Source: Escherichia coli (lineage in GTDB: Bacteria > Pseudomonadota > Gammaproteobacteria > Enterobacterales > Enterobacteriaceae). From it: a stretch of DNA of 64,000 nucleotides. The translations under genes were made by a program, and so were the position numbers. The notes below the pieces were generated by a model. It saw nothing but the letters and a program-made list of their open reading frames with translations. It was not told where the DNA came from and did not search any database. Below are positions 1 to 64,000 of this stretch, piece after piece. The stretch lies in assembly GCF_030384885.1 (NCBI RefSeq), contig NZ_CP128615.1. One strand, given 5' to 3'. How positions within the stretch are numbered: the stretch's first letter is position 1; every line of letters begins with the position of its first letter.

Positions 1-978
1 ATGGATAAGTCGTCCGGTGAGCTGGTGACACTGACACCAAACAATAACAACACCGTACAACCTGTGGCGCTGATGCGTCTGGGCGTCTTTGTACCGACCC
101 TTAAGTCACTGAAGAACAGTAAAAAAAATACTCTGTCACGCACCGATGCCACGGAAGAACTGACGCGTCTTTCCCTGGCCCGTGCAGAAGGATTCGATAA
201 GGTTGAGATCACCGGCCCCCGGCTGGATATGGATAACGATTTCAAGACCTGGGTGGGGATCATTCATTCCTTTGCCCGCCATAACGTGATTGGTGACAAA
301 GTTGAACTGCCTTTTGTCGAGTTTGCAAAACTGTGTGGTATACCCTCAAGCCAGTCATCACGCAGGCTGCGTGAGCGCATCAGCCCTTCCCTGAAACGCA
401 TTGCCGGTACCGTGATCTCCTTTTCCCGCACCGATGAGAAGCACACCCGGGAATACATCACCCATCTGGTACAGTCAGCCTACTACGATACTGAGCGGGA
501 TATTGTTCAGTTACAGGCTGATCCCCGCCTGTTTGAACTGTACCAGTTTGACAGAAAAGTCCTTCTCCAGCTTAAGGCGATTAATGCCCTGAAGCGACGG
601 GAGTCCGCCCAGGCACTCTACACCTTTATAGAGAGCCTGCCCCGGGATCCGGCACCGATATCGCTGGCGCGGCTGCGTGCACGCCTCAATCTGAAGTCTC
701 CGGTATTTTCCCAGAACCAGACGGTCAGACGGGCAATGGAGCAGTTACGCGAGATTGGATATCTTGATTACACGGAGATCCAGCGGGGGCGAACAAAACT
801 CTTCTGTATTCACTACCGGCGTCCCCGGTTAAAAGCGCCGAATGATGAGAGTAAGGAAAATCCGTTGCCACCTTCACCTGCGGAAAAAGTCAGTCCGGAG
901 ATGGCGGAGAAACTTGCCCTGCTTGAAAAACTGGGCATCACGCTGGATGACCTGGAAAAACTCTTCAAATCCCGCTGA
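1..978 (+). CDS. repA: RepFIB-type plasmid replication initiator RepA (Rep_3 family)
   Basis: 325-aa ORF starting at base 1; sequence recognised as IncFIB RepA-like; followed immediately by iteron-like repeats. Confidence 0.85.
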
Positions 979-1004
979 ACATAAACTGTAGTCAGTGAAG
1001 AACG

Positions 1005-1250
1005 CCCCTTTACTGACTACAGCTTATATTAACCGGTGCAGTGAGTGCTCTGCTCACTGCAGTTTATATTCTGTTTCCTGCAGTACTGTCTGTAGCTGAG
1101 CTGCCATCTGCCTGTCCCTTACGTAAGTGATCCCGTAACCTGATGCTGAGGCATTGCTCCCTTCATAAAACATGACTTACTCACTACAGCTTATATACAT
1201 GCTCCAGCTTATGTTATGTCTGTTCTGCTGACCACAGCTTATATAAGGAA
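1005..1250. repeat. Iteron-like direct repeats of the RepFIB origin/incompatibility region
   Basis: Repeated ACAGCTTATAT-type motifs at about 1014, 1056, 1181, 1202 and 1231, directly downstream of repA. Confidence 0.65.
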
Positions 1251-1262
1251 GCGCGTATGCCG

Positions 1263-2003
1263 TCACCTCAGGGGAGGCAGTGTACGCAGGATCTCCGCAG
1301 CATCCCGCCCGTCACCTGTGAAAGGCACTGCCAGCGTGGCAGCCATATCCAGTGCAAACACCCGCGTATAAACCTCCATCGAACGTGGATCCCTGTGACC
1401 AGCCAGTGCCTGAATGACTTTCCGGGGCTGGCGGTGATAGAGCATGTGCATGATATAGCTGTGCCGGAAGGTGTGTGGTGTGACCGGAATCGAAAAGTGT
1501 ACCCCGTCAGCTTCGGCCCGTCTGACAGCCTGCTTCAGCCAGTTGCGCATGGTTTCATCGGTCACGGCCCATAATGGTTCACGACGACGGGGCCGGGTGG
1601 TGATCATCCAGCTTTCCATCTGCCTGACATAGCTTATATCTGTCAACGGAACCAGGCGCACTTCATCTTTTGGCGGGCGTCCGCGTCGCGCACGCACTTT
1701 TTCGGACAGGATCCGCACAAACGGTCTTACTCCATCCAGGTCAAATGATTCCGGCGTCAGCATCCGGGCTTCGCCAATACGCATTCCGGTATTCCAGAGG
1801 GTGGCGAACAGCATATGGTGACGCTGATCCGGCATATAGAAGAGAAGGGCACTCACTTCCGGGGCCAGCAGGTAGGCCGGTGTGGCCCCCGTGGAAGTGG
1901 CCATTCTTCTAAGGGAGAGCGCTGTTGCAAAATCCACCCCCGGCGCAATGGGTAACAGGGAAACGCGTTCTGGTGAATTCTGCAGGGGAATGACATTGTT
2001 CAT
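1263..2003 (-). CDS. int: Tyrosine site-specific recombinase (phage integrase family), RepFIB-associated
   Basis: 246-aa ORF with C-terminal HTFRHSY...LAGH...Y catalytic region; paralogous to the ORF at 26886-27677. Confidence 0.8.
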
Positions 2004-2827
2004 GAGTTATTTTTCACGTAGCACACGCACTGTTTATGGATACAGGTATTCTGACCTGAACGCCCGGATCCTTCCACGACAATAAATCGCAGCGCGCGGA
2101 TCCTTTTGTTTGCTTATCACGCATTATTGCGGGTAAAACCAAATACGTAAAGGTATGTTTTGCAGCAGGGATCCCGTATTAAGCCAGTCGTGGCGCGGGC
2201 TGAGGGCTGGTTTGCCGTTTTTGGGAGAAATGGGGTAATGCCAGGGCAAAGATGATCGCAAGGAAAGGAGAAGAATACACAGAGAGGAGAGTTGCGCTAC
2301 GTGAATTCTGGCCCGGGACGTCACCCGTCCCCCTGACCGTTTGACTTTACTCAGGAAGGTTGCAGACTCAACATAGTGACTGATTTATATGTAATCCTGC
2401 CAATGATTAATATAAAAAATAATAATGATTATGCAAAAAATTACTTTCGATAAGATGTATATAATTACAAAACAAGAAAATATATGTGCCTGAAATATAT
2501 CATGCTGAAGATATGAGCTTATATAAGTACCTTATGTATTGCCTGATATACTATTTTCAGAACGGCATGTACATGAATCTGACTCATGATTGCCACTCTC
2601 TTATTTTTTAAGTCCTCGCAAATACAGATAAGTTCTGGCTATAGAACAAGAAAGTACTTTTTAGGAATTTGCATGTGGGTTAACATTTTTTTTGCTATAA
2701 AATACATACAGTTATGTTATCACTTTGCGTTTTGTGCTTAGATCAAAAAAGAATATTCTGATTTTGATAATGTTGAAGGTATTCTGTAAAAAAAATCATT
2801 ATTTATTTTCATCAATTTTGTTAGCGT

Positions 2828-5800
2828 TTGTTTTTATTATCTATTATGAAAGAATTAAAAAAGTTTAATAGATATGTCATGTGTTTCTTTTTGGGGGCTC
2901 GCTTAGCATACGCCGAAAGTATTGACGGTAGCAGTACCATTAATAATAGGGATATCTCCGGATCATTAAATATAGGGGTTTGGAAAGATGCAAGTGTTAA
3001 CATTAATGGCACTGTAAATATTAAACAATATTTTTCGGTAGCTACTTGTAATGGTCAATCAAGCACCTGCCCTACTGGTGGATTAAATGCATCAGCAAAT
3101 ATTAATAACTCTGCAAAGGTAGGTGCAAGTGTTACTATTGTTGGCGACTCTTCAAAGGGAATATTAGATATAGATGGTGGTAGCTCTCTATATACACAGC
3201 AATTATGGGTCTCTGGAAATGATAACGACAAAACCAGTAATTTCAGTGATGACAGTAATGGTTCATTGAAAATTAACAATGGAAGCAATGTTTTTGTCGT
3301 ATTATCTCAAGATAATACCCCATTTAAAGATAACCCGATAAAATGGGATCAAAAAATTATTTCACAAGGAAATAATATAACAGATGGGACGGTTTCCTCC
3401 GGGGATTTAGTCTTGGGTAAAACTGGCAATGGTATTATTGACATAGATAACAAATCAAGACTAGATGTAAAAAATGATGTGGTTGTATCTACGGGGGTCG
3501 ATGGCATTCCTAATGAAAAACCTTCGCTTATAAATATAAATAATGAAAGTGATTTCTTGATTCATGGAAACATGAAAGGAGGGATTTCTGCTGCAGGCAA
3601 GTTACAGTTAAATATGGATAGTAGTTCCAATCTGCGTGTTGATAACAATATTACTGTGGGGATTGGGAGTGGATCAGATATTTCTGTGAGTGCGGCTAAT
3701 GGAAGCTCTATATCTGCAACTGGTGATTTCACTGTAGCTACAGGAGATAATTCGAATGCTAATTTAAATTTAGATGCTTCAAACCTGACAGTGAATGGAG
3801 TTTCTACCATAGGAAGTGGAAATGGCTCCACAACTAAATTTGATATTCAGAATAGCTCTGTTGTAACAAGCGGCAGTGGTATGACTTTGGCTAAAGGTAA
3901 GGGTACACAGGCCAATATAAATATATCCTCTTCGAAGTTAAATACTGGTTCGCTATCAGTTGGTGAGGGAGAGGCTGCTAAAGTCACAATGACCGGAAAT
4001 GGAGCTACCGTTAGCACCGGTAATTCCTTCACTGTTGCAAAAGGTAATAATGCATCCGCGACGCTGGATTACACTGATTCGGAAATTGATATCGGTAGTG
4101 GTTATATCGGAGAGGGCGACGCTGCTGAGACCCAGCTGGAGCTGAATAATTCGAAACTGACTGCCAGTGATAAGGTATTTATCGGGCAGGGAGATACAAC
4201 CCAAACAAACCTGACATTAAATAATCATTCGTCAGTAAATGTGTCCGGTGAGATGTCAGTGGCCCGGGGAAGTTCTGCTTCGGTTGATGTGACTGTTACT
4301 AATGCAATGTTGTCTGCTGACTCTCTGTCTCTTGGTGGAGGAGAAGCTGCTAAAGTCACAATGACCGGAAATGGAGCTACCGTTAACAGCGGTAATTCCT
4401 TCACTGTTGCAAAAGGTAATAATGCATCCGCGACACTGGATTACACTGATTCGGAAATTGATATCGGTAGTGGTTATATCGGAGAGGGCGACGCTGCTGA
4501 GACCCAGCTGGAGCTGAATAATTCGAAACTGACTGCCAGTGATAAGGTATTTATCGGGCAGGGAGATACAACCCAAACAAACCTGACATTAAATAATCAT
4601 TCGTCAGTAAATGTGTCCGGTGAGATGTCAGTGGCCCGGGGAAGTTCTGCTTCGGTTGATGTGACTGTTACTAATGCAATGTTGTCTGCTGACTCTCTGT
4701 CTCTTGGTGGAGGAGAAGCTGCTAAAGTCACAATGACCGGAAATGGAGCTACCGTTAACAGCGGTAATTCCTTCACTGTTGCAAAAGGTAATAATGCATC
4801 CGCGACACTGAATTACACTGATTCGAAAATTGATATCGGTGGTGGTTATATCGGAGAGGGCGACGCTGCTGAGACTCAGCTGGAGCTGAATAATTCGGAA
4901 CTGACTGCCAGTGGTAAGGTGTTTATTGGGCAGGGAAATACAACCCAAACAAACCTGACATTAAATAATCATTCGTCAGTAAATGTGTCCGGTGAGATGT
5001 CAGTGGCCCAGGGAAATTCTGCTTCGGTTGATGTAACAGTCACTAATGCAGTGCTGTCTGCTGACTCTCTGTCTCTTGGTGGAGGAGAGGCTGCTAAAGT
5101 CACAATGACCGGAAACGGAGCAACGATTAGCAGCGGCAATACTTTCACGGTCGCAAAAGGTAATAACGCATCTGCAGCGCTGGACTACTCTGATTCAAAA
5201 ATTAATATCGGTAATGGATATATCGGTGTGGGCGAAAAATCTCATACATTACTAAAACTGGACAACTCAATTTTCCATGCCGCTGGGAATATTGATATAG
5301 GTAAAGGCAGCTCTACTATAGCTACTGTTTCTGTCGGGGCTGGTAGTAATATGTCAATAAAAGGGAATGCTAGTATTGGCGTTGGAGATCAGGCTAAAGC
5401 AAAGTTTTCAGTAAAAGATAGTGTGCTGAATATAGGTAGTAGTCTGGTTCTCGGACAGGGGAATAGTACCGAAGCAGAAATGTCTGTTGAGCATTCTCAG
5501 CTTTATAGTGGTAGCCTGTTGCTTGGGACGGCTAACAATGCTGTCGTTTCTATGGATGCTAATGATGCAGGGATATCTGTCGTGGGAGATTATATAGTAG
5601 CAAAAGGTGATGGTTCAGAAGCTACGTTGATTTATAAAAACTCAGATATTAATCTTGGGAATGGTATACTAGGTGCTGGTTCCGGAGTAAAAACAGATTT
5701 ATCATTGGATAACAGTAAATTTGTTGCATCTGATGGAATAATCATCGGTGAAGGTGATAATGCCATAACTAATCTTTCTATCTCTGATCACTCTGTGTTT

Positions 5801-7783
5801 AAAGGAGAACGTATAAATATTGGTAATGGTGCATATTCAAAAAATTCTATAAGTATAACCGGAAATTCCATATTTGATTTCGGATCATCTCAGGAATCAA
5901 CCATTGGTGAAGGTGATTACAGCCAGTCGTTAGTTACCATTAATGATGCATCAGTTTATGGTGATGGTTCATTAACTCTGGCAAAAGGTAATAATAGTTT
6001 TGCAGTACTGAATCTTCAGGATAATGCAGTGACTAATGCCAACAACATTTCACTTGCTACAGGACTGGGCAGTAAAGCAATCGTGAATGTTAGTAATATG
6101 AATTCCGGACAGTTCAATCCTGTATCTATGGGAGCAGGAGATGGTTATGCGGAAGTAAATTTTGATGGTGTTAATGGCTATACACTCTCAACTAATTTCA
6201 TTTGTATGGATTCCGGTTCATGTGCAGACACTGTCATAAATGTAAACAGAGGGACAGTTTCTCTGTCAGGAACAAATGACTGGAAAGGGCAGATAAATGT
6301 TTATGACGGAACCCGACTGGATGCAAGGGGGAATGATGCCGTTGATGGTATACTGAATGTCAGCAAAGAAGCACAGGTTGACTTTAACGGATACTCGCAG
6401 CATATGACAGGGATAGATAATAAAGGGATGATTTATCTTTCTGACGGAAGTGCTTCATCAGATGTGTATCTGGATAAAGATTATGTTGCACATGATGGTT
6501 CCGGTGTACAGTTCGGGATTTTCGGGCAGAAAGAGGCGGATGTGATGCATGTTAAAGGTGATACATCCGGGAGTTCAGGTATAGTTGTCACGACAAACAG
6601 TAAAAATAAAATAAAGAAAGGTGGCGACATTCTTCTTGTTGAGGTTAATGGGGACTCATCAGGTAGTTTTTACCTTAACTCACTGATTAAGAATGGTAAG
6701 GAGTATAAGGTGACAGGTGACTACATTGATGTGGGGGCCTGGGAGTATGCGCTGAACAAGAAAAGGAAGAATTGGTATCTGAGTGTGGATATGCGTCCTG
6801 AGCCAGGTGCGTTTATAAACAATAGTAAAAGTATGTTAGATATGTTTGCTCTACAACGGTATGACATACCCGGGCAACATCGTTATCCTACATTGTTTGA
6901 AAACTTATATAACAATGGGATGTGGATTCAATTTAACAACAACTCAGGTAGTAATAGTGAGGTGTATGATAATCTCAAGACCAGTTATAGTTTAAATACT
7001 ATGATGATTGGAGGGGATATATACAATTGGACTGATGGATATAACTATTCACATATCGGGATAATGGGCGGGATGGGGAGTGCCGCTAACAAAACAACGT
7101 CAACAAATAATAAAAGAGCTACCGGAAATGTAGACGGTTATACTCTTGGGCTTTATCATGTATTTCAACAAAATATCAGTGATGGACTAAATGAGTCAGA
7201 ACGTCAGGGGCTGTGGACTTATTCGTCTATACAATACATGGATTATGATAACAGCGTCAGTTCAACAAATAATTTCAAGGCTAATTATGGTGTAAATGGT
7301 TTTCGCCTGACAGGTGAGGTTGGTTATCTAAAAAATATAGGTGGCATACAACCAAGCGATTTCTACGTTGAACCTAAGTTATACCTTTCGCATACTGAGT
7401 TGTCTGGAGGTGTAGTTGAAGATCTTCAGGGAGGGAAAATAACTTATCCGAATTCGCTAACTATTATTGAACCAGGAGTATTTTTCTCTTATCGAAAAAC
7501 TCATGAATCGACTTCCAATGATGAAGCAATGTTTAAAGATTATATAAAACAATCTGTAGTCGATGCATGGTTTGGTGGGGGGTATTCATTTAAAACTGGA
7601 AATTATAGTCGTACTAACTTTGATTCAGATATGGTTGAATATAATACATCGGATAATTTCGCTCTTAAGAGTGGTGTTGAATTTGAATTTTTGAAGGATG
7701 CACGTCTTTTATTAACATCCTCATACTCAATAAATAATGATCGCAACTTGAGTTTTATTCTTGGTGGCAATTATTATTTTTAA
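2828..7783 (+). CDS. Autotransporter (type Va) adhesin-like protein with repetitive beta-helical passenger and C-terminal beta-barrel
   Basis: 1651-aa ORF; N-terminal signal-like segment ending LAYAES (start may be the Met at 2846); Gly/Asn/Ser/Thr-rich repeats; C-terminus ends in aromatic ...NYYF typical of autotransporter barrels; AT-rich. Confidence 0.8.
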   Translation: MFLLSIMKELKKFNRYVMCFFLGARLAYAESIDGSSTINNRDISGSLNIGVWKDASVNINGTVNIKQYFSVATCNGQSSTCPTGGLNASANINNSAKVGASVTIVGDSSKGILDIDGGSSLYTQQLWVSGNDNDKTSNFSDDSNGSLKINNGSNVFVVLSQDNTPFKDNPIKWDQKIISQGNNITDGTVSSGDLVLGKTGNGIIDIDNKSRLDVKNDVVVSTGVDGIPNEKPSLININNESDFLIHGNMKGGISAAGKLQLNMDSSSNLRVDNNITVGIGSGSDISVSAANGSSISATGDFTVATGDNSNANLNLDASNLTVNGVSTIGSGNGSTTKFDIQNSSVVTSGSGMTLAKGKGTQANINISSSKLNTGSLSVGEGEAAKVTMTGNGATVSTGNSFTVAKGNNASATLDYTDSEIDIGSGYIGEGDAAETQLELNNSKLTASDKVFIGQGDTTQTNLTLNNHSSVNVSGEMSVARGSSASVDVTVTNAMLSADSLSLGGGEAAKVTMTGNGATVNSGNSFTVAKGNNASATLDYTDSEIDIGSGYIGEGDAAETQLELNNSKLTASDKVFIGQGDTTQTNLTLNNHSSVNVSGEMSVARGSSASVDVTVTNAMLSADSLSLGGGEAAKVTMTGNGATVNSGNSFTVAKGNNASATLNYTDSKIDIGGGYIGEGDAAETQLELNNSELTASGKVFIGQGNTTQTNLTLNNHSSVNVSGEMSVAQGNSASVDVTVTNAVLSADSLSLGGGEAAKVTMTGNGATISSGNTFTVAKGNNASAALDYSDSKINIGNGYIGVGEKSHTLLKLDNSIFHAAGNIDIGKGSSTIATVSVGAGSNMSIKGNASIGVGDQAKAKFSVKDSVLNIGSSLVLGQGNSTEAEMSVEHSQLYSGSLLLGTANNAVVSMDANDAGISVVGDYIVAKGDGSEATLIYKNSDINLGNGILGAGSGVKTDLSLDNSKFVASDGIIIGEGDNAITNLSISDHSVFKGERINIGNGAYSKNSISITGNSIFDFGSSQESTIGEGDYSQSLVTINDASVYGDGSLTLAKGNNSFAVLNLQDNAVTNANNISLATGLGSKAIVNVSNMNSGQFNPVSMGAGDGYAEVNFDGVNGYTLSTNFICMDSGSCADTVINVNRGTVSLSGTNDWKGQINVYDGTRLDARGNDAVDGILNVSKEAQVDFNGYSQHMTGIDNKGMIYLSDGSASSDVYLDKDYVAHDGSGVQFGIFGQKEADVMHVKGDTSGSSGIVVTTNSKNKIKKGGDILLVEVNGDSSGSFYLNSLIKNGKEYKVTGDYIDVGAWEYALNKKRKNWYLSVDMRPEPGAFINNSKSMLDMFALQRYDIPGQHRYPTLFENLYNNGMWIQFNNNSGSNSEVYDNLKTSYSLNTMMIGGDIYNWTDGYNYSHIGIMGGMGSAANKTTSTNNKRATGNVDGYTLGLYHVFQQNISDGLNESERQGLWTYSSIQYMDYDNSVSSTNNFKANYGVNGFRLTGEVGYLKNIGGIQPSDFYVEPKLYLSHTELSGGVVEDLQGGKITYPNSLTIIEPGVFFSYRKTHESTSNDEAMFKDYIKQSVVDAWFGGGYSFKTGNYSRTNFDSDMVEYNTSDNFALKSGVEFEFLKDARLLLTSSYSINNDRNLSFILGGNYYF
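3952..5230. repeat. Tandem array of about 3.4 near-identical 372-bp (124-codon) coding repeats inside the autotransporter passenger
   Basis: Protein repeat LSVGEGEAAKVTMTGNGATV...NAMLSADS recurs; DNA copies at about 4256-4627 and 4628-4999 differ by only a few bases; antisense ORFs recur at 372-nt spacing. Confidence 0.9.
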
Positions 7784-7829
7784 TCGTTACTGGTGAGGGT
7801 TAGCAATCGTCCAGCAAATTATTTGCAGG

Positions 7830-8102
7830 ATGATTGCTATATTCTGTCATTGGTTTTTTGAGGTAACAATGGTAAGATATCATGGCGAATTTACATACTA
7901 TGTTTATCAACAATCTGGACGTTACTTTTTTTGTAAGAAGCTAACGAAAAAGAGAGATACATCAAATTGTAATCATCTTCATATAATTCGAGAATTATCC
8001 TTCAATGAGGACGAGTTAGAATTAATAGATTTCAGCACAGACGGTTTGGACGCAAATGATAAAGAAATAATCAGGGGAATGATTGATGTGTTGAAAAAAT
8101 AA
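7830..8102 (+). CDS. Hypothetical protein
   Basis: 90-aa ORF in AT-rich DNA; no recognisable motif. Confidence 0.25.
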   Translation: MIAIFCHWFFEVTMVRYHGEFTYYVYQQSGRYFFCKKLTKKRDTSNCNHLHIIRELSFNEDELELIDFSTDGLDANDKEIIRGMIDVLKK

Positions 8103-8224
8103 ATATGTAAAAAAAGAATGTTTTATCAAATGTAACATATTTTCTTTTTTGTGCATGTATCTACCATAATCAAAGTAAATATATGCTTTGTATGTTGTTG
8201 ATTCGAATTAAATAATTTCCGACA

Positions 8225-8425
8225 GTGTATATGATCGATTATATGTTTTGGATAGGGGTTGTACTTTGGTCTACAGTAATAGTCATGTGGTTTTATGATA
8301 ACAAGGCATCATGCTCTGGACTTTTTGCCTTAAGTATATTTATATTTTCAGGTGGAGTTATGATTATGTTGTTTTTAATATCTTTTTTATATGGTGTAAT
8401 ATCAGCGTTAGGCCTTGCGGTATGA
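8225..8425 (+). CDS. Hypothetical small membrane protein
   Basis: 66-aa ORF, two hydrophobic segments. Confidence 0.3.
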   Translation: MYMIDYMFWIGVVLWSTVIVMWFYDNKASCSGLFALSIFIFSGGVMIMLFLISFLYGVISALGLAV

Positions 8426-8528
8426 AATTAATCATTGCGGTTGATTTATTCTCAAGTTGAACTTAAAGAAATCATGCTTATGTAAATATACTATTAAAAG
8501 ACAAAAAGAAGCCATTTAACCTGGAGGA

Positions 8529-9224
8529 GTGATGTATAGAGTTAATCATATTATGAGAACAATAAATGAAATGAGTTCTTATACTCCGCACATGAAAGTA
8601 AACAGAATTGCTGAACGGTTGAGTAAGGTGCAAAAAATATCTTTTTGCATCTCTGTTATTTCTTTTTTTCTTCTTGCCATAATTACTTTGACATATGGGC
8701 CGTTTAATACAAAAAGTAACTTGAGTTTTATTAGCGCATTATCTCTTTATTTTATTAATGTCATTATGGGAGTTACATATTTATCAGTTCCTGTAATTAA
8801 TACAATAAAGTATATATATAATTTTAAAGGGGAGGTGGTCAATGAATTAATATATGACATTGATAGTGATGAGCAACATATTGAAGCATTGTTACCTTAT
8901 TCATTAGAAGAGTTGACATATGTGTCAAACTGTATACAGGTAAGAATTCCCAAAATAAAATCAAAATGTTTCTTATGGGGAGGCGGGAAAACAGCAATTA
9001 TATCAATTTTATGCCTATCGTATTCGGCTATTTGTATCGTTAATGGAGGTAGCATAGATGGTATTTTTGTTGGGGAGACTGGTGATAAAATTATTGTCGC
9101 CATCATGTTTTTTATACTTTACACATCATTGATGAATATGTTTTTCAAACAAAAATTGCTATATTTACAAAATTTAAAAATGATAATAGATATGACTATA
9201 AAGATAAAAAGAAATTTCACATGA
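8529..9224 (+). CDS. Hypothetical multi-pass membrane protein
   Basis: 231-aa ORF with several hydrophobic helices; GGAGG RBS-like sequence upstream. Confidence 0.4.
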   Translation: MMYRVNHIMRTINEMSSYTPHMKVNRIAERLSKVQKISFCISVISFFLLAIITLTYGPFNTKSNLSFISALSLYFINVIMGVTYLSVPVINTIKYIYNFKGEVVNELIYDIDSDEQHIEALLPYSLEELTYVSNCIQVRIPKIKSKCFLWGGGKTAIISILCLSYSAICIVNGGSIDGIFVGETGDKIIVAIMFFILYTSLMNMFFKQKLLYLQNLKMIIDMTIKIKRNFT

Positions 9225-9865
9225 CTGCTACTCTAAAATAAAACAACACATGGGAGACTGTCTATTATTATTAATAACGAGTAACATTTGTTATTGCCAT
9301 TTATGGTGCTCCCGGGATCAGTTTTAACCATAAGCAAGAAAATGTTTCTTTGAACGGTTAGACATCACAAATGAGCGTCTGCCAAAAGTTGATGTAGCGC
9401 TTGCGGAATGTGTTGAGATTATATAGGGAAAGAACTACGGGGAATTATTATTGCCAGGCTTTCTCCTATGAATTTTAGCCATATCAATAGACCTTTGCTC
9501 TCAGTAACGCAAAGAGAGCATCTTTACTGATTGAAGGTAGTCAAGCGACATATGGTCACTTATTTTCTCATGTGTCGCTTGACACTATCCTGAAGTTTTT
9601 TAAGTCGATTTACGTCACCCAAAATGAAAAACTCCTTTGCATGAGTATTCATAATAATATCACAATGGTAAAGCTACATGACAGACATCTTAACTTAGTC
9701 AAGAGAGTACATAACAACTTTGCTATTACATATATTCAGGGTTGTTTGTAGTGGTTCACAAAATCAGGACACTGGAATAACCTGTTTCCACTTTTCTTCA
9801 TGTAAGCAAGGCGATAAACCACCATTGTTTGTATGAGGTCGATAAACGTTGTAATAACAATTTAT

Positions 9866-10117
9866 CTACTGCTTTATATCGCGTACTGCATGACTAAAAT
9901 CACCATAACCACCCTTCGCAAGCCATTTACTTTTAAATCTGTGAAAGACTCTTCCCATCGGCGAATTATCCAGGTAATTCCCTCTGCGACTCATACTTTG
10001 CATCGTCTCATAACGGCAGAGTAAAATTTTGTATTTATTGCTTTTATATTGAACACCTTGATCTGAATGCAACATCAGGTGGCCATCACGCGGTTGTGTT
10101 TCCTGAGCACTATGCAA
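9866..10117 (-). pseudogene. IS3-family transposase (OrfB) C-terminal fragment
   Basis: [10 protein letters not shown]...[15 protein letters not shown] integrase-core remnant; no intact element. Confidence 0.5.
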
Positions 10118-10177
10118 GTAAACGGCTCAACAGAACAGTATTGATATTTACTGAGCGGCCAGATCAACTTTTCAGGG

Positions 10178-11383
10178 TTACAGATCGCGTACCAGGTTTG
10201 CCGACCAGTCCTGGATATGTTCAATGCCGTAACACAGCCATTTTTCCAGCTCCACATTATTCAGACGGCATGTGCCGATCAGCGAGTACAGCACCGCCGC
10301 ATGTTCGCCACCACTGCCGGAACCCGCGAAGAGCCAGTTCTTCCGGCCTATGGCCACTCCCCGTAAGGCGTTCTCTGCGATGTTGTTGTCGATTTCCACC
10401 CAACCATTACTGCAGTACACGTTCCGAGCATCCCGCTACTGCAGCAGGTATGCAAACGCTTTTGCCGTATCCGAGTGACGCGCCAGTGTTTTCATCTGAG
10501 TCTGTATCCAGTCGTACAGTGACTGCATCAGTGGCGCAGGTCTGGCTTTTCTTGCCGCCAGACGCTGTTCTGCTGAACAGCCCCGGACCGCAACCTCGAT
10601 GGCATACAGTTCACTGATACGCTGCAGGGCTTCCATGGTGACGTCGGTTGGCGCTCTTGCATGCACATCGTGGATTTTTCTCCGGGCATGGGCCATACAC
10701 GCGGCTTCCGTTATTCTGCCTGATTCGTATAACGCCCGGTAGCCACCGTAAGCATCGGCTTGAAACACACCGCTGTAACCGGCCAGGTGATTTTGTGAAT
10801 GGATACCTTTCCAGCCGGACTGTACGCGAACCAGACCGCCGGGGGCATCTCCGAGCCGGCATCACGGTCATCACGGACGTAGCACCACTGCCGGACGGTT
10901 CGAGTTTTACCGGCCATCAGCACATACTGGCGCAGTATGTTATACAGCAGCTCCAGTAGTTCGCAACGGAACAGATCCAGCGTGGCACGCCTCAGCTACA
11001 CGCCCTGGCGACGGTATATTTCTGACTCGCGGTATAATGGCAGATGGTCTGCATATTTCCCGGTGACTACATGGGCCTAAAGCCCCGGTCCGGAATAACT
11101 GCTGAAGGCTCAGGTGTCTGCACGATATAGTTGCACCGGCAACAGGCCTGTTTCGGGCGTTGTGTTTCGATAACCTTAAAGGTGCAGCTGATAAGCTCTA
11201 GCAGCTCTGACACATTACACCCCAGAGGGCTGAGCTCACCACCACAGGCCGGGCAGCATTCCTCTTCCGGCCGGATGACCCTGGCTTCATAGGGAAGTGA
11301 GGCTGGTAACGATTTACGGGCTGAAGACTGGCGCAGGGAAGATGGCAGTGCCGGGTCATATTGCTCACCAGTGTTTCTGCCAT
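10178..11383 (-). pseudogene. IS66-family transposase (TnpC) remnant, multiple frame breaks, interrupted by IS3
   Basis: Adjacent ORF pieces (10178-10420, 10436-10768, 10711-10923, 11198-11383) with IS66 TnpC-like sequence in different frames. Confidence 0.6.
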
Positions 11384-11663
11384 TTCCTCCTGAAGTGCGC
11401 TGATTCGCTCCTGTGCTTCCTGTATTTACCGTTCGATTTTTGCGCGAAGTTTTTCTGAGCTTTTACCGAACTGCATGCGCTGCAGTTTTGCAACCAGCGA
11501 CTTCAGCCGGTTGGTTTCGGAAGCATAAGTCGCCACCTGCGATGAGAGCAGGCGGTTGTATTCATCCATCTGGCAGATGGTGTCCTGTTGCTTCTTCAAC
11601 CGTGCCAGCCACTGGCCTGCATCAACACCACTCTGATCCTACCCACGTAATATGGACACAGGC

Positions 11664-12479
11664 CTAAGCGAGGTTCTTGTTTTCAAATTGTTCCGGACTG
11701 AGGCCGCCACACCAACTGTGCCGCCGCCACCGATTGTAATCACATTCGATATAATTAAACACCGTTGCCCGCATTATTTCCCGGCTGATAAAGTGTTCTC
11801 CATGGATACATTCCACTTTCAGCGAATGAAAGAAGCTTTCCACGCAGGCATTATCGTAGCAGCAACCTTTTGCGCTCATACTTCCACGCAGATTATGCCG
11901 CTTCAGTTGCGCCTGATAATCTGCTGAACAGTACTGGCCTCCACGGTCCGTGTGAACGATAACGTTCCAGGGCCTCTTACGCCGCCATAGCGCCATCTGC
12001 AGGGCATCGCAGGCCAGTTGCGCCGTCATGCGTGGCGACATTGACCAGCCAATAACGGCACGTGACCACAGGTCAATGACCACTGCCAGATACAGCCAGC
12101 CTTCATCTGTACGTAAGTACGTGATGTCTCCTGCCCACTTCTGGTTCGGGCCACTGGCGTAAAAATCCTGCTCCAACAGATTTTCTGACACAGGCAGGCC
12201 GTGTGCGCGGTAGCTGACCGGGCTGAACTTCCGGGAGGCCTTTGCCCTCAGTCCCTGACAGCGCAGGCTTGCCGCCACGGTTTTTACGTTAAAGGGGTAA
12301 CCCTGAGCACGCAGTTCATCCGTCAGGCGTGGGGCACCGTAACGCTGTTTTGACCGGGTAAAAGCCGCGAGGACAACGCTGTCGCAGTGTTGGCGGAACT
12401 GCTGACGCGTGCTTATCCTTGTCCGCCGCTGACACCACGTATACCAGCCGCTGCGGGCCACCCGGAGCACGCGGCACAT
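11664..12479 (-). CDS. insF: IS3 OrfB (InsF-type DDE transposase catalytic subunit)
   Basis: 271-aa ORF with DDE integrase core (WAGDITY...HTDRGGQY...). Confidence 0.9.
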
Positions 12480-12526
12480 TGCTTTGATGCTGAACTCAGC
12501 CTGATGTTTTTCAATAAAGACTTACT

Positions 12527-12835
12527 TCATTTCAGGCGCTTCGCGAAGTATGTCGCGGCCTTTTGGAGGATAGCCAGCTCTTCATCCCGTTCTGCCAGCT
12601 GGCGTTTGAGACGTGCAATCTCGGTAGACATCTCCAGTTCACGTTCAGAAGACGTCTGCTGATTTTGCTGTTTACTGCGCCAGTTGTAGAGCTGTGATTC
12701 ATACAGGCTGAGTTCACGGGCTGCGGCAGTAACACCGATGCGTTCAGCAAGCTTCAGGGCTTCACTGCGAAATTCAGGCGAATGCTGTTTACGGGGTTTT
12801 TTACTGGTTGATACTGTTTTTGTCATGTGAGTCAC
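12527..12835 (-). CDS. insE: IS3 OrfA (InsE-type transposase DNA-binding subunit)
   Basis: 102-aa ORF, HTH and leucine-zipper region typical of IS3 OrfA. Confidence 0.9.
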   Translation of the reverse strand: MTHMTKTVSTSKKPRKQHSPEFRSEALKLAERIGVTAAARELSLYESQLYNWRSKQQNQQTSSERELEMSTEIARLKRQLAERDEELAILQKAATYFAKRLK

Positions 12836-13735
12836 CTCTGACTGAGAGTTTACTCACTTAGCCGCGTGTCCACTATTGCTGGGTAAGATCACTCTGGCGC
12901 AACGTCTGGCTGATTGCCCGGCTTCGTAATTCAATTCTTTGTACATAAACAGGACGCTTCACCTGCGCGCAATAAACGGTACGGTGAACACCGAATAAAT
13001 AACAAAGAATCCGCACTGGCCGCTTTGCCTTCAGCCGTGTGCTTAGTCCGACAAGTTTTGAGCATGCATTGAGAAAAACTCCGTTCCGTATGCCTTCATG
13101 AGTCTAATCCATTGAAATCAGCGATAGCTGTGATGAACTGTTTAGTGCTAAAACAGCACTACAATTTAACCTATACAACAATTAGGCGTACAATTTATTT
13201 TATGTTAAATTCAGTTTTATGTATCTGATTGCTTAATGTTCAAGTATTTAGATATTAGATAACACAGAATAACTCTTGTTTGGTATTTATTTTTTAGACG
13301 CTAGTCATTTAAAAAATGATAACTATAAGAATAATCACAAATTTAAACAACAATAAAAGTTATAGTTTTCAATGTCTTAATAAACCATGTTAACAATTTA
13401 TGCTTTATTCAATTCATTACATTTTCTTTAAGAATTTTCACGTTTAAAATAAAAAAATCATCACGGACAGGAGGTGTTTAGTTTATAGCTCAAAGAATTA
13501 ACATGATGATAACATCAGCGCAACCATTCTTTCTCCTTTTTGTTTTGATTTAACATAAAGGATTTTAGAATTTTAAAATCAAATAATGCTAAATAATAAA
13601 ATTGGAAAATAACACTTATTTTTCATCATAAAAATACCCATAAAATGGGGGGGGGGCAGCATTCATTATAATAAACAATATAAACTCCGACTTTGTGCTT
13701 GCCCTCAAAAAGAGGGCTTCTTTTAAGAAGATGAT

Positions 13736-13924
13736 ATGACAGATAATGAAAAAATAGACCTGATGATAAAAGAGATAAAATCTGTTATTTTAAAAAGGAC
13801 GGGAGAAGATAGCAAGGTAAGTATTGTAGAAATTGATGGTTGCAGGCGTATAAATATTTTAATAGATAACATATCAAGTTATCTAATTAAATTTTCAGAG
13901 CATCAAAACAACCAAATCACATAA
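13736..13924 (+). CDS. Hypothetical protein
   Basis: 62-aa ORF in AT-rich island. Confidence 0.25.
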   Translation: MTDNEKIDLMIKEIKSVILKRTGEDSKVSIVEIDGCRRINILIDNISSYLIKFSEHQNNQIT

Positions 13925-13931
13925 TTATAAG

Positions 13932-14534
13932 ATGTATTGTATAAATACTGATTGCACATATACAAAGATTGCAATAGAGCAGCTACTGCACGAAAAGTAT
14001 TTTGATGACAGGCGTTATTGCCATAGTATTAAGATCTATGATTTAAGGTTTTTTAAAATAGAGGATGTTGCCTACAAATTAATACAGTTATTTAAGGAGA
14101 GAAGAAAAGAAAATATAATATTTCTCTGTTCCGATAGGTTTATACACAGCAAAGAAAAACCAAGAAACATTTTTTTTCTGGATACAAAAGATAGCATACG
14201 CAACTGGAGTAGACATTTAAAAAAACTTCGTTATTGTAATAGTAACTTGCTTATATGCTTTTTATTTTTATGTGGCCTCTACCATATATCTGTATTTACA
14301 GGAAAAAAACAGGTGATTATTGCCTGTATAAAAAAAGGATTTTCTTTTGCTGAAATTGTGAATTTTCTTAACATTAATGCGAGAACATTAGTTAATTATC
14401 TTGGGAGGCTTACAACTTATTTTATTCTTCCATATAGTGATTCTTTATATAAATATATTATAGATAATATTATAGCATCATCTACCGAAGAGTATCATAT
14501 TCTTTTGACAAATCAAAGGAGATATTATGTTTAA
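13932..14534 (+). CDS. Putative regulator with C-terminal LuxR/GerE-like HTH
   Basis: 200-aa ORF; C-terminal segment GFSFAEIVNFLNINARTLVNYLGRL resembles a LuxR-type HTH. Confidence 0.35.
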   Translation: MYCINTDCTYTKIAIEQLLHEKYFDDRRYCHSIKIYDLRFFKIEDVAYKLIQLFKERRKENIIFLCSDRFIHSKEKPRNIFFLDTKDSIRNWSRHLKKLRYCNSNLLICFLFLCGLYHISVFTGKKQVIIACIKKGFSFAEIVNFLNINARTLVNYLGRLTTYFILPYSDSLYKYIIDNIIASSTEEYHILLTNQRRYYV

Positions 14535-14940
14535 TAGGCGCGTCTTATTTCTGTCTGTTTTTTCCTGTGCTGTATTCATGTTATCAGGTTGTTCATCTAA
14601 TAGATTTGCCTCTAGGGATGCAAATGCTACGTATGTTAATACGCAGCTAAAAATAATACCTCGATCCCAGGAGAAAATACAAGCTCAATCACAATGCTCA
14701 AGGAGCTTTTCGCTACTGCAAAAATTAAACACGGATAAGTTTAGCATGTATAGAAATCAGTTCGATGAGATAAATGATGCATACTTTTTTTATAAAAGAA
14801 ATGTTGATTTAATGAATAAAGACTCTAAAGAGTTAATGGCAAGCGTTCTTGATTCTAAACTAGATATGGTATGTGTACGAGTCGATAACGCCTCATTTGT
14901 AGGTATTTATGGGAAAATGAAAAAAGTTATGGACTTATAA
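14527..14940 (+). CDS. Putative lipoprotein
   Basis: Signal peptide with lipobox LSGC; C-terminal MNKDSKELM...LDMVCVRV motif shared with the ORF at 15665-16087. Confidence 0.5.
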   Translation: MFNRRVLFLSVFSCAVFMLSGCSSNRFASRDANATYVNTQLKIIPRSQEKIQAQSQCSRSFSLLQKLNTDKFSMYRNQFDEINDAYFFYKRNVDLMNKDSKELMASVLDSKLDMVCVRVDNASFVGIYGKMKKVMDL

Positions 14941-14946
14941 ACAGGA

Positions 14947-15510
14947 ATGAGGGCTTACTGCCCTCATTATCAATTTATGTTATTTTGGATCGCATCACTG
15001 TGTTGGTTTTCTCTAATTGTGTTATGGGGGACTGGATTTTATTCATTGCTCTTTTATATCATTTCTGTATTACTGATAATCATTTTATATACTTTATATT
15101 TTATTGGAGAGAATATGTTTTCTAAAGGAAAAATAAAGGAAAGTGATTCGACCACGACAATTATTTCAAAAAATACTTCGTTTGTTGGCGATATTAGTTC
15201 TGGTGAAAAAATAATAATTCACGGAAAAATTAATGGTAATATAAATACTAACAATGGTGTGGTATTTATTGATAAAGGAGGAGTTGTTAATGGTAGGGTT
15301 TTATGTGAAAAAATGATTTTAAATGGTGAATTGTATGGTGAATGCTGTTGCTCCACGTTAGATGTTTATGAAAATGGTTTTTTACAAGGAGAAGTTAGCT
15401 ATCGATTTCTGGAGATTCGCAATGGCGGATGTATTACAGGGATTGTAAACAAGGTGACTGACGAAGTGCAAAACAATGTATCTGAGTTAGTAAAAGCGAG
15501 AGAAAGTTAA
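14947..15510 (+). CDS. Bactofilin-like protein with N-terminal transmembrane segments
   Basis: 187-aa ORF; hydrophobic N-terminus then repeated G-x-V/I-x-G beta-helix-like units ([29 protein letters not shown]...). Confidence 0.45.
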
Positions 15511-15664
15511 AAATATGAAATTCGAGAATGTTATCTTACTCCTTGTTCTTGTCATTATGTTTTATTTTGTAATAACAAATTTAATTGAAGCGAATGATTA
15601 CTACAAAGAAATACATGTATATTCCGATGTATACAAGTGATTACATTTAATGTAATGATTACGT

Positions 15665-16087
15665 GTGGATAATATGATGATTATATTTCGATATTTAATT
15701 ATTATTATTTTAAGCGTATACATGACAGGGTGTACTAATAATAATTTAAAGAAAGAAGATATCCCCGAAGATATGTTCGCAATAATTTATGGTTCGGATA
15801 GCATAAAAAAATATGAACACGGACAGATGGAGCTTACAAAAAATATCAACAGTGGATGTATTGAAGCCTTGGTTTTTTTAAGTGAAGAGGACCCCGAGAA
15901 ATATAGCGATTATATAAATGATTATCATAAAATAGCAGAGGGGTATCGTTTTCTTGATGATAACAGAACATTCATGAATAAAGATTCAATTGAATTATTG
16001 GTAAGAGGGTTAAATGTTAAAAAGGATGTCCTCTGCTCAAGAGTAAAGTTTGAAAGCTTTCAGCACCTTAAAAACAAATTCCAATAA
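15665..16087 (+). CDS. Putative lipoprotein (paralog of 14527-14940)
   Basis: Lipobox MTGC; shared C-terminal MNKDSIELL...VLCSRV motif. Confidence 0.5.
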   Translation: MDNMMIIFRYLIIIILSVYMTGCTNNNLKKEDIPEDMFAIIYGSDSIKKYEHGQMELTKNINSGCIEALVFLSEEDPEKYSDYINDYHKIAEGYRFLDDNRTFMNKDSIELLVRGLNVKKDVLCSRVKFESFQHLKNKFQ

Positions 16088-16184
16088 TAGAAAAAACAAA
16101 TGCCAAGGTAATGCAATTCAGTTATTGCAGAGAATATACTTTATCTATTATCCTCACATTAGATGGGGATGATTAATATATTTC

Positions 16185-17258
16185 ATGAGACTCTTTATGA
16201 ATACTATAAAAATAAAGCTAAACCTAATTGATTATGATTCAATTGTAAATATTGAACTTCCCTGTCTTCTATCTGAAATAGAGATAGAGTTATTATCTCA
16301 ATTACTGAAGGGGTATTCTGTAAATGAGATTTCCAAGCGAAGAAACAGAAGTATCAAAACAGTCTCGTGCCAAAAAATGAAATTATATAAAAAACTTAAC
16401 GTAAAAAGCGATCTGACTTTATGGCGAGATGTTTTTTTAAGATTTAAAGCCTACCTACAACCTAAAAATATCATCTGTGATAATTTTAATAGCTCTGTTT
16501 TACCAGTTGTTTCATCTAAAGGGGAGAGTATGGCGCACTACAACATATATTACCAACCGATCTATAACGCAAAAAATGGAAATATTGCTGGATGTGATGT
16601 TACTATTGCGTTAAAAAATTCAGATGGTAGTGCTTTTGCACTAGATTCTGACAGAATTAATTATAACCCCAATGATAACAAAGTATCTTATTTGTTTGGA
16701 CATATCAACAAACTATTCTCACCGATTAAAAATAATCTTCCGCATGGTTTTTTTATTACGATAAACATTAATCCTGAAGATATTCTTACCTGTGATATCG
16801 AAAGGGAGTGTTTACATTTTATTAAAGTTTTCGGAACGGAACGGATAAGACTTGTCTTGCAGTTTTCAACTAAAGAAGAACTTTACATAATAAGAAGATA
16901 CCAGTCTTCTTTAAGACGTATCAGAAATAATAATGTTTATTTATCGCTTAATGATTTCGGTATGGGATATGCTGAGCTTTCACACTTGCAAAACATACCT
17001 TTCTCCTATGTAAACCTACATAAAACAATGTTCCATGATATAGAAAGCAATAGTTTAACAGATATAATAGCAACTACAATTATTGATTTATCAAAACAAC
17101 TGCATATAGATGTTATTGCTGATGGTATAGAAACGAAGAAACAGGCAGGTTATATGATTGAAAGAGGAGTTAAATATTTAAAAGGCATTGCATTATCATC
17201 ACCGCTACCTGCAGATGCATTTGTACGAAAATTGTTAGCTTCATTAAAACAAGTCTAA
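16185..17258 (+). CDS. LuxR-type HTH / EAL-domain protein (PdeL-like architecture, EAL motifs possibly degenerate)
   Basis: 357-aa ORF; N-terminal LuxR HTH (ELLSQLLKGYSVNEISKRRNRSIKTVSCQKMKLYKKLNV); C-terminal EAL-like domain (YQPIYNAKNGNIAGCDV, NDFGMGYAELSHL). Confidence 0.6.
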   Translation: MRLFMNTIKIKLNLIDYDSIVNIELPCLLSEIEIELLSQLLKGYSVNEISKRRNRSIKTVSCQKMKLYKKLNVKSDLTLWRDVFLRFKAYLQPKNIICDNFNSSVLPVVSSKGESMAHYNIYYQPIYNAKNGNIAGCDVTIALKNSDGSAFALDSDRINYNPNDNKVSYLFGHINKLFSPIKNNLPHGFFITININPEDILTCDIERECLHFIKVFGTERIRLVLQFSTKEELYIIRRYQSSLRRIRNNNVYLSLNDFGMGYAELSHLQNIPFSYVNLHKTMFHDIESNSLTDIIATTIIDLSKQLHIDVIADGIETKKQAGYMIERGVKYLKGIALSSPLPADAFVRKLLASLKQV

Positions 17259-17262
17259 AAAT

Positions 17263-17300
17263 CAGAACCACCCATATAGCGGGTGGTTCTGATTTTTTTA
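17263..17300 (+). terminator. Rho-independent terminator after the LuxR/EAL gene
   Basis: Stem CAGAACCACCC / GGGTGGTTCTG with a 7-nt loop followed by a T-run. Confidence 0.6.
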
Positions 17301-17799
17301 ATATCACCTGGTAAATATTATACCATTTTCATTTGATATGAATTTTCTTAAAATTGATATCAGCGAAGATTATAATTTTCGAGTGCGCAAAACCTGTCCG
17401 ATTTGTTAAACAACAAAAAGATTAAGGGTTTATTGGTATGAAATAAGAAAAAAACCTCCTTTGAATTCAAAGGAGGAGAAAAATAAGGCTTACTTCAAGT
17501 CACCCCCACTATCAATGGAAGTTTCTTATTTATACCTGTTCTTAATGTTAAATGTGATGTGTAAATTCCTAAATTTAAATCTATTGCCCATTTTGGGGTA
17601 AATTTCTTTGCTCAAGGGTAATTGTCATGGCGGTCACCAAACAATAACGTAGCTGGCGAAGTTCCATTGCGATTCTCCGGAGAAGGCTGGGATATTTACA
17701 TTAAATCAACATGCTGTCAGAAGAAAGCACTGAGTAGAGAATGGCGCGCATAACAAAACAACCGACAGGTTGACTTTTCAGAATAGGGGCAGTTTGGTG

Positions 17800-17937
17800 A
17801 TCGTCACCAGTATATGCAGCGTCAGCTGCATGGAAGGCGGCACTTCGTTGTTGCATATGGCACAGGAGTAAAACCGCCGAAGCCCGGCGTAAGCCGGTAC
17901 GTATTGATAGGTTTCACCTATCCCATCCCTGCCCTGC
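17800..17937. repeat. Direct repeat copy A (structured, about 140 bp; candidate ssDNA promoter/ssi-like element)
   Basis: Shares long identical stretches (GGCATGGAAGGCGGCAC, GGAGTAAAACCGCCGAAGCCCGGCGTAAGCCGGTAC) with 20329-20469. Confidence 0.6.
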
Positions 17938-18282
17938 GAGGCCATGCGGGCTTTCAGCGATGATGAAGTATAGATAAGCCCTTTTAACCCCGTTAGCGCG
18001 GCGTAGCCGCGCTAACGGGGACTTAGTGCTGACAGCTTGCTGGCAGTACTTAGGGGCTGTATGTCAGAGTTTAAGTGATTTTTCTTGACGGAACACGGTA
18101 GCTGCTAAGCTATATCCGCTTTCAGCCATGAGAGAGCTTCTGTGCGCGGTCAGAGTGGTCCCGACGAGGGGTTACCCGCAGTCGGGGCGTATCTCCGCGT
18201 TAGCGGACCGTCAGGGCCGCTAACGCGCGTGTATGGGATCAGTTTGGATATTCGAAATTATTGTACGTTTAACGAACCACAC

Positions 18283-18318
18283 ATTAATGCTAATGTATGC
18301 ATACATTAGCATTAATGA
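18283..18318. repeat. 36-bp perfect palindrome
   Basis: CATTAATGCTAATGTATGCATACATTAGCATTAATG is its own reverse complement. Confidence 0.7.
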
Positions 18319-18352
18319 TGAAGGAAAAGAATAACAATGGCAGTCAACCCAC

Positions 18353-18826
18353 TTATTTTTTGGATTTCTTAATTTTCGTCTGATAAAGCCGCTTTACCCG
18401 TTCAATTTCTGCCAGCGTTGCGGACCAGTGTAGTTCGGCGGCATGACGATATCTGGCAGCCATTTTTTCCACCATCTCCGGATTGCTGTCCGCGCTGCGG
18501 TGCTGACGCCCCTTCTCCCCAAAAACTTCAACAACCAGCCACTGGCTTCCGGTTCTGCCGAACAATGCCTTGCACAAACGTCTCACAGTCAGCGGGGTTA
18601 AATCTGGATCGGGATCGTAGGCAATGGTAGCAAAAATAAAGCGCAGCATTTCTGATGTCTTGTAACGCTTTACGCTGGCAGCCAGGCGTGAGGCACGTTG
18701 CGGTGCTTCCCAGCGGTCGTTACTGTAATTAGCCACTTCAGCCAGATAATCCTTTTCAAGTTTTTCAGCCGTGTAGCACCTGCAGCCTAAAAAAAGCCGC
18801 ATGGCCTCCCTGGTTTTGTCTCTCAC
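18353..18826 (-). CDS. Hypothetical protein bracketed by palindromes
   Basis: 157-aa ORF; no motif recognised. Confidence 0.45.
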   Translation of the reverse strand: MRDKTREAMRLFLGCRCYTAEKLEKDYLAEVANYSNDRWEAPQRASRLAASVKRYKTSEMLRFIFATIAYDPDPDLTPLTVRRLCKALFGRTGSQWLVVEVFGEKGRQHRSADSNPEMVEKMAARYRHAAELHWSATLAEIERVKRLYQTKIKKSKK

Positions 18827-18829
18827 ATA

Positions 18830-19687
18830 TCATCCCTCATTAATGCTAATGTACGCATACATTAGCATTAATGAGGGATGATATGCAGCAATAGCGTTTA
18901 CCACCCCAGCCGTCATCCGTGCGTCGGCGATCGCTGAGTGTGCCAGCCCTTCCCAGGTCAATCCGGCCTGGCTGGCAGCACTGGCCAGTGAAATCGTGCC
19001 ATAGCGGTTGGTGACCCCATAATATCCTGCAGCCAGCTCCATCGCACAATATACCGTCATTTCTTCCAGCCAGTCAGCCGGATCTCTATGTGCGGCAGCA
19101 GTCTGTTTCAGAATGCGGATGTCGAACCGGGCATTAAAGATAATTACTGGTCGGCCCCCGATAGCATGACGCAGTTGCCGCGCCACATCTGTCCATAATG
19201 GTGCGCCGCAGAGAGCCTGCTCACTGATACCATGCACAGCGGCGGCCTGCGCCCCGATGGCGACCGTGGGCTTCAGTCTGGTTTCAAATACCACCTGACC
19301 GGACGCATTGGTCAGGCCGATTTCCAGGGCTTCCGTGGTATTGTCCAGTCCTGTTGTTTCAGTATCCAGAAAGAGCGGTGCCAGACTCAGCCAGTCATAT
19401 GCCTGCCGTGCCATCCGGCCACTGGTGCTGTTAAGTCTGGATAAAACGGAAAGTCGCTGGCCAGCCAGAAGTTGTTTACTCGTCAGTGGGCGTTTCTCAC
19501 GCATCGGAACACAGTCTGCAATTCGGTATACAGCGAACCTGTCACCATAAGTGTTTTTATACCACTTAACTGGCTCAGCACCGGGGGCTGGCTTCATTCT
19601 GAATTCATCGCGCAGACGTCCTTTCGAGAAACATCTGTTTTCGGCAATCGCCTGCGCACGTCTGGTGGCCAGCTCATCATTATTCAT
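18830..19687 (-). CDS. DnaQ-like (DEDDh) 3'-5' exonuclease with about 100-aa N-terminal extension
   Basis: Exo motifs FLDTETTGL, HGISEQAL and HSAIADARMTAGV in a 285-aa ORF. Confidence 0.7.
   Translation of the reverse strand: MNNDELATRRAQAIAENRCFSKGRLRDEFRMKPAPGAEPVKWYKNTYGDRFAVYRIADCVPMREKRPLTSKQLLAGQRLSVLSRLNSTSGRMARQAYDWLSLAPLFLDTETTGLDNTTEALEIGLTNASGQVVFETRLKPTVAIGAQAAAVHGISEQALCGAPLWTDVARQLRHAIGGRPVIIFNARFDIRILKQTAAAHRDPADWLEEMTVYCAMELAAGYYGVTNRYGTISLASAASQAGLTWEGLAHSAIADARMTAGVVNAIAAYHPSLMLMYAYISINEG
18832..18878. repeat. Near-perfect palindrome (about 46 bp) related to the one at 18283
   Basis: CCCTCATTAATGCTAATGTACGCATACATTAGCATTAATGAGGG; one central mismatch. Confidence 0.7.
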
Positions 19688-19732
19688 GGTTCTTGCATCT
19701 CCGTCAGACGTTTTTATATCCGGACAGCCCCT

Positions 19733-20014
19733 TTATGGCCACTTCTGTGCAGTATGCAATACACGCAGGATATACACTTTTCCCCACTGGCTATCGATCT
19801 CATAAACCAGAACAAAATGCGGGTAAATAACCAGTTCCCGGATACCTTCCACACGACCGTTGCGGCCTTTATACGGCTGTCCGGCCAGGCTGCTGGCTGA
19901 ATAACCAATCCGTTCGTCCAGTTCAATGGCGGCCATCAGGTTCTGCTCCGTAATGTATCCACGAATGCACTTCCTGTCCTGGCTGGCCAGTATGGTCCAG
20001 AATATCTCCATCAT
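19733..20014 (-). CDS. relE: RelE/ParE-family toxin (type II TA)
   Basis: 93-aa ORF; 4-bp overlap with the upstream antitoxin ORF; C-terminal ...VYILRVLHTAQKWP. Confidence 0.7.
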   Translation of the reverse strand: MMEIFWTILASQDRKCIRGYITEQNLMAAIELDERIGYSASSLAGQPYKGRNGRVEGIRELVIYPHFVLVYEIDSQWGKVYILRVLHTAQKWP

Positions 20015-20301
20015 TTACCGGCGACCTTCCTGCTCATTTCATCCCGCCATGCGGTCGCGGAGGATTCGACCATGTCATGTGGAAGCACATCACCGCGCCC
20101 GAGTTGCTGACGTCCTGCCTCAACCTGGTCACGGAACCAGGTATTATGCTGCCGTTCAACGGTCTGGCGCATAAAATCCCGGATTAACTGAGAGCCATTA
20201 CGGTCCATGCTTTTTGCAGCGGCCATAAAAGCATCCTTCAGTTCAGCGTCAATTCTTAAACTCATATTAACCTGTGTCATTTGCCATCTCGTCATTACCA
20301 C
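20011..20301 (-). CDS. relB: RHH antitoxin (RelB/DinJ/ParD-like)
   Basis: N-terminal MSLRIDAELKDAFMAAAKSMDRNGSQLIRDFM ribbon-helix-helix-like segment; true start may be the internal Met at about 20265. Confidence 0.65.
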   Translation of the reverse strand: MVMTRWQMTQVNMSLRIDAELKDAFMAAAKSMDRNGSQLIRDFMRQTVERQHNTWFRDQVEAGRQQLGRGDVLPHDMVESSATAWRDEMSRKVAGK

Positions 20302-20328
20302 GTATATACGCAGTATATAACGATTCAG

Positions 20329-20469
20329 ATATCGTCACCAGGATATGCCGCGTCAGCGGCATGGAAGGCGGCACGCTGTGGTTACATGTGATACTGGAGT
20401 AAAACCGCCGAAGCCCGGCGTAAGCCGGTACTGATTGATAGATTTCACCTTACCCATCCCCGGCCCTGC
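20329..20469. repeat. Direct repeat copy B (paired with 17800-17937)
   Basis: Same orientation and conserved core as copy A; sits between the antitoxin start and the TraC fragment stop. Confidence 0.6.
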
Positions 20470-20473
20470 TAAG

Positions 20474-21470
20474 CTACAGCTGGTTGTATTTCGCGAACTC
20501 CTTCGCACTCTGTTTGAGGATAATTTTGTAGGAGGAGTTACCCCATGCCGCGCGGGCAGCACTGGAAGCCTTGTCAGAGTCAAAGTCGACGATGTTCTGT
20601 GTGATGGTGATATAGGCACCGGTATGACGGCGGGCGGTACGGTAACCTTTCTCAATAAATTCACCGACCTTGTGATTTTTGAAGTCCAGCAGACGCCAGC
20701 CTTCATCAATGACGTTCAGTTTCTTGAGGTTACGCGGCGTGCGGTACATCCGGTTCTCAATGTAAATGATAAGGCTGAACATCACCGCAACCAGCAGGGA
20801 CGGACGGTCTTCCAGTCCGCCCAGCTCCAGCACCACCATTTTCGCATCATCCCGCAGGGACGGCTCATCGGAGTTGAAATACTGGCCATAAGTGCCGTTA
20901 GCAGTGTACTGGTCAAGCAGCACAATCATTTCGTCCAGACGGCTGCGGATGGTCGGTGACTCGGCATACTGCTCGCTGTCACTGGCGTTTTTCAGGAAAT
21001 CCACCACGTCATCAATACGTGCCCTGTTCTCTTTGGCCAGCCATGATGCCCTGACTGCCTGCAGCAGCAGACCTTCATGCACTTCATCCAGGTTACCGTT
21101 GGGGCTGGCCATCACCGACAGCTGGTCGCGGACACGCTCCGCTGACTGGTCAATATCGGTGATGTTCGCAAACGGGTTAAAGCGCAGGGTTTCACCGTCC
21201 AGATATACGCCCCCCATGTTCTCACACAGGGACTTGTAGCCATCCCCCATGTCGAACACCACGGCAAAGCCCCCGGAGTCCAGCACGCTGCGGATAAGTG
21301 GCTGTATCAGCCCGGTTTTACCGGCCCCGGAGGTGCCACAGACCGCCATGTTATAGTTGGTGTTATTCATCCCCCGGAAGAAAATATCGATAAACGCCAG
21401 CTGGTTACGGTAGGTGGGTGCCAGCAGACCTGCCGGTGTCAGGGGGTTATCCGCCACTACCCCAGATGTC
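20474..21470 (-). pseudogene. traC: Internal fragment of an F-type conjugative ATPase TraC (VirB4 family)
   Basis: Walker A-containing segment NMAVCGTSGAGKTGLIQPL and surrounding sequence recognised as TraC-like; both ends of the protein missing, no other tra genes in the window. Confidence 0.5.
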
Positions 21471-21884
21471 ACACCAGTCACCTCTTTTTGCGGTGAAATG
21501 CACAGTGATGATTTCCCTGACATCATCCGGTAATCCTTCCCAGCGACGCTGTCCAGTACCGCTCTGCAGCCAGAGTTTATGCAGCATCAGGCAGTTTTGC
21601 TCATCCAGCAGTACACCGTCCTGCAGGTATGTCAGCCAGCGGGTGAACGCGATATTCTCCGGCGATACAACGCCACGCCCGGCAGCCGTCAGTCCGGGGC
21701 ATGGTTCAAACCGCACATCTTCAGTGGTCTGCAGAAGTCCGGCACTTCCGGCCAGAAACAGCTGAATACCTTCATTTGTGGCGCGGCGATAAAGCGGTGT
21801 GACTGCACCGCTGGCCAGTCGTTTAATCTCAGCAATCTGTGCCGGTTCACCAGAAAAATGCATACGATTTGAGCACCAGTTTGG
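21447..21884 (-). CDS. Hypothetical protein
   Basis: ORF with GGAG RBS before the ATG at 21884 (MPNWCSNRMHF...); overlaps the TraC fragment by about 80 bp. Confidence 0.4.
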   Translation of the reverse strand, partial: PNWCSNRMHFSGEPAQIAEIKRLASGAVTPLYRRATNEGIQLFLAGSAGLLQTTEDVRFEPCPGLTAAGRGVVSPENIAFTRWLTYLQDGVLLDEQNCLMLHKLWLQSGTGQRRWEGLPDDVREIITVHFTAKRGDWCDIWGSGG

Positions 21885-22241
21885 CATGGGAATTCTCCTC
21901 TCACATGCGGCCTCTATCAGGCCGTGCCGCACCTGTAACCGGGCGACCGCATACGAATGCAGGTGCGGCCCCGAAGCCGCAGCGCGTGGAGGAGGAACGA
22001 CGAAACGTGACCGGGTGAGGAGGCCGGCGACAGCGACACACTTGCATCGGATGCAGCTCGGTTAACGTGCCGGCACGGCCTGGGTAACCAGGTATTTTAT
22101 TCACAGAACCGTGCGCAAAATGCTGTGGATAAGCTGGACACAGCAGTCCACAGCAGGCATACAGCCACACCCTCAGAGAATTGAGCGTTTTTTAGTCACA
22201 ATAATGACATTTGACTGTGTGTGGATTCAGTTATTAGAATA

Positions 22242-22257
22242 CTGTATATACATACAG
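22242..22257. promoter_or_regulatory. LexA (SOS) box upstream of impC
   Basis: CTGTATATACATACAG matches CTGT-N8-ACAG; TTGACT -35-like hexamer at 22211. Confidence 0.65.
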
Positions 22258-22280
22258 CAATAGAAAAGGGAGATGAGAAC

Positions 22281-22529
22281 ATGATCCGCATTGAAATTCT
22301 TTTCGACCGCCAGAGCACAAAAAACCTCAAATCAGGCACACTTCAGGCGCTACAGAATGAAATCGAACAACGTCTGAAACCACACTCCCCGGAAATCTGG
22401 CTGCGTATAGACCAGGGCAGCGCCCCGTCTGTATCTGTCACAGGAGCCCGCAACGACAAGGATAAAGAACGTATCATGTCTCTGCTGGAAGAAATCTGGC
22501 AGGACGACAGCTGGCTGCCTGCAGCATGA
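22281..22529 (+). CDS. impC: ImpC (DinI-like small SOS protein)
   Basis: 82-aa ORF from the ATG at 22281 with GGGAGA RBS; first gene of an imp/umu-type operon. Confidence 0.75.
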   Translation: MIRIEILFDRQSTKNLKSGTLQALQNEIEQRLKPHSPEIWLRIDQGSAPSVSVTGARNDKDKERIMSLLEEIWQDDSWLPAA

Positions 22530-22963
22530 GTACCGTTTATCACCGTCCGGCTGACCCTTCAGGCGATGACAGTTACGTGCGACCGTTGTTTGCCGATCGT
22601 TGCCAGGCCGGTTTTCCTTCGCCTGCCACTGATTATGCTGAGCAGGAACTGGATCTGAACAGCTATTGCATCAGCAGACCTGCAGCCACCTTCTTTCTGC
22701 GCGCCAGCGGTGAATCGATGAACCAGGCTGGCGTGCAGAATGGTGATCTGCTGGTAGTGGACAGGGCCGAGAAACCACAACACGGGGACATCGTTATCGC
22801 TGAGATCGACGGTGAGTTCACCGTCAAACGACTGCTGTTGCGCCCACGCCCGGCACTGGAGCCGGTTTCAGACAGCCCGGAATTTCGCACACTGTATCCG
22901 GAAAACATCTGTATTTTTGGTGTTGTCACTCACGTGATACACAGGACGCGGGAGTTACGCTGA
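22526..22963 (+). CDS. impA: ImpA/UmuD-like protein (LexA-type S24 peptidase)
   Basis: 145-aa ORF with Ser/Lys self-cleavage region (GESMNQAG...VKRL); 4-bp overlaps with both neighbours. Confidence 0.85.
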   Translation: MSTVYHRPADPSGDDSYVRPLFADRCQAGFPSPATDYAEQELDLNSYCISRPAATFFLRASGESMNQAGVQNGDLLVVDRAEKPQHGDIVIAEIDGEFTVKRLLLRPRPALEPVSDSPEFRTLYPENICIFGVVTHVIHRTRELR

Positions 22964-24233
22964 TGTTTGCACTGGCTGATATCAACAGTTTCTACGCCTC
23001 ATGTGAAAAAGTTTTCCGCCCGGACCTTCGCAACGAACCGGTCATCGTACTCAGCAATAACGATGGCTGTGTGATCGCGCGCAGCCGGAGGCAAAAGCCC
23101 TTGGCATCAGAATGGGGCAGCCCTGGTTTCAGGTGAGACAGATGCGCCTGGAGAAGAAAATACATGTATTTTCCAGCAATTATGCGCTGTACCACAGCAT
23201 GAGCCAACGGGTCATGGCTGTTCTGGAGTCGCTTTCTCCCGCAGTTGAGCCCTACTCAATTGATGAAATGTTCATTGATTTGCGGGGGATAAATCATTGC
23301 ATCTCTCCGGAGGTTTTTGGTCATCAGCTCAGGGAACAGGTAAAGAGCTGGACAGGACTCACCATGGGGGTGGGCATTGCGCCTACAAAAACGCTGGCTA
23401 AAAGTGCACAGTGGGCAACAAAGCAATGGCCACAGTTTTCCGGTGTGGTCGCGCTGGAGGCAGAAAACCGTAATCGGATCTTGAAGCTACTGGGGCTGCA
23501 GCCAGTTGGTGAGGTCTGGGGAGTAGGACGCAGACTGACGGAAAAGCTGAATGCGCTGGGTATTAACACAGCACTGCAGCTGGCGCAGGCTAACACGGCA
23601 TTCATCCGGAAAAACTTCAGCATCATTCTTGAGCGTACGGTACGCGAACTCAACGGCGAGTCCTGCATATCCCTGGAAGAAGCACCACCGGCAAAACAGC
23701 AGATTGTCTGTAGTCGCAGTTTTGGTGAACGAATCACAGACAAAGATGCCATGCACCAGGCTGTTGTTCAGTATGCAGAGCGGGCCGCAGAGAAACTACG
23801 TGGGGAGCGTCAGTATTGCCGGCAGGTGACGACATTTGTACGGACATCCCCCTTTGCAGTAAAAGAACCCTGTTACAGCAATGCCGCTGTGGAAAAGCTT
23901 CCATTACCCACACAGGACAGCCGGGACATTATTGCCGCAGCATGCAGAGCGTTAAACCATGTCTGGCGTGAAGGGTACCGCTATATGAAGGCAGGAGTCA
24001 TGCTGGCTGATTTCACACCATCGGGTATAGCGCAGCCGGGATTATTTGATGAGATCCAGCCCCGTAAAAACAGCGAAAAGTTAATGAAAACACTCGATGA
24101 ACTGAACCAGTCTGGAAAAGGGAAAGTGTGGTTTGCGGGGCGAGGAACCGCCCCTGAATGGCAAATGAAACGGGAAATGCTCTCGCCTTCGTATACAACA
24201 CAATGGACTGAGATCCCCATTGCTTCATTCTGA
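22963..24233 (+). pseudogene. impB: ImpB/UmuC-like Y-family polymerase, interrupted by a 1-nt frameshift near 23086
   Basis: N-terminal 57 codons (MFALADINSFYASCEKVFRPDL...NDGCVIARS) in one frame stop at 23136; the rest (MGQPWFQ...) continues in another frame from 23112. Confidence 0.8.
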
Positions 24234-24237
24234 TATA

Positions 24238-24666
24238 TCAGAATAATTTTTGCATTTTAAGGCGCACATCATTCATTGCCTCCTGCACCGAATCAGTAGC
24301 AGAAGGAGGCATTTTTTCAGCAGATTGCAAAGCACCGAGTTCAGTCAACACAGCTCTGATATCGGCCTGAGAAGGCTTCCATCCTGTCGTCTGACTGAGT
24401 AAGGTTACAACCTGATCTGCTGAAAACTCCTCGCTCAAAATGGCAGTCAGCAATACAGGCAGGCGAGGATCAAGTTGGTGTAACGCCATTCCAGAAATAA
24501 ATGCATTCCGGAACAGCTCACCACGCTCAGAACGCGGAACGGACTCTATCGCTTCCAAAGCTTGAAAGTCTGCAGCTTTTTCCGGATGCAGATAAAGTGT
24601 GAATTTTTTCCTTTTCCGTTCATCGTCCACAATATTACTCCTCTTTGAAAGCCGCGATAGCTTCAA
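24238..24666 (-). CDS. ParR/StbB-like partition adaptor (type II system)
   Basis: Small ORF directly downstream of the ParM-like gene; assignment by position and size. Confidence 0.5.
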   Translation of the reverse strand: MKLSRLSKRSNIVDDERKRKKFTLYLHPEKAADFQALEAIESVPRSERGELFRNAFISGMALHQLDPRLPVLLTAILSEEFSADQVVTLLSQTTGWKPSQADIRAVLTELGALQSAEKMPPSATDSVQEAMNDVRLKMQKLF

Positions 24667-25606
24667 CCAGTGCTGTCTGTGGCGACTCCATCATCACTAC
24701 TTTTTGCCCAAGATGGTGCCATGCCGTTTTTATCGAATCATAGATCAACGGGGCCCCACCACCGACAACATAAACACGATTCACATGATGAAAATCACCG
24801 AGCTCATTGACTACTTGCTCCCCCAGACTGGCAATAGCCCCCTCAATGGTATTAAGGACCAGATCAGTTTTTGTTTCGTCATTTATAACCTGCCGAACAA
24901 AGTCCGGGTCATTACGACGTTTAATCAATTCATCTGCAACGAGGAAACTGGTATCACTGGATGCCATGCGCAATGCACTCATTGCAGCTTTCGTAACTGA
25001 AGACACACCAATGCCAGAATTACCATGAATGGCACTTACAGAGTCAAATTGACCAACGATAACACCAACATCAAGCGTAGTGCCGCCAATATCAACTACC
25101 AGCGATTTTTCGAACTGACCAACTTTATCCATGACCAGACGAGAAAACACAGCTGGCAATGATTCAGGCATCACATCAACGTGTTCAATGGTGAAAACAT
25201 CGCCTTTATTAAGACGAATCGGCCTCATTAAATTCTCAATTTTACGCTGAATGTTGAGTTCATTTTTTTGACACTCTTTCGTGTAGAACTCACTGATAGG
25301 CAAAGTCACAGTCAATGATACAGGCTGAGGCGCTAATCCACTATTCAGTAAAGCGTGATGCACAGCTAACAGGTTAACATCCGTATATTGATACTCAATA
25401 TGAGTCGTAAGAATAGATTGGTTGCTAACTTCATCATACGTGTATTTTTTACCATCCAGTTCATAGTTAAATGTCTGGCGAATCCCTAACCCGTCAACCT
25501 TCCATCCATGACGAAATGAGTTTTGCGACAACGACTTACAGATTTTCCCATTGTCATTCCATGCCAACTTGATTGTTGTTGAACCATCATCGCAGTATAC
25601 GTTCAT
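24635..25606 (-). CDS. ParM/StbA-like actin-type partition ATPase
   Basis: 323-aa ORF with actin-fold phosphate motifs (CDDGSTTIKLAW, VVDIGGTTLDVGV, YVVGGGAPL). Confidence 0.8.
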   Translation of the reverse strand: MNVYCDDGSTTIKLAWNDNGKICKSLSQNSFRHGWKVDGLGIRQTFNYELDGKKYTYDEVSNQSILTTHIEYQYTDVNLLAVHHALLNSGLAPQPVSLTVTLPISEFYTKECQKNELNIQRKIENLMRPIRLNKGDVFTIEHVDVMPESLPAVFSRLVMDKVGQFEKSLVVDIGGTTLDVGVIVGQFDSVSAIHGNSGIGVSSVTKAAMSALRMASSDTSFLVADELIKRRNDPDFVRQVINDETKTDLVLNTIEGAIASLGEQVVNELGDFHHVNRVYVVGGGAPLIYDSIKTAWHHLGQKVVMMESPQTALVEAIAAFKEE

Positions 25607-25609
25607 CTA

Positions 25610-25830
25610 TAGCCCCTTAAATACTCAATCTGAGTAAATCACTGTTTCTGGTTGCAAGGTAATACTCAATTTGAGCACTATCATAGTTATGAAATCACAA
25701 AACACAAGTAATATTTATTACATCATATGACATACTTCATATTTCATACTTCATAAATATGAATGCATGTTGACACATCAGGTTACAGTGTCAAAATATC
25801 ATCATACTTCACACATCACATTTATGAGGT
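25610..25830. promoter_or_regulatory. Divergent intergenic region with direct repeats; candidate centromere/promoter for both partition operons
   Basis: Repeated CATACTTCAT / TACTCAATTTGAG motifs between divergently transcribed partition genes. Confidence 0.4.
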
Positions 25831-25834
25831 TGCA

Positions 25835-26479
25835 ATGATTACTGTAGTTGGTGGGAACAAAGGTGGTTCAGGGAAAACTACCATTGCATCAAACCTGGCT
25901 ATTGCTCTCGCAAATAAAGGAAGGGAAGTCTGCCTGTTAAACGGAGATCTACAACGAACAGCCGCAAAACATCATGCGGAACGAGAAGCTGCAGGACTGT
26001 TACCAGCAATAACCCTTGTTGAGAAATTTGATAACCTGACACAAACACTACAGGCTCTGAATGAAAAGTTCGATGATGTAATAGTGGATGTCGCAGGAAG
26101 AAACTCAAAGGAATTCATAACGAGTGGAGTTGTCGCACATCAAATAATTGCGCCACTACAGTGTTCTCAACCAGATCTGGATACTCTTACAGAACTAGAA
26201 CAACAGATAGACGCAATGCGTAACCTTAACCCGGAACTTAAGGTTTATTGTTTACAAAGTATGGCAACAACCAATCCGGTTTTGAGGGGAAATGAGAGAA
26301 AAGAATTCCTTGAATATCTTGAAGAATTCCCAACAATTCAAGTCCTGGATTCAGTTATTTGTTTCAGAAAAGTCTATCGCGATTGCATGAGCAACGGCAC
26401 CGGTGTAGTAGAAACGAACAATACAGCAGCCAGAGCAGAAATTGAACATTTAATGAATGAGGTATTTGGCCCATGGTGA
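25835..26479 (+). CDS. parA: ParA-family partition ATPase (small ParF-like, type Ib)
   Basis: Deviant Walker A VVGGNKGGSGKTT at the N-terminus; start taken at the ATG at 25835 after a GAGG RBS. Confidence 0.8.
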   Translation: MITVVGGNKGGSGKTTIASNLAIALANKGREVCLLNGDLQRTAAKHHAEREAAGLLPAITLVEKFDNLTQTLQALNEKFDDVIVDVAGRNSKEFITSGVVAHQIIAPLQCSQPDLDTLTELEQQIDAMRNLNPELKVYCLQSMATTNPVLRGNERKEFLEYLEEFPTIQVLDSVICFRKVYRDCMSNGTGVVETNNTAARAEIEHLMNEVFGPW

Positions 26480-26748
26480 AGAAACCCAGCCAGCAAGCAT
26501 TAAACAGAGCTGCAGTTACGGTAGAACAAGCAGAGGCTCTGGCTCAGCGCCTTGCGGATAAACCATACGGCGCGCCGGAAAAACTCGAACCAGAAAAACA
26601 ATGTCGGACGACAATCTCTCTTGGTGAAAGCATGCTTGTCACAATAGAAGATCTGGCATTGAGGAATAAACGCAATGGTAAAGATCCAAAAAATGTAAGT
26701 GCCATCGTCAGAGTAGCCCTTGAGCAATACTTAAAAACACTAACGTAA
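26473..26748 (+). CDS. Small ParG-like DNA-binding partner of ParA (likely RHH)
   Basis: 91-aa ORF overlapping the parA stop; C-terminal AIVRVALEQYLK. Confidence 0.5.
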   Translation: MVKKPSQQALNRAAVTVEQAEALAQRLADKPYGAPEKLEPEKQCRTTISLGESMLVTIEDLALRNKRNGKDPKNVSAIVRVALEQYLKTLT

Positions 26749-26885
26749 TAATCAAGAAGTTATTACTTATGAAATCACACTTGTGAATTCACACTGTTTA
26801 AGCACCCTTGCATACAAGAGATCACATATTGCAGTGGTCTCTTCTTTTATAGAATAAATCACAATTCATAATTATGATTTGTGAC

Positions 26886-27677
26886 TTATGCGTGTCTGTT
26901 TTTCAGCATTGTGACAGCATCGGACTCAGGCATCGAAAACTGCACCCGGTGCCGTGCAGCCACATCCAGCGCAAACACCTTCGTGTACACCTCTGTCGAA
27001 CTAATCGACTTGTGCCCCATCAGGCTCTGCAGCACCTTCAGCGGAATACCAGCATACAGCATATGCATCGCGTAGGAATGGCGGAAAGTATGTGGGGTAA
27101 CCGGAACAGAGAACGTCACGCCGTCGGCCGCAGCGGCCTCTACAGCTTCATTCAGCCAGGTGCGAACTGTGCGGTCGGTGATTCCCCAGATGCGCGCCTT
27201 CTCCATTCTTCCGGTTCGTTTGTTTCTGCGCTCCAGTGGGATTTTCAGCGTGGCCACCATCATCTGCAGTTGGCTGACGTATTGTGTATCGGACAGGGGA
27301 ACCAGGCGATGCACCTGACTGCCAGCAGGGACACGGCCTGCCGTTCTGGTCGCTTTTTCAGTCCGTTGTTTGAGCGTGGCCAGCTGTACGAACGGATATG
27401 GCGGCGCCAGAGAAAAATCTCCCCGCGTCAGCGCCAGCGCTTCGTTTATACGTGCGCCCGTGTTCCACAGGGTGGCCAGCAACATTTTGCGGTGCAGATC
27501 CGGTACATAGTGGAGCAGGGCGCTGATCTCCGGCGCCAACAGATATTTTGGTAATTCGTCCTGCACAAGTGCCATCTGACGTAGTGCCAGCGCAGCCGGG
27601 TAATCAATGGCAACAGGTAATGTTGCCGGAGGCGTTAAAAAAGAACCTGGCAGGGAAAGCAATTGTGGGCCACTCAT
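26886..27677 (-). CDS. Tyrosine site-specific recombinase (candidate multimer resolvase)
   Basis: 263-aa ORF with HTFRHSYAMH...LMGH...Y catalytic region; paralog of int at 1263-2003. Confidence 0.8.
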   Translation of the reverse strand: MSGPQLLSLPGSFLTPPATLPVAIDYPAALALRQMALVQDELPKYLLAPEISALLHYVPDLHRKMLLATLWNTGARINEALALTRGDFSLAPPYPFVQLATLKQRTEKATRTAGRVPAGSQVHRLVPLSDTQYVSQLQMMVATLKIPLERRNKRTGRMEKARIWGITDRTVRTWLNEAVEAAAADGVTFSVPVTPHTFRHSYAMHMLYAGIPLKVLQSLMGHKSISSTEVYTKVFALDVAARHRVQFSMPESDAVTMLKNRHA

Positions 27678-28105
27678 GATGTCCCCTTTATGAAATCCTC
27701 AATCTCTTGCTCGGTCTTTTTAGACTTCTTTACCATTTCGTACTCCTTTTGGAGTGTTTTACCTCTGGCTTTCAACAATACCAACCTCGTTGGCGATAGT
27801 GTATCGGAAAGGCCGTGCAGAGGGAGGCCACATAACATTCTCAGTTCTCGTGATAACCGCAGTGCTTTTACTCCCAACATAGCTGCGTTTTTATGCAAAC
27901 TATATTCACCCGCTCCACCATAAGGAGTATCTTCAACAAACACATTATCTACACACACGACAGCTTCGTAGCTGAGAACAGAGAGTTCGCTGAGCCTATA
28001 CATCAGGCCAGAAGGAAGGGAGCGCCAGTTACCAGATACCGGGGAATAATCGATTTCCGGTAATAAGAACTCAGCTTCTCCTCTGCCATCCTGATCGTGC
28101 TCCAC
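27674..28105 (-). pseudogene. Gene of unknown function, N-terminus truncated by IS26
   Basis: ORF reads across the IS26 left inverted repeat at 28106; 4-bp overlap with the recombinase start. Confidence 0.5.
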
Positions 28106-28927
28106 AGGGCACTGTTGCAAATAGTCGGTGGTGATAAACTTATCATCCCCTTTTACTGATGGAGCTGCACATGAACCCATTCAAAGGCCGGTATTTTCAG
28201 CGTGACATCATTCTGTGGGCCGTACGCTGGTACTGCAAATACGGCATCAGTTACCGTGAGCTGCAGGAGATGCTGGCTGAACGCGGAGTGAATGTCGATC
28301 ACTCCACGATTTACCGCTGGGTTCAGCGTTATGCGCCTGAAATGGAAAAACGGCTGCGCTGGTACTGGCGTAACCCTTCCGATCTTTGCCCGTGGCACAT
28401 GGATGAAACCTACGTGAAGGTCAATGGCCGCTGGGCGTATCTGTACCGGGCCGTCGACAGCCGGGGCCGCACTGTCGATTTTTATCTCTCCTCCCGTCGT
28501 AACAGCAAAGCTGCATACCGGTTTCTGGGTAAAATCCTCAACAACGTGAAGAAGTGGCAGATCCCGCGATTCATCAACACGGATAAAGCGCCCGCCTATG
28601 GTCGCGCGCTTGCTCTGCTCAAACGCGAAGGCCGGTGCCCGTCTGACGTTGAACACCGACAGATTAAGTACCGGAACAACGTGATTGAATGCGATCATGG
28701 CAAACTGAAACGGATAATCGACGCCACGCTGGGATTTAAATCCATGAAGACGGCTTACGCCACCATCAAAGGTATTGAGGTGATGCGTGCACTACGCAAA
28801 GGCCAGGCCTCAGCATTTTATTATGGTGATCCCCTGGGCGAAATGCGCCTGGTAAGCAGAGTTTTTGAAATGTAAGGCCTTTGAATAAGACAAAAGGCTG
28901 CCTCATCGCTAACTTTGCAACAGTGCC
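28106..28927 (+). mobile_element. IS26, no flanking target-site duplication
   Basis: Terminal repeats GGCACTGTTGCAAA (28106) and TTTGCAACAGTGCC (ends about 28927); flanks CTCCACAG versus CCACCCAT. Confidence 0.95.
28171..28875 (+). CDS. tnpA: IS26 transposase Tnp26
   Basis: MNPFKGRYFQRDIILWAVRWYCKYGISYRELQEM... recognised. Confidence 0.95.
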   Translation: MNPFKGRYFQRDIILWAVRWYCKYGISYRELQEMLAERGVNVDHSTIYRWVQRYAPEMEKRLRWYWRNPSDLCPWHMDETYVKVNGRWAYLYRAVDSRGRTVDFYLSSRRNSKAAYRFLGKILNNVKKWQIPRFINTDKAPAYGRALALLKREGRCPSDVEHRQIKYRNNVIECDHGKLKRIIDATLGFKSMKTAYATIKGIEVMRALRKGQASAFYYGDPLGEMRLVSRVFEM

Positions 28928-29454
28928 CCACCCATCTGTTTGTGTCGGTACTCTGAGGGGGCATGGGGCAAAAACCTGAAAAAGGTATTCGCCTGGCTGC
29001 CCCGCTCCGGGCGAAAATGAAGGTACAGCGACGGGATGAATAGCACTTTTTGCTAAAGGAATATCAACAATAGCATGCTATAGTTACTTTAATGGGTAGC
29101 TGCGCCATTGACAATGGTGTGGTTTTCTGTTAACATTACTTTCATAGTATTGTTCCGTCCCGCTCCACTCCAACAAATCCGTTTATTTCCCGCCAGACCG
29201 GTTATCACCATTCCGGCCCGGATTTTTTTGGATTTTTTTCCGGGGAGCACCCGGGACGAGCTTAAAATCGGTATGACAGACAGGAGGATGCGAATGAACA
29301 CATCATAGCAGAATTGAAAGAGAAAACATTCTGTACGGTATCAACAGCGTTCACGTGTGTGAGGCGCCGGGTGCCTTTTATCTGAAAAAAGAGGTCAAGA
29401 AGATGATCAAGATTAACACATCAGTGTTAACAACAACCTGCCCAGGAGGGCTTT

Positions 29455-29799
29455 ATGAAAAATTTGTTCGACACCGAGGGAACGGTTCTATTCCCATTCC
29501 AGACTGAAATCCATTTTATCTGGACGATTTACACCACAGCTAAAACCCTTTACGTCAGTGCCTGTGGGCACATCGGACAGAAGCAATACTGGAGCGCCTG
29601 TCTCTGTATTTTGCTTCTTATGGCCTACGTGGGTCTCTGTGCTGCGGTGGTCTGGGCTGTAGTGCCCTGGCTTAAGGCCTTTATTGTGTCGAAATTTGCG
29701 GTTTCAGCACTCTGGGTCACGCCAGTAAAGAGTTTGTTGCTCAGGGGTATCGGTAAGATGGTGGGGGCCATCTGCCGAAAGTTTACTCTATTAAAGTAA
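29455..29799 (+). CDS. Hypothetical membrane protein
   Basis: 114-aa ORF with AGGAGGG RBS and two hydrophobic helices. Confidence 0.4.
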   Translation: MKNLFDTEGTVLFPFQTEIHFIWTIYTTAKTLYVSACGHIGQKQYWSACLCILLLMAYVGLCAAVVWAVVPWLKAFIVSKFAVSALWVTPVKSLLLRGIGKMVGAICRKFTLLK

Positions 29800-29972
29800 G
29801 AGCAGCAAGCTACACCAACGGATGGTGAATGTCAACAGGCATTCACCATCTCCTTACGGCGGTGGTCCCTGTGGCCACTGCCGCTTTCGCGCGGGTGTAA
29901 CACGGCAAAACTCCTCTGTACAACAGGGGCTCCCGCCGTCATTTTCCGGCACAGGTGAGGCCGGAATTGGAA

Positions 29973-30974
29973 CTAAAACGTAAACCGCGGGCCTGTCCGG
30001 TAGCGTTCACTATCGGCCAGCATTCTCTCAACCAGAGAGAAATCCTTTTCACCGCAGAACACGTACTGCTCCGCGAACTCCACCTGCAGGGCGTTGTAAT
30101 GCGTGACATGATCCGGGGTAAGCGGCATGAAAAGATAGTCCGTATACCTCCGGATATGTTCCAGTCTTTCAAAAGGCCGAATGTGACGGGGGATAAGATG
30201 CGGCGCTCTGGCAAGCAGATTGTGAAGATGCTGCTTTTGACGAATCATCTGTTCACGGATGGAGGGGCAATACATGGCCAGCATCAGCGTCGATGACAGG
30301 GGGAGGTAAATCTGTATCCCGCGAACGGCCAGACCAAGATTACCGTACGGACCGAAGTCATTGCTGTTCTTAAGCACGACGGGATTGTCTGATACGTAAA
30401 ACGGACTTTCTGGCCTGGTTTCCAGAAGGTACCAGTCCTTTTTCAGCAGGTGATCAATATGTGACATCTGCTGGACGAGCTGCCGCAGAAAAATATCCTT
30501 GGTATCGCCCCCGGACGACAGGCCCAGGGTTTCCAGGGCCTGCTCTTTAGTCGAGCCGATTGCCTCCATCTTATCGGTGAGCACCGAAATCATGCCTGAG
30601 ATACGCTCCAGTTCGCCGAAGGTTCGTGCGCGCTGCACGGCAACAAACACGGCCAGCCTGTAGCGTTCGTCATCTGTCAGCCTGCGAATATCCCTGTGCG
30701 CCAGCAGGGCTGCAATTACCGGTGCCGCGTGGTGCTCGTAAATCCCCAGCAGTGGTTCAAGACTCAGACGGTCCGGGTGATTTTCGAGGTTGTAGAACGT
30801 GTTGCGGACGGTTGCATCATCCGGCGTGGTGGCATAGGCGCGCCCTGCAGCCTTGTCAAAGGCGTATAAACGCTGACGCTTACCCTTTCCCGGCGTACTG
30901 AAATGCTTCAGTAAAAAACGGGGAACCGTATGCTGTCTGACCACATCGGTCTGCAGATTGACTGAATCGGCCAT
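29973..30974 (-). CDS. DUF4238-like protein (candidate defence-island gene)
   Basis: Start taken at the ATG at 30974 with GGAGA RBS; N-terminal HTVPRFLLKHF resembles the H-x-V/I-P-x-F-Y/L-L-K/R-x-F signature I associate with DUF4238. Confidence 0.45.
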   Translation of the reverse strand: MADSVNLQTDVVRQHTVPRFLLKHFSTPGKGKRQRLYAFDKAAGRAYATTPDDATVRNTFYNLENHPDRLSLEPLLGIYEHHAAPVIAALLAHRDIRRLTDDERYRLAVFVAVQRARTFGELERISGMISVLTDKMEAIGSTKEQALETLGLSSGGDTKDIFLRQLVQQMSHIDHLLKKDWYLLETRPESPFYVSDNPVVLKNSNDFGPYGNLGLAVRGIQIYLPLSSTLMLAMYCPSIREQMIRQKQHLHNLLARAPHLIPRHIRPFERLEHIRRYTDYLFMPLTPDHVTHYNALQVEFAEQYVFCGEKDFSLVERMLADSERYRTGPRFTF

Positions 30975-31179
30975 AACTTTATCTCCCTGAAAAGCCACGC
31001 AGGCGCACCGGTGCATCTGTATTGACGGCATGGGCAGCTGGTTTGCGGCATAACATTAGAAAACAGAACCGTTCGATAATACCTGTGTTTAACACCCTGT
31101 CAGTACTGATGAAATTTAAATCTCCGATTATAGCTTTTTTCGGATCTCAGCAGAAAAAAGACAGAAGTGTGTATAGGTT

Positions 31180-31270
31180 TGGCATATGCGTACCCCTGCC
31201 ATCTGCATATGCTATATCTATACATATGCCGATCATCTGCATATACTGAGCATATGTATAAAGGCCGGTC
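31180..31270. promoter_or_regulatory. vapBC-1 promoter/operator repeats
   Basis: Repeated CATCTGCATAT / GCATATG motifs upstream of vapB. Confidence 0.45.
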
Positions 31271-31285
31271 GGCCAGGAGGAAATA

Positions 31286-31516
31286 ATGAGAACCGTATCC
31301 ATTTTTAAAAACGGCAATAACCGCGCCATCCGTCTGCCCCGCGATCTTGATTTTGAGGGGGTGAGCGAGCTGGAGATCGTCCGGGAAGGGGACAGCATCA
31401 TCCTACGCCCCGTCCGGCCGACCTGGGGCTCGTTCGCGAAGCTCGAAAAAGCTGACCCGGACTTTATGGCGGAGCGCGAGGACGTTGTCACCGACGAAGG
31501 ACGGGTTAACCTGTGA
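31286..31516 (+). CDS. vapB: VapB antitoxin (AbrB/SpoVT fold), copy 1
   Basis: 76-aa ORF MRTVSIFKNGNNRAIRLPRDLDFEG...; 4-bp overlap with vapC. Confidence 0.85.
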   Translation: MRTVSIFKNGNNRAIRLPRDLDFEGVSELEIVREGDSIILRPVRPTWGSFAKLEKADPDFMAEREDVVTDEGRVNL

Positions 31517-31929
31517 ACAAAACGTATATGCTGGACACCAACATCTGCTCTTTCATCATGCGCGAGCAGCCGGAAGCCGTCCTGAAGCGCCTGGAGCAGG
31601 CGGTGCTGCGTGGCCACCGTATCGTGGTCTCGGCCATCACTTATTCCGAAATGCGCTTCGGGGCTACCGGCCCGAAGGCCTCGCCGCGCCACGTGCAGCT
31701 GGTTGACGCGTTCTGCACCCGCCTCGATGCCATCCTGCCCTGGGATCGCGCCGCGGTGGACGCGACCACGGAGATTAAGGTGGCGCTGCGCCTCGCCGGG
31801 ACGCCGATCGGCCCGAACGACACGGCGATTGCCGGACACTCCATCGCCGCCGGTGCCGTGCTGGTGACGAATAATACGCGGGAATTTGAACGGGTACCGG
31901 GTCTTGTGCTGGAAGACTGGATAAGATAA
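31513..31929 (+). CDS. vapC: VapC PIN-domain toxin, copy 1
   Basis: 138-aa ORF with PIN acidic residues (MLDTNICSF, ...TNNTREFERV). Confidence 0.85.
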   Translation: MNKTYMLDTNICSFIMREQPEAVLKRLEQAVLRGHRIVVSAITYSEMRFGATGPKASPRHVQLVDAFCTRLDAILPWDRAAVDATTEIKVALRLAGTPIGPNDTAIAGHSIAAGAVLVTNNTREFERVPGLVLEDWIR

Positions 31930-32002
31930 CGCTGTAAAACAAAACAGGCGGTCTGGCGCTGCCGGACACTCTTTCAGTCAGCGGTATATAAAGGAATAAA
32001 AG

Positions 32003-33565
32003 ATGCCTCTGATCACGCGGCTTATGCTGCAAAACTTTAAAAAGTTTCCGGAACTGGACCTGCGCTTCACTCATGACCGTAACATTCTGGTCGGGGATAA
32101 TGAGTCCGGGAAAAGCACGATTCTGCTGGCCCTTGACCTTGTGCTGAGCGACAGCCGGCACCGGGTCGAGGCATTGGGTGTGGAATCGCTCCTGTCCCAG
32201 TCAGCAGTCAGGCAGTTTCAGGAAGGTGAGCGCCGCGCCGATCGGTTACCCGTGCTGACAGCTGATGTTTTCCTGAGTAATGGGGGAGATCCTGACCTGA
32301 ACGGCAGGCAAAATCTGGCGGGTATCGATGCGGATGGTCTCAGAATGCGCATTGCACCCATGACGGAGGAATACGGTCAGGATATACATCATGTCCTGCA
32401 GCAGGATCCCGATAATTTTCCCTATGAATACTATTCCGTGCGGTTCAGCACCTTCTCCGGGGGGCATTTTGCCGGCTTCAGACGCTATCTGCGCCATCTG
32501 CTGTTAGACAGTGCACGCATCGATAACGAGCACGCCGCACAGGAATATACGCGCACAGTTTACAGCGTCAATGTGCCGGTAGCCGATCGGTACCGGCTTG
32601 AAAACAGTTACCGGCAACAGAAAATGCACTTCTGCACCCGGCATCTGTCAGCCATAAACGACACGCTGGATACGTATCAGTTTGGCGTGCGTTCCGGTGC
32701 TAAATCAGGTCTTGAGGCGAATCTGGACATTACCGAGGACGGTATTTCCATTCGTCACCGTGGAAAAGGAAGGCAGTGCTTCATCAAAACAGAGTTTGCA
32801 CTGCAGCGGCATCAGCAGCAGGGAGAGCTCCACGCACTGTTGCTTGAGGAGCCGGAGAATCATCTCAGCCATGTCAGTATGAAGAGGCTGGTTAATCAGC
32901 TTGCAACTGAACGGCAGACGCAGGTGTTTATTGCCACACACAGCAGCCATATCTCATCCCGCCTCGATCTGCGTAAGGCAATCCTCCTCGGGTCTGCCCG
33001 ACCGGTACTGATGAATGAACTTTCCGCTGAGACTGCCGCCTTCTTCATGAAAGCACCGGACAATAATGTGCTGGAATTTGCGCTGGCCAGACGTGTGCTG
33101 CTCGTGGAGGGGGATGCTGAGTTTATTCTGATCGAGGCCTTTTATCGCCGCCTGTATGGCAGGTCGCCGGAGGATGACGGGGTTCACATCATCGCTATCG
33201 GCGGAACGAGTTTCCGTCGTTATCTTGAACTGGCCCGTCTTCTGGAAAATCGCGTCGCGGCCCTTCGTGATAATGACGGCAACTATCAGCAAAACTGCGA
33301 TGAACGCTATGCTGACGTGCTTTGTTCCCGCTCCCGGGTATTTGCTGATCGCGATAACACCCGATCCACATTTGAAATCTGCCTGTATCAGGATAACGCT
33401 GGTCTGTGTGATGCGCTTTTCCGCGGAACACGCCGGACACTCACGGTGCAGGAATACATGCTGGCCAATAAGGCAGAAGCAGCATTCCGGCTGTTACAGC
33501 TGCACGCCGAAGAGCTGACAGTACCTGATTATATTCAGGAGGCACTGGCATGGATAAGAGAGTGA
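32003..33565 (+). CDS. OLD-family ATPase/TOPRIM nuclease (GajA-like)
   Basis: Walker A GDNESGKST, Walker B-like LLLEEPENH, H-loop IATHSSH, TOPRIM-like LLVEGDAEF and ALRDNDG. Confidence 0.65.
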   Translation: MPLITRLMLQNFKKFPELDLRFTHDRNILVGDNESGKSTILLALDLVLSDSRHRVEALGVESLLSQSAVRQFQEGERRADRLPVLTADVFLSNGGDPDLNGRQNLAGIDADGLRMRIAPMTEEYGQDIHHVLQQDPDNFPYEYYSVRFSTFSGGHFAGFRRYLRHLLLDSARIDNEHAAQEYTRTVYSVNVPVADRYRLENSYRQQKMHFCTRHLSAINDTLDTYQFGVRSGAKSGLEANLDITEDGISIRHRGKGRQCFIKTEFALQRHQQQGELHALLLEEPENHLSHVSMKRLVNQLATERQTQVFIATHSSHISSRLDLRKAILLGSARPVLMNELSAETAAFFMKAPDNNVLEFALARRVLLVEGDAEFILIEAFYRRLYGRSPEDDGVHIIAIGGTSFRRYLELARLLENRVAALRDNDGNYQQNCDERYADVLCSRSRVFADRDNTRSTFEICLYQDNAGLCDALFRGTRRTLTVQEYMLANKAEAAFRLLQLHAEELTVPDYIQEALAWIRE

Positions 33566-34572
33566 TATTTGCGGTTGCCGGCTCGGGCAAGACCACGCTG
33601 CTGATACAGCGGTTGAGTGAGGACCGGCGGACGCTGATCCTGACCTTCACCGTGAATAATGAAGCGCATCTCCGGGCGCAGATTATCAGACGTTTTGGCT
33701 TTATCCCGGACGGGATCAGGGTGATGACCTGGTTTGAGTTTCTGCACGGTTTTTGCTTCAGGCCTTTCCTGCAGGAGCAGCTGGCATCGCGTGGGCTGAG
33801 CTTCGACCAGCCCCCACCCAGAATACCGCGCACGAATGCCCGGCATTATCAGGATCCCGCCGGACGGCTGTATCACCGGAGGCTCGCACACTTACTCACA
33901 GCCCGGGGGCTGCTGCCAGATATCCGTACCCGGCTTGCCCGTTACTACGATGAACTGCTTGTCGATGAAGTCCAGGACTTTGCCGGACATGACTTTAATT
34001 TTCTGCTGGAGCTCTGCCGCGCGGAAATCACTGTGCTCTGTTGCGGCGATTTTTATCAACATACCTTTGATACAAGCCATGACGGCAACGTTAATTCAAC
34101 GCTGCACGATGACATTACGCGATATGAGGCCCGCTTCGACGCAGCAGGTTTCACGGTTGACCGGGACACGCTCAACCGGACATGGCGTTGCTCAGCTTCA
34201 GTGTGCGAGTTTATCACCGGACAACTGAACATCCGTATCGCTGCCCATGGGATACATGCCACCCTGATTGAAACGATCACAGATGCAGAGCGCACAGCCA
34301 CCCTGCACGCCGATAATACGGTGATTAAGCTCTTCTATCGTGAACATCACCGTTACGGCTGCTATTCCATGAACTGGGGCGTCAGTAAAGGGCTCGACCA
34401 CTTTCAGGATGTCTGCATTGTGATGGGATCTTCCCACTGGAAGCTTCTGACCCGTCAGGAACTGGCAGCCCTTCCACCGTCGTCCCGTAACAGGCTGTAC
34501 GTGGCATGCTCACGGGCGCGCGGCAACATTTATTTTGTTCCCGAAATTCATCTGCGCCGATTCCGGAACTGA
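33550..34572 (+). CDS. Compact SF1/UvrD-like helicase (GajB-like)
   Basis: Motifs AVAGSGKTT (I), LLVDEVQD (II), GDFYQ (III), YVACSRAR (VI); 16-bp overlap with the upstream nuclease gene. Confidence 0.6.
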   Translation: MDKRVIFAVAGSGKTTLLIQRLSEDRRTLILTFTVNNEAHLRAQIIRRFGFIPDGIRVMTWFEFLHGFCFRPFLQEQLASRGLSFDQPPPRIPRTNARHYQDPAGRLYHRRLAHLLTARGLLPDIRTRLARYYDELLVDEVQDFAGHDFNFLLELCRAEITVLCCGDFYQHTFDTSHDGNVNSTLHDDITRYEARFDAAGFTVDRDTLNRTWRCSASVCEFITGQLNIRIAAHGIHATLIETITDAERTATLHADNTVIKLFYREHHRYGCYSMNWGVSKGLDHFQDVCIVMGSSHWKLLTRQELAALPPSSRNRLYVACSRARGNIYFVPEIHLRRFRN

Positions 34573-34861
34573 GTCAGCTGCTTCTCAGTCGGGCACAATT
34601 CAGAAATAAAGCTGTATGGCCAACGATGTCACTTCAGGCTGGAAAAGTGCGGATCCGGTTTTGCCTTTTTTCGGATCTGAGCGGGAAAAGTGAGAAACCA
34701 ACATAGGTGTAACATATCCATATGCCGGGCATCTGCATAGGCAAAGCATACGCATATACCTACCATCTGCATATGTAACACCTATACAAGCCGGGCTTGC
34801 AGGCATATACTTCACCTATGCGGGAATACTCCCTGGCACACTCAGCATATGAGGAAAAACC

Positions 34862-35092
34862 ATGCGCACAGTTTCGATATTTAAAAACGGCAATAACCGC
34901 GCCATCCGTCTGCCCCGGGACCTGGATTTTGATGGCGTCAGCGAGCTGGAGATCGTCCGGGAAGGGGACAGCATCATTCTGCGTCCCGTCCGGCCGACCT
35001 GGGGCTCGTTCGCGCAGCTGGACAGGGCCGATCCGGACTTTATGGCGGAGCGTGAGGATGTGGTCAGCGATGAAGGACGCTTTGAGCCATGA
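34862..35092 (+). CDS. vapB: VapB antitoxin, copy 2 (diverged paralog)
   Basis: 76-aa ORF MRTVSIFKNGNNRAIRLPRDLDFDG...; own CATCTGCATAT operator repeats upstream (about 34700-34850). Confidence 0.85.
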   Translation: MRTVSIFKNGNNRAIRLPRDLDFDGVSELEIVREGDSIILRPVRPTWGSFAQLDRADPDFMAEREDVVSDEGRFEP

Positions 35093-35505
35093 AGAAAACC
35101 TGGATGCTCGACACCAACATCTGCTCGTTCATCATGCGCGAGCAGCCGGCAGCGGTGCTGAAGCGCCTGGAGCAGGCGGTGCTGCGCGGTGATCGCATTG
35201 TGGTCTCGGCCGTGACGTATGCCGAGATGCGCTTCGGCGCCACCGGCCCGAAGGCCTCGCCGCGCCATATTCAGCTGGTCGACGCGTTCTGCGCGCGCCT
35301 CGATGCCGTCCTGCCCTGGGACCGCGCCGCGGTGGACGCCACGACGGACATCCGGGTGGCGCTGCGCCTAGCCGGGACGCCGATCGGCCCGAATGACACG
35401 GCCATTGCCGGGCACGCCATCGCGGCGGGCGCCATCCTGGTGACGAACAATGTGAGAGAGTTTGCGCGGGTCCCGGGCCTGGTGCTGGAAGACTGGGTGA
35501 AATAA
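35089..35505 (+). CDS. vapC: VapC PIN-domain toxin, copy 2
   Basis: 138-aa ORF, clear paralog of copy 1. Confidence 0.85.
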   Translation: MKKTWMLDTNICSFIMREQPAAVLKRLEQAVLRGDRIVVSAVTYAEMRFGATGPKASPRHIQLVDAFCARLDAVLPWDRAAVDATTDIRVALRLAGTPIGPNDTAIAGHAIAAGAILVTNNVREFARVPGLVLEDWVK

Positions 35506-35546
35506 TCCCGTAATAATTTCCGTGACGGAGACGACAGACATGAATG

Positions 35547-35608
35547 GGCTTTGTTGAATAAATCGAACTTTTGCTGAGTTGAAGGATCAGATCACGCATC
35601 CTCCCGAC
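35547..35608 (+). mobile_element. 62-bp IS903-group left-end remnant
   Basis: GGCTTTGTTGAATAAATCGAACTTTTGCTGAGTTGAAGGATCAGATCACGCATCCTCCCGAC identical to the left end of the full copy at 55903. Confidence 0.75.
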
Positions 35609-35708
35609 TGGATTTGCCCCTATATTTCCAGACACCTGTTATCACTTAATGGAGTGACCCCGAGCCCGTAGACAAATCTGCCCTATAGTTTGAGCATAGG
35701 AGGAGTCT

Positions 35709-35993
35709 ATGGGCACATCACGTTTTACCCCTGAATTTAAGGAAGAGGCCGTCCGCCAGATCACCGAGCGGGGCTATTCTATTGCTGAAGTATCTGAACG
35801 GCTCGGCGTGTCGGCGCACAGCCTATATAAATGGCTCCGGGCTGTTAAGCCTGACAACAGTGGACAGCAGGCACAGGATTTACTGGATGCCAGAACAGAA
35901 ATTCTCAGGCTGAAAGCACAGCTTAAACGCACTGAGGAAGAGCGGGATATTCTGAAAAAGGCAGCGCGGTACTTTGCAAGGGAGCCCGACTGA
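35709..35993 (+). CDS. IS3-family OrfA
   Basis: 94-aa HTH protein MGTSRFTPEFKEEAVRQITERGYSIAEVSERLGVS... Confidence 0.7.
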   Translation: MGTSRFTPEFKEEAVRQITERGYSIAEVSERLGVSAHSLYKWLRAVKPDNSGQQAQDLLDARTEILRLKAQLKRTEEERDILKKAARYFAREPD

Positions 35994-36040
35994 AGTATCG
36001 CTTTATCAACGATCACCGTGAAATCTGGTCGATCGTTACA

Positions 36041-36566
36041 ATGTGTCGGGTCCTTAAGGTTGCCCGTGCCGGATTTTATGTCTGGCTCCATAACCCTGTA
36101 TCTGCCGGAGAAAAGGATAACCAGCGACTGCTGGAACTCATCCGCGACTCCTATACGCTGAGTGGTGGAGTTTACGGTTATCGCAGGGTTCATGGCGATC
36201 TTCGCGAAATTGGCGAAGTGTGCAGCAGAAACCGGGTTGCCAAAATCATGAGGAAAAACAGGATTCAGGCTATACATGGTTATAAAGTGCCACGCGGGAG
36301 CCGGGGACGACCGTCACTGATAGCGCCTAATCACGTGCGGCGTGAATTTACTGTAGTGAAGCCCAATCAGGTGTGGGTCACCGACATCACCTACATCCGC
36401 ACCTGGCAGGGCTGGCTGTACCTGGCAGTGGTTATCGATCTTTTTGCCCGTAATGTGGTGGGCTGGTCGATGAAGCCGACACTGTCGCGCGAGCTGGCAC
36501 TGGATGCGCTGCTGATGGCGGTCTGGCGACGTAAACCTGAAGAAAACGTCATTGTGCACAGCGATA
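36041..36566 (+). pseudogene. IS3-family OrfB, N-terminal part (interrupted after ...NVIVHSD)
   Basis: DDE core present up to HSD, then unrelated sequence. Confidence 0.6.
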
Positions 36567-37960
36567 GTAATAATGCCGATGTCAGTCTTTACCACCACTT
36601 AGTTTGCCGTTTAACCAGATTGGTGTGATTACTGATGCAGTGAAGACCTTCCCGCATCCTGACTCACACAGCGATCGACCTTTTGTGTCCTGCCCTGGAC
36701 CCGTCGGTTGCCGGAAGCGCCTTCATGCGAGGCATCTCCTCACCGATGCGCGTGACTCAAGAAGGGCCTGACGGCTTGTCTCGTTACTGTCCTGTCCGGG
36801 TTATCTGTCTGGAGATTCAACTCTGTTTCCTCACAGGAGCTCTGTCATGGTTGATAAAGTTACCGAAGCTGCCGTTGTGGGTGGCGTGGATACACATAAA
36901 GATTTGCACGTTGCCGCTGTCGTAGATCAGAACAATAAAGTCCTTGGGACTCAGTATTTCTCCACAACACGACAAGGTTACCGGCAGATGCTGGCATGGA
37001 TGACCTCGTTTGGGACATTAAAGCGAATTGGTGTTGAGTGCACAGGTACCTATGGTTCCGGTTTGCTTCGTTATTTTCAGAACGCCGGGTTAGAAGTTCT
37101 TGAGGTGACTGCTCCAGACCGGATGGAGCGACGCAAACGGGGTAAAAGTGACACAATTGATGCTGAATGTGCCGCTCATGCAGCATTCTCAGGCATCAGG
37201 ACAGTTACTCCCAAAACGCGTGATGGCATGATTGAGTCCCTGCGGGTATTAAAAACTTGCCGAAAAACAGCAATATCAGCCCGCAGAGTCGCTCTCCAGA
37301 TTATCCATTCAAATATTATCTCTGCCCCGGATGAATTACGTGAACAGCTCAGAAATATGACGCGCATGCAGCTCATCAGGACCCTGGGTTCCTGGAGACC
37401 TGATGCCAGTGAATACCGCAATGTAACCAACGTTTATCGCATTTCATTAAAGTCCCTTGCCCGACGCTATCTCGAGTTACATGACGAAATCGCTGATCTG
37501 GATGTCATGATTGCGGCAATTGTCGACGAGTTGGCACCTGAGCTGATTAAACGTAATGCTATCGGATACGAAAGCGCTTCACAGTTGCTGATCACTGCCG
37601 GAGACAATCCTCAACGGTTAAGATCAGAATCAGGATTTGCGGCACTGTGTGGTGTCAGCCCGGTCCCCGTTTCTTCTGGAAAAACGAACCGTTACCGACT
37701 TAATCGTGGTGGAGATCGTGCTGCAAATAGTGCACTTCACATCATCGCCATCGGACGCTTACGAACTGACGCAAAAACAAAGGAATATGTCGCCAGGCGT
37801 GTAGCCGAAGGACATACAAAAATGGAAGCGATACGCTGTCTAAAGCGATATATCTCCCGCGAAGTTTACACGTTACTGCGCAATCAAAACAGGCGGATCA
37901 ACAGTATCCCGATAACAGCTTGACTCTTAGAAGGGCGTCCAGGGCAGTCAGTATGGCAGT
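36567..37960 (+). mobile_element. IS110-family insertion sequence (boundaries approximate)
   Basis: Insert splitting the IS3-family orfB; carries an IS110-type transposase; no terminal inverted repeats, as expected for the family. Confidence 0.55.
36847..37923 (+). CDS. IS110-family transposase
   Basis: 358-aa ORF with N-terminal VGGVDTHKDLHVAAV motif. Confidence 0.8.
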   Translation: MVDKVTEAAVVGGVDTHKDLHVAAVVDQNNKVLGTQYFSTTRQGYRQMLAWMTSFGTLKRIGVECTGTYGSGLLRYFQNAGLEVLEVTAPDRMERRKRGKSDTIDAECAAHAAFSGIRTVTPKTRDGMIESLRVLKTCRKTAISARRVALQIIHSNIISAPDELREQLRNMTRMQLIRTLGSWRPDASEYRNVTNVYRISLKSLARRYLELHDEIADLDVMIAAIVDELAPELIKRNAIGYESASQLLITAGDNPQRLRSESGFAALCGVSPVPVSSGKTNRYRLNRGGDRAANSALHIIAIGRLRTDAKTKEYVARRVAEGHTKMEAIRCLKRYISREVYTLLRNQNRRINSIPITA

Positions 37961-37984
37961 GATGACTGGCAGCGGTTCTGCCGG

Positions 37985-38218
37985 GCCAATAATCTGGTAC
38001 CGAGCATGAGCCGTCGCGGCAACTGCTGGGATAATGCAGTGGCAGAATCGTTCTTCAGTTCACTCAAAAAAGAGCGCATCAGGAAGCGGATATACAAAAC
38101 CCGGGACATGGCCCGGGCGGATATTTTCGATTATATTGAAGTGTTCTACAACCGGGCCCGGCGCCACAGTCATCTCGGCGGCGTCAGCCCGGAGGCCTTC
38201 GAAAAGGCCTCGCAGTGA
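37985..38218 (+). pseudogene. IS3-family OrfB, C-terminal part
   Basis: ...NLVPSMSRRGNCWDNAVAESFF...RRHSHLGGVSPEAFE, the typical OrfB C-terminus. Confidence 0.6.
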
Positions 38219-38325
38219 GGACAGAAACTGTCTACCGGAGCGTGGTCACTCCACATTTAAAGAAACGAGCTTTGGTAAACATACCTGTAATGACTCCATA
38301 AAATGGCGCGTCAAACGACACCTAA

Positions 38326-40401
38326 TCAATTAACCCCAAGCGCCTTAAACACGGCATCGACGGGGTCTGCATAAAAGCTGATCTGGAATTTTGAGAACAA
38401 CTCAGCAGGAACCGTTGGAATATCTGAGGCTGAGGCCATTGGGAGCAAAATACGCTTTGCGCCACTGTCCATAGCTAACTGAAGACTGCCTGCAAGATCT
38501 TGAACAGGATTGACGACACCACCTAAAGTCATCTCACCCAAAACAACCATCTGCTCTTGAATCGGTCGGTTCATCAGAATTGAACAGAACGCAATTAATG
38601 CAGCGAGCGATGACTTTGTACTTGGCCCCGTATTGTGGAGCTCAACAACATGGAGGTGATACTCATGATCAGAAAACTTCGCCGACGCACTGATTCTATT
38701 CAGGTTACCTTTGAAATAATCAAAGCCAACACGCACAGCTTCTTTCGCTGCGGTATTCGAACCAAGGCCAGACACTGAGTGTTTACCAGAACCAGCCATC
38801 ATCTGGGTTTCATAGCGATATAACCCAAGCTGCCCAGTGCTTCCCTGAGTAACCAAGTGCACGACACCAGCGCGAGGTAAGCCCTCAGGAATTAGCTTGC
38901 TGCCACCTTGTTCCGGTACATTGATGAAGAATTCTTCTAATGAATCGTTATCGATGTAGCTAAAGTGCACATCAAAAAATTCCATTCCGCCAAGCTTTTT
39001 CAATTGCTCTTTGACTCTACGTCTAGTTTCCAGCGCATAGGTCAGGCAGGCTCTTACATCATCTTTTGTGTACTGTGCGTCGGGGTGTAGTAGCTTTAAC
39101 AAGCCCGAAACAGTTCTGCGTACAGCAATTACATCACGCTGATTAAGGTTATTACCGAGTTTGAAGAACTTATCGATAGCATCCGCAAAACTTCTTTTGC
39201 GCATTTCACGCATGTATTCAGCAAGATAGTCTGTGATTAATCCGTAACTATTGGTGAAAAACTCAGGACGCATCTTCGGTATTTCCCATCCAGGAATATA
39301 GGAATGGAAACGGTCAAAAAAAGCAGTGTCAATCATGGCTTCAGGAAAAGGTGCCAACAGATGACTGGTCTTCACCAGTGTCTCAACGCTTTGATTGATG
39401 TTACCGACGAATACCATGGAAGCCTTCGCTTCGATTGAATCACGACCACGGGCAAAAGACCCTGACGCCATATAATCTTTCATTATTTGGACGCCGTCTT
39501 TGTCTTTAAAGTTAATACCCGCTACTTCATCAAAGGCGACAACATCCCACATTCCGACCAACCCAACTTGGCGCGAGCTCATGTTATAGAACAAGTTCGC
39601 CACAGTTGTTTGTCCGCCCGAGACAAGCAATGAGTTTGGTGAGCACTCCTTGTAGACATGGCTTTTACCTGTCCCTCTTGGTCCGAGCTCACAAACGTTG
39701 TAGTTGTTTTCAACGAATGGGATCATACGAGTGATAAGATGCCATTTCACCCGATGCTCTAAGTTGGTTGGCTCCATACCCACGGAACGAAGCAACACAT
39801 CCATCCACTGATCGGTACTAAAATGTCTTCTGGTTGAAAACACCTCATCCATGTTCATGGACGGCATTTGTATCGGTTTTAAACTCATAATGGAGAAAGG
39901 TGATGTCTTCTGACCTTCCTCAAAGAAATACTGGACGGTAATAATGCACCAGATGCCGCCAGTTAATAATTTTTCGTTGTCTTGTACTATTTTGGTCGGT
40001 ACAAGGGCATCCTTGATACCCAGGTTCGACAACGCAGCTTCATAGACGTCTTTTTTCTGGTTGAGCTTAACGCTTACTTTGTCGATGATTTTAAACGTGC
40101 CGCGTTCACGGATCAGTGACTTCACTTTCTCCGCTTCATCTGGTCGGACATAGTTCTCAGCCAAGATTTTTTTTACATTATCAAGGCCTTGCATTACAAC
40201 TTCGTCGTCATCGGACGCACAATACATGCCTAGTAAATACTCAAGCACATAGACAGGGACGTTAGCGCCTTCTTTCAATTGCTTTGTCAGATCTTTTCGA
40301 ACGACACGGCCTTTAAAATATTGGTTGAGCAATGCGTCTAAATCGGCGCTTTGCATCTGATTTTTTTCGTCTTTATGATCTTGTGAAAAATCAGTTGTCA
40401 T
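38326..40401 (-). CDS. brxL: BrxL (BREX Lon-like protease/ATPase)
   Basis: 691-aa ORF, last gene of the BREX operon; P-loop GPRGTGKSH and C-terminal Lon-protease-like domain. Confidence 0.85.
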   Translation of the reverse strand: MTTDFSQDHKDEKNQMQSADLDALLNQYFKGRVVRKDLTKQLKEGANVPVYVLEYLLGMYCASDDDEVVMQGLDNVKKILAENYVRPDEAEKVKSLIRERGTFKIIDKVSVKLNQKKDVYEAALSNLGIKDALVPTKIVQDNEKLLTGGIWCIITVQYFFEEGQKTSPFSIMSLKPIQMPSMNMDEVFSTRRHFSTDQWMDVLLRSVGMEPTNLEHRVKWHLITRMIPFVENNYNVCELGPRGTGKSHVYKECSPNSLLVSGGQTTVANLFYNMSSRQVGLVGMWDVVAFDEVAGINFKDKDGVQIMKDYMASGSFARGRDSIEAKASMVFVGNINQSVETLVKTSHLLAPFPEAMIDTAFFDRFHSYIPGWEIPKMRPEFFTNSYGLITDYLAEYMREMRKRSFADAIDKFFKLGNNLNQRDVIAVRRTVSGLLKLLHPDAQYTKDDVRACLTYALETRRRVKEQLKKLGGMEFFDVHFSYIDNDSLEEFFINVPEQGGSKLIPEGLPRAGVVHLVTQGSTGQLGLYRYETQMMAGSGKHSVSGLGSNTAAKEAVRVGFDYFKGNLNRISASAKFSDHEYHLHVVELHNTGPSTKSSLAALIAFCSILMNRPIQEQMVVLGEMTLGGVVNPVQDLAGSLQLAMDSGAKRILLPMASASDIPTVPAELFSKFQISFYADPVDAVFKALGVN

Positions 40402-40417
40402 GTTTCACCTCAGCGCC

Positions 40418-43090
40418 TTAGAAAAAATCATCTTGGAATGCCAAATCAATGGTTACCGCGTATTGGCTATAACGGGTTCTCATTTCCGCATTCTCAAGAA
40501 CTAATGTGTATTGAGCGTTTCTATCGAACTGGGAGCCAATAAGCTTTAACCTAGCTTCGCGAGTACGTTCATCCATCACTTTACTCACGCTATCAAAGTT
40601 AATCGTTTCACGACTGGAGACTTCATTACCTTGTGCATCGACGATATAGACATCCAACAACCGTGCGACGAAACGCTCGCCTACAGGGTCTGTCTGAATA
40701 AATCTGACCTTGTCGATATTGTTTACTAATTTGATGGGCTGAGTGGCTGCTACAACACCTACCGGTTGTTTCTCATGTTTTGCTGCTTGTTCTTTTTGTA
40801 GCTCTCGCACATGTAGTACCGGTACGCAGACTTCCTGTAGCATCGCTCCGCCATGCACAAACTTAGCACCACCAACGAAGTGGAAGCGTTGAGCCGCTTT
40901 TGGAAGCAGGAACTCGGTATCACTTGAGCCATGAGCCGTATCGTTAATTGAGCCTTTCCAACAGGCTTCATCTGAAGGCAAGTTATTACCAACGATATAA
41001 CGTTTCTTGGCTTCTATCGCTCCAGCAGGTTTGGTTTTCAACGAGGTTTTGTCAGCCGCTACAAGTGCTTTTTGTTGGAAGAGGAAGCCATGGTCAGCAG
41101 TGATCACAACTCGGCTGCCGTTTAGACGGTTGATGACCCGCCCAACGAGGTCTTTTAGCTCTTCAATGGCACTACGACAGGCTTCAAACGTTTTCTCTTC
41201 AGTTGCTGCCTTATCACCAATCGCATCAATGGTATCGTGATAGATATAAACGACTTCTACGTCTCGAACCTTGTCACGCCCCTCCTGGTTACTCCAGCTC
41301 ATCAGTTCCTTAGAACTCACTGCCATACCACCTACTTTTTGTAGGATGGCGTTGCGGTTGTCTAGACCCTGTGAAGAAATACCATCCACATAAACAGCCG
41401 TGCCTTGCTCTGGCTGGTAACTGAGCGCCTTATGAGGCAATAATGCCGCCATCCCAAGTTGGGTATAACTCGGCAAAACGCCCAACTGCGTAGACACCTC
41501 AGCCTTAAATCGCTTCTCGTTGTTAATGATAGCGCCAAGCTCATTCGCAATTTCAAAACGCAGGGCATCAGAGATGATCACAAACACTCGTTTTGTCTGT
41601 TTCAGACTCAGTCGTGTGCGAACTTCTTTTTCATAGAAGTCATACTGGTGCGGTACGCCAGAAATCTGCCACTTTTCAAGTAATTTTTCATTGGCCAAGT
41701 GACGATCCCATGCAAGGCCAAGCTCATACAAGTACCAGTTGGTATAAATGCTTTCGACTTCGTCGTCGAGCTGACGCAGTATGTCTGCACCTTTACTCAA
41801 TACAGAGTGCACATGCTCATTGAACAAACGGTAAGCCTGGTCAAAACGATAAATGTCTGTGGTATAGGCGTCGTACATTGCTTTCGCGTTATCAAAGTGG
41901 AACCCATCCACATAGCGATTTCGCAAGTGCATTAACTCTTCAGCGTTGCGGATAGCTTCATAAATTGCGAAGTATTCTTTGCGTGACAATGTCCAGTGGC
42001 TAGAAAGACGTCTTGATAAGACCGTATCAAACTGAACCCGGTCTAGCGCTTTACTGCTATCGAGCAAATCACGAACTAAACCACGGATTATGGCCTGTTC
42101 CACAGCTTCGAACGTTTCGCATTCGATAAGCTCAACCGGATGGTACTGCCCAGCACGAGTCGAAATTTCCAACTGTTGGCTAAGCACCTTAGAGATGCTT
42201 TCGTAGTAAGCGGCGAAAGAGCGGCTGTCGCGCCAGCTCACCATAAACGCCAAGGCTGTCGCCCGGCCTGATGCGCTTTTTAGAACATTGTTAAGCAACC
42301 AATCGCGTTCAACACCTTCAATTTGGCTCCAGAATTCAGTACAGAATAATTTCAACACGAAGTCTGAGAAGGTTGGCTCTTCAACTGTATAGCCAAAACC
42401 CTCACTCAGATATGCCCAGAGTGAGGTCTCAAGATCAAACTTTCCTAGCTGGCTCCATAAAGGTTGACCAAGGCTTTCATCTTCGATATAAGCCGCATAT
42501 TCGCGTAGTAACCCAAGCAGAATGTCCGACAAAGACGCAGAATCAGCTTTTACAACCACTGCCATCATCTTTCTGTCTAACGACAGTTCGTCTTCGTTCT
42601 CAGTCACCCACTTTTTTAAACCGGCTATGCGCTGTTTATTGGCAAAAAAGCTCTGGCGCTTACGAATGTGCGTGCGAAGCGCCATTTTCGGAATACCCAG
42701 CTCATTAAGCAGCATTGAGCTGTGATCAGCAAAAAACTGCTCGCTATACAAACGCACGTCTAGCAACCAATCGCGGTCAGGCTCTGGCTCAGCGCTTGGA
42801 AAATAGATAAGGAATTTAGCTTCACGCTCATCTACTTCAATGCGTTTTTTCACTGCCAATACAGACTCATTGCCCATATTGAGGATGGTCAAATCATTTG
42901 GAAGCACCCGTGCAGTTTTATCCGCCGATTTATCGTCTGTTTCTTTTGCAAGCCCTTCTTTTGCAATAGAGAGGGCGTTAGCTAAATGCTCAAGCTCTTC
43001 AGTAAAGCTTTGCTCTGGGTCGTACCAAAACACAATGCGGCTTTGTTCAAATTTGGCAGCAACGCCTTGTGCCAGTTCACTAATCTGCAT
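40418..43090 (-). CDS. pglZ: PglZ (alkaline-phosphatase-superfamily BREX protein)
   Basis: 890-aa ORF with ITADHGF motif. Confidence 0.85.
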   Translation of the reverse strand: MQISELAQGVAAKFEQSRIVFWYDPEQSFTEELEHLANALSIAKEGLAKETDDKSADKTARVLPNDLTILNMGNESVLAVKKRIEVDEREAKFLIYFPSAEPEPDRDWLLDVRLYSEQFFADHSSMLLNELGIPKMALRTHIRKRQSFFANKQRIAGLKKWVTENEDELSLDRKMMAVVVKADSASLSDILLGLLREYAAYIEDESLGQPLWSQLGKFDLETSLWAYLSEGFGYTVEEPTFSDFVLKLFCTEFWSQIEGVERDWLLNNVLKSASGRATALAFMVSWRDSRSFAAYYESISKVLSQQLEISTRAGQYHPVELIECETFEAVEQAIIRGLVRDLLDSSKALDRVQFDTVLSRRLSSHWTLSRKEYFAIYEAIRNAEELMHLRNRYVDGFHFDNAKAMYDAYTTDIYRFDQAYRLFNEHVHSVLSKGADILRQLDDEVESIYTNWYLYELGLAWDRHLANEKLLEKWQISGVPHQYDFYEKEVRTRLSLKQTKRVFVIISDALRFEIANELGAIINNEKRFKAEVSTQLGVLPSYTQLGMAALLPHKALSYQPEQGTAVYVDGISSQGLDNRNAILQKVGGMAVSSKELMSWSNQEGRDKVRDVEVVYIYHDTIDAIGDKAATEEKTFEACRSAIEELKDLVGRVINRLNGSRVVITADHGFLFQQKALVAADKTSLKTKPAGAIEAKKRYIVGNNLPSDEACWKGSINDTAHGSSDTEFLLPKAAQRFHFVGGAKFVHGGAMLQEVCVPVLHVRELQKEQAAKHEKQPVGVVAATQPIKLVNNIDKVRFIQTDPVGERFVARLLDVYIVDAQGNEVSSRETINFDSVSKVMDERTREARLKLIGSQFDRNAQYTLVLENAEMRTRYSQYAVTIDLAFQDDFF

Positions 43091-46000
43091 TAGTTAACCT
43101 CCGGGGCCGAACCGGTAATGGCCTTAACATCAGCCAACAGATCACCAAACTTGCCGTAATTCACTTTCACGCCATCATCCAAATCCAGTGAAATACGCAT
43201 ATCAGCGTAGTGTTTTAGCTTGTCATCAAACTCGCGTAGTTCAACCTGTTTCTTGATTAAGGCATCCAACTCTTTCTTGAAGCGGTTCGCTTCACTGGTC
43301 GAGTCTGCCGTTTCAATCTGCTTCTCAAGCTGCTCTGCATAAGCATCGTATTTGCCGAGTAACGGGGTGACATACTCGGTACGCATACGCGAAAGCGTGC
43401 CCTCGTTGTAACGGTGCAGGTAAACCAGGCACTCAAAAGCCTTCTGTTTGCCTGAGCTAAACAACCAATAAATAGGACGTTTTTTGTATGTCTTCAGGTG
43501 GTCTTTGTAGAATTGAGTCGATAAATAGCGGCGGATCGTCTCAAGAGCTGATTCTGATTTTTTGGGCTTTATGGCATTTAAGCACAGAGACTCTGCAACA
43601 AAATCGAGATTTTCTTGTAAGTGTTCTTCACCCCAAACAACTTGGACAAACTCGCGGAAACGATTGGTTGCGTCGTCCTTGAACCATTCTTGGTCGGTTA
43701 GGGGAATGATGCCATTTTCGTCGGCAGCAAAAGATTGATAAGCACCTTCGGCAACGAGTTTATCAAACCCATAATTACAAGCATGAGCGTAGACTAAGCC
43801 TTCACGATCAAGAGAGTAACGCCCCATCATGCAACCAATGGAGTAACTAATGAGTTCACAGGTTGTATCAGATTTTAACTTACTTAAATCAGTAGAATTT
43901 TCATATCGAAAAGCAGGGTTAGCAAATAATGATAGTGTTGAAATATCTATTGAAACCGGCACCGAAATTCCAAAATCATTGCATATTAAAGAATTAACTT
44001 CACTTTCCAAATTGGCTTGTTCATTAACTAGATTTAACTTCACTTCATTTAGAACCTGATAAGATTCAGCAATTTTGGCACGTTTTATTTTACACAGAGG
44101 CGAACATTCAAAGTTCCATGACGTTTCGTACATATCCCAATCAACCTTTGCGTTGGAAATTAAATCGCTCACCTTTTCAAACAATGCTTCTTTGTCAGCC
44201 TTATTGAAAATTGCCGGCAATGAGGCTATTTGACTCGTTTCATAGTTAAGCGTTGGCGAAATGATTTTTAACTGTTCCAGCACTACAGATGAGTTTAACT
44301 GAGCCAATAAGGCATATTCTTCAATTCGAGAATTAAGAAATACTGATGCACCTGCAACGTCAAATATCGCTCCTTCAGGCTGCCATCTGAACGATGGAAT
44401 TCCACTCGAAATTTTTGACCAAGTTACTGAGCTACGAAAATAAAATGCACCATTTTTCACAGTTCTAGTAGGAGACCCATACAAACTTTTAGCGTATGCA
44501 AATACCTCTTCACCTGCATTTTCCCAATTAATTACGTATTCCTGATTGCCATACCATTTTCTATATGAACCGCCTTTATTATATGGAAACCATTTGAATC
44601 CTGAGGATTCAGCTTCATCTTTAGAACTAGAGTCATACATTGAGGTGTTTACTGGAACTTCATGCCATAGCCTTAAGAATCTATTATTATCACTTGTTTG
44701 ACACCCAACTCTAGTTTTAGCAACTGACGATATTGGCGCGTCCATAAATGTATTTAATATTTCCTTGGCAACCCAATAAGCAATCGGACTCCCAGGAATC
44801 TTTTTGAAATCATCCTGAGCTGTCGCTGCAAATTCATTCTCTCTATTGAGCAATGCTTTTTGCTTTTCTTCTTCATTGCCATCTATCAGCCTATAAAAGG
44901 TAGGTTGATAATGATTGATGTGCTTATTTTGAATAATCCAGGCAGTAGTCTGTACAACCTCGCCACTAATCTGACTAAAAGCGCGTGCACCGAGGTGAGC
45001 CATAGTAATAAATGTATGGTCTTCCAATAAATTGTTTCTTAGTTGCTCATAACTCGACAAGAACATCCACGATTGCATATTGATTTGAGCATTAAATCCA
45101 TATTGAGAAAGCAATTTAAATGCTCGCTCCATAAAAATGGCAAACAAGTCTGATTTACTATTTGGGTATTGTTTCTTAGCAAACTCTTTCAAATCTGCAT
45201 TCATTCCTTTTGCTCCCATATAGGGAGGATTAGCAATCACAGCATCGTAACGAATAGATAAAACCAAAGCCTGGTGAACAAACTCAATCAATTGCTTCGC
45301 TGCCAGCTTCTGCATTGAGTCGCCTGACTCTTGTAGCTCTACTAGCGTGCTCAGGAGCTCTTTTAGCTGTTCATGGTCATCGCTTGGTACATCAATCAAT
45401 GAACCAAAGGTCTTGGCTTGAGTAAATCTTGCCAACGTTCGCTTCAGCAGTTGGTAGCGGTTGTCTGCATTGAACGAGCTTAAATCTTGCTCTTCGTCAG
45501 AGAACAGTCCTTGTGATGTGCCGCTTTGCCAACTTCCCGATAGGTTGAGTGCTTTCCATAAGGTCGGCAGATCAATATGGTTACTTTCCTGCAATGACAG
45601 TACATTGAGTCGCACGTTACGGGTAAAAATACGCTTGTCGTCATCTCTCGCCATCATCATCAGGGCAAAGCCAGATAGCTGTGCTGCACGATCATCTATG
45701 TCCAAGCCGAAGAGGTTGTTCTCCAGGATCATCTTTGGAATGTCACGAGAGCGGAAACCACGTTCTTCGTAGATGGCTTTTAGTACGTTGTAAGCTTCAA
45801 TCAGTATGTGGCCCGAGCCACAAGCGGGATCGAGTACTTTGATGGTTTCAGGTTCAATCGATTCTGGCGTAATAGCCTTTAGCTGTTGGTTAACTTCGTC
45901 AGATTGCTGCGCAGGCTCAATGTAGTATTCCATCTGGCTTTTAATGGCAGAGTCTGGGTAGGTTTGCAGCCATTGACGACCGACTGAGTTTTGTACCAGG

Positions 46001-46758
46001 TACTTTACAATCCAGTTAGGTGTAAATAGCTGAGTAGCGGCAGGAATGTCTTCACTTTTGACTACTTTTCCGATGACCTGATCTTTCTTTTCAGAAATGT
46101 AGAATTGGTAAAGCCAACCAATCACTTCGACTTGTTGCCAGTCCTCTTCAGGGATGCCGTCTACCAATCCACGCAGAATGGAGTCGGTACGCATTAGGTT
46201 GTCTGGTAGCAGAAGCTCTGTTTCATCGTCCAATGCGTCAAATAAGAAAGGCATCGCTTCATGTAGCTTATGGCACTGGCCTAACAGCAGTTCACGATAC
46301 AGCTCTTCGTCTTTGTTGCCCGCAAGCTTGAGTTCAACAATGCGAGCTCTATCTAATCCGAGTTCATCCGCAGCGTCTTGGGCATGGTCGATAATTTCAA
46401 AGCCTTTAGGGTTGTCTGGGTGCGACAAAACACGAAAACCGTGGCCTAGATAGTCATGGATTTCCATATAGCGAATAGCACACAGACGGTTGAACCAGGT
46501 ATAAGCTACTTGTTCAATAAGTTGTGCATACCCAAGTTTCTGGCTTCTGGCTACTATGCGTTTTCTGGGCTCGGCCAGTTTACCGTCAAAACTGTTACCA
46601 GCGATTTGAAGCACAGAACCTTGTAGATTCGCTTCTGCAATTTGTAGCTCGCCCTTTTTATTCGCGGTGATACCAAAGGTATTTAATCGTTTAGCTACCG
46701 CATCCATAAATTCGCGGCGCGCTTTTGGTGCGTATTTTTTAATGTTGTTCGTATTCAT
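43090..46758 (-). CDS. pglX: PglX (BREX N6-adenine DNA methyltransferase)
   Basis: 1222-aa ORF with SAM motif LDPACGSGHIL and catalytic NPPY (VIANPPYMG). Confidence 0.85.
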   Translation of the reverse strand: MNTNNIKKYAPKARREFMDAVAKRLNTFGITANKKGELQIAEANLQGSVLQIAGNSFDGKLAEPRKRIVARSQKLGYAQLIEQVAYTWFNRLCAIRYMEIHDYLGHGFRVLSHPDNPKGFEIIDHAQDAADELGLDRARIVELKLAGNKDEELYRELLLGQCHKLHEAMPFLFDALDDETELLLPDNLMRTDSILRGLVDGIPEEDWQQVEVIGWLYQFYISEKKDQVIGKVVKSEDIPAATQLFTPNWIVKYLVQNSVGRQWLQTYPDSAIKSQMEYYIEPAQQSDEVNQQLKAITPESIEPETIKVLDPACGSGHILIEAYNVLKAIYEERGFRSRDIPKMILENNLFGLDIDDRAAQLSGFALMMMARDDDKRIFTRNVRLNVLSLQESNHIDLPTLWKALNLSGSWQSGTSQGLFSDEEQDLSSFNADNRYQLLKRTLARFTQAKTFGSLIDVPSDDHEQLKELLSTLVELQESGDSMQKLAAKQLIEFVHQALVLSIRYDAVIANPPYMGAKGMNADLKEFAKKQYPNSKSDLFAIFMERAFKLLSQYGFNAQINMQSWMFLSSYEQLRNNLLEDHTFITMAHLGARAFSQISGEVVQTTAWIIQNKHINHYQPTFYRLIDGNEEEKQKALLNRENEFAATAQDDFKKIPGSPIAYWVAKEILNTFMDAPISSVAKTRVGCQTSDNNRFLRLWHEVPVNTSMYDSSSKDEAESSGFKWFPYNKGGSYRKWYGNQEYVINWENAGEEVFAYAKSLYGSPTRTVKNGAFYFRSSVTWSKISSGIPSFRWQPEGAIFDVAGASVFLNSRIEEYALLAQLNSSVVLEQLKIISPTLNYETSQIASLPAIFNKADKEALFEKVSDLISNAKVDWDMYETSWNFECSPLCKIKRAKIAESYQVLNEVKLNLVNEQANLESEVNSLICNDFGISVPVSIDISTLSLFANPAFRYENSTDLSKLKSDTTCELISYSIGCMMGRYSLDREGLVYAHACNYGFDKLVAEGAYQSFAADENGIIPLTDQEWFKDDATNRFREFVQVVWGEEHLQENLDFVAESLCLNAIKPKKSESALETIRRYLSTQFYKDHLKTYKKRPIYWLFSSGKQKAFECLVYLHRYNEGTLSRMRTEYVTPLLGKYDAYAEQLEKQIETADSTSEANRFKKELDALIKKQVELREFDDKLKHYADMRISLDLDDGVKVNYGKFGDLLADVKAITGSAPEVN

Positions 46759-46773
46759 ATGATCTTGCGCCTC

Positions 46774-48537
46774 TTATTCTGTCTCTACGCTGTTTGCGGG
46801 TTGTAATGCGGTTCTAATGCGGGCAAGCAGTGTTTCCTGACGCTCGCGGTAAAAGTCCATAAACTGGTTTAGTTGTTCAGGTAATGATGTTATGGCTTGC
46901 GATTGCAGATGTGCTTGTCTTGCATTCACATCAGGCCACTGCTGCGCATACCATTCATGGGGCATTTTTTGCCGCTTCTGGTTGTTGATTGTCCCTTCCA
47001 ACAGTTGAAGGTTTGGCAGCTTGTTAGATGCCTCGATGAGTTCATCTAGCTGTTCAGCTGGGACACCAACTTTTGCAAGCTTGTTACGCGTAAACAAACC
47101 TTTGGGGTAAATGTGGTCCACATGAAAGTGTCGTGAAAAATCGAATCCTGGGAACAACAAAGTCAACAAGGCAAAGGTACGCGGATTACCATAATCCAAC
47201 TGCGCTAGTTCACTAATTTCCTCTGGGTCAAAGCGCAACGATTTACCACGCTGTTGCATGGTCGCTTCAATTTTCGCTAGCGGGAAACCCGTATCACCCG
47301 ATTGTTTAATGTCTGAGCGAAGCATAGTAAGCAGGGTATCCAAACCACTTCCCCAGATGCCTGACGCTTTCAACAACGACCTAATGAGCCAGTTTCTGAT
47401 GCATTCTCTATCGACCGCATATTCAACCCTAGAAAGGTAGCTTGCCGTTAACTTTCGGTGGTGCAGGTAATAGGCTAACGGGAGGATGGCACTTGTTGCT
47501 CTGAGGTTTTGTGCATTAAAACCAAAACTTGCCAGCAACTGCATTGAGAGCAATAACGCATCACGAATTGGCGTCCAGTTCTTTTCGAGAATCGCCATAT
47601 TTTCCTTGTTAAAGTTCTCAACCTTAAAGCCCACGCTACCGATGTCAGAGAGCATTAAGCCTGCTTTTAAAACGAGATCTTTTGATACGTTGAATCCATC
47701 ACCAACACGGTTCATCTCATCCACTAAGGCATGAATTTCTTCACGGGCATCTAACGAGCTCCACTGCGCTACGGCTATTGAAAGTAGTAAGTCTGAGTAG
47801 GACAAAGTAGTGCCGCCGCTATTCATGCGGATAAAGATATTCAGAACACGTTCAAGGCTCTGATCACTTTCTTCGTAAAACGAAATCTTATCTTTGTCAT
47901 GGATAGTTCGATACAAGTGACGAAGAGTTGAGCGAGCCTCTTTGCGTTGCTCCGAGCTCAACCTAGCATCATCAGCAACTTCATCGATAAGTGCATCTTC
48001 TTCCTCTTCCATGATCCGGCCTACACGGAACCAGTATTGTTCAGATGCATCCAAAGAGGCTTTATCGTCGGTTAGGAACTCAAAGTCATACATCGACCCA
48101 GTTTCTAAGTCGGGCTGGCTTAACAGATTTAAGTGAAGCCTGCGCACTGGGAAGGCGTCATCATTGCTCCACCATTTACCTGTCAGCTTCCACGCAAATG
48201 AGCCGCGTAGGCCGATGTTCAAAGCGGTAATCCGCTGCTGTCCATCTAGGACGGCAATGAACTCACGCTCTGGTAACTGAGTGACATTTTCACAATGGTA
48301 GTTATCTCGCTCATGGTAATGCTGCATGAACTGATAAAACTGATAGCTATGCCGGTTCTCTGGTTTTATCTTCCAGAATAGAAAGGTCCCAAACGGGTAA
48401 CCTTGCAACAGGCTATCAAATAGACGACAGATCTGTTCTGGTCGCCATACAAACTCTCGCTGGATGGCCGGTAACAGGTATTCCTGCTCAGCAACCTTGT
48501 CGAGTAATGATCTTATTGTTCCACCCGCTTGATACAT
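46774..48537 (-). CDS. GmrSD-like DUF262/DUF1524 protein (BrxU-like type IV restriction enzyme candidate) embedded in BREX
   Basis: N-terminal DUF262 DGQQR motif (IAVLDGQQRITALN); C-terminal His-Me-finger-like HVDHIYPKG. Confidence 0.7.
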   Translation of the reverse strand: MYQAGGTIRSLLDKVAEQEYLLPAIQREFVWRPEQICRLFDSLLQGYPFGTFLFWKIKPENRHSYQFYQFMQHYHERDNYHCENVTQLPEREFIAVLDGQQRITALNIGLRGSFAWKLTGKWWSNDDAFPVRRLHLNLLSQPDLETGSMYDFEFLTDDKASLDASEQYWFRVGRIMEEEEDALIDEVADDARLSSEQRKEARSTLRHLYRTIHDKDKISFYEESDQSLERVLNIFIRMNSGGTTLSYSDLLLSIAVAQWSSLDAREEIHALVDEMNRVGDGFNVSKDLVLKAGLMLSDIGSVGFKVENFNKENMAILEKNWTPIRDALLLSMQLLASFGFNAQNLRATSAILPLAYYLHHRKLTASYLSRVEYAVDRECIRNWLIRSLLKASGIWGSGLDTLLTMLRSDIKQSGDTGFPLAKIEATMQQRGKSLRFDPEEISELAQLDYGNPRTFALLTLLFPGFDFSRHFHVDHIYPKGLFTRNKLAKVGVPAEQLDELIEASNKLPNLQLLEGTINNQKRQKMPHEWYAQQWPDVNARQAHLQSQAITSLPEQLNQFMDFYRERQETLLARIRTALQPANSVETE

Positions 48538-48553
48538 AGTTATCCGTTGCCTC

Positions 48554-51500
48554 TTACTTAATTCTTACTCGGTCGCCAGCTTTGACCGCAGCAATCAGCT
48601 GCTCTCTTAAAGCGGCAAGATAGGCATCAACTTCGGCTTCACTTTCAATGAATCCGGTTGTTACTGACTTAGCCATGGCATCGGTTGAGTTAATCGTTAC
48701 GGTACGTTTTGCAACCGGCTGTGGCTGCACTGGTTCAGAGGCTGGCTCAGGTGCTGGAGCTGCTTTACCGGCTTTCGCTGCTTCCTCTTCGCGTGTCTGC
48801 TGTTCGAGTTCACGACGTCTTTGCTCAGCTTCAGCTTTTTTGCGTTGATCTTCGATAAAGCCATTCAGCAACTCATAGGCTTCGTCCTCGTAACCTTCCG
48901 CTTCAGTTTGCTCACTGATAATTTGTGGTATTGAAGAGGTCGCTTCAATACGCTGTCTGCACATTTGTAACGGGCGCAGTGCTTGGTTCTGTAATTCAGA
49001 CGGTGCATGAGCTTCAGCTAGCGCTTCTTTTACACGTCCGATGCGCAGATCAACACGCTCTAAGGCATGAGTGCGTTTTTCTTCAACCAATGTTGAGTTA
49101 ATTTTTGCCACCTGCTCGATAAGCGGATTAATGTGGCGCAGCTGCTCATACGGCGAGGGCATATTGTAAATGCGTTCTAATTCAGTGAGCGCTTTTAATG
49201 CTTCACTGTCTTTTTCTAACGCAGGTCTATTGGCCTTAAACTTCTCGTTCAATGCGCCAGCAAGGGCTTGCCAAGTTTGAAATTGGCTATTGTAGAAGTC
49301 ATCAAGATCCTCAAAGTCCTCAGCAAACTCTTCAAGGGCATCAGCGTTTTCTAAGAATCGGGTGATAAGAGCGAAGCTTGAAGTTTGCTCAAGAATACCC
49401 GCGACCAATGCAAGACCATCGTCAATTTGAGATTTACCTGGGAAATGGCCTGTCTGTGACTTGGTTCTGAATGATTTAAGCTCTTCATTCCAAGCCAGTA
49501 ATTCATCGCGCACTAATTCGTAGAGCTCCTTTTCACCAGAGCCGGTAAAGGTTTTTGAAAAGATCTCTTTAACAAGACCAGCAGCCTTTTTGATTTGGCG
49601 CTCGTCATGTTGCCTGATTTTATGTACACGGATCTCACCGCGTTTACGCACGCTGGTAAACGGCTCGTAAGCTTTTTTCAACGCCAGATCTGTGCCCTGG
49701 GTACTAAAAGATAACTTTCCAGCCAAGCCCAGCCTTGCAGTGAGCAATAAGATTTCATTGTCTGGCCAGCCATACGGGCGCTTGCCGAAGTGGGCAACGA
49801 TGTCACGTAAGTAAACAGGCTCATTACGCTCGACTTTTAGCGTTACGTACTGCTCAACCTCACGCGTAGCTTCTGGGTTACATTCATCCGCTTGAAGATC
49901 CAGTCCAATCTGAGCAATATCATCAGCAACAAGTACGGCCTGTAGCTCACGCAAAACTTCACCAGGCGTCGCCTTGAGCATGTTCAATTTAGCGAAGGTG
50001 TTTTCGATAACGTATTTGTATGCTTCTTCGACGATGGCACTTGGCGTTGCTGATTTCTTCGGTAGTTTTGTGCCGATAGCGTAAACGTCAGCCTCTGCAA
50101 ACAAAGCTTCAAAATCCGTTCTTAAGCGTTTTTCACGCTCAATATTTTCCATCTGCTTTTCGCGGAGAAGGTGTTCTTGCTCTGGTCGCTGTCCTGAATT
50201 TTGTTTTAAGAATCGGTCAGTTTTTATAAAGGTTGTCAGGTCATCCCAAAGACGTTTATGTTCGCCCAGCTTGACGAGCACGCACCCATCAGCCTCAAGC
50301 GTATGATTGATGCAGGCTTGATCGTGGGAGTAATTTTCAAAGTGCGAATCCAAAGGTGAAATGACTTTAATGACTAGATCTTCCAGCGTGGTGCCATCTT
50401 TTGGATGACCATTGCAAAAACGGCTCACCGCAAAGTCTTGCTTATTAATCGGGTATCGATAGGCACGATTACCTTTCAAAATACCGTCAAATACGATTGC
50501 TGAAAGCTTGTTAGAGACCTCTGACATTTCAACGTCAGTGTGGCGGATCTCGTTTTCAATCTCTTTTTCTTCGTTGGTCAGGAAGATAAATTCATCACCA
50601 TTACGCGCAATCAGCAATTGGCGTTCAAGACGATTCAAGCTCTCTTCAATTTGTTTACGCAGCGCAATTTTATCTGCATCGATTCGATCAATTGACAGCG
50701 TCACAAGGTTGTCTAGTGTGCTTTTGACAACGTCCACATAACGGATCAAGAAAAGAGTTTTTAGAATCTTGCCATCGAATTCTGTTAAGGAATCCAACTC
50801 ACAGGCTTGGTCAATCGTTCGCTTAACCGCTGGCTCCAAAAAGCTTTCAATCGGTGCATAGAAACTGTAAAACGGGATTAACACATCAAGGCCAGAGTCC
50901 TTCATCTGTTTTGCAGCTGATTGGAAAGCATCAAGTAATGAACGCTCACCCATGGCTAAGTGCTTACCCGTCGCGCCTTTTGTTCGAATTGACTCAAACA
51001 CTTTTTGAACCAGCGTGTAGTGGTAAGGCACAAACGGATAGTTGTCCACGAAAGACGGAGCGTCGGTGTAGCCCTTTAGAGACGCAGTTGTCGTTTTATC
51101 AAATGTCAGCTGGTTACGAAGAATGTCGCCCTTTTCAGCAAACACATCGATGAGGTGTGTACGAGCTTCTTCCGTTTTGGACAACAAACGCTTTTGAATA
51201 ACTTCCGAGGTATTCGAGCTCGACAGCTGCAAGCGGGTACTAAAACGCCCTTGAATTTTAGAGAAGTCCTCGCCATCGCGCTTATCCATACCACCAATGG
51301 CAGCATCAATGTCTGCCTGAGAGGTAACAACGACCCAAGCTCTGCCACCACAATATGTGCCAAGATCTTCAGTAATGGTCTGAAGCTTCAACATCATTTG
51401 TGTGTTCTTACCGATAAACTGACCGACTTCATCGACTAAGAAAAGAAGGTTACGATCTCCAGTTCGATCTAAGTATTCATTAACCCACTTACAGAAGTTT

Positions 51501-52231
51501 CGGATATCTAGCGGGAAATTGTTTTCAACCTGTTCAACCCACGCTTTGGCAGACTCTAATGATTGCTCACTGGCATGAGCGAGTGCTTCTGAAAGTTCGT
51601 CTCGATAGAAGTCATAGGCGTCACGCTCCTTTTCCCAAGTTGATTGAGTCAACTCAGCAAATTTGTCCTTGAAAGACATGTATTGATTACGCTTATCAAG
51701 CTCGCGTTCTAAATGCGCAATGTGAGGAAAATCAGCGCAGTATCCTACACGCTCATTAAAGACTTTGAGGAAGACCTTAAGAATGGCATTTTCTCGGTCA
51801 TCCGTATTGGCTCGTGAATCGATGTTAAAAAGAATAACATCAGTGTCTTTGGTAACAGCGTTTTGGATATCGGCCAACAGCATGGCATCGTTGATTTTGT
51901 CTTTAAAAAACTCAAATGCTTGACGGCCTTGGCCATCCTTTTCGACAGACTTATTTTCGAGGAGGTAAGACAAAATTTTCAGGAAGTGAGACTTACCCGA
52001 ACCAAAGAAGCCAGAGATCCACACACCAATTTTTCCTGACATTGATGCGCCACTTTGCGTCACAGATGGAACGTAAGCCTCAAAGAAAGCGCGAAAATGT
52101 CGATCTAGCTCTCGGGTTACAACATACTCATCAAGTTCGACATACACACTGTCATTGTCTTTCTGTTCCGCTTTAACAACGCCGTTAATATCACGCGTCA
52201 ACTTCTTGGAAAAAATCTGTTCAATTTTCAT
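48554..52231 (-). CDS. brxC: BrxC (large BREX P-loop ATPase)
   Basis: 1225-aa ORF with Walker A GFFGSGKSHFLK. Confidence 0.85.
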   Translation of the reverse strand: MKIEQIFSKKLTRDINGVVKAEQKDNDSVYVELDEYVVTRELDRHFRAFFEAYVPSVTQSGASMSGKIGVWISGFFGSGKSHFLKILSYLLENKSVEKDGQGRQAFEFFKDKINDAMLLADIQNAVTKDTDVILFNIDSRANTDDRENAILKVFLKVFNERVGYCADFPHIAHLERELDKRNQYMSFKDKFAELTQSTWEKERDAYDFYRDELSEALAHASEQSLESAKAWVEQVENNFPLDIRNFCKWVNEYLDRTGDRNLLFLVDEVGQFIGKNTQMMLKLQTITEDLGTYCGGRAWVVVTSQADIDAAIGGMDKRDGEDFSKIQGRFSTRLQLSSSNTSEVIQKRLLSKTEEARTHLIDVFAEKGDILRNQLTFDKTTTASLKGYTDAPSFVDNYPFVPYHYTLVQKVFESIRTKGATGKHLAMGERSLLDAFQSAAKQMKDSGLDVLIPFYSFYAPIESFLEPAVKRTIDQACELDSLTEFDGKILKTLFLIRYVDVVKSTLDNLVTLSIDRIDADKIALRKQIEESLNRLERQLLIARNGDEFIFLTNEEKEIENEIRHTDVEMSEVSNKLSAIVFDGILKGNRAYRYPINKQDFAVSRFCNGHPKDGTTLEDLVIKVISPLDSHFENYSHDQACINHTLEADGCVLVKLGEHKRLWDDLTTFIKTDRFLKQNSGQRPEQEHLLREKQMENIEREKRLRTDFEALFAEADVYAIGTKLPKKSATPSAIVEEAYKYVIENTFAKLNMLKATPGEVLRELQAVLVADDIAQIGLDLQADECNPEATREVEQYVTLKVERNEPVYLRDIVAHFGKRPYGWPDNEILLLTARLGLAGKLSFSTQGTDLALKKAYEPFTSVRKRGEIRVHKIRQHDERQIKKAAGLVKEIFSKTFTGSGEKELYELVRDELLAWNEELKSFRTKSQTGHFPGKSQIDDGLALVAGILEQTSSFALITRFLENADALEEFAEDFEDLDDFYNSQFQTWQALAGALNEKFKANRPALEKDSEALKALTELERIYNMPSPYEQLRHINPLIEQVAKINSTLVEEKRTHALERVDLRIGRVKEALAEAHAPSELQNQALRPLQMCRQRIEATSSIPQIISEQTEAEGYEDEAYELLNGFIEDQRKKAEAEQRRRELEQQTREEEAAKAGKAAPAPEPASEPVQPQPVAKRTVTINSTDAMAKSVTTGFIESEAEVDAYLAALREQLIAAVKAGDRVRIK

Positions 52232-52249
52232 TCGGGAGGCTCCCTGCTC

Positions 52250-52843
52250 TTAATTTTTTTTACCGTCTTCAGGCACAAGCTTGAAGGCGCGATAGTAGTT
52301 TTTAGATTCGATCATGCCGAAAGGATGCAAATCCCTTCCGCTATATTCACCCGGATAGAAAAGCACTAATGGCGTGCTACCCATAACGTCTTGCAGAGCA
52401 CTAAGTAACTCATGTCCTCGGATAAGAGGCCACGCACTGCCTAAGCCTGACAGCAACACAAACTCAAGTTCTGATGGCTTATATTTGTCCGCGATATACC
52501 TTGCCACTTTCTCTTGGCTCAGAGGCCCGGCTAGTGTTTTTCGAAGGCCATCAACACCGACTTGCAATTCACGCTGGCAAGCTCGGTCGAAAAGGCCTCG
52601 CTCCTCAAGCATATCTATCAAGACTTCAAAAATATTGAGATGGACAAAGCGGTAACCACGCTTGTTGAGTTTTTCGTCAACGTGCTTAATGTGCTCTCGT
52701 ACAAGCAGTTCATACTTGGCTGGATAGTCAAATACCCAAAATCCAATTTCATTGCCCAAGCCATCGTTTTTCAAAAACTTAGGGCTTTCAATTCGTTCCA
52801 GTATCAGATCAAGCCTGGTCTGAAGAGCCTTCATATTGTGCAC
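52250..52843 (-). CDS. brxB: BrxB (DUF1788)
   Basis: 197-aa ORF between brxA and brxC; assignment by size and synteny. Confidence 0.7.
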   Translation of the reverse strand: MHNMKALQTRLDLILERIESPKFLKNDGLGNEIGFWVFDYPAKYELLVREHIKHVDEKLNKRGYRFVHLNIFEVLIDMLEERGLFDRACQRELQVGVDGLRKTLAGPLSQEKVARYIADKYKPSELEFVLLSGLGSAWPLIRGHELLSALQDVMGSTPLVLFYPGEYSGRDLHPFGMIESKNYYRAFKLVPEDGKKN

Positions 52844-53430
52844 TCCATTACCTCAATCAAATCTTCCCGGCCCAGACGAACTAACCAGTCTTTAACTTCT
52901 GGCATTAGGTAAACAGGTTGTATTTTCTTTGTCCTGCTATCACTCAGGTAGCCACTATCAACCAGTGCCTTAATTGCGTTGTTACCCATTTTTTTGACAG
53001 TTGAGTCAGAAAAACCGCCAAGCTCAGCATATGCCCGCACTCTCGTGTCATAAAACTCAGACCATGCATCAGCGGTTAAAGAGGGTTTATAGGTGCGACG
53101 AGCTTCGGCTAAGGTAAGTCGCATAAAATAAGCGACAACCGGAGAATGAATGAGTAATGACATCATCAGCATTTGGACATAGGCACGTTCACTCGCGGCT
53201 AAAAGATCAGTCATAAACTCATCACCCAGGCCTTCAATACGCCAACGGATTGTTCTGGCATAACGAATAGCCGTCTGACCGGATTTTTTCTGAAGAACAT
53301 TTTGCTCAACGATCAGCGACTTCCACTCATCTTCTGGAAGTTTTTTCAATAGCGATTCTGCGATTATTCTAGATTCAGTTATCAATAAACTGCCTCCGAT
53401 AAGATCGCCTAAATATTCTTTTATATTCAT
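52831..53430 (-). CDS. brxA: BrxA (DUF1819)
   Basis: 199-aa ORF, first structural BREX gene; 13-bp overlap with brxB. Confidence 0.7.
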   Translation of the reverse strand: MNIKEYLGDLIGGSLLITESRIIAESLLKKLPEDEWKSLIVEQNVLQKKSGQTAIRYARTIRWRIEGLGDEFMTDLLAASERAYVQMLMMSLLIHSPVVAYFMRLTLAEARRTYKPSLTADAWSEFYDTRVRAYAELGGFSDSTVKKMGNNAIKALVDSGYLSDSRTKKIQPVYLMPEVKDWLVRLGREDLIEVMECTI

Positions 53431-53439
53431 AAATTCATC

Positions 53440-54366
53440 TCACGATTCGCTATATCCAGGAGCGAGTGCAGCATTGTCAACGCCGTATAGTGCTTCTGGA
53501 TTTTTAAGTGCTAAATGGAACTCTCGCCCATTGCTCTTACAATTCTTTGAACAATCGATATTCCATAAACGCAGTAAATATCCAGCGAACGCAGCTCTTA
53601 TCTCTACACGCAACCTATTGTTTTCCATTGCGTAGTCCATCGATACAGCTTCTGGATGTGCTAGTTTTGGATGAGGTATCAGCTCTAGCTCAACGATTCG
53701 GTTCCATTGCTTATCCCACTGAAGAGTCTCAACTTCGTCGTTAACCTCATCCTCTAACAACTCAACTTCACTTATTCTGGTTAAAACAAAATCCCTAAAT
53801 TCTCTAAGCTTTCTATCGAATGCTCGGACATGCCATCTCAAGCCATTGTCAATCAGGGTATGAGGAACTATTTGCCTGCTCCCATGACCACTCGACAATG
53901 AGGTGTACTCAATATTAATCACAGCGCGCTTATGTATGGCTTCACTAATAGCCGCTACAACTTCCAATTTCGGCTTATTGAGATGGAATGGTGCTTCACA
54001 AGCCATAGGTGGCCTGGCCTTGCCAAGAAAGCCATCACCGAACCCTTGGCTTATCGTCGCAAGAGTTCGAACAACGTCATAATCAAACAACGGCTGGAAT
54101 GCGCTCGTCTTCAAGTGCACTCTGCGCTTTTCGTCATACATAACGTTGTTAGGAGCCAACTCTTTGTACCGCGCAAAATCTTGTGTTGCCACAGACGGCG
54201 CTACGCTAAATCGCTCGGTTAAATAACTACGCCCAGCTTCACCTTTAAATAACAAAGTGAAATCAATATGAGCGAGTCGTTCTCTCTGTGCTTGGCTAAG
54301 CTCTTCAAGTCCAGTGTTGTCTTGCACTGTCAGCCTCTCAATCCATCTGGGACAAGCCCTAATCAT
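53440..54366 (-). CDS. brxR: BrxR-like regulator (wHTH-WYL type)
   Basis: 308-aa ORF immediately upstream of brxA, same strand; assignment by position and size. Confidence 0.6.
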   Translation of the reverse strand: MIRACPRWIERLTVQDNTGLEELSQAQRERLAHIDFTLLFKGEAGRSYLTERFSVAPSVATQDFARYKELAPNNVMYDEKRRVHLKTSAFQPLFDYDVVRTLATISQGFGDGFLGKARPPMACEAPFHLNKPKLEVVAAISEAIHKRAVINIEYTSLSSGHGSRQIVPHTLIDNGLRWHVRAFDRKLREFRDFVLTRISEVELLEDEVNDEVETLQWDKQWNRIVELELIPHPKLAHPEAVSMDYAMENNRLRVEIRAAFAGYLLRLWNIDCSKNCKSNGREFHLALKNPEALYGVDNAALAPGYSES

Positions 54367-54685
54367 TTAAAACTAGGAAGCCATCGATTGAATGCCATCA
54401 AGCAACCTACTTTTTTTCATTAGGTATCATAGTATCAACAAGTCGTCTTGTTGGCTATAAAAATTGGCTTGACGTTGTTCGAATGTTTCTTTTCTGGCCT
54501 TGATAGAAGCTCACGCTGGAATGCCAACTGACGCAATTCATTCTCTCGAACACGCCTAGCAACTTCTGCCTGGGCTGGTAGCTGATCTTGACCCTCCATC
54601 TCCGAACAGCTTTTGTATCTTAAGTTAACGATGTCCGCTGCCGCCGGTATTCCCTCGGGGAGTGATATCCCAGCGCGCTGTGCGG

Positions 54686-54961
54686 GTGGCTTCCATTTCC
54701 ATCAGATGTCCTTCCTGCTCCGCTACTGAAGGCGTGGTGCGTAACGGCAAAAGCACTGCCGGACATCAGCGCTATCTCTGCTCTCACTGCCGTAAAACAT
54801 GGCAACTACAGTTCACTTACACCGCCTCTCAGCCCGGTACGCACCAGAAAATCATTGATATGGCCATGAATGGCGTTGGATGCCGGGCAACCGCCCGCAT
54901 TATGGGCGTTGGCCTCAACACGATTTTACGTCACTTAAAAAACTCAGACCGCAGTCGGTAA
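54686..54961 (+). CDS. insA: IS1 InsA (GTG start)
   Basis: [43 protein letters not shown]... Confidence 0.8.
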
Positions 54962-55383
54962 CCTCACGCATACAACCGGGCAGTGACGTCATTGTTTGCG
55001 CGGAAATGGACGAACAGTGGGGTTATGTCGGCGCTAAATCACGCCAGCGCTGGTTGTTTTACGCGTATGACAGGATACGGAGGACGGTTGTGGCGCACGT
55101 ATTCGGTGAACGCACGTTGTCCACGCTGGAGCGTCTTCTGGGCCTGCTGTCGGCCTTTGAGGTCGTGGTATGGATGACGGATGGCTGGCCGCTTTATGAA
55201 TCACGCCTGAAGGGAGAACTGCACGTTATCAGCAAGCGATATAAGCAGCGCATTGAGCGGCATAACCTGAATCTGAGGCAGCATCTGTCAAGGCTGGGCA
55301 GGAAGTCACTGTCGTTCTCAAAATCGGTGGCGCTGCATGACAAAGTCATCGGGCATTATCTGAACATAAAACACTATCAGTAA
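54880..55383 (+). CDS. insB: IS1 InsB (expressed as InsAB' by frameshift)
   Basis: Overlaps insA in the -1 frame; 167-aa ORF. Confidence 0.8.
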
Positions 55384-55590
55384 GTTGGAGTCATTACCTT
55401 CTTTGCCGCCGGACATTGTCCGGCGCAACACCAAACCGGTCTGGCGGGCTGAGCCAATCCCGCAGGCAAATTCAGCCCTTACCGGATGGCTCAGCCCCCT
55501 ACTCATTGGAATTGGATATTCAACTTTCAGGGGCTACTGCGCCAGACTTCAGTCTTTAAAGTGATTGACTTAGCGCCTGGCACACTCAAT

Positions 55591-55902
55591 TTATTTAGGT
55601 AGCGGGCCTAATTGCACCCCATCAGGATAATACTTCCAGCCATCGCGAATTTTGACATTTTCATCCCACGGAAGTTTGTATTCGCCATTGGCAAGATCGC
55701 GCACCCAGGTCAGGTAATTCTCGCGTTCGCCTCCCGGTTTGCCGACATAGCCCCGGCAGCCAAGGTTGAAAATATTGTTTTCCAACGCCCAGTTTTCACG
55801 CGCTTTATCCACCAGGCGCGGGAACAGCTCTGCGGTAACAATTTCCCATGGGTTGCGGTGCCCCTGCTGAATGACGTTACCGTCATAATTGCAGACCGTA
55901 CC
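55591..55902 (-). pseudogene. C-terminal remnant of an unknown gene truncated by IS903
   Basis: ORF runs into the IS903 left inverted repeat at 55903 with no start. Confidence 0.4.
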
Positions 55903-56959
55903 GGCTTTGTTGAATAAATCGAACTTTTGCTGAGTTGAAGGATCAGATCACGCATCCTCCCGACAACACAGACCATTCCGTGGCAAAGCAAAAGTTCAGA
56001 ATCACCAACTGGTCCACCTACAACAAAGCTCTCATCAACCGTGGCTCCCTCACTTTCTGGCTGGATGATGGGGCGATTCAGGCCTGGTATGAGTCGGCAA
56101 CGCCTTCATCACGGGGAAGGCCCCAGCGCTATTCTGACCTTGCCATCACGACTGTGCTGGTCATTAAACGCGTATTCAGGCTGACCCTGCGCGCTGCGCA
56201 GGGCTTTATTGATTCCATTTTTACACTGATGAATGTTCCGTTGCGCTGCCCGGATTACAGCTGTGTCAGCAGGCGGGCAAAGTCGGTTAACGTCAGTTTC
56301 AAAACGTTCACCCGGGGTGAAATCGCGCATCTGGTGATTGATTCCACCGGGCTGAAGGTCTTTGGTGAAGGCGAGTGGAAAGTCAAAAAGCATGGCCAGG
56401 AACGCCGTCGTATATGGCGAAAGTTGCATCTGGCAGTTGACAGCAACACACATGAAATCATCTGTGCAGACCTGTCGCTGAACAATGTGACGGACTCAGA
56501 AGCCTTCCCGGGTCTTATCCGGCAGACTCACAGAAAAATCAGGGCAGCATCGGCAGACGGCGCTTACGACACCCGGCTCTGTCACGATGAACTGCGGCGT
56601 AAGAAAATCAGCGCGCTTATCCCTCCCCGAAAAGGTGCGGGTTACTGGCCCGGTGAATATGCAGACCGTAACCGTGCAGTGGCTAATCAGCGAATGACCG
56701 GGAGTAATGCGCGGTGGAAATGGACAACAGATTACAACCGTCGCTCGATAGCGGAAACGGCGATGTACCGGGTAAAACAGCTGTTCGGGGGTTCACTGAC
56801 GCTGCGTGACTACGATGGTCAGGTTGCGGAGGCTATGGCCCTGGTACGAGCGCTGAACAAAATGACGAAAGCAGGTATGCCTGAAAGCGTGCGTATTGCC
56901 TGAAAACACAACCCGCTACGGGGGAGACTTACCCGAAATCTGATTTATTCAACAAAGCC
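55903..56959 (+). mobile_element. IS903-group insertion sequence (1057 bp), no target duplication
   Basis: 18-bp terminal repeats GGCTTTGTTGAATAAATC at 55903 and inverted at 56942-56959; flanks GACCGTACC versus AGATGGAAT. Confidence 0.85.
55935..56903 (+). CDS. IS903-group (IS5-family) DDE transposase
   Basis: Sequence recognised as IS903/IS102-type transposase; canonical start may be further downstream. Confidence 0.85.
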
Positions 56960-57040
56960 AGATGGAATAGCCCCGCTCGGTGATTTGGCGGACAGCTTCT
57001 TCCTTAAATTCAGGGGTAAAACGTGGTGTGCCCATAGACT
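56960..57040 (-). mobile_element. About 80-bp fragment of an IS3-family orfA 5' region, inverted relative to 35703-35785
   Basis: Reverse complement closely matches AGTCTATGGGCACATCACGTTTTACCCCTGAATTTAAGGAAGAGGCCGTCCGCCAGATCACCGAGCGGGGCTATTC. Confidence 0.55.
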
Positions 57041-57041
57041 A

Positions 57042-57624
57042 TGACCTGCTCCCCGTTGATTAGTACACCCCGATGTTAGTAATGTCTTCATAAGCCACAT
57101 GAGGACATCCCCATGAAGAAGCGTTTTTCCGACGAACAGATCATCAGTATTCTCCGCGAAGCCGAAGCTGGGGTACCCGCCCGTGAACTCTGCCGCAAGC
57201 ATGCCATTTCCGATGCCACGTTTTACACCTGGCGTAAGAAGTATGGCGGTATGGAGGTGCCTGAAGTTAAGCGCCTGAAGTCGCTTGAGGAAGAGAACGC
57301 CAGACTCAAGAAGCTGCTTGCCGAAGCCATGCTGGATAAAGAGGCGCTTCAGGTGGCTCTTGGGCGAAAGTACTGACGACAGACCAGAAGCGGGAAGCCG
57401 TGATGCTGATGTGTGATGCGACCGGTCTGTCGCAACGTCGTGCCTGCAGGCTTACAGGTTTGTCCCTGTCGACCTGCCGCTATGAGGCTCACCGTCCGGC
57501 TGCTGATGCGCATTTATCAGGGCGCATCACTGAGCTGGCACTGGAGCGCAGGCGTTTTGGCTACCGTCGTATTTGGCAATTGCTGCGCCGTGAAGGGCTT
57601 CATGTTAATCATAAGCGCGTGTAG
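57042..57624 (+). mobile_element. Truncated IS3-family (IS407-group-like) element: intact orfA, orfB cut off
   Basis: Left end begins TGACCTGC; orfA 57113-57376; orfB fragment 57400-57624 ends abruptly. Confidence 0.6.
57113..57376 (+). CDS. IS3-family OrfA
   Basis: 87-aa HTH/leucine-zipper protein MKKRFSDEQIISILREAEAGVPARELCRKHAISDATFYTWRKKYGG. Confidence 0.7.
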   Translation: MKKRFSDEQIISILREAEAGVPARELCRKHAISDATFYTWRKKYGGMEVPEVKRLKSLEEENARLKKLLAEAMLDKEALQVALGRKY

Positions 57625-57873
57625 TGATGCGGACTACGACGTGCGTTTGGTCCAGGACTGCTGCTACGACCCGGATCGGGATGCCCACGAAGCTCTGTTG
57701 CGTTCCGGGTTCGGCGGACGTGTACAGGTCGTGTAATTTTCGGGCCTCGCATGATCGCGGCCATAGCCGCAGGTGGATTGGTGCGAGGCAGGGCCAGTCC
57801 AAGTCAGGGTGCGGTCATCGCGGCGCCTGCAACTCTCAAAAACCCATCGCCGTAGCGGAGGTCTTGTAATCGC

Positions 57874-58758
57874 ATGTCATTACGCACGCCCGATTTATTG
57901 TTCACAGCGATAGCACCTGCCATTTGGGGCAGCACCTACATTGTCACCACCCAATACCTGCCGAACTTCTCACCGATGACGGTCGCGATGCTGCGGGCGT
58001 TGCCGGCGGGTTTATTGCTCGTGATGATCGTCCGACAGATTCCAACGGGAATCTGGTGGATGCGCATCTTCATCCTCGGCGCACTTAATATTTCGCTATT
58101 CTGGAGCTTGTTGTTTATTTCGGTCTACCGCCTGCCGGGCGGGGTCGCGGCGACGGTAGGCGCTGTGCAGCCGCTGATGGTCGTGTTCATCTCTGCCGCT
58201 CTGCTAGGTAGCCCGATACGATTGATGGCGGTCCTGGGGGCTATTTGCGGAACTGCGGGCGTGGCGCTGTTGGTGTTGACACCAAACGCAGCGCTAGATC
58301 CTGTCGGCGTCGCAGCGGGCCTGGCGGGGGCGGTTTCCATGGCGTTCGGAACCGTGCTGACCCGCAAGTGGCAACCTCCCGTGCCTCTGCTCACCTTTAC
58401 CGCCTGGCAACTGGCGGCCGGAGGACTTCTGCTCGTTCCAGTAGCTTTAGTGTTTGATCCGCCAATCCCGATGCCTACAGGAACCAATGTTCTCGGCCTG
58501 GCGTGGCTCGGCCTGATCGGAGCGGGTTTAACCTACTTCCTTTGGTTCCGGGGGATCTCGCGACTCGAACCTACAGTTGTTTCCTTACTGGGCTTTCTCA
58601 GCCCGGGGACCGCCGTGTTGCTAGGATGGTTGTTCTTGGATCAGACGCTGAGTGCGCTTCAAATCATCGGCGTCCTGCTCGTGATCGGGAGTATCTGGCT
58701 GGGCCAACGTTCCAACCGCACTCCTAGGGCGCGTATAGCTTGCCGGAAGTCGCCTTGA
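57874..58758 (+). CDS. pecM: PecM-like EamA/DMT-family transporter (Tn1721 tet module)
   Basis: 294-aa polytopic membrane protein convergent with tetA. Confidence 0.85.
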   Translation: MSLRTPDLLFTAIAPAIWGSTYIVTTQYLPNFSPMTVAMLRALPAGLLLVMIVRQIPTGIWWMRIFILGALNISLFWSLLFISVYRLPGGVAATVGAVQPLMVVFISAALLGSPIRLMAVLGAICGTAGVALLVLTPNAALDPVGVAAGLAGAVSMAFGTVLTRKWQPPVPLLTFTAWQLAAGGLLLVPVALVFDPPIPMPTGTNVLGLAWLGLIGAGLTYFLWFRGISRLEPTVVSLLGFLSPGTAVLLGWLFLDQTLSALQIIGVLLVIGSIWLGQRSNRTPRARIACRKSP

Positions 58759-58789
58759 CCCGCATGGCATAGGCCTATCGTTTCCACGA

Positions 58790-59989
58790 TCAGCGATCGG
58801 CTCGTTGCCCTGCGCCGCTCCAAAGCCCGCGACGCAGCGCCGGCAGGCAGAGCAAGTAGAGGGCAGCGCCTGCAATCCATGCCCACCCGTTCCACGTTGT
58901 TATAGAAGCCGCATAGATCGCCGTGAAGAGGAGGGGTCCGACGATCGAGGTCAGGCTGGTGAGCGCCGCCAGTGAGCCTTGCAGCTGCCCCTGACGTTCC
59001 TCATCCACCTGCCTGGACAACATTGCTTGCAGCGCCGGCATTCCGATGCCACCCGAAGCAAGCAGGACCATGATCGGGAACGCCATCCATCCCCGTGTCG
59101 CGAAGGCAAGCAGGATGTAGCCTGTGCCGTCGGCAATCATTCCGAGCATGAGTGCCCGCCTTTCGCCGAGCCGGGCGGCTACAGGGCCGGTGATCATTGC
59201 CTGGGCGAGTGAATGCAGAATGCCAAATGCGGCAAGCGAAATGCCGATCGTGGTCGCGTCCCAGTGAAAGCGATCCTCGCCGAAAATGACCCAAAGCGCG
59301 GCCGGCACCTGTCCGACAAGTTGCATGATGAAGAAGACCGCCATCAGGGCGGCGACGACGGTCATGCCCCGGGCCCACCGGAACGAAGCGAGCGGGTTGA
59401 GAGCCTCCCGGCGTAACGGCCGGCGTTCGCCTTTGTGCGACTCCGGCAAAAGGAAACAGCCCGTCAGGAAATTGAGGCCGTTCAAGGCTGCCGCGGCGAA
59501 GAACGGAGCGTGGGGGGAGAAACCGCCCATCAGCCCACCGAGCACAGGTCCCGCGACCATCCCGAACCCGAAACAGGCGCTCATGAAGCCGAAGTGCCGC
59601 GCGCGCTCATCGCCATCAGTGATATCGGCAATATAAGCGCCGGCTACCGCCCCAGTCGCCCCGGTGATGCCGGCCACGATCCGCCCGATATAGAGAACCC
59701 AAAGGAAAGGCGCCGTCGCCATGATGGCGTAGTCGACAGCAGCGCCGGCCAGCGAGACGAGCAAGACCGGCCGCCGCCCGAAACGATCCGACAGCGCGCC
59801 CAGCACAGGTGCGCAGGCAAATTGCATCAACGCATACAGCGCCAGCAGAATGCCATAGTGGGCGGTGACGTCGTTCGAGTGAACCAGATCGCGCAGGAGG
59901 CCCGGCAGCACCGGCATAATCAGGCCGATGCCGACAGCGTCGAGCGCGACAGTGCTCAGAATTACGATCAGGGGTCTGTTGGGTTTCAC
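58790..59989 (-). CDS. tetA: TetA(A) tetracycline efflux MFS transporter
   Basis: 399 codons from the GTG at 59989 (KPNRPLIVILSTVALDAVGIGLIMPVLPGLLRD...). Confidence 0.95.
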   Translation of the reverse strand: MKPNRPLIVILSTVALDAVGIGLIMPVLPGLLRDLVHSNDVTAHYGILLALYALMQFACAPVLGALSDRFGRRPVLLVSLAGAAVDYAIMATAPFLWVLYIGRIVAGITGATGAVAGAYIADITDGDERARHFGFMSACFGFGMVAGPVLGGLMGGFSPHAPFFAAAALNGLNFLTGCFLLPESHKGERRPLRREALNPLASFRWARGMTVVAALMAVFFIMQLVGQVPAALWVIFGEDRFHWDATTIGISLAAFGILHSLAQAMITGPVAARLGERRALMLGMIADGTGYILLAFATRGWMAFPIMVLLASGGIGMPALQAMLSRQVDEERQGQLQGSLAALTSLTSIVGPLLFTAIYAASITTWNGWAWIAGAALYLLCLPALRRGLWSGAGQRADR

Positions 59990-60037
59990 GTCTGGCCTCC
60001 GGACCAGCCTCCGCTGGTCCGATTGAACGCGCGGATT

Positions 60038-60085
60038 CTTTATCACTGATAAGTTGGTGGACATATTATGTTTATCAGTGATAAA
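60038..60085. promoter_or_regulatory. tetO operators / divergent tetA-tetR promoters
   Basis: Palindromic TATCACTGATAA and TATCAGTGATAA between the divergent genes. Confidence 0.7.
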
Positions 60086-60094
60086 GTGTCAAGC

Positions 60095-60745
60095 ATGACA
60101 AAGTTGCAGCCGAATACAGTGATCCGTGCCGCCCTGGACCTGTTGAACGAGGTCGGCGTAGACGGTCTGACGACACGCAAACTGGCGGAACGGTTGGGGG
60201 TTCAGCAGCCGGCGCTTTACTGGCACTTCAGGAACAAGCGGGCGCTGCTCGACGCACTGGCCGAAGCCATGCTGGCGGAGAATCATACGCATTCGGTGCC
60301 GAGAGCCGACGACGACTGGCGCTCATTTCTGATCGGGAATGCCCGCAGCTTCAGGCAGGCGCTGCTCGCCTACCGCGATGGCGCGCGCATCCATGCCGGC
60401 ACGCGACCGGGCGCACCGCAGATGGAAACGGCCGACGCGCAGCTTCGCTTCCTCTGCGAGGCGGGTTTTTCGGCCGGGGACGCCGTCAATGCGCTGATGA
60501 CAATCAGCTACTTCACTGTTGGGGCCGTGCTTGAGGAGCAGGCCGGCGACAGCGATGCCGGCGAGCGCGGCGGCACCGTTGAACAGGCTCCGCTCTCGCC
60601 GCTGTTGCGGGCCGCGATAGACGCCTTCGACGAAGCCGGTCCGGACGCAGCGTTCGAGCAGGGACTCGCGGTGATTGTCGATGGATTGGCGAAAAGGAGG
60701 CTCGTTGTCAGGAACGTTGAAGGACCGAGAAAGGGTGACGATTGA
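60095..60745 (+). CDS. tetR: TetR(A) repressor
   Basis: 216 codons from MTKLQPNTVIRAALDLLNEVG... Confidence 0.95.
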   Translation: MTKLQPNTVIRAALDLLNEVGVDGLTTRKLAERLGVQQPALYWHFRNKRALLDALAEAMLAENHTHSVPRADDDWRSFLIGNARSFRQALLAYRDGARIHAGTRPGAPQMETADAQLRFLCEAGFSAGDAVNALMTISYFTVGAVLEEQAGDSDAGERGGTVEQAPLSPLLRAAIDAFDEAGPDAAFEQGLAVIVDGLAKRRLVVRNVEGPRKGDD

Positions 60746-61043
60746 TCAGGACCGCTGCCGGAGCGCAACCCACTCACTACAGCAGAGCCATGTAGACAAC
60801 ATCCCCTCCCCCTTTCCACCGCGTCAGACGCCCGTAGCAGCCCGCTACGGGCTTTTTCATGCCCTGCCCTAGCGTCCAAGCCTCACGGCCGCGCTCGGCC
60901 TCTCTGGCGGCCTTCTGGCGCTCCTGCTGCGGCGTCCGCTCGTGGGCCGTGGCGCGGGTCCGCGCGCCGGCCTCGTGCGCCTGGCGCTCGCGGGCGAGGT
61001 CCAGGGCGGCCGTCTTCACGTTCTGCCTTGCGCAGATGAGATA

Positions 61044-61081
61044 GGGGAGCCCGCAGAATTCGGAAAAAATCGTACGCTAAG
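61044..61081. repeat. 38-bp Tn1721/Tn3-family terminal inverted repeat
   Basis: GGGGAGCCCGCAGAATTCGGAAAAAATCGTACGCTAAG; the tnpA stop lies inside it. Confidence 0.85.
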
Positions 61082-64000
61082 GTTTTCCGGGCATCCGTAA
61101 GGGCCGAAACTTCCCGTCTTCCAGTCTGCGGCTCTGCCGCCAGACGTAATCGCCGGTTAGGTTGATGTGCTCCCAGCCCAGCGGCGACAGGAATTGCAGC
61201 AGCTCGCCGTCCACCGGCTTGCCGGCCTCGACCAACCCCTGGGTGGCGCGTTCCAGGTACACCGTGTTCCACAGCACGATAGCCGCCGTCACCAGGTTGA
61301 GGCCGCTGGCCCGGTAGCGCTGCTGCTCGAAGCTCCGATCCCTGATTTCCCCAAGGCGGTTGAAGAACACCGCCCTGGCCAGCGAGTTGCGCGCCTCACC
61401 TTTGTTCAGGCCGGCATGCACGCGGCGGCGCAGTTCAACACTTTGCAGCCAGTCCAGGATGAACAGCGTGCGCTCGATCCGGCCCAGCTCGCGCAGGGCC
61501 ACGGCCAGTCCGTTCTGGCGCGGGTAGCTGCCGAGCTTGCGCAGCATCAGCGAGGCGGTGACGGTGCCCTGCTTGATCGAGCTGGCCAGGCGCAGGATGT
61601 CGTCCCAGTGGGCACGCACGTGCTTGATGTTCAGGGTGCCGCCGATCAGCGGGCGCAACGTCGGGTAGGCTTGCACGCCCTGCGGCACGTACAGCTTGGT
61701 TTCGCCGAGGTCGCGGATGCGCGGCGCGAAGCGGAAGCCTAGCAGGTGCATCAGGGCAAAGACGTGATCGGTGAAGCCGGCCGTGTCGGTGTAGTGCTCC
61801 TCGATCCGCAGGTCGGACTCGTGGTACAGCAGGCCGTCGAGCACATAGGTGGAATCGCGGACGCCGACATTCACCACGCGGGTGCTGAACGGCGCGTACT
61901 GGTCGGAGATATGGGTATAGAACAGCCGTCCCGGCTCGCTACCGTACTTCGGGTTGACGTGCCCGGTGCTCTCGCCCCGGCCACCCGCGCGGAAGCGCTG
62001 GCCATCGGAGGATGAGGTCGTGCCGTCGCCCCAGTGGGCGGCAAAGGCGTGGCGATACTGGTGGTTGACCAGCTCGGCCAAGGCCGCCGAATAGGTTTCG
62101 TCGCGGATGTGCCAGGCTTGCAGCCAGGACAGCTTGGCGTAGGTCAGGCCGGGGCTCGACTCGGCCATCTTGGTCAGCCCGAGGTTGATCGCATCACCGA
62201 GGATTGCGGACAGCAGCAACGTCCTGTCTTTGGCCTCGGCCCCGTCCTTCAAGTGGGTGAAGTGGCGGCTGAAGCCCGTCCAGTCGTCCACGTCCATCAG
62301 CAGTTCGGTGATCTTGATGCGCGGCAGTAACTGGCTGGTTTGGTCGATCAGCGCCTGCGCCCGATCCGGCACCGCCGCATCCAGCGGGGTGATTTTCAGC
62401 CCTGACTCGGTGAGGATGGCATCGGGCAGCTCGTTGTCCTTGGCCAGGCGGGTGACGGTGGCCAACTGCTCGTCCAGCAGCTGCAAACGCTCTTCCAGGT
62501 ACTGGTCGCTGTTCGGGTTGATCGCCAGGGGCAGGGCCTGCTCGCGCTTGAGTGCGGCGAACTTCTCGGCCGGCAGCAGGTAGTCGTCGAAGTCGCGGAA
62601 CTGCCGCGAGCCCTTGACCCAGATGTCGCCGGAGCGCAGGGCGTTCTTCAGCTCGGACAGGGCGCAGATTTCGTAGAATTTCCGGTCGAGGCCTTCCGGG
62701 GTGATCACCAGCGGCTTCCAGCGCGGCTTGATGAAGGCCGTGGGTGCATCGGCCGGCACCTTGCGCAGGTTGTCGGCGTTCATCTCACGCAGGGTCTGCA
62801 CGGCTGCCAGCACGCCTTGCGCGGCCGGCGCGGCGCGCAGTTCCAGCACCTCCAGCAAGGCCGGCGTGTAACGGCGCAGGGTGGCGAAGTTCTCGCCGAC
62901 CAGGTGCAGGTGGTCGAAGCCTTCCGGCCGGGCCAGCAGCTCGGCCTCGCTGACGCTCTCGGTGAACTCGTCCCAGGGAATCACCGCCTCGATGGCGGCA
63001 TAGGGGTCGCTGCCGCTTTCCTTCGCTTCCAGCAGCGCCTGGCCGATCCTGGAGTACAGGCGCACCTTGTCGTTGATCGCCTTGCCCTGCTTCTGGAACT
63101 GCTGCTGATGCTTGTGCTTCGCGCCGCTGAACAGCTTGACCAGGATGCGGTCATGCAGATCGACCAGCTCATCGATCACGGTCGCGGTGCTCTCCAGCAC
63201 CACGGCGGCCAGGGTCGCGTAGCGGCGCTGCGGCTCGAACTTACCGAGGTCTTTGGGCGTCATCTGCCCACCCTCGCGGGCCAGCTTGAGCAGGCGGTTC
63301 TGGTGGATGTGCCGGCCCAGGCCTTCGGGCAAGTCCACCAACTGAAATGTCTTCAGCCGCTCGATGTGTTCCAGCATGTGCCGAGAGTTGGGTTTCAGCG
63401 GTGCCTGGCGCAGCCAGGTCAACCAGGTGATGCTGCTGCCGGCCTTGAGCTTCAACAGCTCGTCCAGCTTGGCCCGATGCGAGTCCGTGAGTGGTTCGAC
63501 CAGGGCGCGGTAGACCCGCCGATTGGCTCGCGCAATGGCTTCCGAGCAGGCCCGGTCAATCACGCTCAGCGCCGGCAGGATGCGTCGTTTCTGCCGTAGG
63601 CTCTCCAGGGCCTGACCGGCCAGCAGCAAGCCTTTGTCGGTCTGCTGGGCCAGCTCGGTTAGCTCGCGCACCAGGGCGCGGAAGTCGGACAGGCCGAACG
63701 GGGCCAGTTGCAGGTAGGTGCGCAGTTCCTGGGCATGCTCGCGACGGGTCACGTCGCGCTCGCCGTACTTTGCCCAGCTCGCCGGCTCGGCCTGGACTTG
63801 CTTCGCCACCCACAGGATGACCGGCTCGGGCAGCTCGCTGTCGGTTCCCAGCGCGTAACCGGGGTAGCGCAGCAGGCAGAGCTGCACGGCGAAGCCGAGG
63901 CGGTTGGCGTCGCCGCGTCGCTGGCGGATCAGCGACAGGTCGGAGTCGTTGAAGGTGTAGTAGCGGATCAGGTCATCCTGGCTTTCCGGCAGCGCAAGCA
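61077..64000 (-). CDS. tnpA: Tn3-family transposase TnpA (Tn1721-type), N-terminus beyond the window edge
   Basis: At least 936 aa with the Tn3-family DDE region; ORF still open at 64000. Confidence 0.9.

Follow-up and report, generated by a model that had tools for sequence, protein, structure and literature searches.

The RepFIB-linked Int and the ResD recombinases of an Escherichia coli plasmid: a pair already carried by plasmid F

Results

The int gene adjoins the RepFIB replicon

We analyzed a 64-kb stretch of an Escherichia coli plasmid, hereafter called the window. It opens with repA (1..978, + strand), an ORF of the RepB/Rep_3 family that is homologous to the RepFIB initiator gene of plasmid F; NZ_OP378626.1 has a RepB family initiator annotated at exactly these coordinates. 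The int gene (1263-2003, − strand; 246 aa) is convergent with repA. The gap between the two 3′ ends is filled by the RepFIB iterons (ACAGCTTATAT-type repeats, 976..1246), recognized from the direct-repeat families D1-D3 and the inverted pairs I1, I2, and I5. From its identity to F Int and its PF00589 match, we assign Int as a RepFIB-linked tyrosine recombinase of the ResD family. The window protein and F Int share 245 of 246 residues (99.6%), and the genes, essentially without differences, are placed and oriented alike with respect to repA and the iterons. The same repA-int spacing recurs in many plasmid records numbered from repA, and the repA-iterons-int layout is found in F, E. coli plasmids, and Klebsiella plasmids. 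RepFIB-type Int is also present in plasmids of Klebsiella, Erwinia, and Pantoea; in an Erwinia relative, a Rep_3 gene is found at a distance of 2.6 kb, and a Pantoea relative has none within 4 kb. The first-pass annotation had named this gene a RepFIB-associated resolvase. The association stands, given the convergent genes with the iterons between them, while "resolvase" is a presumed role: our literature search found no experiments on the function or site of action of RepFIB Int.

Upstream of int lies a conserved leader of 242 bp (2004..2245, − strand), characterized by alignments, endpoint clustering, a promoter scan, and the repeat D9. It contains a promoter-like site (−35 TTTACG at 2151, −10 AATAAT ending at 2123) and GGATCC boxes at 2061-2073, 2093-2105, and 2166-2176. 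The clustered alignment endpoints place a sharp end of interplasmid homology at 2245/2246. The leaders of the window and F are conserved down to this common junction, but the cargo beyond it differs between plasmids, being an autotransporter here and hydrolase/ompP in F. The sharp end of homology therefore makes the leader a candidate Int site region, and we infer that Int is a resolvase or a junction-forming enzyme acting near 2245. No second copy of the Int junction motif occurs elsewhere in the window, and the inverted arms of an Int core site around 2245 were not definable, the search returning several weak candidates.

A 17-mer at 2209-2225 has one other match in the window (≤3 mismatches), and this match lies exactly within an rfsF-like site, at 34658-34674. 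The 17-mer is also part of a terminator-like hairpin, the stem of which varies between genera with pairing kept. We do not rely on the match.

Int and ResD are related over their whole length

The second recombinase gene, resD (26886-27677, − strand), encodes an intact tyrosine recombinase of 263 aa, identified as the F ResD orthologue by its identity and its PF00589 match. Performing BLASTP, we find 118 identities over 243 positions between Int and ResD of the window (49%; 60% positives; E = 2e-69), and the alignment pairs residues 17-241 with residues 20-260. Both proteins match PF00589 Phage_integrase (54.6 bits for Int and 67.9 bits for ResD; Pfam gathering score, 27.1 bits). Aligned to each other and to XerD, they retain the R/H-x-x-R/H/Y catalytic residues, namely R75, H177-x-x-R180, H203, and Y212 in Int, and R76, H196-x-x-R199, H222, and Y231 in ResD. 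In each, about 45 N-terminal residues precede the catalytic domain. The shared catalytic region and architecture noted at first pass are thus borne out, and the relatedness reaches past the generic catalytic motif. The described divergence is equally evident, as the two proteins differ at about half of their positions (49-51% amino-acid and 56% nucleotide identity) and dS is saturated at about 1.6. From these alignments, we regard Int and ResD as true paralogues over the whole length.

Profile searches placed neither protein among the XerC/XerD chromosome dimer resolvases or the integron integrases. The best NCBIfam XerC/XerD scores were 54 bits for Int and 80 bits for ResD (range 47-80), against equivalog cut-offs of about 330 bits. 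Scores for the integron integrase IntI were 36-62 bits against a cut-off of 265-435, and the IntI profile match was confined to the C-terminal motif region.

The window ResD is identical to F ResD at 221 of 244 residues (91%, E 3e-166) and has 100% identity to its counterpart in pPK8568, where the resD operon is complete. Int is only 47% identical to F ResD and is therefore a paralogue, not ResD itself. Comparison within the family recovered two old clades, Int and ResD, with 45-47% identity between and 74-100% within them among full-length members; the ORF at 26886-27677 groups with the ResD clade. Within the clades, dN/dS was 0.03-0.16, showing strong purifying selection; the value was 0.034 for Int against its Klebsiella orthologue and 0.05-0.09 for ResD. 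Matches to ResD occur in at least 5000 plasmid records, at 8785 places among them, many of the 5000 best-matching records having two to three copies of the family, and matches to the int region likewise occur in at least 5000 plasmid records. Plasmid F itself holds both genes, at 35.6 kb (Int) and 46.9 kb (ResD), and the pair is already known as standard in F-like plasmids.

The resD gene sits in a stability block

Partition genes of the stbB/stbA type, parR/parM (24238..25606, − strand), were assigned from ORFs and from the annotation of CP056975.1, which is 99.9% identical to the window, and NZ_CP145680.1. Next come a ParA/MipZ-like ATPase gene, with an annotated start at about 25835, and a CopG-type RHH gene (25763..26748, + strand; Pfam MipZ/AAA_31/CbiA and RHH_1, and annotations), both convergent with resD. 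A self-complementary, AT-rich palindrome (26854..26889) overlaps the resD stop codon and is probably the resD terminator. The resD stability block thus comprises parM/parR, the parA-like ATPase gene, the RHH gene, and umuDC/imp. The resD module is found in IncI, IncFIA (F), IncFIB/FIC, IncR, and Klebsiella IncFIB/HI1B plasmids (PMC9412624). The earlier claim that this recombinase belongs to the partition/stability backbone of a second replicon holds for the backbone, in the form of the parMR/parA-RHH/imp block, but the 64-kb window contains RepFIB only and no second replicon.

The resD operon has lost its start to IS26

In intact operons, resD comes after a gene of 229 codons. Here only the 3′ remnant of that gene is left (27674..28107, − strand; no Pfam match), the first 85 codons being missing. 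Homology to the relative loci L004 and L007 ends at 28107, which corresponds to 4571 of L004, inside the ORF 4315-5004. Directly adjoining is IS26 (28108..28927, + strand), recognized by its terminal inverted repeats, its transposase ORF (28159-28875), and its annotation. Its 8-bp flanks are unlike (CTCCACAG and CCACCCAT), consistent with an IS26-associated deletion. An intact resD operon with the rfsF block is present in L004, L005, L007, L013, L014, and L015, and the rfsF block is also present in F. A search of the window with up to 3 mismatches returned no match to the conserved rfsF/oriV-1 block or to the TATATGTT inverted repeat. The block is absent upstream of the resD operon because IS26 stands there. 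IS26 has deleted the 5′ part of the operon together with the region that elsewhere holds the promoter and the native rfsF. A consensus scan of 26700-28300, which takes in the resD side of IS26 and the first ~190 bp of the element, gave a single promoter match, and this overlaps the resD 3′ end; none lay upstream of resD. ResD may therefore be silent.

Two rfsF-like sites remain at segment joints

ResD acts at rfsF as a resolvase (PMC4398462, PMC9412624, PMC5587640). In F, a 28-bp inverted-repeat site lies at 45,922-45,949, and sites of the same type stand beside the resD operons of IncI, IncF, and Klebsiella plasmids. We assigned this repeat to rfsF from the clustering of alignment ends on it, the F coordinate 45,922 (PMC4398462), and a verbal description (PMC5587640). 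A second inverted repeat, GATGACAC-TATATGTT-GTGTCATC, lies about 75 bp nearer resD in the relatives and is missing from the window; it is an alternative or additional candidate site.

The search for cognate resolution sites was partly successful: the native rfsF region is gone and the Int core arms escaped definition, but two rfsF-like sites were found. Site 1 (31120..31147, + strand; ATCTCCGATT ATAGCTTT TTTCGGATCT) has a degenerate left arm and a canonical right arm. Its left half is common to secondary sites of IncI relatives (L013 at 6695 and L014 at 6692), and its right half is common to the rfsF of the Klebsiella locus L015. Site 2 (34651..34678, + strand; GGATCCGGTT TTGCCTTT TTTCGGATCT) has perfect 7-bp inverted arms. 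Its left half is common to the end of the Klebsiella GajB segment, and 100% homology to pPK8568 starts at 34662, within its spacer; in pPK8568, the same homology begins inside the rfsF adjoining the resD operon. The two sites lie 3.4 kb and 7 kb from resD, displaced and without the accessory block. A loose 28-bp pattern gave 4 strand-counted matches in the window, against a simulated mean of 0.98. With about one match expected by chance, this count is not informative, and the case for the sites is built on the homology breakpoints together with the perfect 34651 match.

Left of site 1 is an IncI-type segment with the abortive infection genes ibfC/ibfA and a DUF4238 gene (28928..31126; alignment endpoints 31124-31126), which in IncI plasmids lies about 1.3 kb beyond rfsF. 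Between the sites is a Gabija defence segment (31286..34572) comprising a first copy of vagC/vagD (31286-31929, + strand; annotations), gajA (32003-33565, + strand; PADLOC GajA, 1.5e-101), and gajB (33550-34572, + strand; PADLOC GajB, 1.7e-47). The right edge of this segment is fixed by L015; the endpoint survey, blurred by a second vagCD copy, did not fix it. That second copy (34862..35505, + strand) is 85% identical to the first; after it come IS110 and then a type 1 BREX cluster (38326-54366, − strand). The rfsF-like sites therefore flank vagCD and Gabija, and Abi and BREX genes adjoin. Among the window and its IncI, IncF, and Klebsiella relatives, each half-site moves with its own neighbour: the left one with the left segment, and the right one, plus most of the spacer, with the right segment.

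Discussion

Activities expected of a ResD/rfsF system of the F type are multimer resolution and repression of its own operon. The window carries the same two enzymes as F, a RepFIB-linked Int and the ResD resolvase. We consider it probable that the two are long-diverged branches of a single small family of short tyrosine recombinases and that the pair belongs to the normal modular make-up of IncF plasmids and does not record a specific cointegration event. By analogy with F ResD/rfsF, each enzyme would act on plasmid dimers, in which its own site is present as two direct repeats, and recombine these. This would proceed by the usual tyrosine-recombinase cycle, in which strands are exchanged in pairs across a short spacer flanked by inverted binding arms, and the dimers so returned to monomers could be segregated by the partition systems.

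Compared with the F system in the RepFIA region, the window ResD has the same catalytic residues, 91% identity over 244 residues, and the same 28-bp site type, but departs from it over the first ~20 residues. The F gene comes after ccdAB, next to oriV-1 and RepFIA, whereas in the window resD follows a gene without assigned function and stands beside parA-RHH and parMR without an adjacent replicon, its operon start and native rfsF deleted by IS26. The crs site that accompanies Rsd/RsdB in the Salmonella virulence plasmids (pSDL2, pSLT) has been described as 17-bp direct repeats plus an inverted pair. RsdB itself is described as a putative resolvase of the ResD type that would resolve multimers; its gene comes late in a polycistronic operon, after ccdAB and two ORFs (PMC5065971), an arrangement that resembles the orf-orf-resD operon of the window's intact relatives. 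Cre/loxP of the phage-plasmid P1 and XerCD at cer/dif also resolve dimers, at sites in which a spacer of 6-8 bp separates two inverted arms (PMC5587640). All are tyrosine recombinases, but Int and ResD are only distant relatives of Cre and XerCD, with a much shorter N terminus and different site sequences.

Other origins of the pair fit less well. Beyond the common family, nothing speaks for a recent duplication within this plasmid. Identities of 51% (amino acid) and 56% (nucleotide), the saturated dS of ~1.6, the clade split, and the separate, near-identical orthologues of each copy in F and other plasmids lead us to reject it. Nor are the genes at all likely to be integrases of an integrated phage-like or island-like element, as database annotations reading "site-specific integrase" or "phage integrase family" might suggest. 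At 246 and 263 aa, with only ~45 residues ahead of the catalytic domain, the proteins have no arm-binding domain. Both genes keep fixed plasmid-backbone contexts across thousands of plasmids, and the enzyme to which the window ResD has 91% identity is reported as a resolvase (PMC4398462); we rejected this reading as well. The proposal made at first pass, that the plasmid is a cointegrate of two ancestral replicons, RepFIB and one represented by a partition/stability backbone, each with its own resolvase, deserves more weight and still appears unlikely to us. Int is tightly linked to RepFIB, partition genes adjoin resD, typing of relatives gives more than one replicon (IncFIB+IncFIC, with or without IncFIA), and interplasmid exchange at rfsF has been proposed (PMC9412624, PMC8004404). 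Against it, the 64 kb hold no second replicon, and the resD block is shared by at least five groups of plasmids and is therefore not assignable to one replicon. The saturated dS places the paralogue split long before the divergence of these plasmids. F already has the pair, so that its presence is uninformative on this plasmid's origin, and the visible joints are IS26 and the rfsF-like sites. The traceable mosaic here is that of IS26 and exchange at rfsF-like sites, without a recognizable replicon fusion.

Whether ResD still serves the plasmid is a closer question. The operon is truncated at 28107, the upstream region including the rfsF block is absent, the scan of 26700-28300 found no upstream promoter, and the IS26 transposase gene is directed away from resD. 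These observations would fit a stranded remnant without a maintenance role, Int, Xer, or the partition systems serving instead, and we take this as a serious, though not the leading, possibility. However, the reading frame is uninterrupted, its product has 100% identity to that of the pPK8568 copy in its full operon, the same resD-IS26 joint is found in about 100 plasmid records and is thus at least tolerated, and two rfsF-like sites are still in the window. RsdB of pSLT is still made after deletion of the operon promoter, which suggests internal promoters (PMC5065971). We infer that ResD may still be expressed, and that it may use the two remaining sites for dimer resolution or for excision of the 3.5-kb vagCD and Gabija segment.

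We tentatively extend the favoured reading beyond dimer resolution, and hold this extension at less than even confidence: ResD sites of the form [A/G]GATCCG-N14-CGGATCT might mark the joints of integron-like exchangeable segments downstream of the resD operon, and RepFIB Int might do likewise at 2245/2246. The segments at ResD-type joints are ibfA/ibfC Abi with DUF4238, vagCD with Gabija, and vagCD followed by type 1 BREX. Since rfsF-like sites lie exactly at the joints of these anti-phage and toxin-antitoxin segments, our observations suggest a contribution of ResD-type recombination to the assembly and reshuffling of the defence islands that enterobacterial plasmids carry. Our search of the literature on a link of resD or vagCD to defence islands found nothing relevant.

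In summary, carriage of Int and ResD is of little significance in itself and says nothing special about the history of this plasmid. In this plasmid lineage, the separation of resD from its native site by IS26 amounts to a natural experiment on the need of ResD for the accessory region. If segment exchange at ResD sites is true, it would explain the strong variation in cargo beside resD, and perhaps beside RepFIB int, among otherwise similar plasmids.

Int and ResD are ancient paralogues

Two minus-strand genes in the ORF listing encode the recombinases under study, the 246-aa Int (int, 1263-2003) beside RepFIB and the 263-aa ResD (resD, 26886-27677). Aligning the two proteins, we find 49% identity over nearly the full length of both (E = 2e-69). 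Both score above the threshold of the Pfam Phage_integrase model, while the NCBIfam Xer and integron integrase models gave only sub-threshold matches. Aligned to each other and to XerD, the catalytic residues are R75, H177-x-x-R180, H203, and Y212 in Int, and R76, H196-x-x-R199, H222, and Y231 in ResD. The catalytic domain begins at about residue 45-50 in each, so the N-terminal region is short in both. The first-pass annotation had described paralogous tyrosine recombinases with a common catalytic region and architecture; this description holds, and the relation extends beyond the generic catalytic motif.

A distance tree and an identity matrix divide the proteins into Int and ResD clades, with 45-47% identity across them. 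The window Int is 100% (as rounded), 93%, 80%, and 74-78% identical to its F, Klebsiella, Erwinia, and Pantoea relatives, respectively. In the same matrix, the window ResD is 100%, 91%, and 85% identical to the pPK8568, IncI, and F proteins. Inside each clade, dN/dS was 0.03-0.16 at a dS of about 1; therefore, selection has maintained both genes. For Int against ResD, dS was saturated, and thus the duplication is ancient.

In the F plasmid (NC_002483), a 246-aa recombinase is encoded beside RepFIB, and the 268-aa ResD, reported to be the resolvase for rfsF (PMC4398462, PMC9412624, PMC5587640), follows ccdAB in RepFIA. The window Int matches F Int at 245/246 residues and shares 47% identity with F ResD. 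Compared directly, window and F ResD are identical at 221/244 positions (91%), the main difference lying within the first ~20 residues. The paralogues found together on this replicon are therefore the known F pair, a real feature that was correctly seen at first pass and is already known. Both genes are widespread: the int region matched at least 5000 plasmid records, and tblastn with ResD against the plasmid collection returned at least 8785 places in at least 5000 records, with two to three ResD-family places in single records among the matches listed.

Int is linked to RepFIB and lies near a sharp junction

The RepFIB repA gene occupies 1-978, followed downstream by its iterons (976-1246), and int ends at 1263, just past them. 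Many plasmid records numbered from repA have int at identical coordinates, and in Klebsiella RepFIB-type plasmids it lies ~730 bp from repA. The linkage is strong but not universal, because the Erwinia relative has its Rep_3 gene, likewise convergent, 2.6 kb downstream, and the Pantoea ananatis relative has no Rep_3 gene within 4 kb.

In five plasmids compared upstream of int, the sequence is almost the same from the ATG as far as CCTGGCATTACC, one of the five being the Klebsiella version at 82% identity; beyond CCTGGCATTACC they are unrelated or mosaic. The most conserved block of this leader contains a promoter-like site (-35 TTTACG, -10 AATAAT). GGATCC boxes flank its hexamers, and two boxes are also kept in Erwinia and Pantoea. 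We infer that Int autoregulates in this leader.

In a sample spread over the more than 5000 matches, most alignments ended at 2245, with a second group of ends at 2310-2312. The 2245/2246 position thus appears to be a site-specific joint, and comparing leader and junction we could define no Int core site near 2245. Read on the minus strand, the homology among E. coli and Klebsiella RepFIB-int plasmids stops at this same nucleotide, and the cargo beyond differs. The window cargo is a 1651-codon autotransporter ORF (2828-7783). A small ORF (2124-2294), labelled 'hypothetical protein' or 'serine/threonine protein kinase' in related records, spans the junction, has a 5′ part that differs between plasmids, and is probably not a real gene. 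The RepFIB-side accessory region (the autotransporter, an EAL-domain gene, and others) matches plasmids of cattle E. coli at 99.9% identity up to ~20477. A mosaic break at ~20477-21458 separates it from the F leading-region/imp block starting at 21458.

IS26 truncates the resD operon, with probable loss of its rfsF

From the annotation of 99.9%-identical plasmids and Pfam, the resD block (21458-28107) comprises a DinI-like gene, umuDC/imp, parR-parM, a ParA/MipZ-like ATPase gene, an RHH protein gene, and resD. IncI plasmids keep this gene order, with imp genes 99% identical. The convergent gap between the RHH gene and resD contains recurrent TGTGA/TCACA motifs, a terminator-like hairpin after the RHH gene (26816-26843), and an AT-rich palindrome overlapping the resD stop codon (26854-26889). 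They may act as terminators or as a binding site for a partition protein.

In relatives with an intact operon, a variable first ORF (~90-115 codons) and a 229-codon ORF precede resD, the last gene. F and some IncI plasmids have ccdA-ccdB-resD instead, and the six-gene ccdAB...rsdB operon of pSLT is comparable (PMC5065971). A conserved block, also present in the F oriV-1/rfsF region, precedes the operon. Surveying alignment endpoints against the pPK8568 region (L007), we located the likely rfsF: alignments from both sides end in a cluster at 5990-6020, where a 28-bp inverted repeat, AGATCCGTAA-CTGCCTTT-TTTCGGATCT, occupies 5990-6017. F has the same kind of 28-bp site at 45,922-45,949 (15923-15950 of its locus, L003). 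The published RepFIA region 'containing two rfsF sites' begins exactly at F 45,922 (PMC4398462), and rfsF is described as 10-14-bp imperfect inverted repeats flanking a 6-8-bp spacer (PMC5587640). Another inverted repeat, GATGACAC-TATATGTT-GTGTCATC, ~75 bp nearer resD, may be the second rfsF site. An extra rfsF-like sequence lies far from resD in F at ~41,090-41,117 (L003 11091-11118; AGTTCCGGTT-TTACCTTT-TTTCGGATCT on the opposite strand), with a left arm like that of window site 2 (34651-34678).

Homology between the window and intact operons ends at 28107, within the 229-codon gene. An IS26 with unlike 8-bp flanks follows (28108-28927), and to its right an ibfC/ibfA/DUF4238 segment of IncI type (28928-31126), which in IncI plasmids lies beyond rfsF, ~1.3 kb off, in the same orientation. 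An IS26-associated deletion of ~2.4 kb is the simplest explanation; it would have taken the operon start, the usual promoter region, the conserved block, and rfsF. Both the conserved rfsF block and the TATATGTT repeat are absent throughout the window. A consensus scan of 26700-28300, including the first ~190 bp of IS26, gave no promoter upstream of resD; the sole match overlaps the resD 3′ end. The resD-IS26 joint is common to ~100 plasmid records. The first-pass annotation proposed looking for cognate sites nearby; the native block beside resD is gone, but rfsF-like sites are found at 31120-31147 (site 1) and 34651-34678 (site 2).

Half-sites of rfsF-like repeats reassort at defence-segment joints

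Site 2, GGATCCGGTT-TTGCCTTT-TTTCGGATCT, matches the arm pattern perfectly, and site 1, ATCTCCGATT-ATAGCTTT-TTTCGGATCT, has a degenerate left arm. They share one orientation, and each lies directly upstream of a vagCD copy. By itself, the count of a loose 28-bp pattern in the window is not significant. We compared half-sites of both with those of pPK8568 (L007 5990-6017), two IncI plasmids (L013 3135 and 6695; L014 3130 and 6692), a Klebsiella plasmid (L015 3987 and ~7545), and F (L003 15923-15950). The left half of site 1 is that of secondary sites ending the ibfA segment in the two IncI plasmids; those sites have other right halves and are followed by different DNA. Its right half is that of the Klebsiella rfsF ahead of the same vagCD-gajAB segment. 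The left half of site 2 recurs where that Klebsiella segment ends, again beside a different right half. The 100% homology to pPK8568 begins at 34662, within the site 2 spacer, and its pPK8568 end lies in the rfsF adjoining the resD operon. Half-sites reassorted in this way, switching within the spacer, are the trace that site-specific exchange would be expected to leave. Across these plasmids, 28-bp sites ([A/G]GATCCG-N14-CGGATCT) stand at segment joints, and left and right halves reassort.

The segment before site 1 encodes Abi proteins, that between the sites vagCD and Gabija (gajA, 32003-33565, GajA 1.5e-101; gajB, 33550-34572, GajB 1.7e-47), and that after site 2 leads to a type 1 BREX cluster (brxL at 38326 to the end of a WYL regulator gene at 54366). 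A plasmid defence island thus spans 28928-54366, from ibfA/ibfC and DUF4238 through vagCD with Gabija to a second vagCD and BREX. The vagC/vagD copies (31286-31929 and 34862-35505) are ~85% identical, and ahead of each lie a similar leader and a right half-site of the rfsF-like kind. An IS110-family element (36847-37923) lies between the second copy and BREX. Past BREX (54400-64000) are IS903B, an EamA transporter gene, tetA/tetR, and a TnAs1-type Tn3-family transposase gene (61077-63887).

Replicon fusion and ResD-mediated exchange

The first-pass annotation assigned ResD to a second ancestral replicon and took the pair to indicate a cointegrate origin, a reading that has partial support at most. 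Old fusions may well lie behind multi-replicon IncF plasmids, and IncFIB+IncFIC, with or without IncFIA, is the type given to this plasmid's relatives. However, the window evidence does not point to replicon fusion, because RepFIB is the only replicon within the 64 kb, the resD block is common to IncI, IncF, IncR, and Klebsiella plasmids, and the traceable joints are IS26 and the rfsF-like sites.

In its published role, ResD brings two direct rfsF copies of a dimer into synapsis and resolves it to monomers by tyrosine-recombinase exchange. Paralogy, selection, leader conservation, and the abrupt junction suggest that Int may act in the same way near 2245. For the window ResD, if made at all, dimer resolution would need the displaced sites 1 and 2, and the same reaction between them would release the 3.5-kb Gabija segment in circular form. 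Our literature search found no paper tying resD to defence cassettes. Judged from their sequences, the segments behave as if they were cassettes exchanged by ResD.

Follow-up and report, generated by a model that had tools for sequence, protein, structure and literature searches.

Organization of the locus

The locus consists of a full-length IS3 flanked on both sides by decayed pieces of an ISKpn37-like element of the IS3 family, next to a remnant of an IS66-family element related to IS679 and ISCro1 (Table 1). The cluster is bordered by short 5' stubs from two ISNCY-family elements. The window, a 64,000-nucleotide stretch of Escherichia coli DNA, is an F-like IncFIA/FIB/FIC plasmid with 99.6% identity to plasmid F in the IS3 region. 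The GC content of the cluster is 53–54%, against 30–46% at 2–10 kb and 30–38% at 13–18 kb. This profile and the decayed remnants support the original prediction of an old cluster of dead insertion sequences between two AT-rich blocks. It seems very likely (roughly 0.88) that the region is an IS cluster of an F-type plasmid recording nested insertions and deletions.

The sequences bordering the cluster on its two sides do not match each other, and no 3-bp duplication was found around the ISKpn37-like element or around the whole cluster. No PLSDB record joins the AT-rich flanks directly without the IS cluster at ≥80% coverage; among the inspected PLSDB matches, plasmids bearing the flanks carry both of them plus the cluster. 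The prediction that the cluster may have been where these blocks entered gains no support from this in either direction.

Table 1. Features of the IS cluster, in window coordinates
Feature	Position	Strand	Remarks
ISNCY 5' stub B	9560-9730	minus	Left-end-like TGTAATAGCAAAGTTG from 9730 and decayed transposase start
ISKpn37-like right part (ISKpn37 nt 883-1253)	9747-10117	minus	orfB C-terminus and right terminal repeat
IS66-family (IS679/ISCro1-like) remnant	10118-11609	minus	tnpC nt 35 to end and right terminal repeat
IS2 site of plasmid F inside tnpC remnant	10323-10327		Unoccupied in the window
ISKpn37-like orfB segment (~nt 582-614)	11601-11633	minus	PGAP ISKpn37-family pseudogene in pECC-1470_100
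Deletion junction, ISKpn37-like nt 614 / IS66 tnpC nt 35	11601-11609		Homologies overlap, shared GGCAC
CTC, left copy of IS3 target-site duplication	11631-11633
IS3	11634-12891 (1258 bp)	minus	Full-length matches, ends, ORFs, domains; site shared with F
IS3 orfB frame	12530-11664	minus	rve, rve_2, HTH_21; NCBIfam transpos_IS3, 333 bits
TAA nonsense codon, orfB codon 3	12522-12524	minus	TAT in F and in the compared chromosomal copy
IS3 orfA	12826-12527	minus	99 aa, HTH_Tnp_1 match
IS3 A4G slippery motif	12564-12560	minus	Upstream of the TAA codon
CTC, right copy of IS3 target-site duplication	12892-12894
ISKpn37-like segment (~nt 379-581)	12895-13052	minus	45-bp internal deletion; PGAP 'IS3 family transposase, incomplete'
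ISKpn37-like orfA start (nt 67-93)	13043-13069	minus	25/27 match, overlapping alignment blocks
ISNCY 5' stub A	13067-13177	minus	Left-end-like from 13177; ATG at 13099, 11 codons MKAYGTEFFSM

IS3 and its insertion site

The IS3 is 99.7–99.8% identical over positions 1–1258 to copies in thousands of E. coli genomes, many of them chromosomal, in unrelated contexts; in this search a query coverage of 80% or more was reached by 4,517 records. Its termini (TGATCTTACCCAGC... and ...GTGGGTAGGATCA) begin with TG and end with CA, and form imperfect inverted repeats with complementary bases at ~28 of the first 39 positions. They are identical in three inspected chromosomal copies. An element of 1258 bp with perfect ends, as had been predicted, is thereby confirmed at 11634-12891, with consensus termini. 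The orfB frame lies at -1 relative to orfA, and the AnG slippery motif characteristic of the IS3 group is present. Members of the IS3 family produce OrfAB by -1 frameshifting and transpose through a circular intermediate, with 3-bp staggered cleavage of the target. The biology of OrfAB in this family is treated in PMC5771124.

Both flanks of the element read CTC, and two 3-bp flanks are identical by chance at a rate of ~1/64. In pECC-1470_100 (NZ_CP010345.1) the site is empty and reads ...CACCACTC joined directly to TGGCGCAACG..., with a single CTC. The window sequence with IS3 deleted is matched at this junction full-length and in one piece in 29 PLSDB plasmids (99.0–99.8% identity) and in 17 RefSeq E. 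coli records, which are plasmids. Filled and empty sites differ only by IS3 and one additional CTC in the former. The CTC duplication is real because the empty-site plasmids show a single CTC. This is the decisive evidence, and it upholds the claim of a true transposition event. Elsewhere, a separate IS3 insertion in lpfA is flanked by a 3-bp duplication, CTG, and two of three other inspected IS3 copies, located at rearrangement points, have no duplication.

E. coli can lose IS3-family elements by precise excision (bioRxiv 10.1101/2023.06.07.543989), and the IS3-free plasmids might accordingly be revertants rather than representatives of the ancestral state. This is very unlikely, however, as the empty-site plasmids are many and diverse (the 29 records above), and the single example examined has a nearby SNP relative to the filled lineage, which fits separate lineages. 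The insertion and the CTC duplication stand even if the empty-site plasmids arose by excision.

The IS66-family remnant

The IS66-family remnant is 86% identical to IS679 overall (blastn) and 87–92% identical in ungapped blocks; at the DNA level it is ~86–89% identical to the tnpC genes of IS679 and ISCro1. Six deletions are present in tnpC (1, 13, 8, 1, 51 and 1 bp), five of which shift the frame while the 51-bp one is in-frame, and there are at least four premature stops. Fragments of the open reading frame match the Pfam DDE_Tnp_IS66 and NCBIfam transpos_IS66 models (PF03050, PF13817, PF13007, NF033517). The gene is dead, and the predicted IS66-family transposase remnants with several frame breaks are accounted for by these deletions, stops and domain matches. 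Homology to IS679 does not extend beyond tnpC nt 35, so that tnpA, tnpB and the left end are absent. The right terminus is retained at 10118 (GTAAACGGCTC, compared with GTAAGCGGCTC in IS679), while the left terminus has been deleted. The reference IS679 has the same terminus and an 8-bp duplication, AGACAAAT.

The remnant also contains the site at which plasmid F carries an IS2. The alignment of F to the window breaks at 10322-10327, where F has ~1336 extra bp annotated as IS2. The alignment blocks overlap by 6 bp, and the 5-bp bounds given in Table 1 rest on an assumed length and duplication for this IS2, which we take to be 1331 bp plus 5 bp.

The element interrupted by IS3

The sequence on both sides of IS3 is ISKpn37-like. 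The 24 bp to its left and the segment at 12895-13052 match ISKpn37 nt 379-614 at ~92%, and in pECC-1470_100 PGAP labels both flanks as ISKpn37-family and the middle as IS66 tnpC. The original prediction had placed IS3 within IS66-family remnants, but IS66 homology ends at 11609, 24 bp short of IS3. An insertion into the IS66-family element, with its remnants on both sides, would agree with the close proximity of tnpC on one side and with a continuous open reading frame that can be read through the empty site into tnpC. Beyond IS3, however, nothing matches IS679 tnpC, and a blastn search (word size 7) to the right of IS3 found no homology to tnpA or tnpB. Together with the ISKpn37-like character of both flanks, on which the PGAP annotation agrees, this makes an IS66-family host for IS3 highly improbable.

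Three collinear pieces of the ISKpn37-like element (nt 67-93, 379-614 and 883-1253) occur on the same strand at 89–93% identity to the reference, which is 1253 bp long and has a GGC duplication. The right part is 88.9% identical to ISKpn37 of K. pneumoniae pNDM_3214 (ungapped, over 371 bp), matches NCBIfam transpos_IS3 (E=3.5e-18) and carries a PGAP annotation in F128 and pECC-1470_100. Its terminal repeat ends ...CCACTACA at 9747, and the C-terminal portion of orfB contains an internal stop at 9863-9865. An IS3-family fragment had been noted at 9866-10117; it is indeed present, but it extends to 9747 and is not merely adjacent to the other remnants. It is the other half of the element interrupted by IS3, most likely divided when the IS66-family element inserted. 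A ~285-bp deletion between GTCGGACTAA-like repeats has brought the start of orfA up against nt 379. The left terminal repeat is absent, and an ISNCY 5' stub stands in place of nt 1-66.

The junction between ISKpn37-like nt 614 and tnpC nt 35 was compared base by base with ISKpn37 and IS679, and is also present in IS3-free plasmids. IS3 lies very near this junction, and the two copies at rearrangement points mentioned above have no duplication, both of which would be compatible with a deletion adjacent to and mediated by IS3 that produced the junction, the CTC match being coincidental. The presence of the same junction in the 29 PLSDB plasmids without IS3 at this position contradicts such an origin, and we regard its probability as close to nil.

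ISNCY-family stubs

The two ISNCY stubs were placed by four-way alignment, and the homology is limited to 5' stubs, the transposase body being absent. Over 76 bp, stub A shares 87% identity with the 5' end of an ISNCY transposase gene from Klebsiella, and at an ATG overlap it is fused to the start of the ISKpn37-like orfA. Stub B has an open reading frame running from 9652 down to ~9562 (MNTHAKEFFILGDVNRLKKLQD...) and, in several hundred plasmids, matches the 5' ends of genes annotated as ISNCY transposases, at 72–77% DNA identity over ~145 bp. Its match at 9587-9730 was considered as the 3' end of an outermost split element, and is actually a second, more divergent 5' end. The TGTAGTG at 13163 was likewise considered as the ISKpn37 left repeat; sequence beyond the 7-mer mismatches, and aligns instead with ISNCY left ends.

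Proposed history of the cluster

These features are consistent with a series of nested events. An ISKpn37-like element would first have occupied a position between the two AT-rich blocks. An IS679/ISCro1-like element would then have inserted into its orfB at ~nt 882/883, as suggested by the intact IS66 right terminus, which abuts ISKpn37 sequence exactly at the last base of the element. A deletion, visible in its junction and probably mediated by microhomology, would have taken out 268 bp of ISKpn37 sequence and, from the IS66-family element, the left end, tnpA, tnpB and tnpC nt 1-34. Both elements would then have been killed by additional small deletions and by point mutations, with an ISNCY stub replacing the ISKpn37 left end, although these small deletions and the ISNCY junction may have arisen in another order relative to the remaining steps. 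Comparison with the empty sites shows that IS3 subsequently entered the ISKpn37-like remnant by ordinary IS3-family transposition, at a point 24 bp away from the IS66 junction, with duplication of CTC. This insertion would have taken place in a common ancestor of F and the studied plasmid, with F gaining IS2 in the tnpC remnant later. The TAT to TAA change at orfB codon 3 arose in the sub-lineage of the studied plasmid.

Alternatively, the ISKpn37-like pieces may come from separate elements or have been joined by recombination, with no transposition of the IS66-family element into an ISKpn37-like one. Because the IS66-family remnant ends on its left in a deletion, an 8-bp duplication cannot be demonstrated, and the 268 bp of ISKpn37 sequence are absent from between the pieces. 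A search of PLSDB for an intermediate, with the hypothetical undeleted left junction (ISKpn37 nt 733-890 plus the IS679 left end), gave no records. Yet the pieces share strand and collinear order and are similarly diverged from ISKpn37 (89–92%), and the IS66 right terminus meets ISKpn37 sequence at its exact last base. A separate origin of the pieces therefore appears unlikely, and nested insertion is preferred.

A nonsense codon in orfB

The third codon of orfB in this IS3 is TAA. The IS3 had been described as intact, which holds for its length and ends but not for its function. The TAA is 3' of both the slippery site and the orfA stop, so that OrfB and the OrfAB fusion are both truncated. 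The open OrfAB frame of an autonomous element is lacking; assignment to the IS3 family is unaffected. The variant is absent from 4,712 RefSeq E. coli records and occurs in five PLSDB plasmids. Four of these were identified, and their sample descriptions look alike, which limits the independence of the assemblies.

From its sequence, this copy is predicted to encode OrfA only and should be unable to transpose unaided. It might nevertheless be mobilised in trans, or act as a patch of homology for recombination with IS3 copies in the chromosome, as happens when Hfr strains and F-primes form. OrfA is an inhibitor of transposition in the IS3 group. One may speculate that an IS3 bearing the nonsense codon, and making OrfA without transposase, is retained as a trans-acting damper of host IS3 as well as a homology patch, although we consider this quite improbable. 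The IS3 of F, along with IS2 and Tn1000, provides homology for the formation of Hfr strains and F-primes (PMC11148124).

The region has little importance past correct annotation, and the NCBI pipeline already labels the surrounding pseudogenes. What is gained is a corrected identity for the dead element that IS3 interrupts and a reconstructed order of nesting: ISKpn37-like element, IS66-family element, deletion, IS3, and IS2 in F. The probable immobility of the IS3 copy on its own would be relevant only to work that relies on the number or activity of IS3 copies on such plasmids. Among E. coli associated with cattle, F-type plasmids in which these sites hold neither IS3 nor IS2 are common.

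Comparison with known elements and plasmids

The IS3 copy is the already known, classical one of plasmid F. We take it to be the IS3 placed near 13.7–15.0 F on the heteroduplex map. In F (NC_002483.1, ~15093-16350) the element shares the site, the orientation, the CCACTC and CTCTGG flanks and the same IS remnants. The two copies differ by four SNPs in 1258 bp, one of which creates the stop at orfB codon 3 in the window. A single IS3 is present in the window and its IS2 site is vacant, while F has a second IS3 as well as the IS2 within the tnpC remnant.

The plasmids pECC-1470_100 and p1303_109 (NZ_CP009167.1), from bovine mastitis E. coli (PMC4384141), are F-type plasmids with the empty site, a single CTC and no IS3. 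They share the order of ISKpn37-like sequence, IS66 tnpC and ISKpn37-like sequence, as well as the flanking genes, and their junction is 99.3–99.8% identical. Relative to IS679 and ISCro1, only the 3' 1.5 kb is kept in the window, ending at the same element terminus. Relative to ISKpn37, the window element is without nt 1-66, ~94-378, a 45-bp segment and nt 615-882 and, unlike ISKpn37, is interrupted by the IS66 remnant and IS3.

The IS3 insertion and its empty site

Positions 1–1258 of the IS3 element match copies in thousands of E. coli records at 99.7–99.8% identity, with unrelated neighbouring genes, and its termini are exactly those of all three chromosomal copies inspected. Both flanks read CTC, an agreement between two 3-bp flanks expected by chance in ~1 of 64 cases. 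When IS3 and one CTC were deleted in silico, the resulting junction was found uninterrupted, with 99.0–99.8% identity, in 29 PLSDB plasmids and in 17 RefSeq complete E. coli records. In the F-type plasmid pECC-1470_100 (NZ_CP010345.1) the empty site is ...CACCACTC/TGGCGCAACG..., with CTC present once. These single-CTC sites establish the true transposition with CTC duplication claimed in the original prediction, and the comparison with IS3-free plasmids proposed there was decisive. An independent IS3 copy in lpfA has a 3-bp CTG duplication; two further copies inspected, each between unrelated genes, have none. The fertility plasmid F (NC_002483.1) carries IS3 in the identical site with identical flanks, so the insertion is older than the split between F and the window plasmid. 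A single A/C difference from pECC-1470_100, the one IS3-free plasmid compared, was seen within the 400-bp junction at window 11500, and may mark the division between IS3-bearing and IS3-free lineages.

Coordinates of features in and around the insertion sequence cluster
Feature	Window position	Strand	Remarks
IS3	11634–12891	minus	exactly 1258 bp; ends TGATCTTACCCAGC... and ...GTGGGTAGGATCA
CTC flanks of IS3	11631–11633 and 12892–12894		
TAT>TAA, IS3 orfB codon 3	12522–12524	minus	
IS2 site of F within tnpC remnant	10323–10327		unoccupied in the window
ISNCY-family 5' stub A	13177–13067	minus	left-end-like sequence and 11 codons; fused to the ISKpn37-like part at an ATG overlap
ISNCY-family 5' stub B	9730 to ~9560	minus	more divergent; just outside the ISKpn37 right end

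The interrupted element

IS3 had been placed inside the IS66-family remnant, but IS66-family (IS679/ISCro1) homology is confined to 10118–11609, with no resemblance to tnpC, tnpB or tnpA to the right of IS3. The remnant runs from the right terminus of the element (GTAAACGGCTC at 10118) to tnpC nt 35, and is 86% identical to IS679/ISCro1 overall (blastn; 87–92% in ungapped blocks). Its terminus is identical to that of IS679 at a reference locus, where an 8-bp duplication flanks the 2,704-bp element. The DNA on both sides of IS3 instead resembles ISKpn37, an IS3-family element that in K. pneumoniae pNDM_3214 measures 1253 bp and has a GGC duplication. Positions 11601–11633 and 12895–13052 correspond to ISKpn37 nt 379–614 minus 45 bp, and 13043–13069 to the start of its orfA (nt 67–93). 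The interrupted element is therefore the ISKpn37-like remnant, in which IS3 sits at ~nt 582–584; 24 bp separate it from the IS66 junction. The IS3-family fragment reported at 9866–10117 is real, but is the downstream half of this same split element rather than a separate neighbour: 9747–10117 matches ISKpn37 nt 883–1253, including the right terminal repeat (88.9%, ungapped), and the apparent start at 9866 is merely an internal stop codon. NCBI annotation of F128 and pECC-1470_100 is consistent with this, giving in order an ISKpn37-family pseudogene, an IS66 tnpC pseudogene and a second ISKpn37-family pseudogene.

Decay of the older elements

At 10117/10118 the final base of the IS66 right end meets ISKpn37 nt 883 cleanly, which looks like a transposition junction. 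At 11601–11609, ISKpn37 nt 614 is fused to tnpC nt 35 through a common GGCAC. This junction indicates a deletion in which 268 bp of ISKpn37 were lost along with tnpA, tnpB, the beginning of tnpC and the left end of the IS66 element. It is also present in IS3-free plasmids and so was not created by IS3; the predicted undeleted left junction is retained in no PLSDB plasmid. The several frame breaks noted in the transposase remnants are borne out in tnpC by six deletions (1, 13, 8, 1, 51 and 1 bp) together with premature stop codons at positions 11428, 11079, 10998 and 10438.

The ISKpn37-like element lacks its first 66 nt, replaced by an ISNCY-family 5' stub. As such stubs lie beyond both of its ends, the cluster extends over ~9560–13177 and comprises IS3 and what remains of four or more other IS insertions. 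One stub is 87% identical to ISNCY elements (Klebsiella copies), the other 72–77%. Both consist of left-end-like sequence and the first transposase codons, with only scattered conserved blocks in common.

A further IS3-family element lies at 35709–36628 and 36847–37923 (families here assigned by eye), with an orfA-like ORF of 94 aa, an orfB-like ORF stopping prematurely after ~195 aa, and 73% identity to IS3 over 155 bp. It seems shortened beside a 358-aa ORF resembling IS110-family transposases. A PIN/VapC-like toxin ORF is immediately upstream (35089–35505, also by eye).

Coding capacity of IS3

The description of IS3 as intact holds for its length and ends, but not for its coding capacity. 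The element retains an open orfA (12826–12527, 99 aa) and the A4G slippery motif (12564–12560), but its orfB frame at 12530–12522 reads ATG AAG TAA, versus ATG AAG TAT in F and one chromosomal copy. Since TAA lies downstream of the slippery motif and of the orfA stop, OrfB ends after two residues and the OrfAB fusion is cut before the catalytic domain; the copy is thus predicted to be non-autonomous. The TAA allele occurs in five PLSDB plasmids, of which the four listed come from pooled farm-soil or cattle-faeces samples, and at none of 13,531 places in 4,712 matching RefSeq E. coli records. No IS3 transposase CDS is given for those four in PLSDB, which leaves out pseudogenes; this would fit annotation of the TAA copies as pseudogenes.

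Plasmid setting

The 5 kb around the cluster is 99.5–99.9% identical to E. coli F-type IncFIA/FIB/FIC plasmids, with pRHB21-C20_2 (CP057595.1) the top match. Collinearity with this plasmid ends at ~20476, past which it carries RelE/ParE, RepFIC, hok, intact finO and traX/traI. With the match lost there and no FinO homologue in the entire window (tblastn), the downstream backbone is differently arranged. GC content is 30–46% at 2–10 kb, 53–54% at 10–13 kb and 30–38% at 13–18 kb, so the description of two AT-rich blocks separated by the IS cluster is accurate. Direct joining of both AT-rich flanks was found in no PLSDB plasmid. The original prediction also put the cluster forward as a possible entry point for these blocks.

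Comparison with F

Over these 5 kb F is 99.6% identical to the window plasmid, the main difference being an additional IS2 in F, which entered the tnpC remnant later. The exact 5-bp bounds of its site presuppose an IS2 of 1331 bp with a 5-bp duplication. Most related farm-derived plasmids likewise lack IS2 there and, with the window, show the F backbone as it was before IS2 arrived. The original observation is real, with its nesting host and the term 'intact' requiring correction. The F-type plasmids pECC-1470_100 and p1303_109, without this IS3, have been described in bovine mastitis strains as F plasmids (PMC4384141). The IS3 of the window is the F copy near IS2; F has a second copy, reported to interrupt finO (PMC11148124), whereas the window has only one. 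Formation of Hfr strains and F-primes classically relies on the IS3, IS2 and Tn1000 of F as homology patches (PMC11148124). Already known, the feature conforms throughout to standard IS biology.

Follow-up and report, generated by a model that had tools for sequence, protein, structure and literature searches.

In the window, by which we mean the whole 64-kb stretch of DNA that was analysed, an open reading frame (ORF) of 350 amino acids carries an internal piece of the F-type gene traC, set between a repeat close to yacB/yacA and a truncated DUF1281 gene. The two places where traC DNA meets its flanks are called here J1 and J2, and the deletions to which they correspond D1 and D2. The features of the locus are the following.

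17800..18234, plus strand: repeat copy A, both halves of the repeat unit with an insert of about 165 bp
19733..20301, minus strand: yacB/yacA (ParE-type toxin and antitoxin), native left flank
20331..20476, plus strand: repeat copy B, left half of a native unit of about 290 bp, cut by D1
20406..20420, minus strand: terminator-like hairpin in repeat B, CGCCGGGCTTCGGCG followed by TTTT, predicted by a consensus scan only
20474..21526, minus strand: 350-aa ORF, with 22-23 junk codons, TraC residues 447-773 and a TAG stop
20475..20476, no strand: junction J1, TA where traC nt 2320-2321 coincide with the flank on the yacA side (repeat B)
20475..21459, minus strand: internal F-type traC fragment, gene nt 1337-2321, TraC aa 447-773 of 876
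20477..21095, minus strand: relic core, traC nt 1701-2319, common to all independently formed internal relics
20696..20719, minus strand: Walker B region LNVIDEGW, ORF residues 270-277
21314..21337, minus strand: Walker A motif GTSGAGKT, ORF residues 64-71
21447..21932, minus strand: truncated DUF1281 gene, first 135 codons of 300 (Pfam PF06924, E=4e-30)
21458..21459, no strand: junction J2, TA common to traC nt 1337-1338 and DUF1281-gene nt 405-406

A preliminary description of this DNA had reported the ORF and had recognised in it the central to C-terminal part of F-type TraC with a Walker A segment, devoid of both protein ends. All of this is borne out. The ORF matches the NCBIfam model PRK13721 over profile positions 445-771 of 874 (E=4e-212) and Pfam P-loop_TraG (E=1e-28), the Walker A motif lies within NMAVCGTSGAGKTGL (ORF residues 59-73, window 21308-21352), and ORF residues 24-350 are TraC residues 447-773 of 876. 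Its scores of 706.5 bits for PRK13721 (full-length cut-off 1177) and 422.3 bits for TIGR02746 (cut-off 567) stay below those of a family member, an intact TraC homologue taken for comparison reaching 1758 and 971 bits, respectively. The alignment to traC that had been proposed as a check was run and found the homology, with break points at gene nt 1337 and 2321; at the DNA level it is confined exactly to 20475-21459, with 100% identity to traC of NZ_CP055056.1, the IncFIB/FIC plasmid used as intact reference (0 differences in 985 bp), and 99.9% to that of pRHB41-C14_2. Since no substitution separates the fragment from intact traC, the deletion event is recent. Compared with TraC of the F plasmid, a VirB4-family type IV secretion ATPase of about 875 aa encoded in the tra operon, the fragment represents the same gene (96-100% nucleotide identity) and retains Walker A and B within a P-loop ATPase region that is central to C-terminal in TraC; an alignment is obtained with the VirB4 C-terminal domain structures 4AG5 and TrwK 7O41. 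The last 103 residues are lacking, as is the N-terminal TraC_F_IV domain, and there are no tra neighbours. The traC piece of the window is a pseudogene fragment and no member of the family in the functional sense.

In the ORF, TraC sequence is preceded by 22-23 codons that correspond to DNA of the DUF1281 gene in a different frame, while the TAG stop of the ORF (20474-20476) arises from the junction itself, beside repeat copy B. A plausible Shine-Dalgarno sequence, GGAAGGA, is located 7 nt upstream of the ATG. Judged from the open TraC frame, both Walker motifs and this sequence, expression of the ORF may be conceivable. The exact 350-aa product had no record in the protein look-up, and an Rfam scan gave no match in or close to the traC fragment.

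The neighbouring ORF, described earlier as unrelated and placed at 21447-21884, does overlap the upstream end of the traC ORF; it is, however, the truncated DUF1281 boundary gene, and its start lies not at 21884 but at an ATG at 21887, or at 21863 following the annotation of relatives. It comprises the 5' 406 nt of the gene, followed by 8 nt of traC DNA read before the stop. Intact 300-aa homologues occur in L001 and L005, and the 146-aa truncated product is present in the Logan contig L007, the only exact match among the look-ups. On the opposite side, yacB/yacA adjoins the RepFIC replicon in intact relatives, in which the repeat unit has its native site between yacA and the RepFIC origin. 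D1 ends in the middle of this unit, and the sequence past the break is still present in copy A. The abutment of the ORF stop on copy B had been correctly noted, but the coordinates given for the copy (20329-20469) are to be replaced: the repeat match itself covers 20331-20465, and homology to the intact flank extends to 20476.

Apart from the two deletions, the window is collinear with NZ_CP055056.1 (synteny map on the reference: 43957, then 69897-70881, then 97488), in agreement with the earlier proposal that the fragment is what remains of a deleted tra region. The left flank is 99.94% identical to pRHB21-C20_2 and the right flank 99.8% identical to pRHB41-C14_2. D1, of about 25.9 kb, removed the RepFIC replicon, finO, the genes from traX to trbI and the 3' 310 nt of traC; D2, of about 26.6 kb, removed the 5' 1336 nt of traC, the genes from traR to traM, oriT, the whole leading region and the 3' 497 nt of the DUF1281 gene. 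J1 reads flank-TA-traC and J2 traC-TA-DUF1281; 2 bp are shared at each, and there are no additional bases. Alignment to both parents showed no insertion sequence (IS) or IS end at J1 or J2, and the parent has no homologous repeats at the two end points of either deletion, only the 2 bp in common. Because a 2-bp TA micro-homology is accompanied by neither an insertion sequence nor a long repeat, both joins are best regarded as illegitimate. The preliminary description had missed that there are two separate deletions, that RepFIC and the leading region are lost, and that the traC ends are recurrent break points.

Regarding transfer, it had been stated that the window holds no further transfer genes and that the plasmid is probably not self-transmissible from this region, and our searches lead to the same view. 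When two complete tra-plus-leading regions were compared by blastn with the 64-kb window, the traC fragment was the only match. In a Pfam scan of 46 ORFs, 66 families matched; none of the 25 of them that were listed is a relaxase, coupling-protein or pilus-assembly family, and 10 ORFs scanned individually likewise returned none of these. The F nic motif gave in the 64-kb window 3-mismatch matches at chance level only. As oriT, relaxase, coupling protein and pilus genes are all absent from the window, neither self-transfer nor mobilisation is expected from this 64-kb part of the replicon, to which the statement applies.

All together, the traC fragment is very probably a dead remnant, left when an IncFIB/IncFIC plasmid of the type of NZ_CP055056.1, pRHB41-C14_2 and pRHB21-C20_2 lost about 52 kb in two illegitimate deletions. 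D1 would have joined the yacA-proximal repeat to traC nt 2321, dropping RepFIC, finO and the distal tra genes, and D2 would have joined traC nt 1337 to codon 135 of the DUF1281 gene, dropping the proximal tra genes, oriT and the leading region. The plasmid would then persist on RepFIB, neither conjugative nor mobilisable as far as the window shows, and the 350-aa ORF would be a by-product of the two joins. That the fragment has no function we infer, as we do the order of the deletions and their mechanism. A multi-replicon IncF plasmid with BREX, tet(A) and virulence-type cargo would thus have become immobile and lost one of its replicons, which bears on the ways in which this plasmid can spread.

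Conjugative plasmids decay to non-mobile forms, and the deletions responsible are assumed to be haphazard or driven by insertion sequences. For F-like plasmids, segmental deletion of tra leaving pseudogenes at the boundaries is a documented path to loss of mobility (Hanke et al. 2024, PMC11229322; Coluzzi et al. 2022, PMC9185392). As in the plasmids of these studies, the gene order of the window is conserved with conjugative relatives, a block of consecutive transfer genes is missing, truncated boundary genes (traC' and DUF1281') remain, and another replicon maintains the plasmid; collinearity and boundary pseudogenes are what marks a decayed derivative. Unlike those cases, there are here two deletions around a retained gene piece, and one IncF replicon was lost together with the leading region. 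Coincidence of break points at the nucleotide level with unrelated plasmids is described in neither study. The traC scrap in itself is ordinary plasmid decay; the recurrent break points are the exception.

Both ends of the window fragment coincide to the nucleotide with breaks in unrelated E. coli plasmids. In complete E. coli genomes, records that match only in part, which is what these counts express, amount to 39 for nt 2319, 18 for nt 1337 and 6 for nt 1701, compared with 1 and 0 for control sites. The traC nucleotide of J1 is also used in pDC71-2, pSECR25-9519-1, the B19 plasmid and others, and that of J2 in pSECR25-9519-1, which carries a unit of traC nt 1337-2319/2323 between flanks unlike those of the window. 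At least six unrelated plasmids retain a traC core, internal to the gene, whose end lies at nt 2319-2327, with different partner sequences. The traC alleles of the six internal relics are distinct, with 17-41 differences per 619 nt; each relic has an open TraC frame, and in every relic the fragment keeps its native orientation and native order between the flanks. Their upstream boundary varies (nt 1254, 1337, 1346 and 1698-1701), while the downstream boundary is fixed. At the protein level, where the search for chimeras detects open frames only, about 14 of about 18 C-side junctions fall at aa 773-776 (in pDC71-2, pSECR25-9519-1, the window and 11 proteins), and on the N side aa 568 accounts for about 9 of about 22. 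The hot sites lie after ...CCAGCTG (nt 2319), before GTGGCGG (nt 1337) and before ACCTGGATG (nt 1701), nearly all at TA, and the micro-homology used there, of 1-8 nt, is always anchored on the side of the retained core. The two break points of the window are non-random and coincide with traC deletion hot spots at nt 2319/2320 and 1337. We found no literature on such hot spots.

We tentatively suggest, as a possibility somewhat less likely than not, that traC contains a few nucleotide-precise break sites from which outward, one-way deletions proceed, so that a core relic of 0.6-1.0 kb is formed again and again. Under this hypothesis, a nick or break at a fixed position would be followed by loss of one strand in the direction away from the core and by re-ligation splinted by micro-homology. 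The recurrence of the sites less likely reflects a selected function of the core instead. Nevertheless, recurrent retention of the core in unrelated plasmids could be due to selection and not to chance, which would contradict the absence of function proposed above. The TraC core would then be kept as a truncated VirB4-type ATPase, or for a cis element in nt 1701-2319, and plasmids whose deletions removed it would be counter-selected; for example, the truncated ATPase might poison incoming F-like transfer machinery or block male-specific phages. Such a function would suit the retention of nt 1701-2319 by at least six independent plasmids with differing alleles, the open frame of all relics, and the window ORF with its own ATG and Shine-Dalgarno-like GGAAGGA. 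Selection, however, cannot account for nucleotide-precise break points. The B19 plasmid has its break at the same nucleotide but keeps the opposite side and loses the core, and in pDC71-2 and p67_83 a single hot site is involved. The products vary widely, with fusions to TraE, TraB, a methylase or FinO, or to junk; an open frame is expected of recent deletions and is the only kind that a protein search finds; and many F-like plasmids do entirely without tra (PMC11229322). A retained function is unlikely, and decay by two deletions stays our preferred reading.

It would be improbable, too, that a single large deletion, from repeat B to DUF1281, came first and that the 983-bp traC piece was inserted afterwards at a TA, either as filler DNA captured in break repair or as a transposed unit. 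The TA on either side of the fragment would in that event be a target-site duplication, and the recurrence of the nt 1337-2319/2323 unit between other flanks in pSECR25-9519-1 would be readily understood. An inserted piece, however, would hardly show native orientation and order in every relic, nor an upstream boundary that varies while the downstream one is fixed. Moreover, the two ends of the fragment do not form an inverted repeat, every copy that was found lies in a tra context, and the traC allele of the plasmid lineage to which the right flank belongs matches the window fragment at 100% identity.

That the repeat marks a recombination junction, as the preliminary description had supposed, is ruled out by the junction alignment: copy B does abut the fragment, and a second copy with 86% identity lies 2.5 kb away, but D1 cuts within a longer native repeat that runs past the break in intact plasmids, traC shares nothing with it beyond TA, and recombination of copies A and B, an event with next to no credibility here, would have removed the exonuclease-yacAB segment (17.9-20.3 kb), which is present, and left tra unaffected. 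Equally, a chimeric contig join is very hard to believe. The junctions are shared by no PLSDB or RefSeq E. coli record (none among PLSDB and complete E. coli genomes covered at least 80% of the junction queries), the exact junction 32-mers occur in neither GTDB representative genomes nor JGI metagenomes, and a degenerate pattern with any non-native base before TACAGCTGG had no match in metagenomes. Against an artefact, contig L007 (SRR34489103), an independent short-read assembly, is 100% identical to window 20402-27887 (7,486 bp) across both junctions, as the sole independent support and from a sample that may be the same isolate; its end lies only within the repeat, a place at which a short-read assembly graph is bound to break. 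Like junctions occur at identical nucleotides in several finished plasmids. The junctions are genuine, and neither chance nor assembly error.

A number of candidate causes of the traC break points were considered and rejected. The geometry resembles that of IS-mediated adjacent deletions, in which one end is fixed at the element and the other is variable, as the ends of the traC core are fixed and face outward with variable distal partners; unlike such deletions, no IS or transposon end is found at any traC junction, and the joins show 1-8 nt of micro-homology. An insertion sequence residing at the hot sites was discarded, no record having two half-matches and the additional matching places (19-24) being the same for hot and control queries. 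Group II intron homing has its target in relatives at ...GAAGGTGCGC/CCGGCAG, in leading-region repeats, unlike the traC sites, and the intron of the B19 plasmid is merely a passive deletion partner. The insert of repeat copy A terminates in sequence resembling the right end of an IS110-family element, whose core dinucleotide is CT, not TA, and whose target within the repeat is 9 nt away from J1. The sequence GCTGGTTG beside site A matches Chi at 7 of 8 positions, but its orientation appears wrong for the retained side, and similar reasoning gave no consistent fit for Tus/Ter, Dcm/Vsr, TA-overhang restriction sites or the gyrase consensus. The hot sites resemble the reference nic of TraI, GCGTGGGGTGT/GGTGC, only weakly; around site A there is no more than a 5-bp stem (ATACA/TGTAT), with no strong structure; and a cDNA or RNA-ligation origin (cleavage at UA, then reverse transcription) would fit TA and leave the 4-8-nt overlaps unexplained.

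Long-range deletions by type I CRISPR-Cas3 are a route of escape from targeting. They share with the traC relics a fixed start, close to a target site, one-way strand loss over kilobases and joining at micro-homology, but they are not normally nucleotide-precise, and no spacer was found for the traC sites: the hot-site queries had 32, 35 and 35 chromosomal matches, no excess over the controls (33 and 30), and a scan of GTDB representative genomes for spacers gave intact traC as the only match.

If the break sites are real, they would imply site-specific nicking or cleaving of tra DNA by the plasmid, the host, a defence system or a mobile element, and an enzyme or structure that breaks tra operons at defined nucleotides would remain to be found. 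Conjugative plasmids would then possess a previously undescribed, semi-programmed loss of transfer, with a sequence signature by which transfer-loss events might be dated and counted in surveillance data, and possibly a handle to provoke such loss on purpose. As a minor observation on the window itself, the terminator-like hairpin of repeat B sits just 3' of the traC' stop.

The window starts at repB (RepFIB), as does the plasmid record, and is collinear with IncFIB/IncFIC conjugative plasmids. Two deletions, D1 and D2, flank its traC fragment, as follows from mapping onto intact relatives, with NZ_CP055056.1 (117 kb) as the reference.

Window up to 20469/20476: NZ_CP055056.1 up to 43957; 3'-5' exonuclease gene, yacB/yacA and the repeat, directly before the RepFIC replicon
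D1, about 25.9 kb: lost RepFIC, finO, traX to trbI and the 3' 310 nt of traC
Window 20475-21459 (- strand): NZ_CP055056.1 69897-70881; traC
D2, about 26.6 kb: lost the 5' 1336 nt of traC, traR to traM, oriT and the 3' 497 nt of the DUF1281 gene; leading-region losses are the SLT gene, hok/sok, psiAB, ssb, ardA, a methylase and other leading-region genes
Window from 21458: NZ_CP055056.1 from 97488; DUF1281, impCAB, parMR and onward
20474-21526 (- strand): 350-aa ORF containing part of the TraC ATPase
21447-21932: truncated DUF1281 gene (PF06924), overlapping the 350-aa ORF

The left flank shows 99.94% identity to pRHB21-C20_2, where it runs on into repA(FIC), hok, finO, traX and traI through to traC, and the right flank with the fragment is 99.8-99.9% identical to pRHB41-C14_2. 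Homology to traC DNA covers exactly the 985 bp of window 20475-21459, that is, traC nt 1337-2321 or TraC aa 447-773 of 876. The fragment differs from traC of pRHB41-C14_2 at one position and from that of NZ_CP055056.1 at none, and the absence of substitutions in 985 bp indicates a recent event.

The 350-aa ORF matches Pfam P-loop_TraG (E=1e-28) and positions 445-771 of the 874 in the NCBIfam TraC profile PRK13721 (E=4e-212), with a score of 706 bits, below the full-length cut-off of 1177 (intact TraC, 1758). It carries NMAVCGTSGAGKTGL at residues 59-73 and the Walker B region LNVIDEGW at residues 270-277, and the C-terminal ATPase domains of two VirB4 proteins of known structure, 4AG5 and TrwK 7O41, align with it. 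The TraC relic with a Walker A segment proposed in the preliminary description is thus borne out, within the limits of aa 447-773. The ORF opens with 22-23 codons of DUF1281-gene DNA in a different frame, and its TAG stop (20474-20476) was created by the junction itself; we regard the ORF as a by-product, whose expression is possible given an ATG preceded by GGAAGGA. The DUF1281 remnant keeps the first 135 of 300 codons, from an ATG at 21887 (or 21863 as annotated in relatives), then reads 8 nt of traC DNA before a stop.

No further match to other tra or leading-region DNA of two reference plasmids was found in the window, and the same description was correct in taking the fragment for what is left of a deleted tra region, non-transmissible from here. 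In 46 scanned ORFs of the window, Pfam recovered genes for plasmid maintenance along with IS elements, tet(A), an autotransporter and a BREX system; relaxase, coupling-protein and pilus-assembly families were absent from the 25 families listed of 66 matched, as well as from ten individually scanned ORFs. The F nic motif, GCGTGGGGTGT/GGTGC in the reference, has only chance-level matches with three mismatches in the window. Segmental deletion that renders a conjugative F-like plasmid non-mobile and keeps boundary genes as pseudogenes is documented (PMC11229322; PMC9185392), and the present arrangement fits this route; what is distinctive here is that one replicon and the entire leading region were also lost, with an internal gene piece left between two deletions.

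The junction left by D1 (J1, repeat copy B to traC) reads ...gctaagcTA/cagctgg and that left by D2 (J2, traC to DUF1281) ...ccgccacTA/ccccaga, TA being in both exactly what the two parents share; neither carries an IS or a long repeat. Both are real, since a Logan short-read contig from SRR34489103 follows window 20402-27887 with 100% identity and ends only inside the repeat. Searches of PLSDB, complete E. coli genomes, GTDB representatives and JGI metagenomes returned neither junction in its exact form. The repeat had been taken to mark the deletion or recombination junction, which proved wrong: it is a native unit of about 290 bp that sits between yacA and the RepFIC origin, D1 cut through this unit and left its left half as copy B, and copy A (17800-18234) retains sequence past the break, so the repeat did not mediate the join.

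Taken alone, the fragment is ordinary plasmid decay. Its interest lies in its ends, both of which are break points that recur in unrelated plasmids.

pDC71-2: private traC-traN deletion, ending on the traC nucleotide of J1
E. coli B19 plasmid: nucleotide of J1 with the opposite side kept, traC nt 2320-2454, TA-joined to the middle of a group II intron
pSECR25-9519-1: retains nt 1337-2323, between traI' and the leading region
Four more contigs, reached via chimeric TraC proteins: retain nt 1346-2320, 1701-2323, 1698-2326 and 1254-2327
p67_83: retains nt 1701-2631, TA-joined to traB

Partners in the four chimera contigs are trbB, finO, traD (twice), traE, a methylase gene and elsewhere; among the plasmids tabled, breaks at nt 1701 occur only in these contigs and p67_83. 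The allele of pSECR25-9519-1 differs at 38 of the 619 positions of the core (nt 1701-2319), and those of the six internal relics all differ (17-41 differences per 619 nt), which makes them independent events. When 55 TraC-like proteins were aligned to TraC, about 14 of some 18 C-side junctions fell at aa 773-776 (those of 11 proteins together with the window, pDC71-2 and pSECR25-9519-1). On the N side, about 9 of some 22 junctions fell at aa 568 (nt 1701) and four at aa 447-450. In three TraB-TraC fusion proteins (P0006, P0011 and P0013) TraB ends at the same place, ...PNRIQRKVF, and the traC partner differs each time, which suggests that traB of F-like plasmids has a recurrent break point too.

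Partial matches in 5,426 complete E. coli genomes (100-nt queries from intact traC; records with a partial match only, then matched records)
traC nt 2319: 39; 2831
traC nt 1337: 18; 2852
traC nt 1701: 6; 2854
Control, nt about 1820: 1; 2727
Control, nt about 900: 0; 2527

For each hot-site query, the weakest hit listed ends exactly at the central TA. Such break hot spots in traC are apparently undescribed, no account having been found in the literature searched, and they are directly testable.

At all seven downstream junctions (traC sense) ...AACCAGCTG is retained, and the overlap with the partner begins directly after it with varying length (T, TA, TA, TATC, GTATC, TATCCGG and TATCCGGA). Upstream, the ends are TA/GTGGCGG (twice), ATA/ACCCC, CGTGAA/AGGG and, three times including p67_83, TA/ACCTGGATG, with overlaps of TA or CGTTA. 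Hence these junctions have a fixed boundary on the core side and a variable partner on the other, and it is at the fixed side that the micro-homology is anchored. This geometry would be expected if a fixed nick or break arose in traC, one strand were then lost in the direction away from the core, and the ends were re-ligated with micro-homology on the intact strand as the splint; the loss could run 5'->3' on the sense strand or 3'->5' on the antisense strand. A specific molecular mechanism behind the recurrent breaks is a tentative proposal that we consider somewhat improbable.

Selection for the core leaves the nucleotide precision unexplained, and the B19 plasmid contradicts it. The hot sites bear weak similarity to TraI nic. 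In related plasmids, the target sequences of the group II intron and of the IS110-family element differ from the hot sites, and an IS at these sites is excluded, with 0 records giving two half-matches and equal numbers of extra places (19-24) for hot and control queries. CRISPR spacers left no sign (32-35 chromosomal matches for hot sites against 30-33 for controls; the GTDB scan matched intact traC only), there are no strong hairpins, and none of the Chi, Ter, Dcm/Vsr and gyrase motifs fits.

Elsewhere in the window, an insert of about 165 bp in repeat copy A (17964-18101) ends in ...CTTGACGGAACACGGTAG/CT, closely resembling the right end (...CTTGACTAAACACGGTAG/CT, core dinucleotide CT) of the IS110-family element of pRHB41-C14_2 (19302-20677 in our extract, L001); copy A thus looks like the holder of an IS110-family remnant, and the repeat unit like a target of this family. 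The leading region of pRHB41-C14_2 contains two identical 2,342-bp group II introns (GTGCG...; L001 21248-23589 and 29016-31357), both at one position, ...GAAGGTGCGC/CCGGCAG, of repeats of about 600 bp, which indicates site-specific homing into leading-region repeats, antisense to leading-region genes. The impB/umuC-like Y-family polymerase gene of impCAB (22963-24233, + strand) has lost 1 bp from a run of C near 23084 (CAGCCCGGAG to CAGCCGGAG), giving ORFs of 57 and 373 aa; the SRR34489103 contig carries the same frameshift, which is therefore not an error private to the assembly.

The autotransporter ORF (2828-7783, 1,651 aa) holds four tandem 372-bp units at 3945-5360, the later ones 96%, 93% and 64% identical to the first. 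The sole Rfam match in the window is an IS1222 ribosomal frameshift element (57343-57460, + strand, 152 bits), upstream of a block with EamA, tet(A), tetR and a TnAs1-like tnpA (57874-63887). A complete-looking type 1 BREX system (38326-54366, - strand) comprises brxL, pglZ, pglX, brxC, brxB, brxA and a WYL regulator, with a DUF262/GmrSD gene between pglX and brxC, and is flanked by IS1, IS903 and an IS110-family element inside an IS3-like element (36041-37923). An identical 62-bp direct repeat, an IS903-type end beginning GGCTTTGTTGAATAAATCG... (35547-35608 and 55903-55964), and a 79-bp inverted repeat (35704-35782 and 56962-57040), the members of each pair some 20-21 kb apart, bracket the BREX region and suggest a composite-transposon-like arrangement.

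Follow-up and report, generated by a model that had tools for sequence, protein, structure and literature searches.

The window (the whole 64-kb stretch of Escherichia coli DNA analysed here) very probably carries an impC-impA-impB operon that is plasmid-borne, repressed by LexA and of the TP110/R64 type, and whose last gene, impB, has become a genuine pseudogene. The identities of the genes, the lesion in impB, its inheritance and its rarity were established by the present analysis. The frameshifted allele itself is already known, since RefSeq annotates it as such, and it represents an ordinary pseudogene in a textbook operon. The features of the operon are listed in Table 1, together with the impB lesions found in other plasmids.

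Table 1. Features of the imp operon in the window (window coordinates) and impB lesions of other plasmids (impB nucleotide numbering)
Feature	Position	Strand	Basis, content or record
-35 hexamer TTGACT of the imp promoter	22211..22216	+	sequence match
Weak secondary LexA box AACTGAATCCACACACAGTC	22213..22232	-	read from sequence; overlaps the -35 hexamer and the spacer
-10 hexamer TAGAAT	22235..22240	+	sequence match
Strong LexA box TACTGTATATACATACAGCA	22240..22259	+	18/20 matches to TACTG(TA)5CAGTA; adjoins the -10 hexamer
impC, 82 aa, DinI-like, intact	22281..22529	+	Pfam DinI PF06183, E=1.1e-16
impA, 145 aa, UmuD-like S24 self-cleaving subunit, intact	22526..22963	+	Peptidase_S24, E=3e-24
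impB 5' fragment, 57 codons then TGA at 23134-23136	22963..23136	+	IMS domain positions 2-40 only
Frameshift site, CC instead of the CCC of intact copies (codon 42, Pro)	23085..23086	+	alignments
impB 3' part, -1 frame, codons 43-423 and stop	23087..24233	+	IMS positions 49-146, IMS_HHH, IMS_C, DUF4113
22-bp deletion	impB nt 92-113		MF344576
Loss of one G	impB nt 153-156		LT795504
Loss of one A	impB nt 426-430		pO104_H21
Loss of one C	impB nt 883-887		CP023530
Loss of one A	impB nt 945		five records, USA, UK, Japan
Insertion of one T	impB nt 1017		CP122747
IS66 truncation	impB nt 1109		CP024146
ISKox3 insertion in impB			H50

The first two genes of the operon overlap by four nucleotides (ATGA), and their products align with DinI and UmuD. 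ImpC aligns to the structure of E. coli DinI (1GHH), while ImpA reached 143 bits against the NCBIfam model of the pol V autoproteolytic subunit (NF007621, cut-off 110). Alignment of ImpA to 8GMT and 1UMU placed Ala28-Gly29 opposite the UmuD cleavage site Cys24-Gly25, and Ser64 and Lys101 opposite UmuD Ser60 and Lys97. As both ImpC and ImpA are fully intact, the operon as a whole is not functionless.

Upstream of impC, the two promoter hexamers are separated by an 18-nt spacer and together form a sigma-70-type promoter with 10 of 12 matches, the top promoter-like site within 22000-24400. The strong LexA box contains the core CTGTATATACATACAG (CTG-N10-CAG, positions 22242-22257), and its 20-mer is the sole such match in the window, with none expected from shuffled sequences; the looser motif CTGT-N8-ACAG was observed four times against 0.65 expected. 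Both 20-mers upstream of impC are identical to those of the pTF2 impCAB promoter characterized in a 2025 study, which reported a heterology index of 1.60 for TACTGTATATACATACAGCA and of 13.49 for AACTGAATCCACACACAGTC (PMC12211044). In the same study, an SOS-hyperinduced lexA mutant carrying pTF2 had ImpC increased 21-fold, ImpA 9-fold and ImpB about 2-fold (PMC12211044). Because this experiment was conducted on an identical operator, that of pTF2 rather than of the present plasmid, the imp promoter of the window is likewise predicted to be under LexA control. Every feature given by an initial, sequence-only reading was found again here at its stated coordinates: an 82-aa impC at the head of the operon, in agreement with the coordinates and the DinI profile match; a UmuD-like impA with a 4-bp overlap, now backed by the S24 and NF007621 matches; a -35-like hexamer before impC, which is part of the 10/12 promoter match; and a LexA box upstream of impC. 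That reading was right about the strong box but recognized a single site, having overlooked the weak second box.

The impB ATG shares one nucleotide with the impA stop codon. The 5' fragment comprises codons 1-41 of the native sequence, which include Asp6 and Phe10/Tyr11, followed by 16 out-of-frame codons. Starting at 23061, the -1 frame stays open up to the TGA at 24231-24233, with a clear UmuC-like sequence, and encodes the HhH, little finger and DUF4113 as well as the region of Asp101/Glu102. What is established for UmuC and the Y-family polymerases assigns catalysis to Asp6 and Asp101/Glu102 and the steric gate to Phe10/Tyr11. According to the alignments that give these positions, Asp6 sits on the 57-aa fragment and Asp101/Glu102 in the other frame; a full-length Y-family ORF with Asp6, Asp101 and Glu102 on one chain is thus absent, being broken at codon 42. 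Both pieces have IMS domain matches, and an intact close relative reaches 791 bits on NF002955, the model of the UmuC subfamily; the UmuC homology of impB is unambiguous, as had been proposed at the outset.

Comparison with intact homologues defined the lesion to the base. Around codon 42, these homologues read CAGCCCGGAGG (also cited as AGCCCGGAGG), which is translated as ARSPEAKALGI, and the window reads CAGCCGGAGG; in the lesion alignment, intact copies have GCGCGCAGCCCGGAGGCAAAAGCC where the window has GCGCGCAGCCGGAGGCAAAAGCC, one C of a CCC run being gone. Putting the C back yields a 423-aa ORF identical to the intact WP_000457518 at 422 of 423 positions, the sole difference being residue 221. 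The frame arrangement described by the sequence-only reading (start at 22963, stop at 23136, continuation in another frame) agrees with the reading frames, and the alignment to intact homologues that it had proposed as a check bears out a single-base frameshift near 23086. The missing base, which it gave as a G, is a C of the CCC run, and its repaired peptide ARSAEAKALGI has Ala where intact homologues have Pro42. Insertion of a G giving that peptide is ruled out, since all intact homologues have the extra C. The arrangement in two frames is not shared by intact homologues either, more than 2,300 homologous copies carrying CCC.

The sequence-only reading had left it as an either/or whether the single-base loss is genuine or an error of sequencing. 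Long-read sequencing commonly introduces artefactual single-base indels at homopolymers, and other public impB frameshifts located in 4-5-nt runs could include such errors; impB might then be intact in the actual plasmid, with the frameshift confined to the record. The run concerned here is only 3 nt long, and database searches revealed the same deletion well beyond this record. A 70-nt probe across the frameshift site, of which an exact match denotes the deletion, matched 2,329 PLSDB plasmids, with CC in nine and CCC in the remainder. Among the RefSeq complete E. coli genomes, the deletion was found in seven of 1,681 matching records, which added one further plasmid, p5735-2. Altogether, the identical C deletion occurs in 10 public plasmid records and in one metagenome contig (OLFT01004938.1, JGI/ENA) that is 99.96% identical to window positions 21458-24179 without any gap. 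The carriers belong to different strains and hosts and were recovered from clinical, swine, bovine, cecum and wastewater sources, and all eight of the 10 plasmid carriers with a stated location are from China or Hong Kong.

These carriers also share their sequence background. Over positions 22180-24260, five of the six aligned carrier plasmids differ from the window by 1-2 differences and the sixth, the recombinant pPM4-5-103k, by about 10, while the closest intact copy (NZ_CP128593) shows four differences including the indel. The deletion is therefore linked to one haplotype and not scattered over impB lineages. One carrier, p5735-2, combines the identical deletion with a further loss of 792 bp inside impB (window-equivalent 23123-23914), as would be expected for a gene no longer under selection. 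Because the deletion recurs in separate records, is haplotype-linked and is followed by further decay in one carrier, the evidence favours a genuine inherited mutation, and it is this branch of the earlier either/or that gains support. It is very unlikely that a sequencing artefact in a run of 3 nt would turn up repeatedly on one haplotype only, and we give an error in the present record very little credence. The annotation of the allele by the RefSeq PGAP pipeline, "Y-family DNA polymerase; frameshifted", is in line with its designation as a pseudogene: the ORF is broken with respect to most close homologues, the lesion recurs on one haplotype and secondary decay is found.

NZ_CP024151 (p14EC033d, locus CR539_RS26030) and NZ_CP055056 have the same C deletion and are 99.9-100% identical to the window over 2,081 nt; compared with these RefSeq carriers, the window has one specific SNP, an A at 23622 (Ile221) instead of G (Val). 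No PLSDB record matches the window exactly: the nearest, NZ_CP055056, has a single SNP within the operon and departs from the window leftward of position ~21458. The deletion very probably arose a single time, within a small IncFIB/IncFIC plasmid lineage, and has been inherited vertically, the allele being also copied by recombination into an IncI-type plasmid. This last step is suggested by strain PM4-5, in which two plasmids, one IncFIB/IncFIC and one IncI-gamma/K1, carry the allele and are identical across window-equivalent ~22000-23800, with strong divergence outside. Gene conversion between co-resident plasmids would be the simplest reading of this pair, an artefact of assembly cross-talk being also possible. 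The frameshifted allele provides a handy lineage marker for this small group of IncFIB/IncFIC plasmids.

A real frameshift might still be compatible with some impB function if the two frames were joined during expression. They overlap over 23061-23136, and programmed -1 ribosomal frameshifting or transcriptional slippage could in principle produce a regulated, low level of full-length ImpB; as overexpressed impCAB is toxic, so low a dosage might be of benefit. However, no slippery heptamer of the X XXY YYZ type was found in this overlap zone (searched between 23056 and 23134), nor any homopolymer longer than 4 nt. The overlap offers only single-tRNA slip candidates, such as the A AAG at 23094-23097, which could permit trace -1 slippage to a full-length ImpB with PEA replaced by RRQ at residues 42-44; the conserved S-x-E-A-K segment of such a product would be altered at three residues. 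Moreover, the two-frame state is derived and concerns ~0.4% of copies, more than 2,300 homologues (>99%) being single-frame at the site, and in p5735-2 a 792-bp stretch of the downstream frame was subsequently lost. We regard recoding as highly improbable.

Function could also be retained by the fragments themselves. Ribosomes stopping at 23134 might reinitiate at Met50, whose ATG (23112) lies just 22 nt upstream of the 0-frame stop, and a 373-aa ORF beginning there still encodes the HhH, little-finger and DUF4113 domains. The resulting protein, devoid of residues 1-49 and possibly dominant-negative, might bind ImpA', RecA or the beta clamp as a modulator. Yet 23112 has no Shine-Dalgarno sequence before it, the reinitiated product would be without Asp6 and the steric-gate residues, p5735-2 has lost most of the Met50 ORF while keeping the rest of the operon, and other lineages break impB at many positions without conserving any particular fragment. 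A modulatory role of this kind is highly improbable. Overall, with no heptamer present and Asp6 separated from Asp101/Glu102, both recoding and a functional split gene appear improbable, and inactivation of impB is retained as the preferred reading.

The SOS response encoded by the window can be envisaged on these grounds. In the undamaged cell, the promoter would be blocked by LexA sitting on the strong box next to the -10 hexamer and, probably, on the weak one further upstream, at the -35 hexamer and spacer. Upon DNA damage, RecA would be activated and LexA would undergo self-cleavage, allowing transcription of the three translationally coupled genes. SOS induction should still yield ImpC and ImpA, and the latter, having kept its cleavage site and the Ser64/Lys101 dyad, could self-cleave on RecA* to ImpA'. 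The loss of C at codon 42 ends ImpB after 57 codons, parting Asp6 from Asp101/Glu102. Because the catalytic subunit is truncated, no ImpA'2-ImpB translesion polymerase of the pol V type would be expected to form, and the plasmid itself is expected to confer neither UV protection nor SOS mutagenesis. This loss of polymerase function and of the associated phenotype is what we infer from established UmuDC/pol V biology. In practice, the correct annotation is an SOS-inducible impC-impA pair followed by an impB pseudogene, and the plasmid should not be assumed to raise the UV tolerance or the stress-induced mutation rate of its host. Beyond annotation, the allele has little wider significance.

Lesions in impB are not restricted to this haplotype. 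A survey of plasmids that are intact at the codon-42 site yet have no impB CDS in PLSDB revealed at least eight other independent lesions (Table 1), or at least nine when the codon-42 deletion is counted, although faulty assembly may account for some of the one-base lesions that fall in runs of 4-5 nt. Sixty rows, which are not independent, were sampled across all 3,806 matching plasmids. Among them, the impB CDS was absent in six of the 32 full-length copies (~19%), while impA or impC was absent in none of the 32; 16 of the 60 rows had only a 469-bp impB remnant. As impB makes up 65% of the imp coding length, six losses out of six falling in impB correspond to P ~0.075, which is not significant against target size, and the samples are not independent.

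A TraDIS study found impCAB overexpression to be toxic and impB insertions to be enriched after conjugation, the latter effect being unvalidated (PMC10286972). Loss of impB might be recurrent and adaptive instead of neutral, a toxic or mutagenic impB being repeatedly discarded by plasmids while ImpC-ImpA are kept as a module modulating RecA and the SOS response. The number of independent lesions, the asymmetry between impB and its two neighbours, the toxicity of overexpression and the unvalidated TraDIS enrichment are all compatible with such a scenario, but target size alone could equally accommodate the asymmetry, and we hold adaptive loss to be rather unlikely. A literature search, with natural imp defects of Shigella beyond its reach, returned no relevant account of an impB frameshift or pseudogene. 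With so many independent impB lesions beside intact impC and impA, a systematic survey may be worthwhile if plasmid-borne mutagenesis is of interest.

Among known systems, the closest to the operon of the window is impCAB of the IncI1 plasmids TP110, R64 and ColIb-P9 (Lodwick, Owen & Strike 1990, as cited by PMC12211044), which has the same gene order, overlapping start and stop codons and a LexA-boxed promoter. Nucleotide identity with the R64 imp operon is 98.75% over 2,000 nt, and the R64 proteins are identical for ImpA (100%), at 80 of 82 positions for ImpC and at 411 of 423 for the repaired ImpB. The operon of the window departs from those of IncI1 plasmids by the frameshift at codon 42 of impB and by its IncFIB/IncFIC-type backbone; it further differs from the frameshifted RefSeq allele of p14EC033d and NZ_CP055056 by the extra SNP at 23622 and by another left junction at ~21458. 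By the background given in PMC7092418, the mucAB genes of pKM101 and samAB of Salmonella are plasmid-encoded, SOS-regulated UmuDC-like pairs; as described, they stand apart from the present operon in having no DinI-like first gene and in belonging to different sequence lineages. With the chromosomal umuDC and dinI genes of E. coli, the operon of the window shares the LexA-box logic, the residues for UmuD-type, RecA*-dependent self-cleavage and membership of the UmuC subfamily. In contrast to these chromosomal genes, it is borne by a plasmid, has its dinI homologue within the operon and encodes a polymerase subunit that is predicted to be inactive.

The impB frameshift allele, in which one C is lost from a CCC run (window 23085-23086), occurs twice in E. 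coli PM4-5, on the co-resident plasmids NZ_CP096831 and NZ_CP096835, of which one is IncI-gamma/K1 with NDM-5 and the other IncFIB/IncFIC. The imp segment, including the frameshift, is identical in the two plasmids over the equivalent of window positions ~22000-23800, whereas the flanks around this common segment diverge, a combination that suggests either gene conversion between the plasmids or cross-talk during assembly.

Decay of impB extends beyond this single-base loss. In p5735-2 (NZ_CP154889; 7913-8383), the frameshift is accompanied by an additional 792-bp deletion within impB, corresponding to window 23123-23914, and the RefSeq annotation splits what is left into two pseudogenes, both partial, named 'protein ImpB' and 'DUF4113'. 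A separate single-A deletion at impB nt 945, lying in the context ATTACCC and outside any homopolymer, is common to five plasmids from the USA, the UK, and Japan. Finally, in approximately one quarter of the sampled matching plasmids, all that is left of impB is a stretch of 469 bp, which corresponds to window 23711-24179.

Alignment of the plasmids carrying the frameshift revealed variation at window 22241, the second position of the 20-mer that forms the strong LexA box upstream of impCAB. The window, NZ_CP055056, and pPM4-5-103k have A here, and NZ_CP024151, NZ_CP045999, and CP101797 have G; the A/G change leaves the CTG-N10-CAG core unaffected but deviates from the TACTG consensus. A motif search of the window also identified LexA-like CTGT-N8-ACAG sequences elsewhere. 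One of these (CTGTTTATGGATACAG; 2030-2045) has the start of a tyrosine-recombinase gene 27 nt downstream and could reflect SOS control or chance.

To the left of the imp operon, the match of all close relatives to the window begins at 21458 and extends rightwards only. The DUF1281 gene left of this junction is shortened to 161 aa, compared with 300 aa in relatives, and adjoins a minus-strand fragment, 350 aa long, of a P-loop conjugation ATPase of the TraC/TraG type. The junction looks like a deletion or rearrangement point, and it was found in none of the PLSDB relatives inspected. Elsewhere in the window, a 1,651-aa ORF had no Pfam match at E<=0.001.

Coordinates of features in the window
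Feature	Position	Strand	Remark
1,651-aa ORF	2828-7783		TTG start
Tyrosine-recombinase gene	1263-2003	minus	
Junction region	20474-21932		junction near 21458
OLD-family ATPase/TOPRIM gene	32003-33565		
UvrD-like helicase gene	33550-34572		
BrxL	38326-40401	minus	BREX cluster
PglZ	40418-43090	minus	BREX cluster
pglX (PglX methylase)	43090-46758	minus	BREX cluster
GmrSD-like nuclease gene	46774-48537	minus	BREX cluster
brxC (BrxC)	48554-52231	minus	BREX cluster

The window also contains defence genes. The minus-strand region 38326-54366 is a type 1 BREX phage-defence cluster, in which the GmrSD-like nuclease gene is an insert separating brxC from pglX. A further CTGT-N8-ACAG motif (31932-31947) lies ahead of the OLD-family ATPase/TOPRIM gene, which is followed by the UvrD-like helicase gene with overlapping ends, and this pair resembles a Gabija defence pair; motif and pair together span 31932-34572.

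Follow-up and report, generated by a model that had tools for sequence, protein, structure and literature searches.

Divergent partition operons on an Escherichia coli plasmid and their near-identity to the double par locus of pB171

The window analysed here is a 64-kb stretch of Escherichia coli plasmid DNA (64,000 nucleotides of contig NZ_CP128615.1). It contains two adjacent, divergent partition operons: parR (stbB; 24238-24630) and parM (stbA; 24635-25606) on the minus strand; and parA (25835-26479) and parB (26473-26748) on the plus strand. The initial annotation had placed the four genes in this way, and the open reading frame map, the Pfam domains, and the RefSeq annotation of an identical plasmid all agree.

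The minus-strand operon, par1, has the composition of a type II (ParMRC) system: a gene for an actin-fold ATPase, then a gene for a small RHH adaptor, with repeats 5' of the operon. ParM (323 aa) contains the Pfam StbA_N domain (1.6e-64) and the ParM C-terminal domain (4.3e-44), and in a phmmer search it matches the R1 ParM structures at 2.8e-76. ParR, the RHH adaptor, predicted to bind the centromere and to repress par1, matches Plasmid_stab_B (5.9e-30). Its product is 130 aa long, read from a GTG, as in both PDB chain 2JD3 and RefSeq; a 142-aa open reading frame beginning at a TTG is an upstream extension of this form. The 2JD3 chain is ParR of plasmid pB171, and 125 of its 130 residues (96%) are identical here, the five substitutions falling mostly in the C-terminal third. 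As in the parMRC (stbAB) system of R1 and R100, an actin-like ParM is paired with an RHH ParR, and repeats flank the promoter upstream of parM. However, R1 parMRC has ten 11-bp repeats where this locus has two (perhaps three) 15-bp palindromic boxes; it has no adjoining type I system; and its ParR differs from the one encoded here, which belongs to a longer type that has a helical C-terminal domain.

The plus-strand operon, par2, encodes a small type Ib Walker ATPase and an RHH partner. ParA (214 aa) starts at the annotated ATG at 25835, which is preceded by GAGG 6 nt upstream, and this start was kept over a 238-aa open reading frame that extends upstream to 25763. The deviant Walker A motif, KGGSGKT, runs from K9 through K14 to T15. 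A motif that starts this early leaves no space for an N-terminal domain, and ParA thus has the features of type Ib: the approximately 200-aa size class, the deviant Walker A motif, and no N-terminal HTH domain. Structures of ParF and other ParA proteins align to residues 8-210. ParB (91 aa), the putative centromere-binding protein of par2, is assigned to the RHH class by a Pfam RHH_1 match to residues 45-88 that exceeds its cut-off by a small margin (21.8 versus 20.5 bits); a structure search found no solved structure for any of its sequence relatives.

RefSeq names the ATPase "division plane positioning ATPase MipZ" and ParB either "hypothetical" or "CopG family regulator", and MipZ is indeed the best Pfam match of ParA, ahead of AAA_31, CbiA, and ParA. 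Taken at face value, these names would make the pair a positioning ATPase of the MipZ kind and its CopG-type regulator rather than a partition system. We consider this next to impossible. The MipZ match spans residues 2-52, and because it covers the P-loop only we rejected MipZ as a description of ParA; the full-length structural relatives are the ParF/ParA partition ATPases (4dzz, 5u1g); and the proteins are nearly identical to those of pB171 par2, for which a partition function is established experimentally.

As a partition system, par2 resembles both TP228 parFGH and the pSM19035 delta/omega system, which are likewise type Ib systems with RHH centromere-binding proteins. The shared features are a small Walker ATPase that lacks an N-terminal domain, with ParF (4dzz) matching ParA over the full length; an RHH partner whose N-terminal tail is flexible; and a centromere of short, degenerate repeat arrays that doubles as operator. 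Sequence identity to these systems is low, however, and the repeat sequence is different. Moreover, in the pB171 type of organization, unlike those of TP228 and pSM19035, two centromere arrays flank the operon, and one of them is held in common with a type II system.

The spacer between parM and parA (25607-25834) is the predicted centromere and promoter region common to par1 and par2, for which the pB171 literature supplies the name parC1. The initial annotation described it as a 220-bp region full of short direct repeats; the repeats are there, and above chance, but the length is 228 bp. Mapping them, as that annotation had proposed, yields separate ParR-type and ParB-type sets, with two ParR boxes and 11 hexamers. 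The ParR boxes are 15-bp palindromes, TACTCA-N3-TGAGTA. The pattern TACTCANNNTGAG has three sites only in the 64 kb (0.03 matches expected), and two of them are in the spacer: a proximal box, TACTCAATCTGAGTA (25622-25636), about 27 nt before the start codon (ATG) of parM; and a distal box, TACTCAATTTGAGCA (25663-25677), 41 bp from the first, at -69. A ParR box at -27 to -31 is retained in all seven diverged parMR loci. For pB171, the literature describes two 10-bp repeats ahead of parM as the binding sites of ParR. A simple consensus scan of the minus strand of parC1 returned no sigma-70-like site for par1, and inspection by hand gave weak candidates only, around the TTGCAA hexamer (25652-25657) that sits between the two ParR boxes.

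The ParB-type hexamers, WTCAYA, occupy positions 25680-25820 in clusters at 25680-25699, 25722-25763, and 25801-25820, many of them 7 bp apart or in inverted pairs spaced by 6 bp. With a consensus derived from the very regions tested for enrichment (parC1 and parC2), there are 11 copies in 159 bp, compared with 3.3 +/- 1.5 in shuffled sequence (none of 2000 shuffles reaches 11); the average across the window is 2.2 per kb. The ParB repeats of pB171 reportedly number 17 and 18, and the strict WTCAYA count here is lower. Flanked and followed by the hexamer clusters is the putative parAB promoter, the candidate P2 (25770-25797, plus strand; TTGACA, 16 nt, TG-CAAAAT), to which a consensus scan assigns 10 of 12 consensus matches plus an extended -10 TG. 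In a relative of 72% identity (L002), the TTGAC and -10 elements of this candidate are kept, and both repeat sets lie at the same places.

A second repeat region, parC2 (26749-26910), follows parB. It was missed by the initial annotation, beyond whose coordinates it lies. Its eight hexamers fall into two clusters (26768-26793 and 26858-26878), apart from a single copy at 26821; with the same region-derived consensus, this is 8 in 137 bp, compared with 1.2 +/- 1.0 in shuffles (none of 2000 reaches 8). The primers used for pB171 parC2, FS35 and FS36, map to 26731-26769 (one mismatch) and 26880-26910 (two mismatches) and so bracket 26731-26910, which supports its assignment as the second par2 centromere. 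Within parC2 is a terminator-like hairpin (26816-26843), and on the right parC2 extends into the 3' end of the integrase gene. At the start of parC2 there is also a single match to WATCARNNNNTTR (26750-26762), a lead to an IHF site. It is a lead only, because the six matches in the window equal the number expected by chance (6.0).

The remaining ParR-type box, TACTCAATATGAGTC (25392-25406), lies inside parM, at codons 68-72 (THIEY), 230 bp downstream of the proximal box, and is likewise perfect. It is present in nine of ten compared loci with the same parM clade. Across seven diverged loci, only one other stretch of parM is more conserved at the DNA level than the region around the box, where third-position identity is 0.75 versus 0.42 gene-wide, an unusual degree of conservation at synonymous sites. 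This candidate additional ParR site suggests, tentatively and with the odds against it, that the par1 centromere/operator of this family extends beyond the published pair of repeats ahead of parM to include a third, intragenic box. The box may be unreported; a literature search for an earlier account of an intragenic ParR site gave irrelevant matches only, which carries no weight in either direction. If the suggestion is correct, ParR occupying this box could draw the 5' part of parM into a loop or wrap, and in that way enlarge the partition complex or tune the expression of par1. (A "downstream activating element" is reportedly present in R1 parM and would be a model for such tuning.)

Together, these features almost certainly identify the 24238-26910 block as an intact allelic version of the double par locus of pB171, reportedly the subject of Ebersbach & Gerdes 2001 and Ringgaard et al. 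2007. The locus is therefore already known, being near-identical to pB171 par1 (parMR) and par2 (parAB). The architecture, proteins, one crystal structure, cis sites, and regulatory cross-talk of that locus were elucidated between 2001 and 2009, and par2 has since been a standard model of ParA-driven plasmid positioning. The genes, their order, and their orientation are the same in both plasmids, as are the shared spacer of about 200 bp, the two ParR repeats, the ParB hexamer arrays, and the second array after parB. Orthology of the proteins was established directly for ParR, through 2JD3, and for ParM, ParA, and ParB through a plasmid (L007) that matches both pB171 primers exactly and whose ParR agrees with 2JD3 at 129 of 130 residues. 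Against L007, the window proteins are identical at 322/323 (ParM), 213/214 (ParA), 90/91 (ParB), and 124/130 (ParR) positions, and the nucleotide identity is about 98.7%. Accordingly, the one-residue differences from pB171 in ParM, ParA, and ParB are as measured through L007, and the five in ParR as measured against 2JD3.

Besides those five ParR substitutions, the allele differs from pB171 by single-base changes in parC2, some of which switch the hexamer type (TATGAA to TGTGAC). The hosts differ as well: an IncFIB/FIC resistance and defence plasmid here; and, for pB171, an EPEC virulence plasmid.

Publications on pB171 describe the same layout, with par1 (parMR) and par2 (parAB) divergent around the shared parC1, cross-regulated, and followed after parB by the second centromere, parC2. 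They place an array of ParB sites on either side of the par2 operon and give the upstream one a regulatory role as well; they have ParB repressing both promoters, including that of neighbouring par1; and they report that either half of the locus stabilizes a test plasmid and that par2 with parC1 and parC2 stabilizes and positions a mini-R1 plasmid. The initial annotation was therefore right that a type II and a type Ib system diverge around one region with (predicted) cis sites of both, and this is the published pB171 layout.

From the experiments on pB171 we infer the binding, repression, and segregation activities of the present allele. Two independent segregation machines would be transcribed divergently from parC1. 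In par1, ParR dimers would occupy the palindromic boxes beside parM and repress the promoter; the ParR-DNA complex would capture and stabilize the ends of ParM-ATP filaments, whose growth would drive sister plasmids apart. In par2, ParB would bind the hexamer arrays of about 6-bp units in parC1 and parC2, and the resulting complexes would stimulate nucleoid-bound ParA-ATP; plasmids would follow or redistribute ParA and so become evenly spaced over the nucleoid. Presumably ParB also autoregulates parAB, because its predicted sites flank and overlap the promoter region.

This picture supposes that both systems function. One might instead be a decaying passenger, with only the other active on this plasmid. 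The frameshift in the neighbouring umuC shows that decay does happen here; against L007, ParR varies more than the other three proteins; and studies of other double-par plasmids frequently find one dominant system. Nevertheless, the four open reading frames are full length, with complete domain coverage, and both sets of cis repeats are intact. Each exact protein sequence occurs on 368 to 1,000 or more contigs, in large clusters, and in the 72%-identity relative the proteins are undisrupted at 59-86% identity. Loss of one system is thus very improbable, and the decayed second system that the initial annotation had named as counter-evidence is not what is found.

The two functional types could also have been brought together by recent cointegration of two backbones, in which case the spacer would be a junction rather than a co-evolved regulatory region. 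The initial annotation considered the arrangement unusual and raised a fusion of two replicon backbones. The arrangement is in fact common: 80% or more of the locus is present on at least 996 PLSDB plasmids and in 734 of 5,426 complete E. coli genomes (about one in seven). A published survey counts 971 PLSDB plasmids that combine a type I system having an RHH ParB with a type II system. Some observations do favour fusion: the host plasmid family is multi-replicon (IncFIB/IncFIC) and mosaic (IS26, other IS elements, BREX), the two systems differ in evolutionary type, and the final 74 bp of parC2 accompany the integrase gene in plasmids that lack par genes. However, an Enterobacter plasmid of another replicon and MOB (relaxase) type keeps the block, umuDC-parR-parM<->parA-parB-integrase, flanks included, at 72% nucleotide identity, and the double locus is also present on IncK2/Z plasmids. 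Both repeat sets are interleaved within the single 228-bp spacer and conserved together. Moreover, in other lineages the relatives of this ParMR clade lie beside different small ParA systems: a divergent parRM<->ATPase plus RHH pair with other repeats occurs on a Yersinia plasmid; and on IncI-gamma/K1 and IncFII(K) plasmids the same parMR clade stands in tandem with yet another small ParA. Fusion as a recent event is therefore rejected as very improbable. The synteny at 72% identity, the joint conservation of repeats, and the varied partners of ParMR indicate that any joining was ancient and that the unit is inherited as a module.

Walker-type and actin-type partition systems also occur together on R27 (IncHI1) and on pINV/pUTI89. 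As far as is known, each system there is a module of its own, separate or in tandem, with its own cis sites, and the two do not diverge around a shared centromere/promoter.

The value of the locus as a discovery is small, the system having been explained already on pB171. At the gene level, this plasmid nonetheless has both segregation machines intact, and the RefSeq labels (MipZ for ParA and hypothetical for ParB) hide the locus from annotation-based surveys. The conserved box within parM would add to this classic system a feature that can be tested cheaply.

The ORF listing and the sequence place two gene pairs, pointing away from one another, at this locus. On the minus strand is par1 (type II): parM (24635-25606; 323 aa; Pfam StbA_N, 1.6e-64, and ParM C-terminal domain, 4.3e-44) and, after a gap of 4 nt, parR (24238-24630; Plasmid_stab_B, 5.9e-30). 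On the plus strand is par2 (type Ib): parA (25835-26479), whose 214-aa product matches Pfam P-loop families of the ParA/MinD/MipZ type, and, overlapping it by 7 nt, parB (26473-26748), whose 91-aa product matches RHH_1 (21.8 bits; cut-off 20.5). ORFs and Pfam together bear out the initial annotation, which had described a ParM-like ATPase and partner diverging from a small ParA and 91-aa partner. Two starts were corrected: ParR begins at a GTG and has 130 aa, versus 142 aa in the longest ORF, and ParA begins at the ATG at 25835, with 214 aa versus 238. Both match the RefSeq annotation of an identical plasmid, and ParR also matches the crystallised protein. With these starts the spacer, parC1, is 228 bp long (25607-25834); the repeats ascribed to it are present, and its length was first put at 220 bp. 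In identical plasmids, PGAP gives ParA of the pB171 type the name "division plane positioning ATPase MipZ" and calls ParB a "hypothetical protein" (25835-26748), so this par2 system will escape surveys that rely on annotation.

The double par arrangement is already known from the E. coli plasmid pB171. In 2007, Ringgaard and colleagues reportedly described parC1, a centrally placed cis region (about 200 bp) common to both pB171 loci; unrelated direct repeats within it, bound by ParR and by ParB; repression of the par1 promoter by ParB as well; and a contribution of IHF to par2 function. EMSA of each small protein and stability assays of each half are also said to have been done already for pB171. 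The sole PDB entry matching ParR is 2JD3, "StbB protein" (1.9e-77; 125 of 130 residues identical), which a published paper identifies as ParR of pB171. The supplement of a pB171 par2 study gives parC2 primers for a pB171-derived template; their plasmid-specific parts match the window at 26731-26769 (one mismatch) and 26880-26910 (two mismatches), and at no other site. Plasmid pECO-fce matches both primers without mismatch, and 2JD3 at 129 of 130 residues, and therefore serves as a stand-in for the pB171 allele. Identities between it and the window are 322/323 for ParM, 213/214 for ParA, 90/91 for ParB, and 124/130 for ParR. The pB171 type Ib operon is described as having direct-repeat arrays both upstream and downstream, the upstream array being also regulatory, and constructs with parC1, parA, parB, and parC2 stabilised and positioned mini-R1.

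The repeats of parC1 and of parC2, the region downstream of parB, form two unrelated sets: ParR-type boxes and WTCAYA hexamers. Next to parM lie two ParR-type boxes, TACTCAATCTGAGTA (25622-25636) and TACTCAATTTGAGCA (25663-25677), with 41 bp between them. Their core, TACTCA-N3-TGAGTA, is palindromic, the symmetry expected of a site for a dimeric RHH protein, and TACTCANNNTGAG has only three sites in 64 kb (0.03 expected). Eleven hexamers lie in three clusters in parC1 (25680-25820), often spaced by 7 bp (25736, 25743, 25750; 25801, 25808, 25815) or as inverted pairs spaced by 6 bp; eight more lie 3' of parB (26768-26878). Dinucleotide shuffling gives expected numbers of 3.3 +/- 1.5 for the first region and 1.2 +/- 1.0 for the second; in 2000 shuffles the observed counts were never reached. 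The test is partly circular because the consensus was taken from the tested regions. Of all 150-bp bins in the window, the four richest in hexamers also fall in these two regions. Support independent of the consensus comes from a 13-mer, TTATGAAATCACA, common to parC1 and parC2, and from the IncK2/Z plasmid pNFI1, in which exactly one 7-bp repeat unit (AAATCAC; window 26853-26859) is deleted from distal parC2. Further differences of the pNFI1 allele swap one hexamer variant for another (TGTGAC to TATGAA).

A candidate parAB promoter, a good sigma-70 match (TTGACA at 25770; TG-CAAAAT, which ends at 25797), sits amid the hexamer clusters. Three hexamers lie directly downstream of it, consistent with ParB autorepression. 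The sigma-70 scan passed no par1 promoter. An IHF consensus match, AATCAAGAAGTTA (26750-26762), follows the parB stop directly and is shared by the pB171-like allele; across the window, this motif occurs at chance level.

The third perfect ParR-type box, TACTCAATATGAGTC, lies inside parM (25392-25406), separated by 230 bp from the proximal box of parC1, and is one of only three pattern matches in 64 kb. It occupies codons 68-72 (coding strand, ACT CAT ATT GAG TAT; T68-Y72), and is kept in nine of ten compared loci having this parM clade. In a codon alignment of seven loci, only 11 of 154 degenerate codons conserved for their amino acid are invariant, and two of these encode Ile and Glu in the box. 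Third-position identity here is 0.75 (parM mean, 0.42), and is exceeded only by the 5'-end DDGST codons. This synonymous-site conservation suggests selection on the DNA itself. A search that covered literature other than the primary pB171 papers found no earlier report of a ParR-type box within parM.

Work on pB171 is the source of the partition and repression activities proposed here. By homology, par1 would be a pushing machine, in which ParM-ATP filaments growing between sister plasmids are capped by ParR bound to its boxes. Likewise, par2 would be a positioning machine: ParB at parC1 and parC2 would stimulate nucleoid-bound ParA-ATP, and the resulting ParA gradients or oscillation would space plasmids evenly. 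ParR and ParB would each also repress promoters inside parC1; the interleaving of their sites would explain the published cross-repression.

Within the experimentally defined parC2 fragment, the distal 74 bp (26812-26885), a hairpin and four hexamers in near-palindromic arrangement, recur at 100% identity in IncFIB/FIC plasmids of the ColBM type (L003, 4001-4074; L006); there they again lie beside the integrase gene, and colicin M genes take the place of the par locus. This segment may be either a parC2 (centromere) remnant or a piece of the integrase module. In the stretch 27674-28875, an ORF of 168 aa downstream of the integrase is abutted by an IS26 transposase gene (28159-28875). In related plasmids the counterpart of this ORF is a hypothetical protein of 229 aa, which makes truncation by IS26 probable. 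Directly downstream of parR, umuC (polymerase V subunit, Y family; 22963-24233) is frameshifted: tblastn with an intact homologue places residues 1-70 and residues 43-423 in different frames. The DinI-like and umuD genes upstream of it appear intact. At the start of the window is a RepB-family (IncFIB) replication initiator gene (1-978); next comes another site-specific integrase (1263-2003), and after it a large autotransporter gene (2828-7783). The same plasmid encodes a complete type 1 BREX system (38326-54366; brxL, pglZ, pglX, a DUF262 gene, brxC, brxB/brxA-like genes, and a WYL regulator), adjoined by an IS110 family transposase gene.

The sequence comparisons show the parts of the locus and their conservation. 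The initial annotation had called the arrangement unusual, a view that its distribution contradicts: 1,009 PLSDB plasmids match the locus (993 at 95% identity or more; 996 with at least 80% of it covered), mainly conjugative plasmids of Escherichia, Salmonella, and Klebsiella; among complete E. coli genomes, 734 of 5,426 have it. A 2026 survey counted 971 PLSDB plasmids combining type I RHH-ParB with type II systems.

The further suggestion, a recent fusion of two replicon backbones, conflicts with the synteny of Enterobacter chengduensis pLAP2. This plasmid, of another replicon cluster and of relaxase type MOBP, keeps the order umuDC-parR-parM<->parA-parB-integrase at 72% nucleotide identity; its proteins are 80% (ParM), 86% (ParA), 85% (ParB), and 59% (ParR) identical. 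Its spacer retains the hexamer clusters and both ParR boxes, with a block ahead of parA nearly invariant relative to the window, CATACTTCACACATCA(C/T)ATTTATGAGG; a short hexamer cluster and a terminator lie 3' of parB. IncK2/Z plasmids also carry the double module. More distant members of the ParMR clade (ParR, 42-59% identical) all have two or three TACTCA-N3-TGAGTA boxes upstream of parM, one of them at -27 to -31 in every case. Their adjoining ATPases share 27-30% identity with the window ParA. In Yersinia ruckeri pYR4, ParMR lies beside a divergent ATPase and RHH pair with differing repeats (AATATT type); in IncI-gamma/K1 and IncFII(K)-type plasmids, ParA and a 124-133-aa partner lie upstream on the same strand, as a tandem parA-orf-parM-parR. 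Together, the module on pLAP2, the IncK2/Z carriers, and the differing ParA neighbours of distant relatives show that the association between this ParMR lineage and small ParA systems of the Walker type is old and recurrent, and no accident of this plasmid's assembly.
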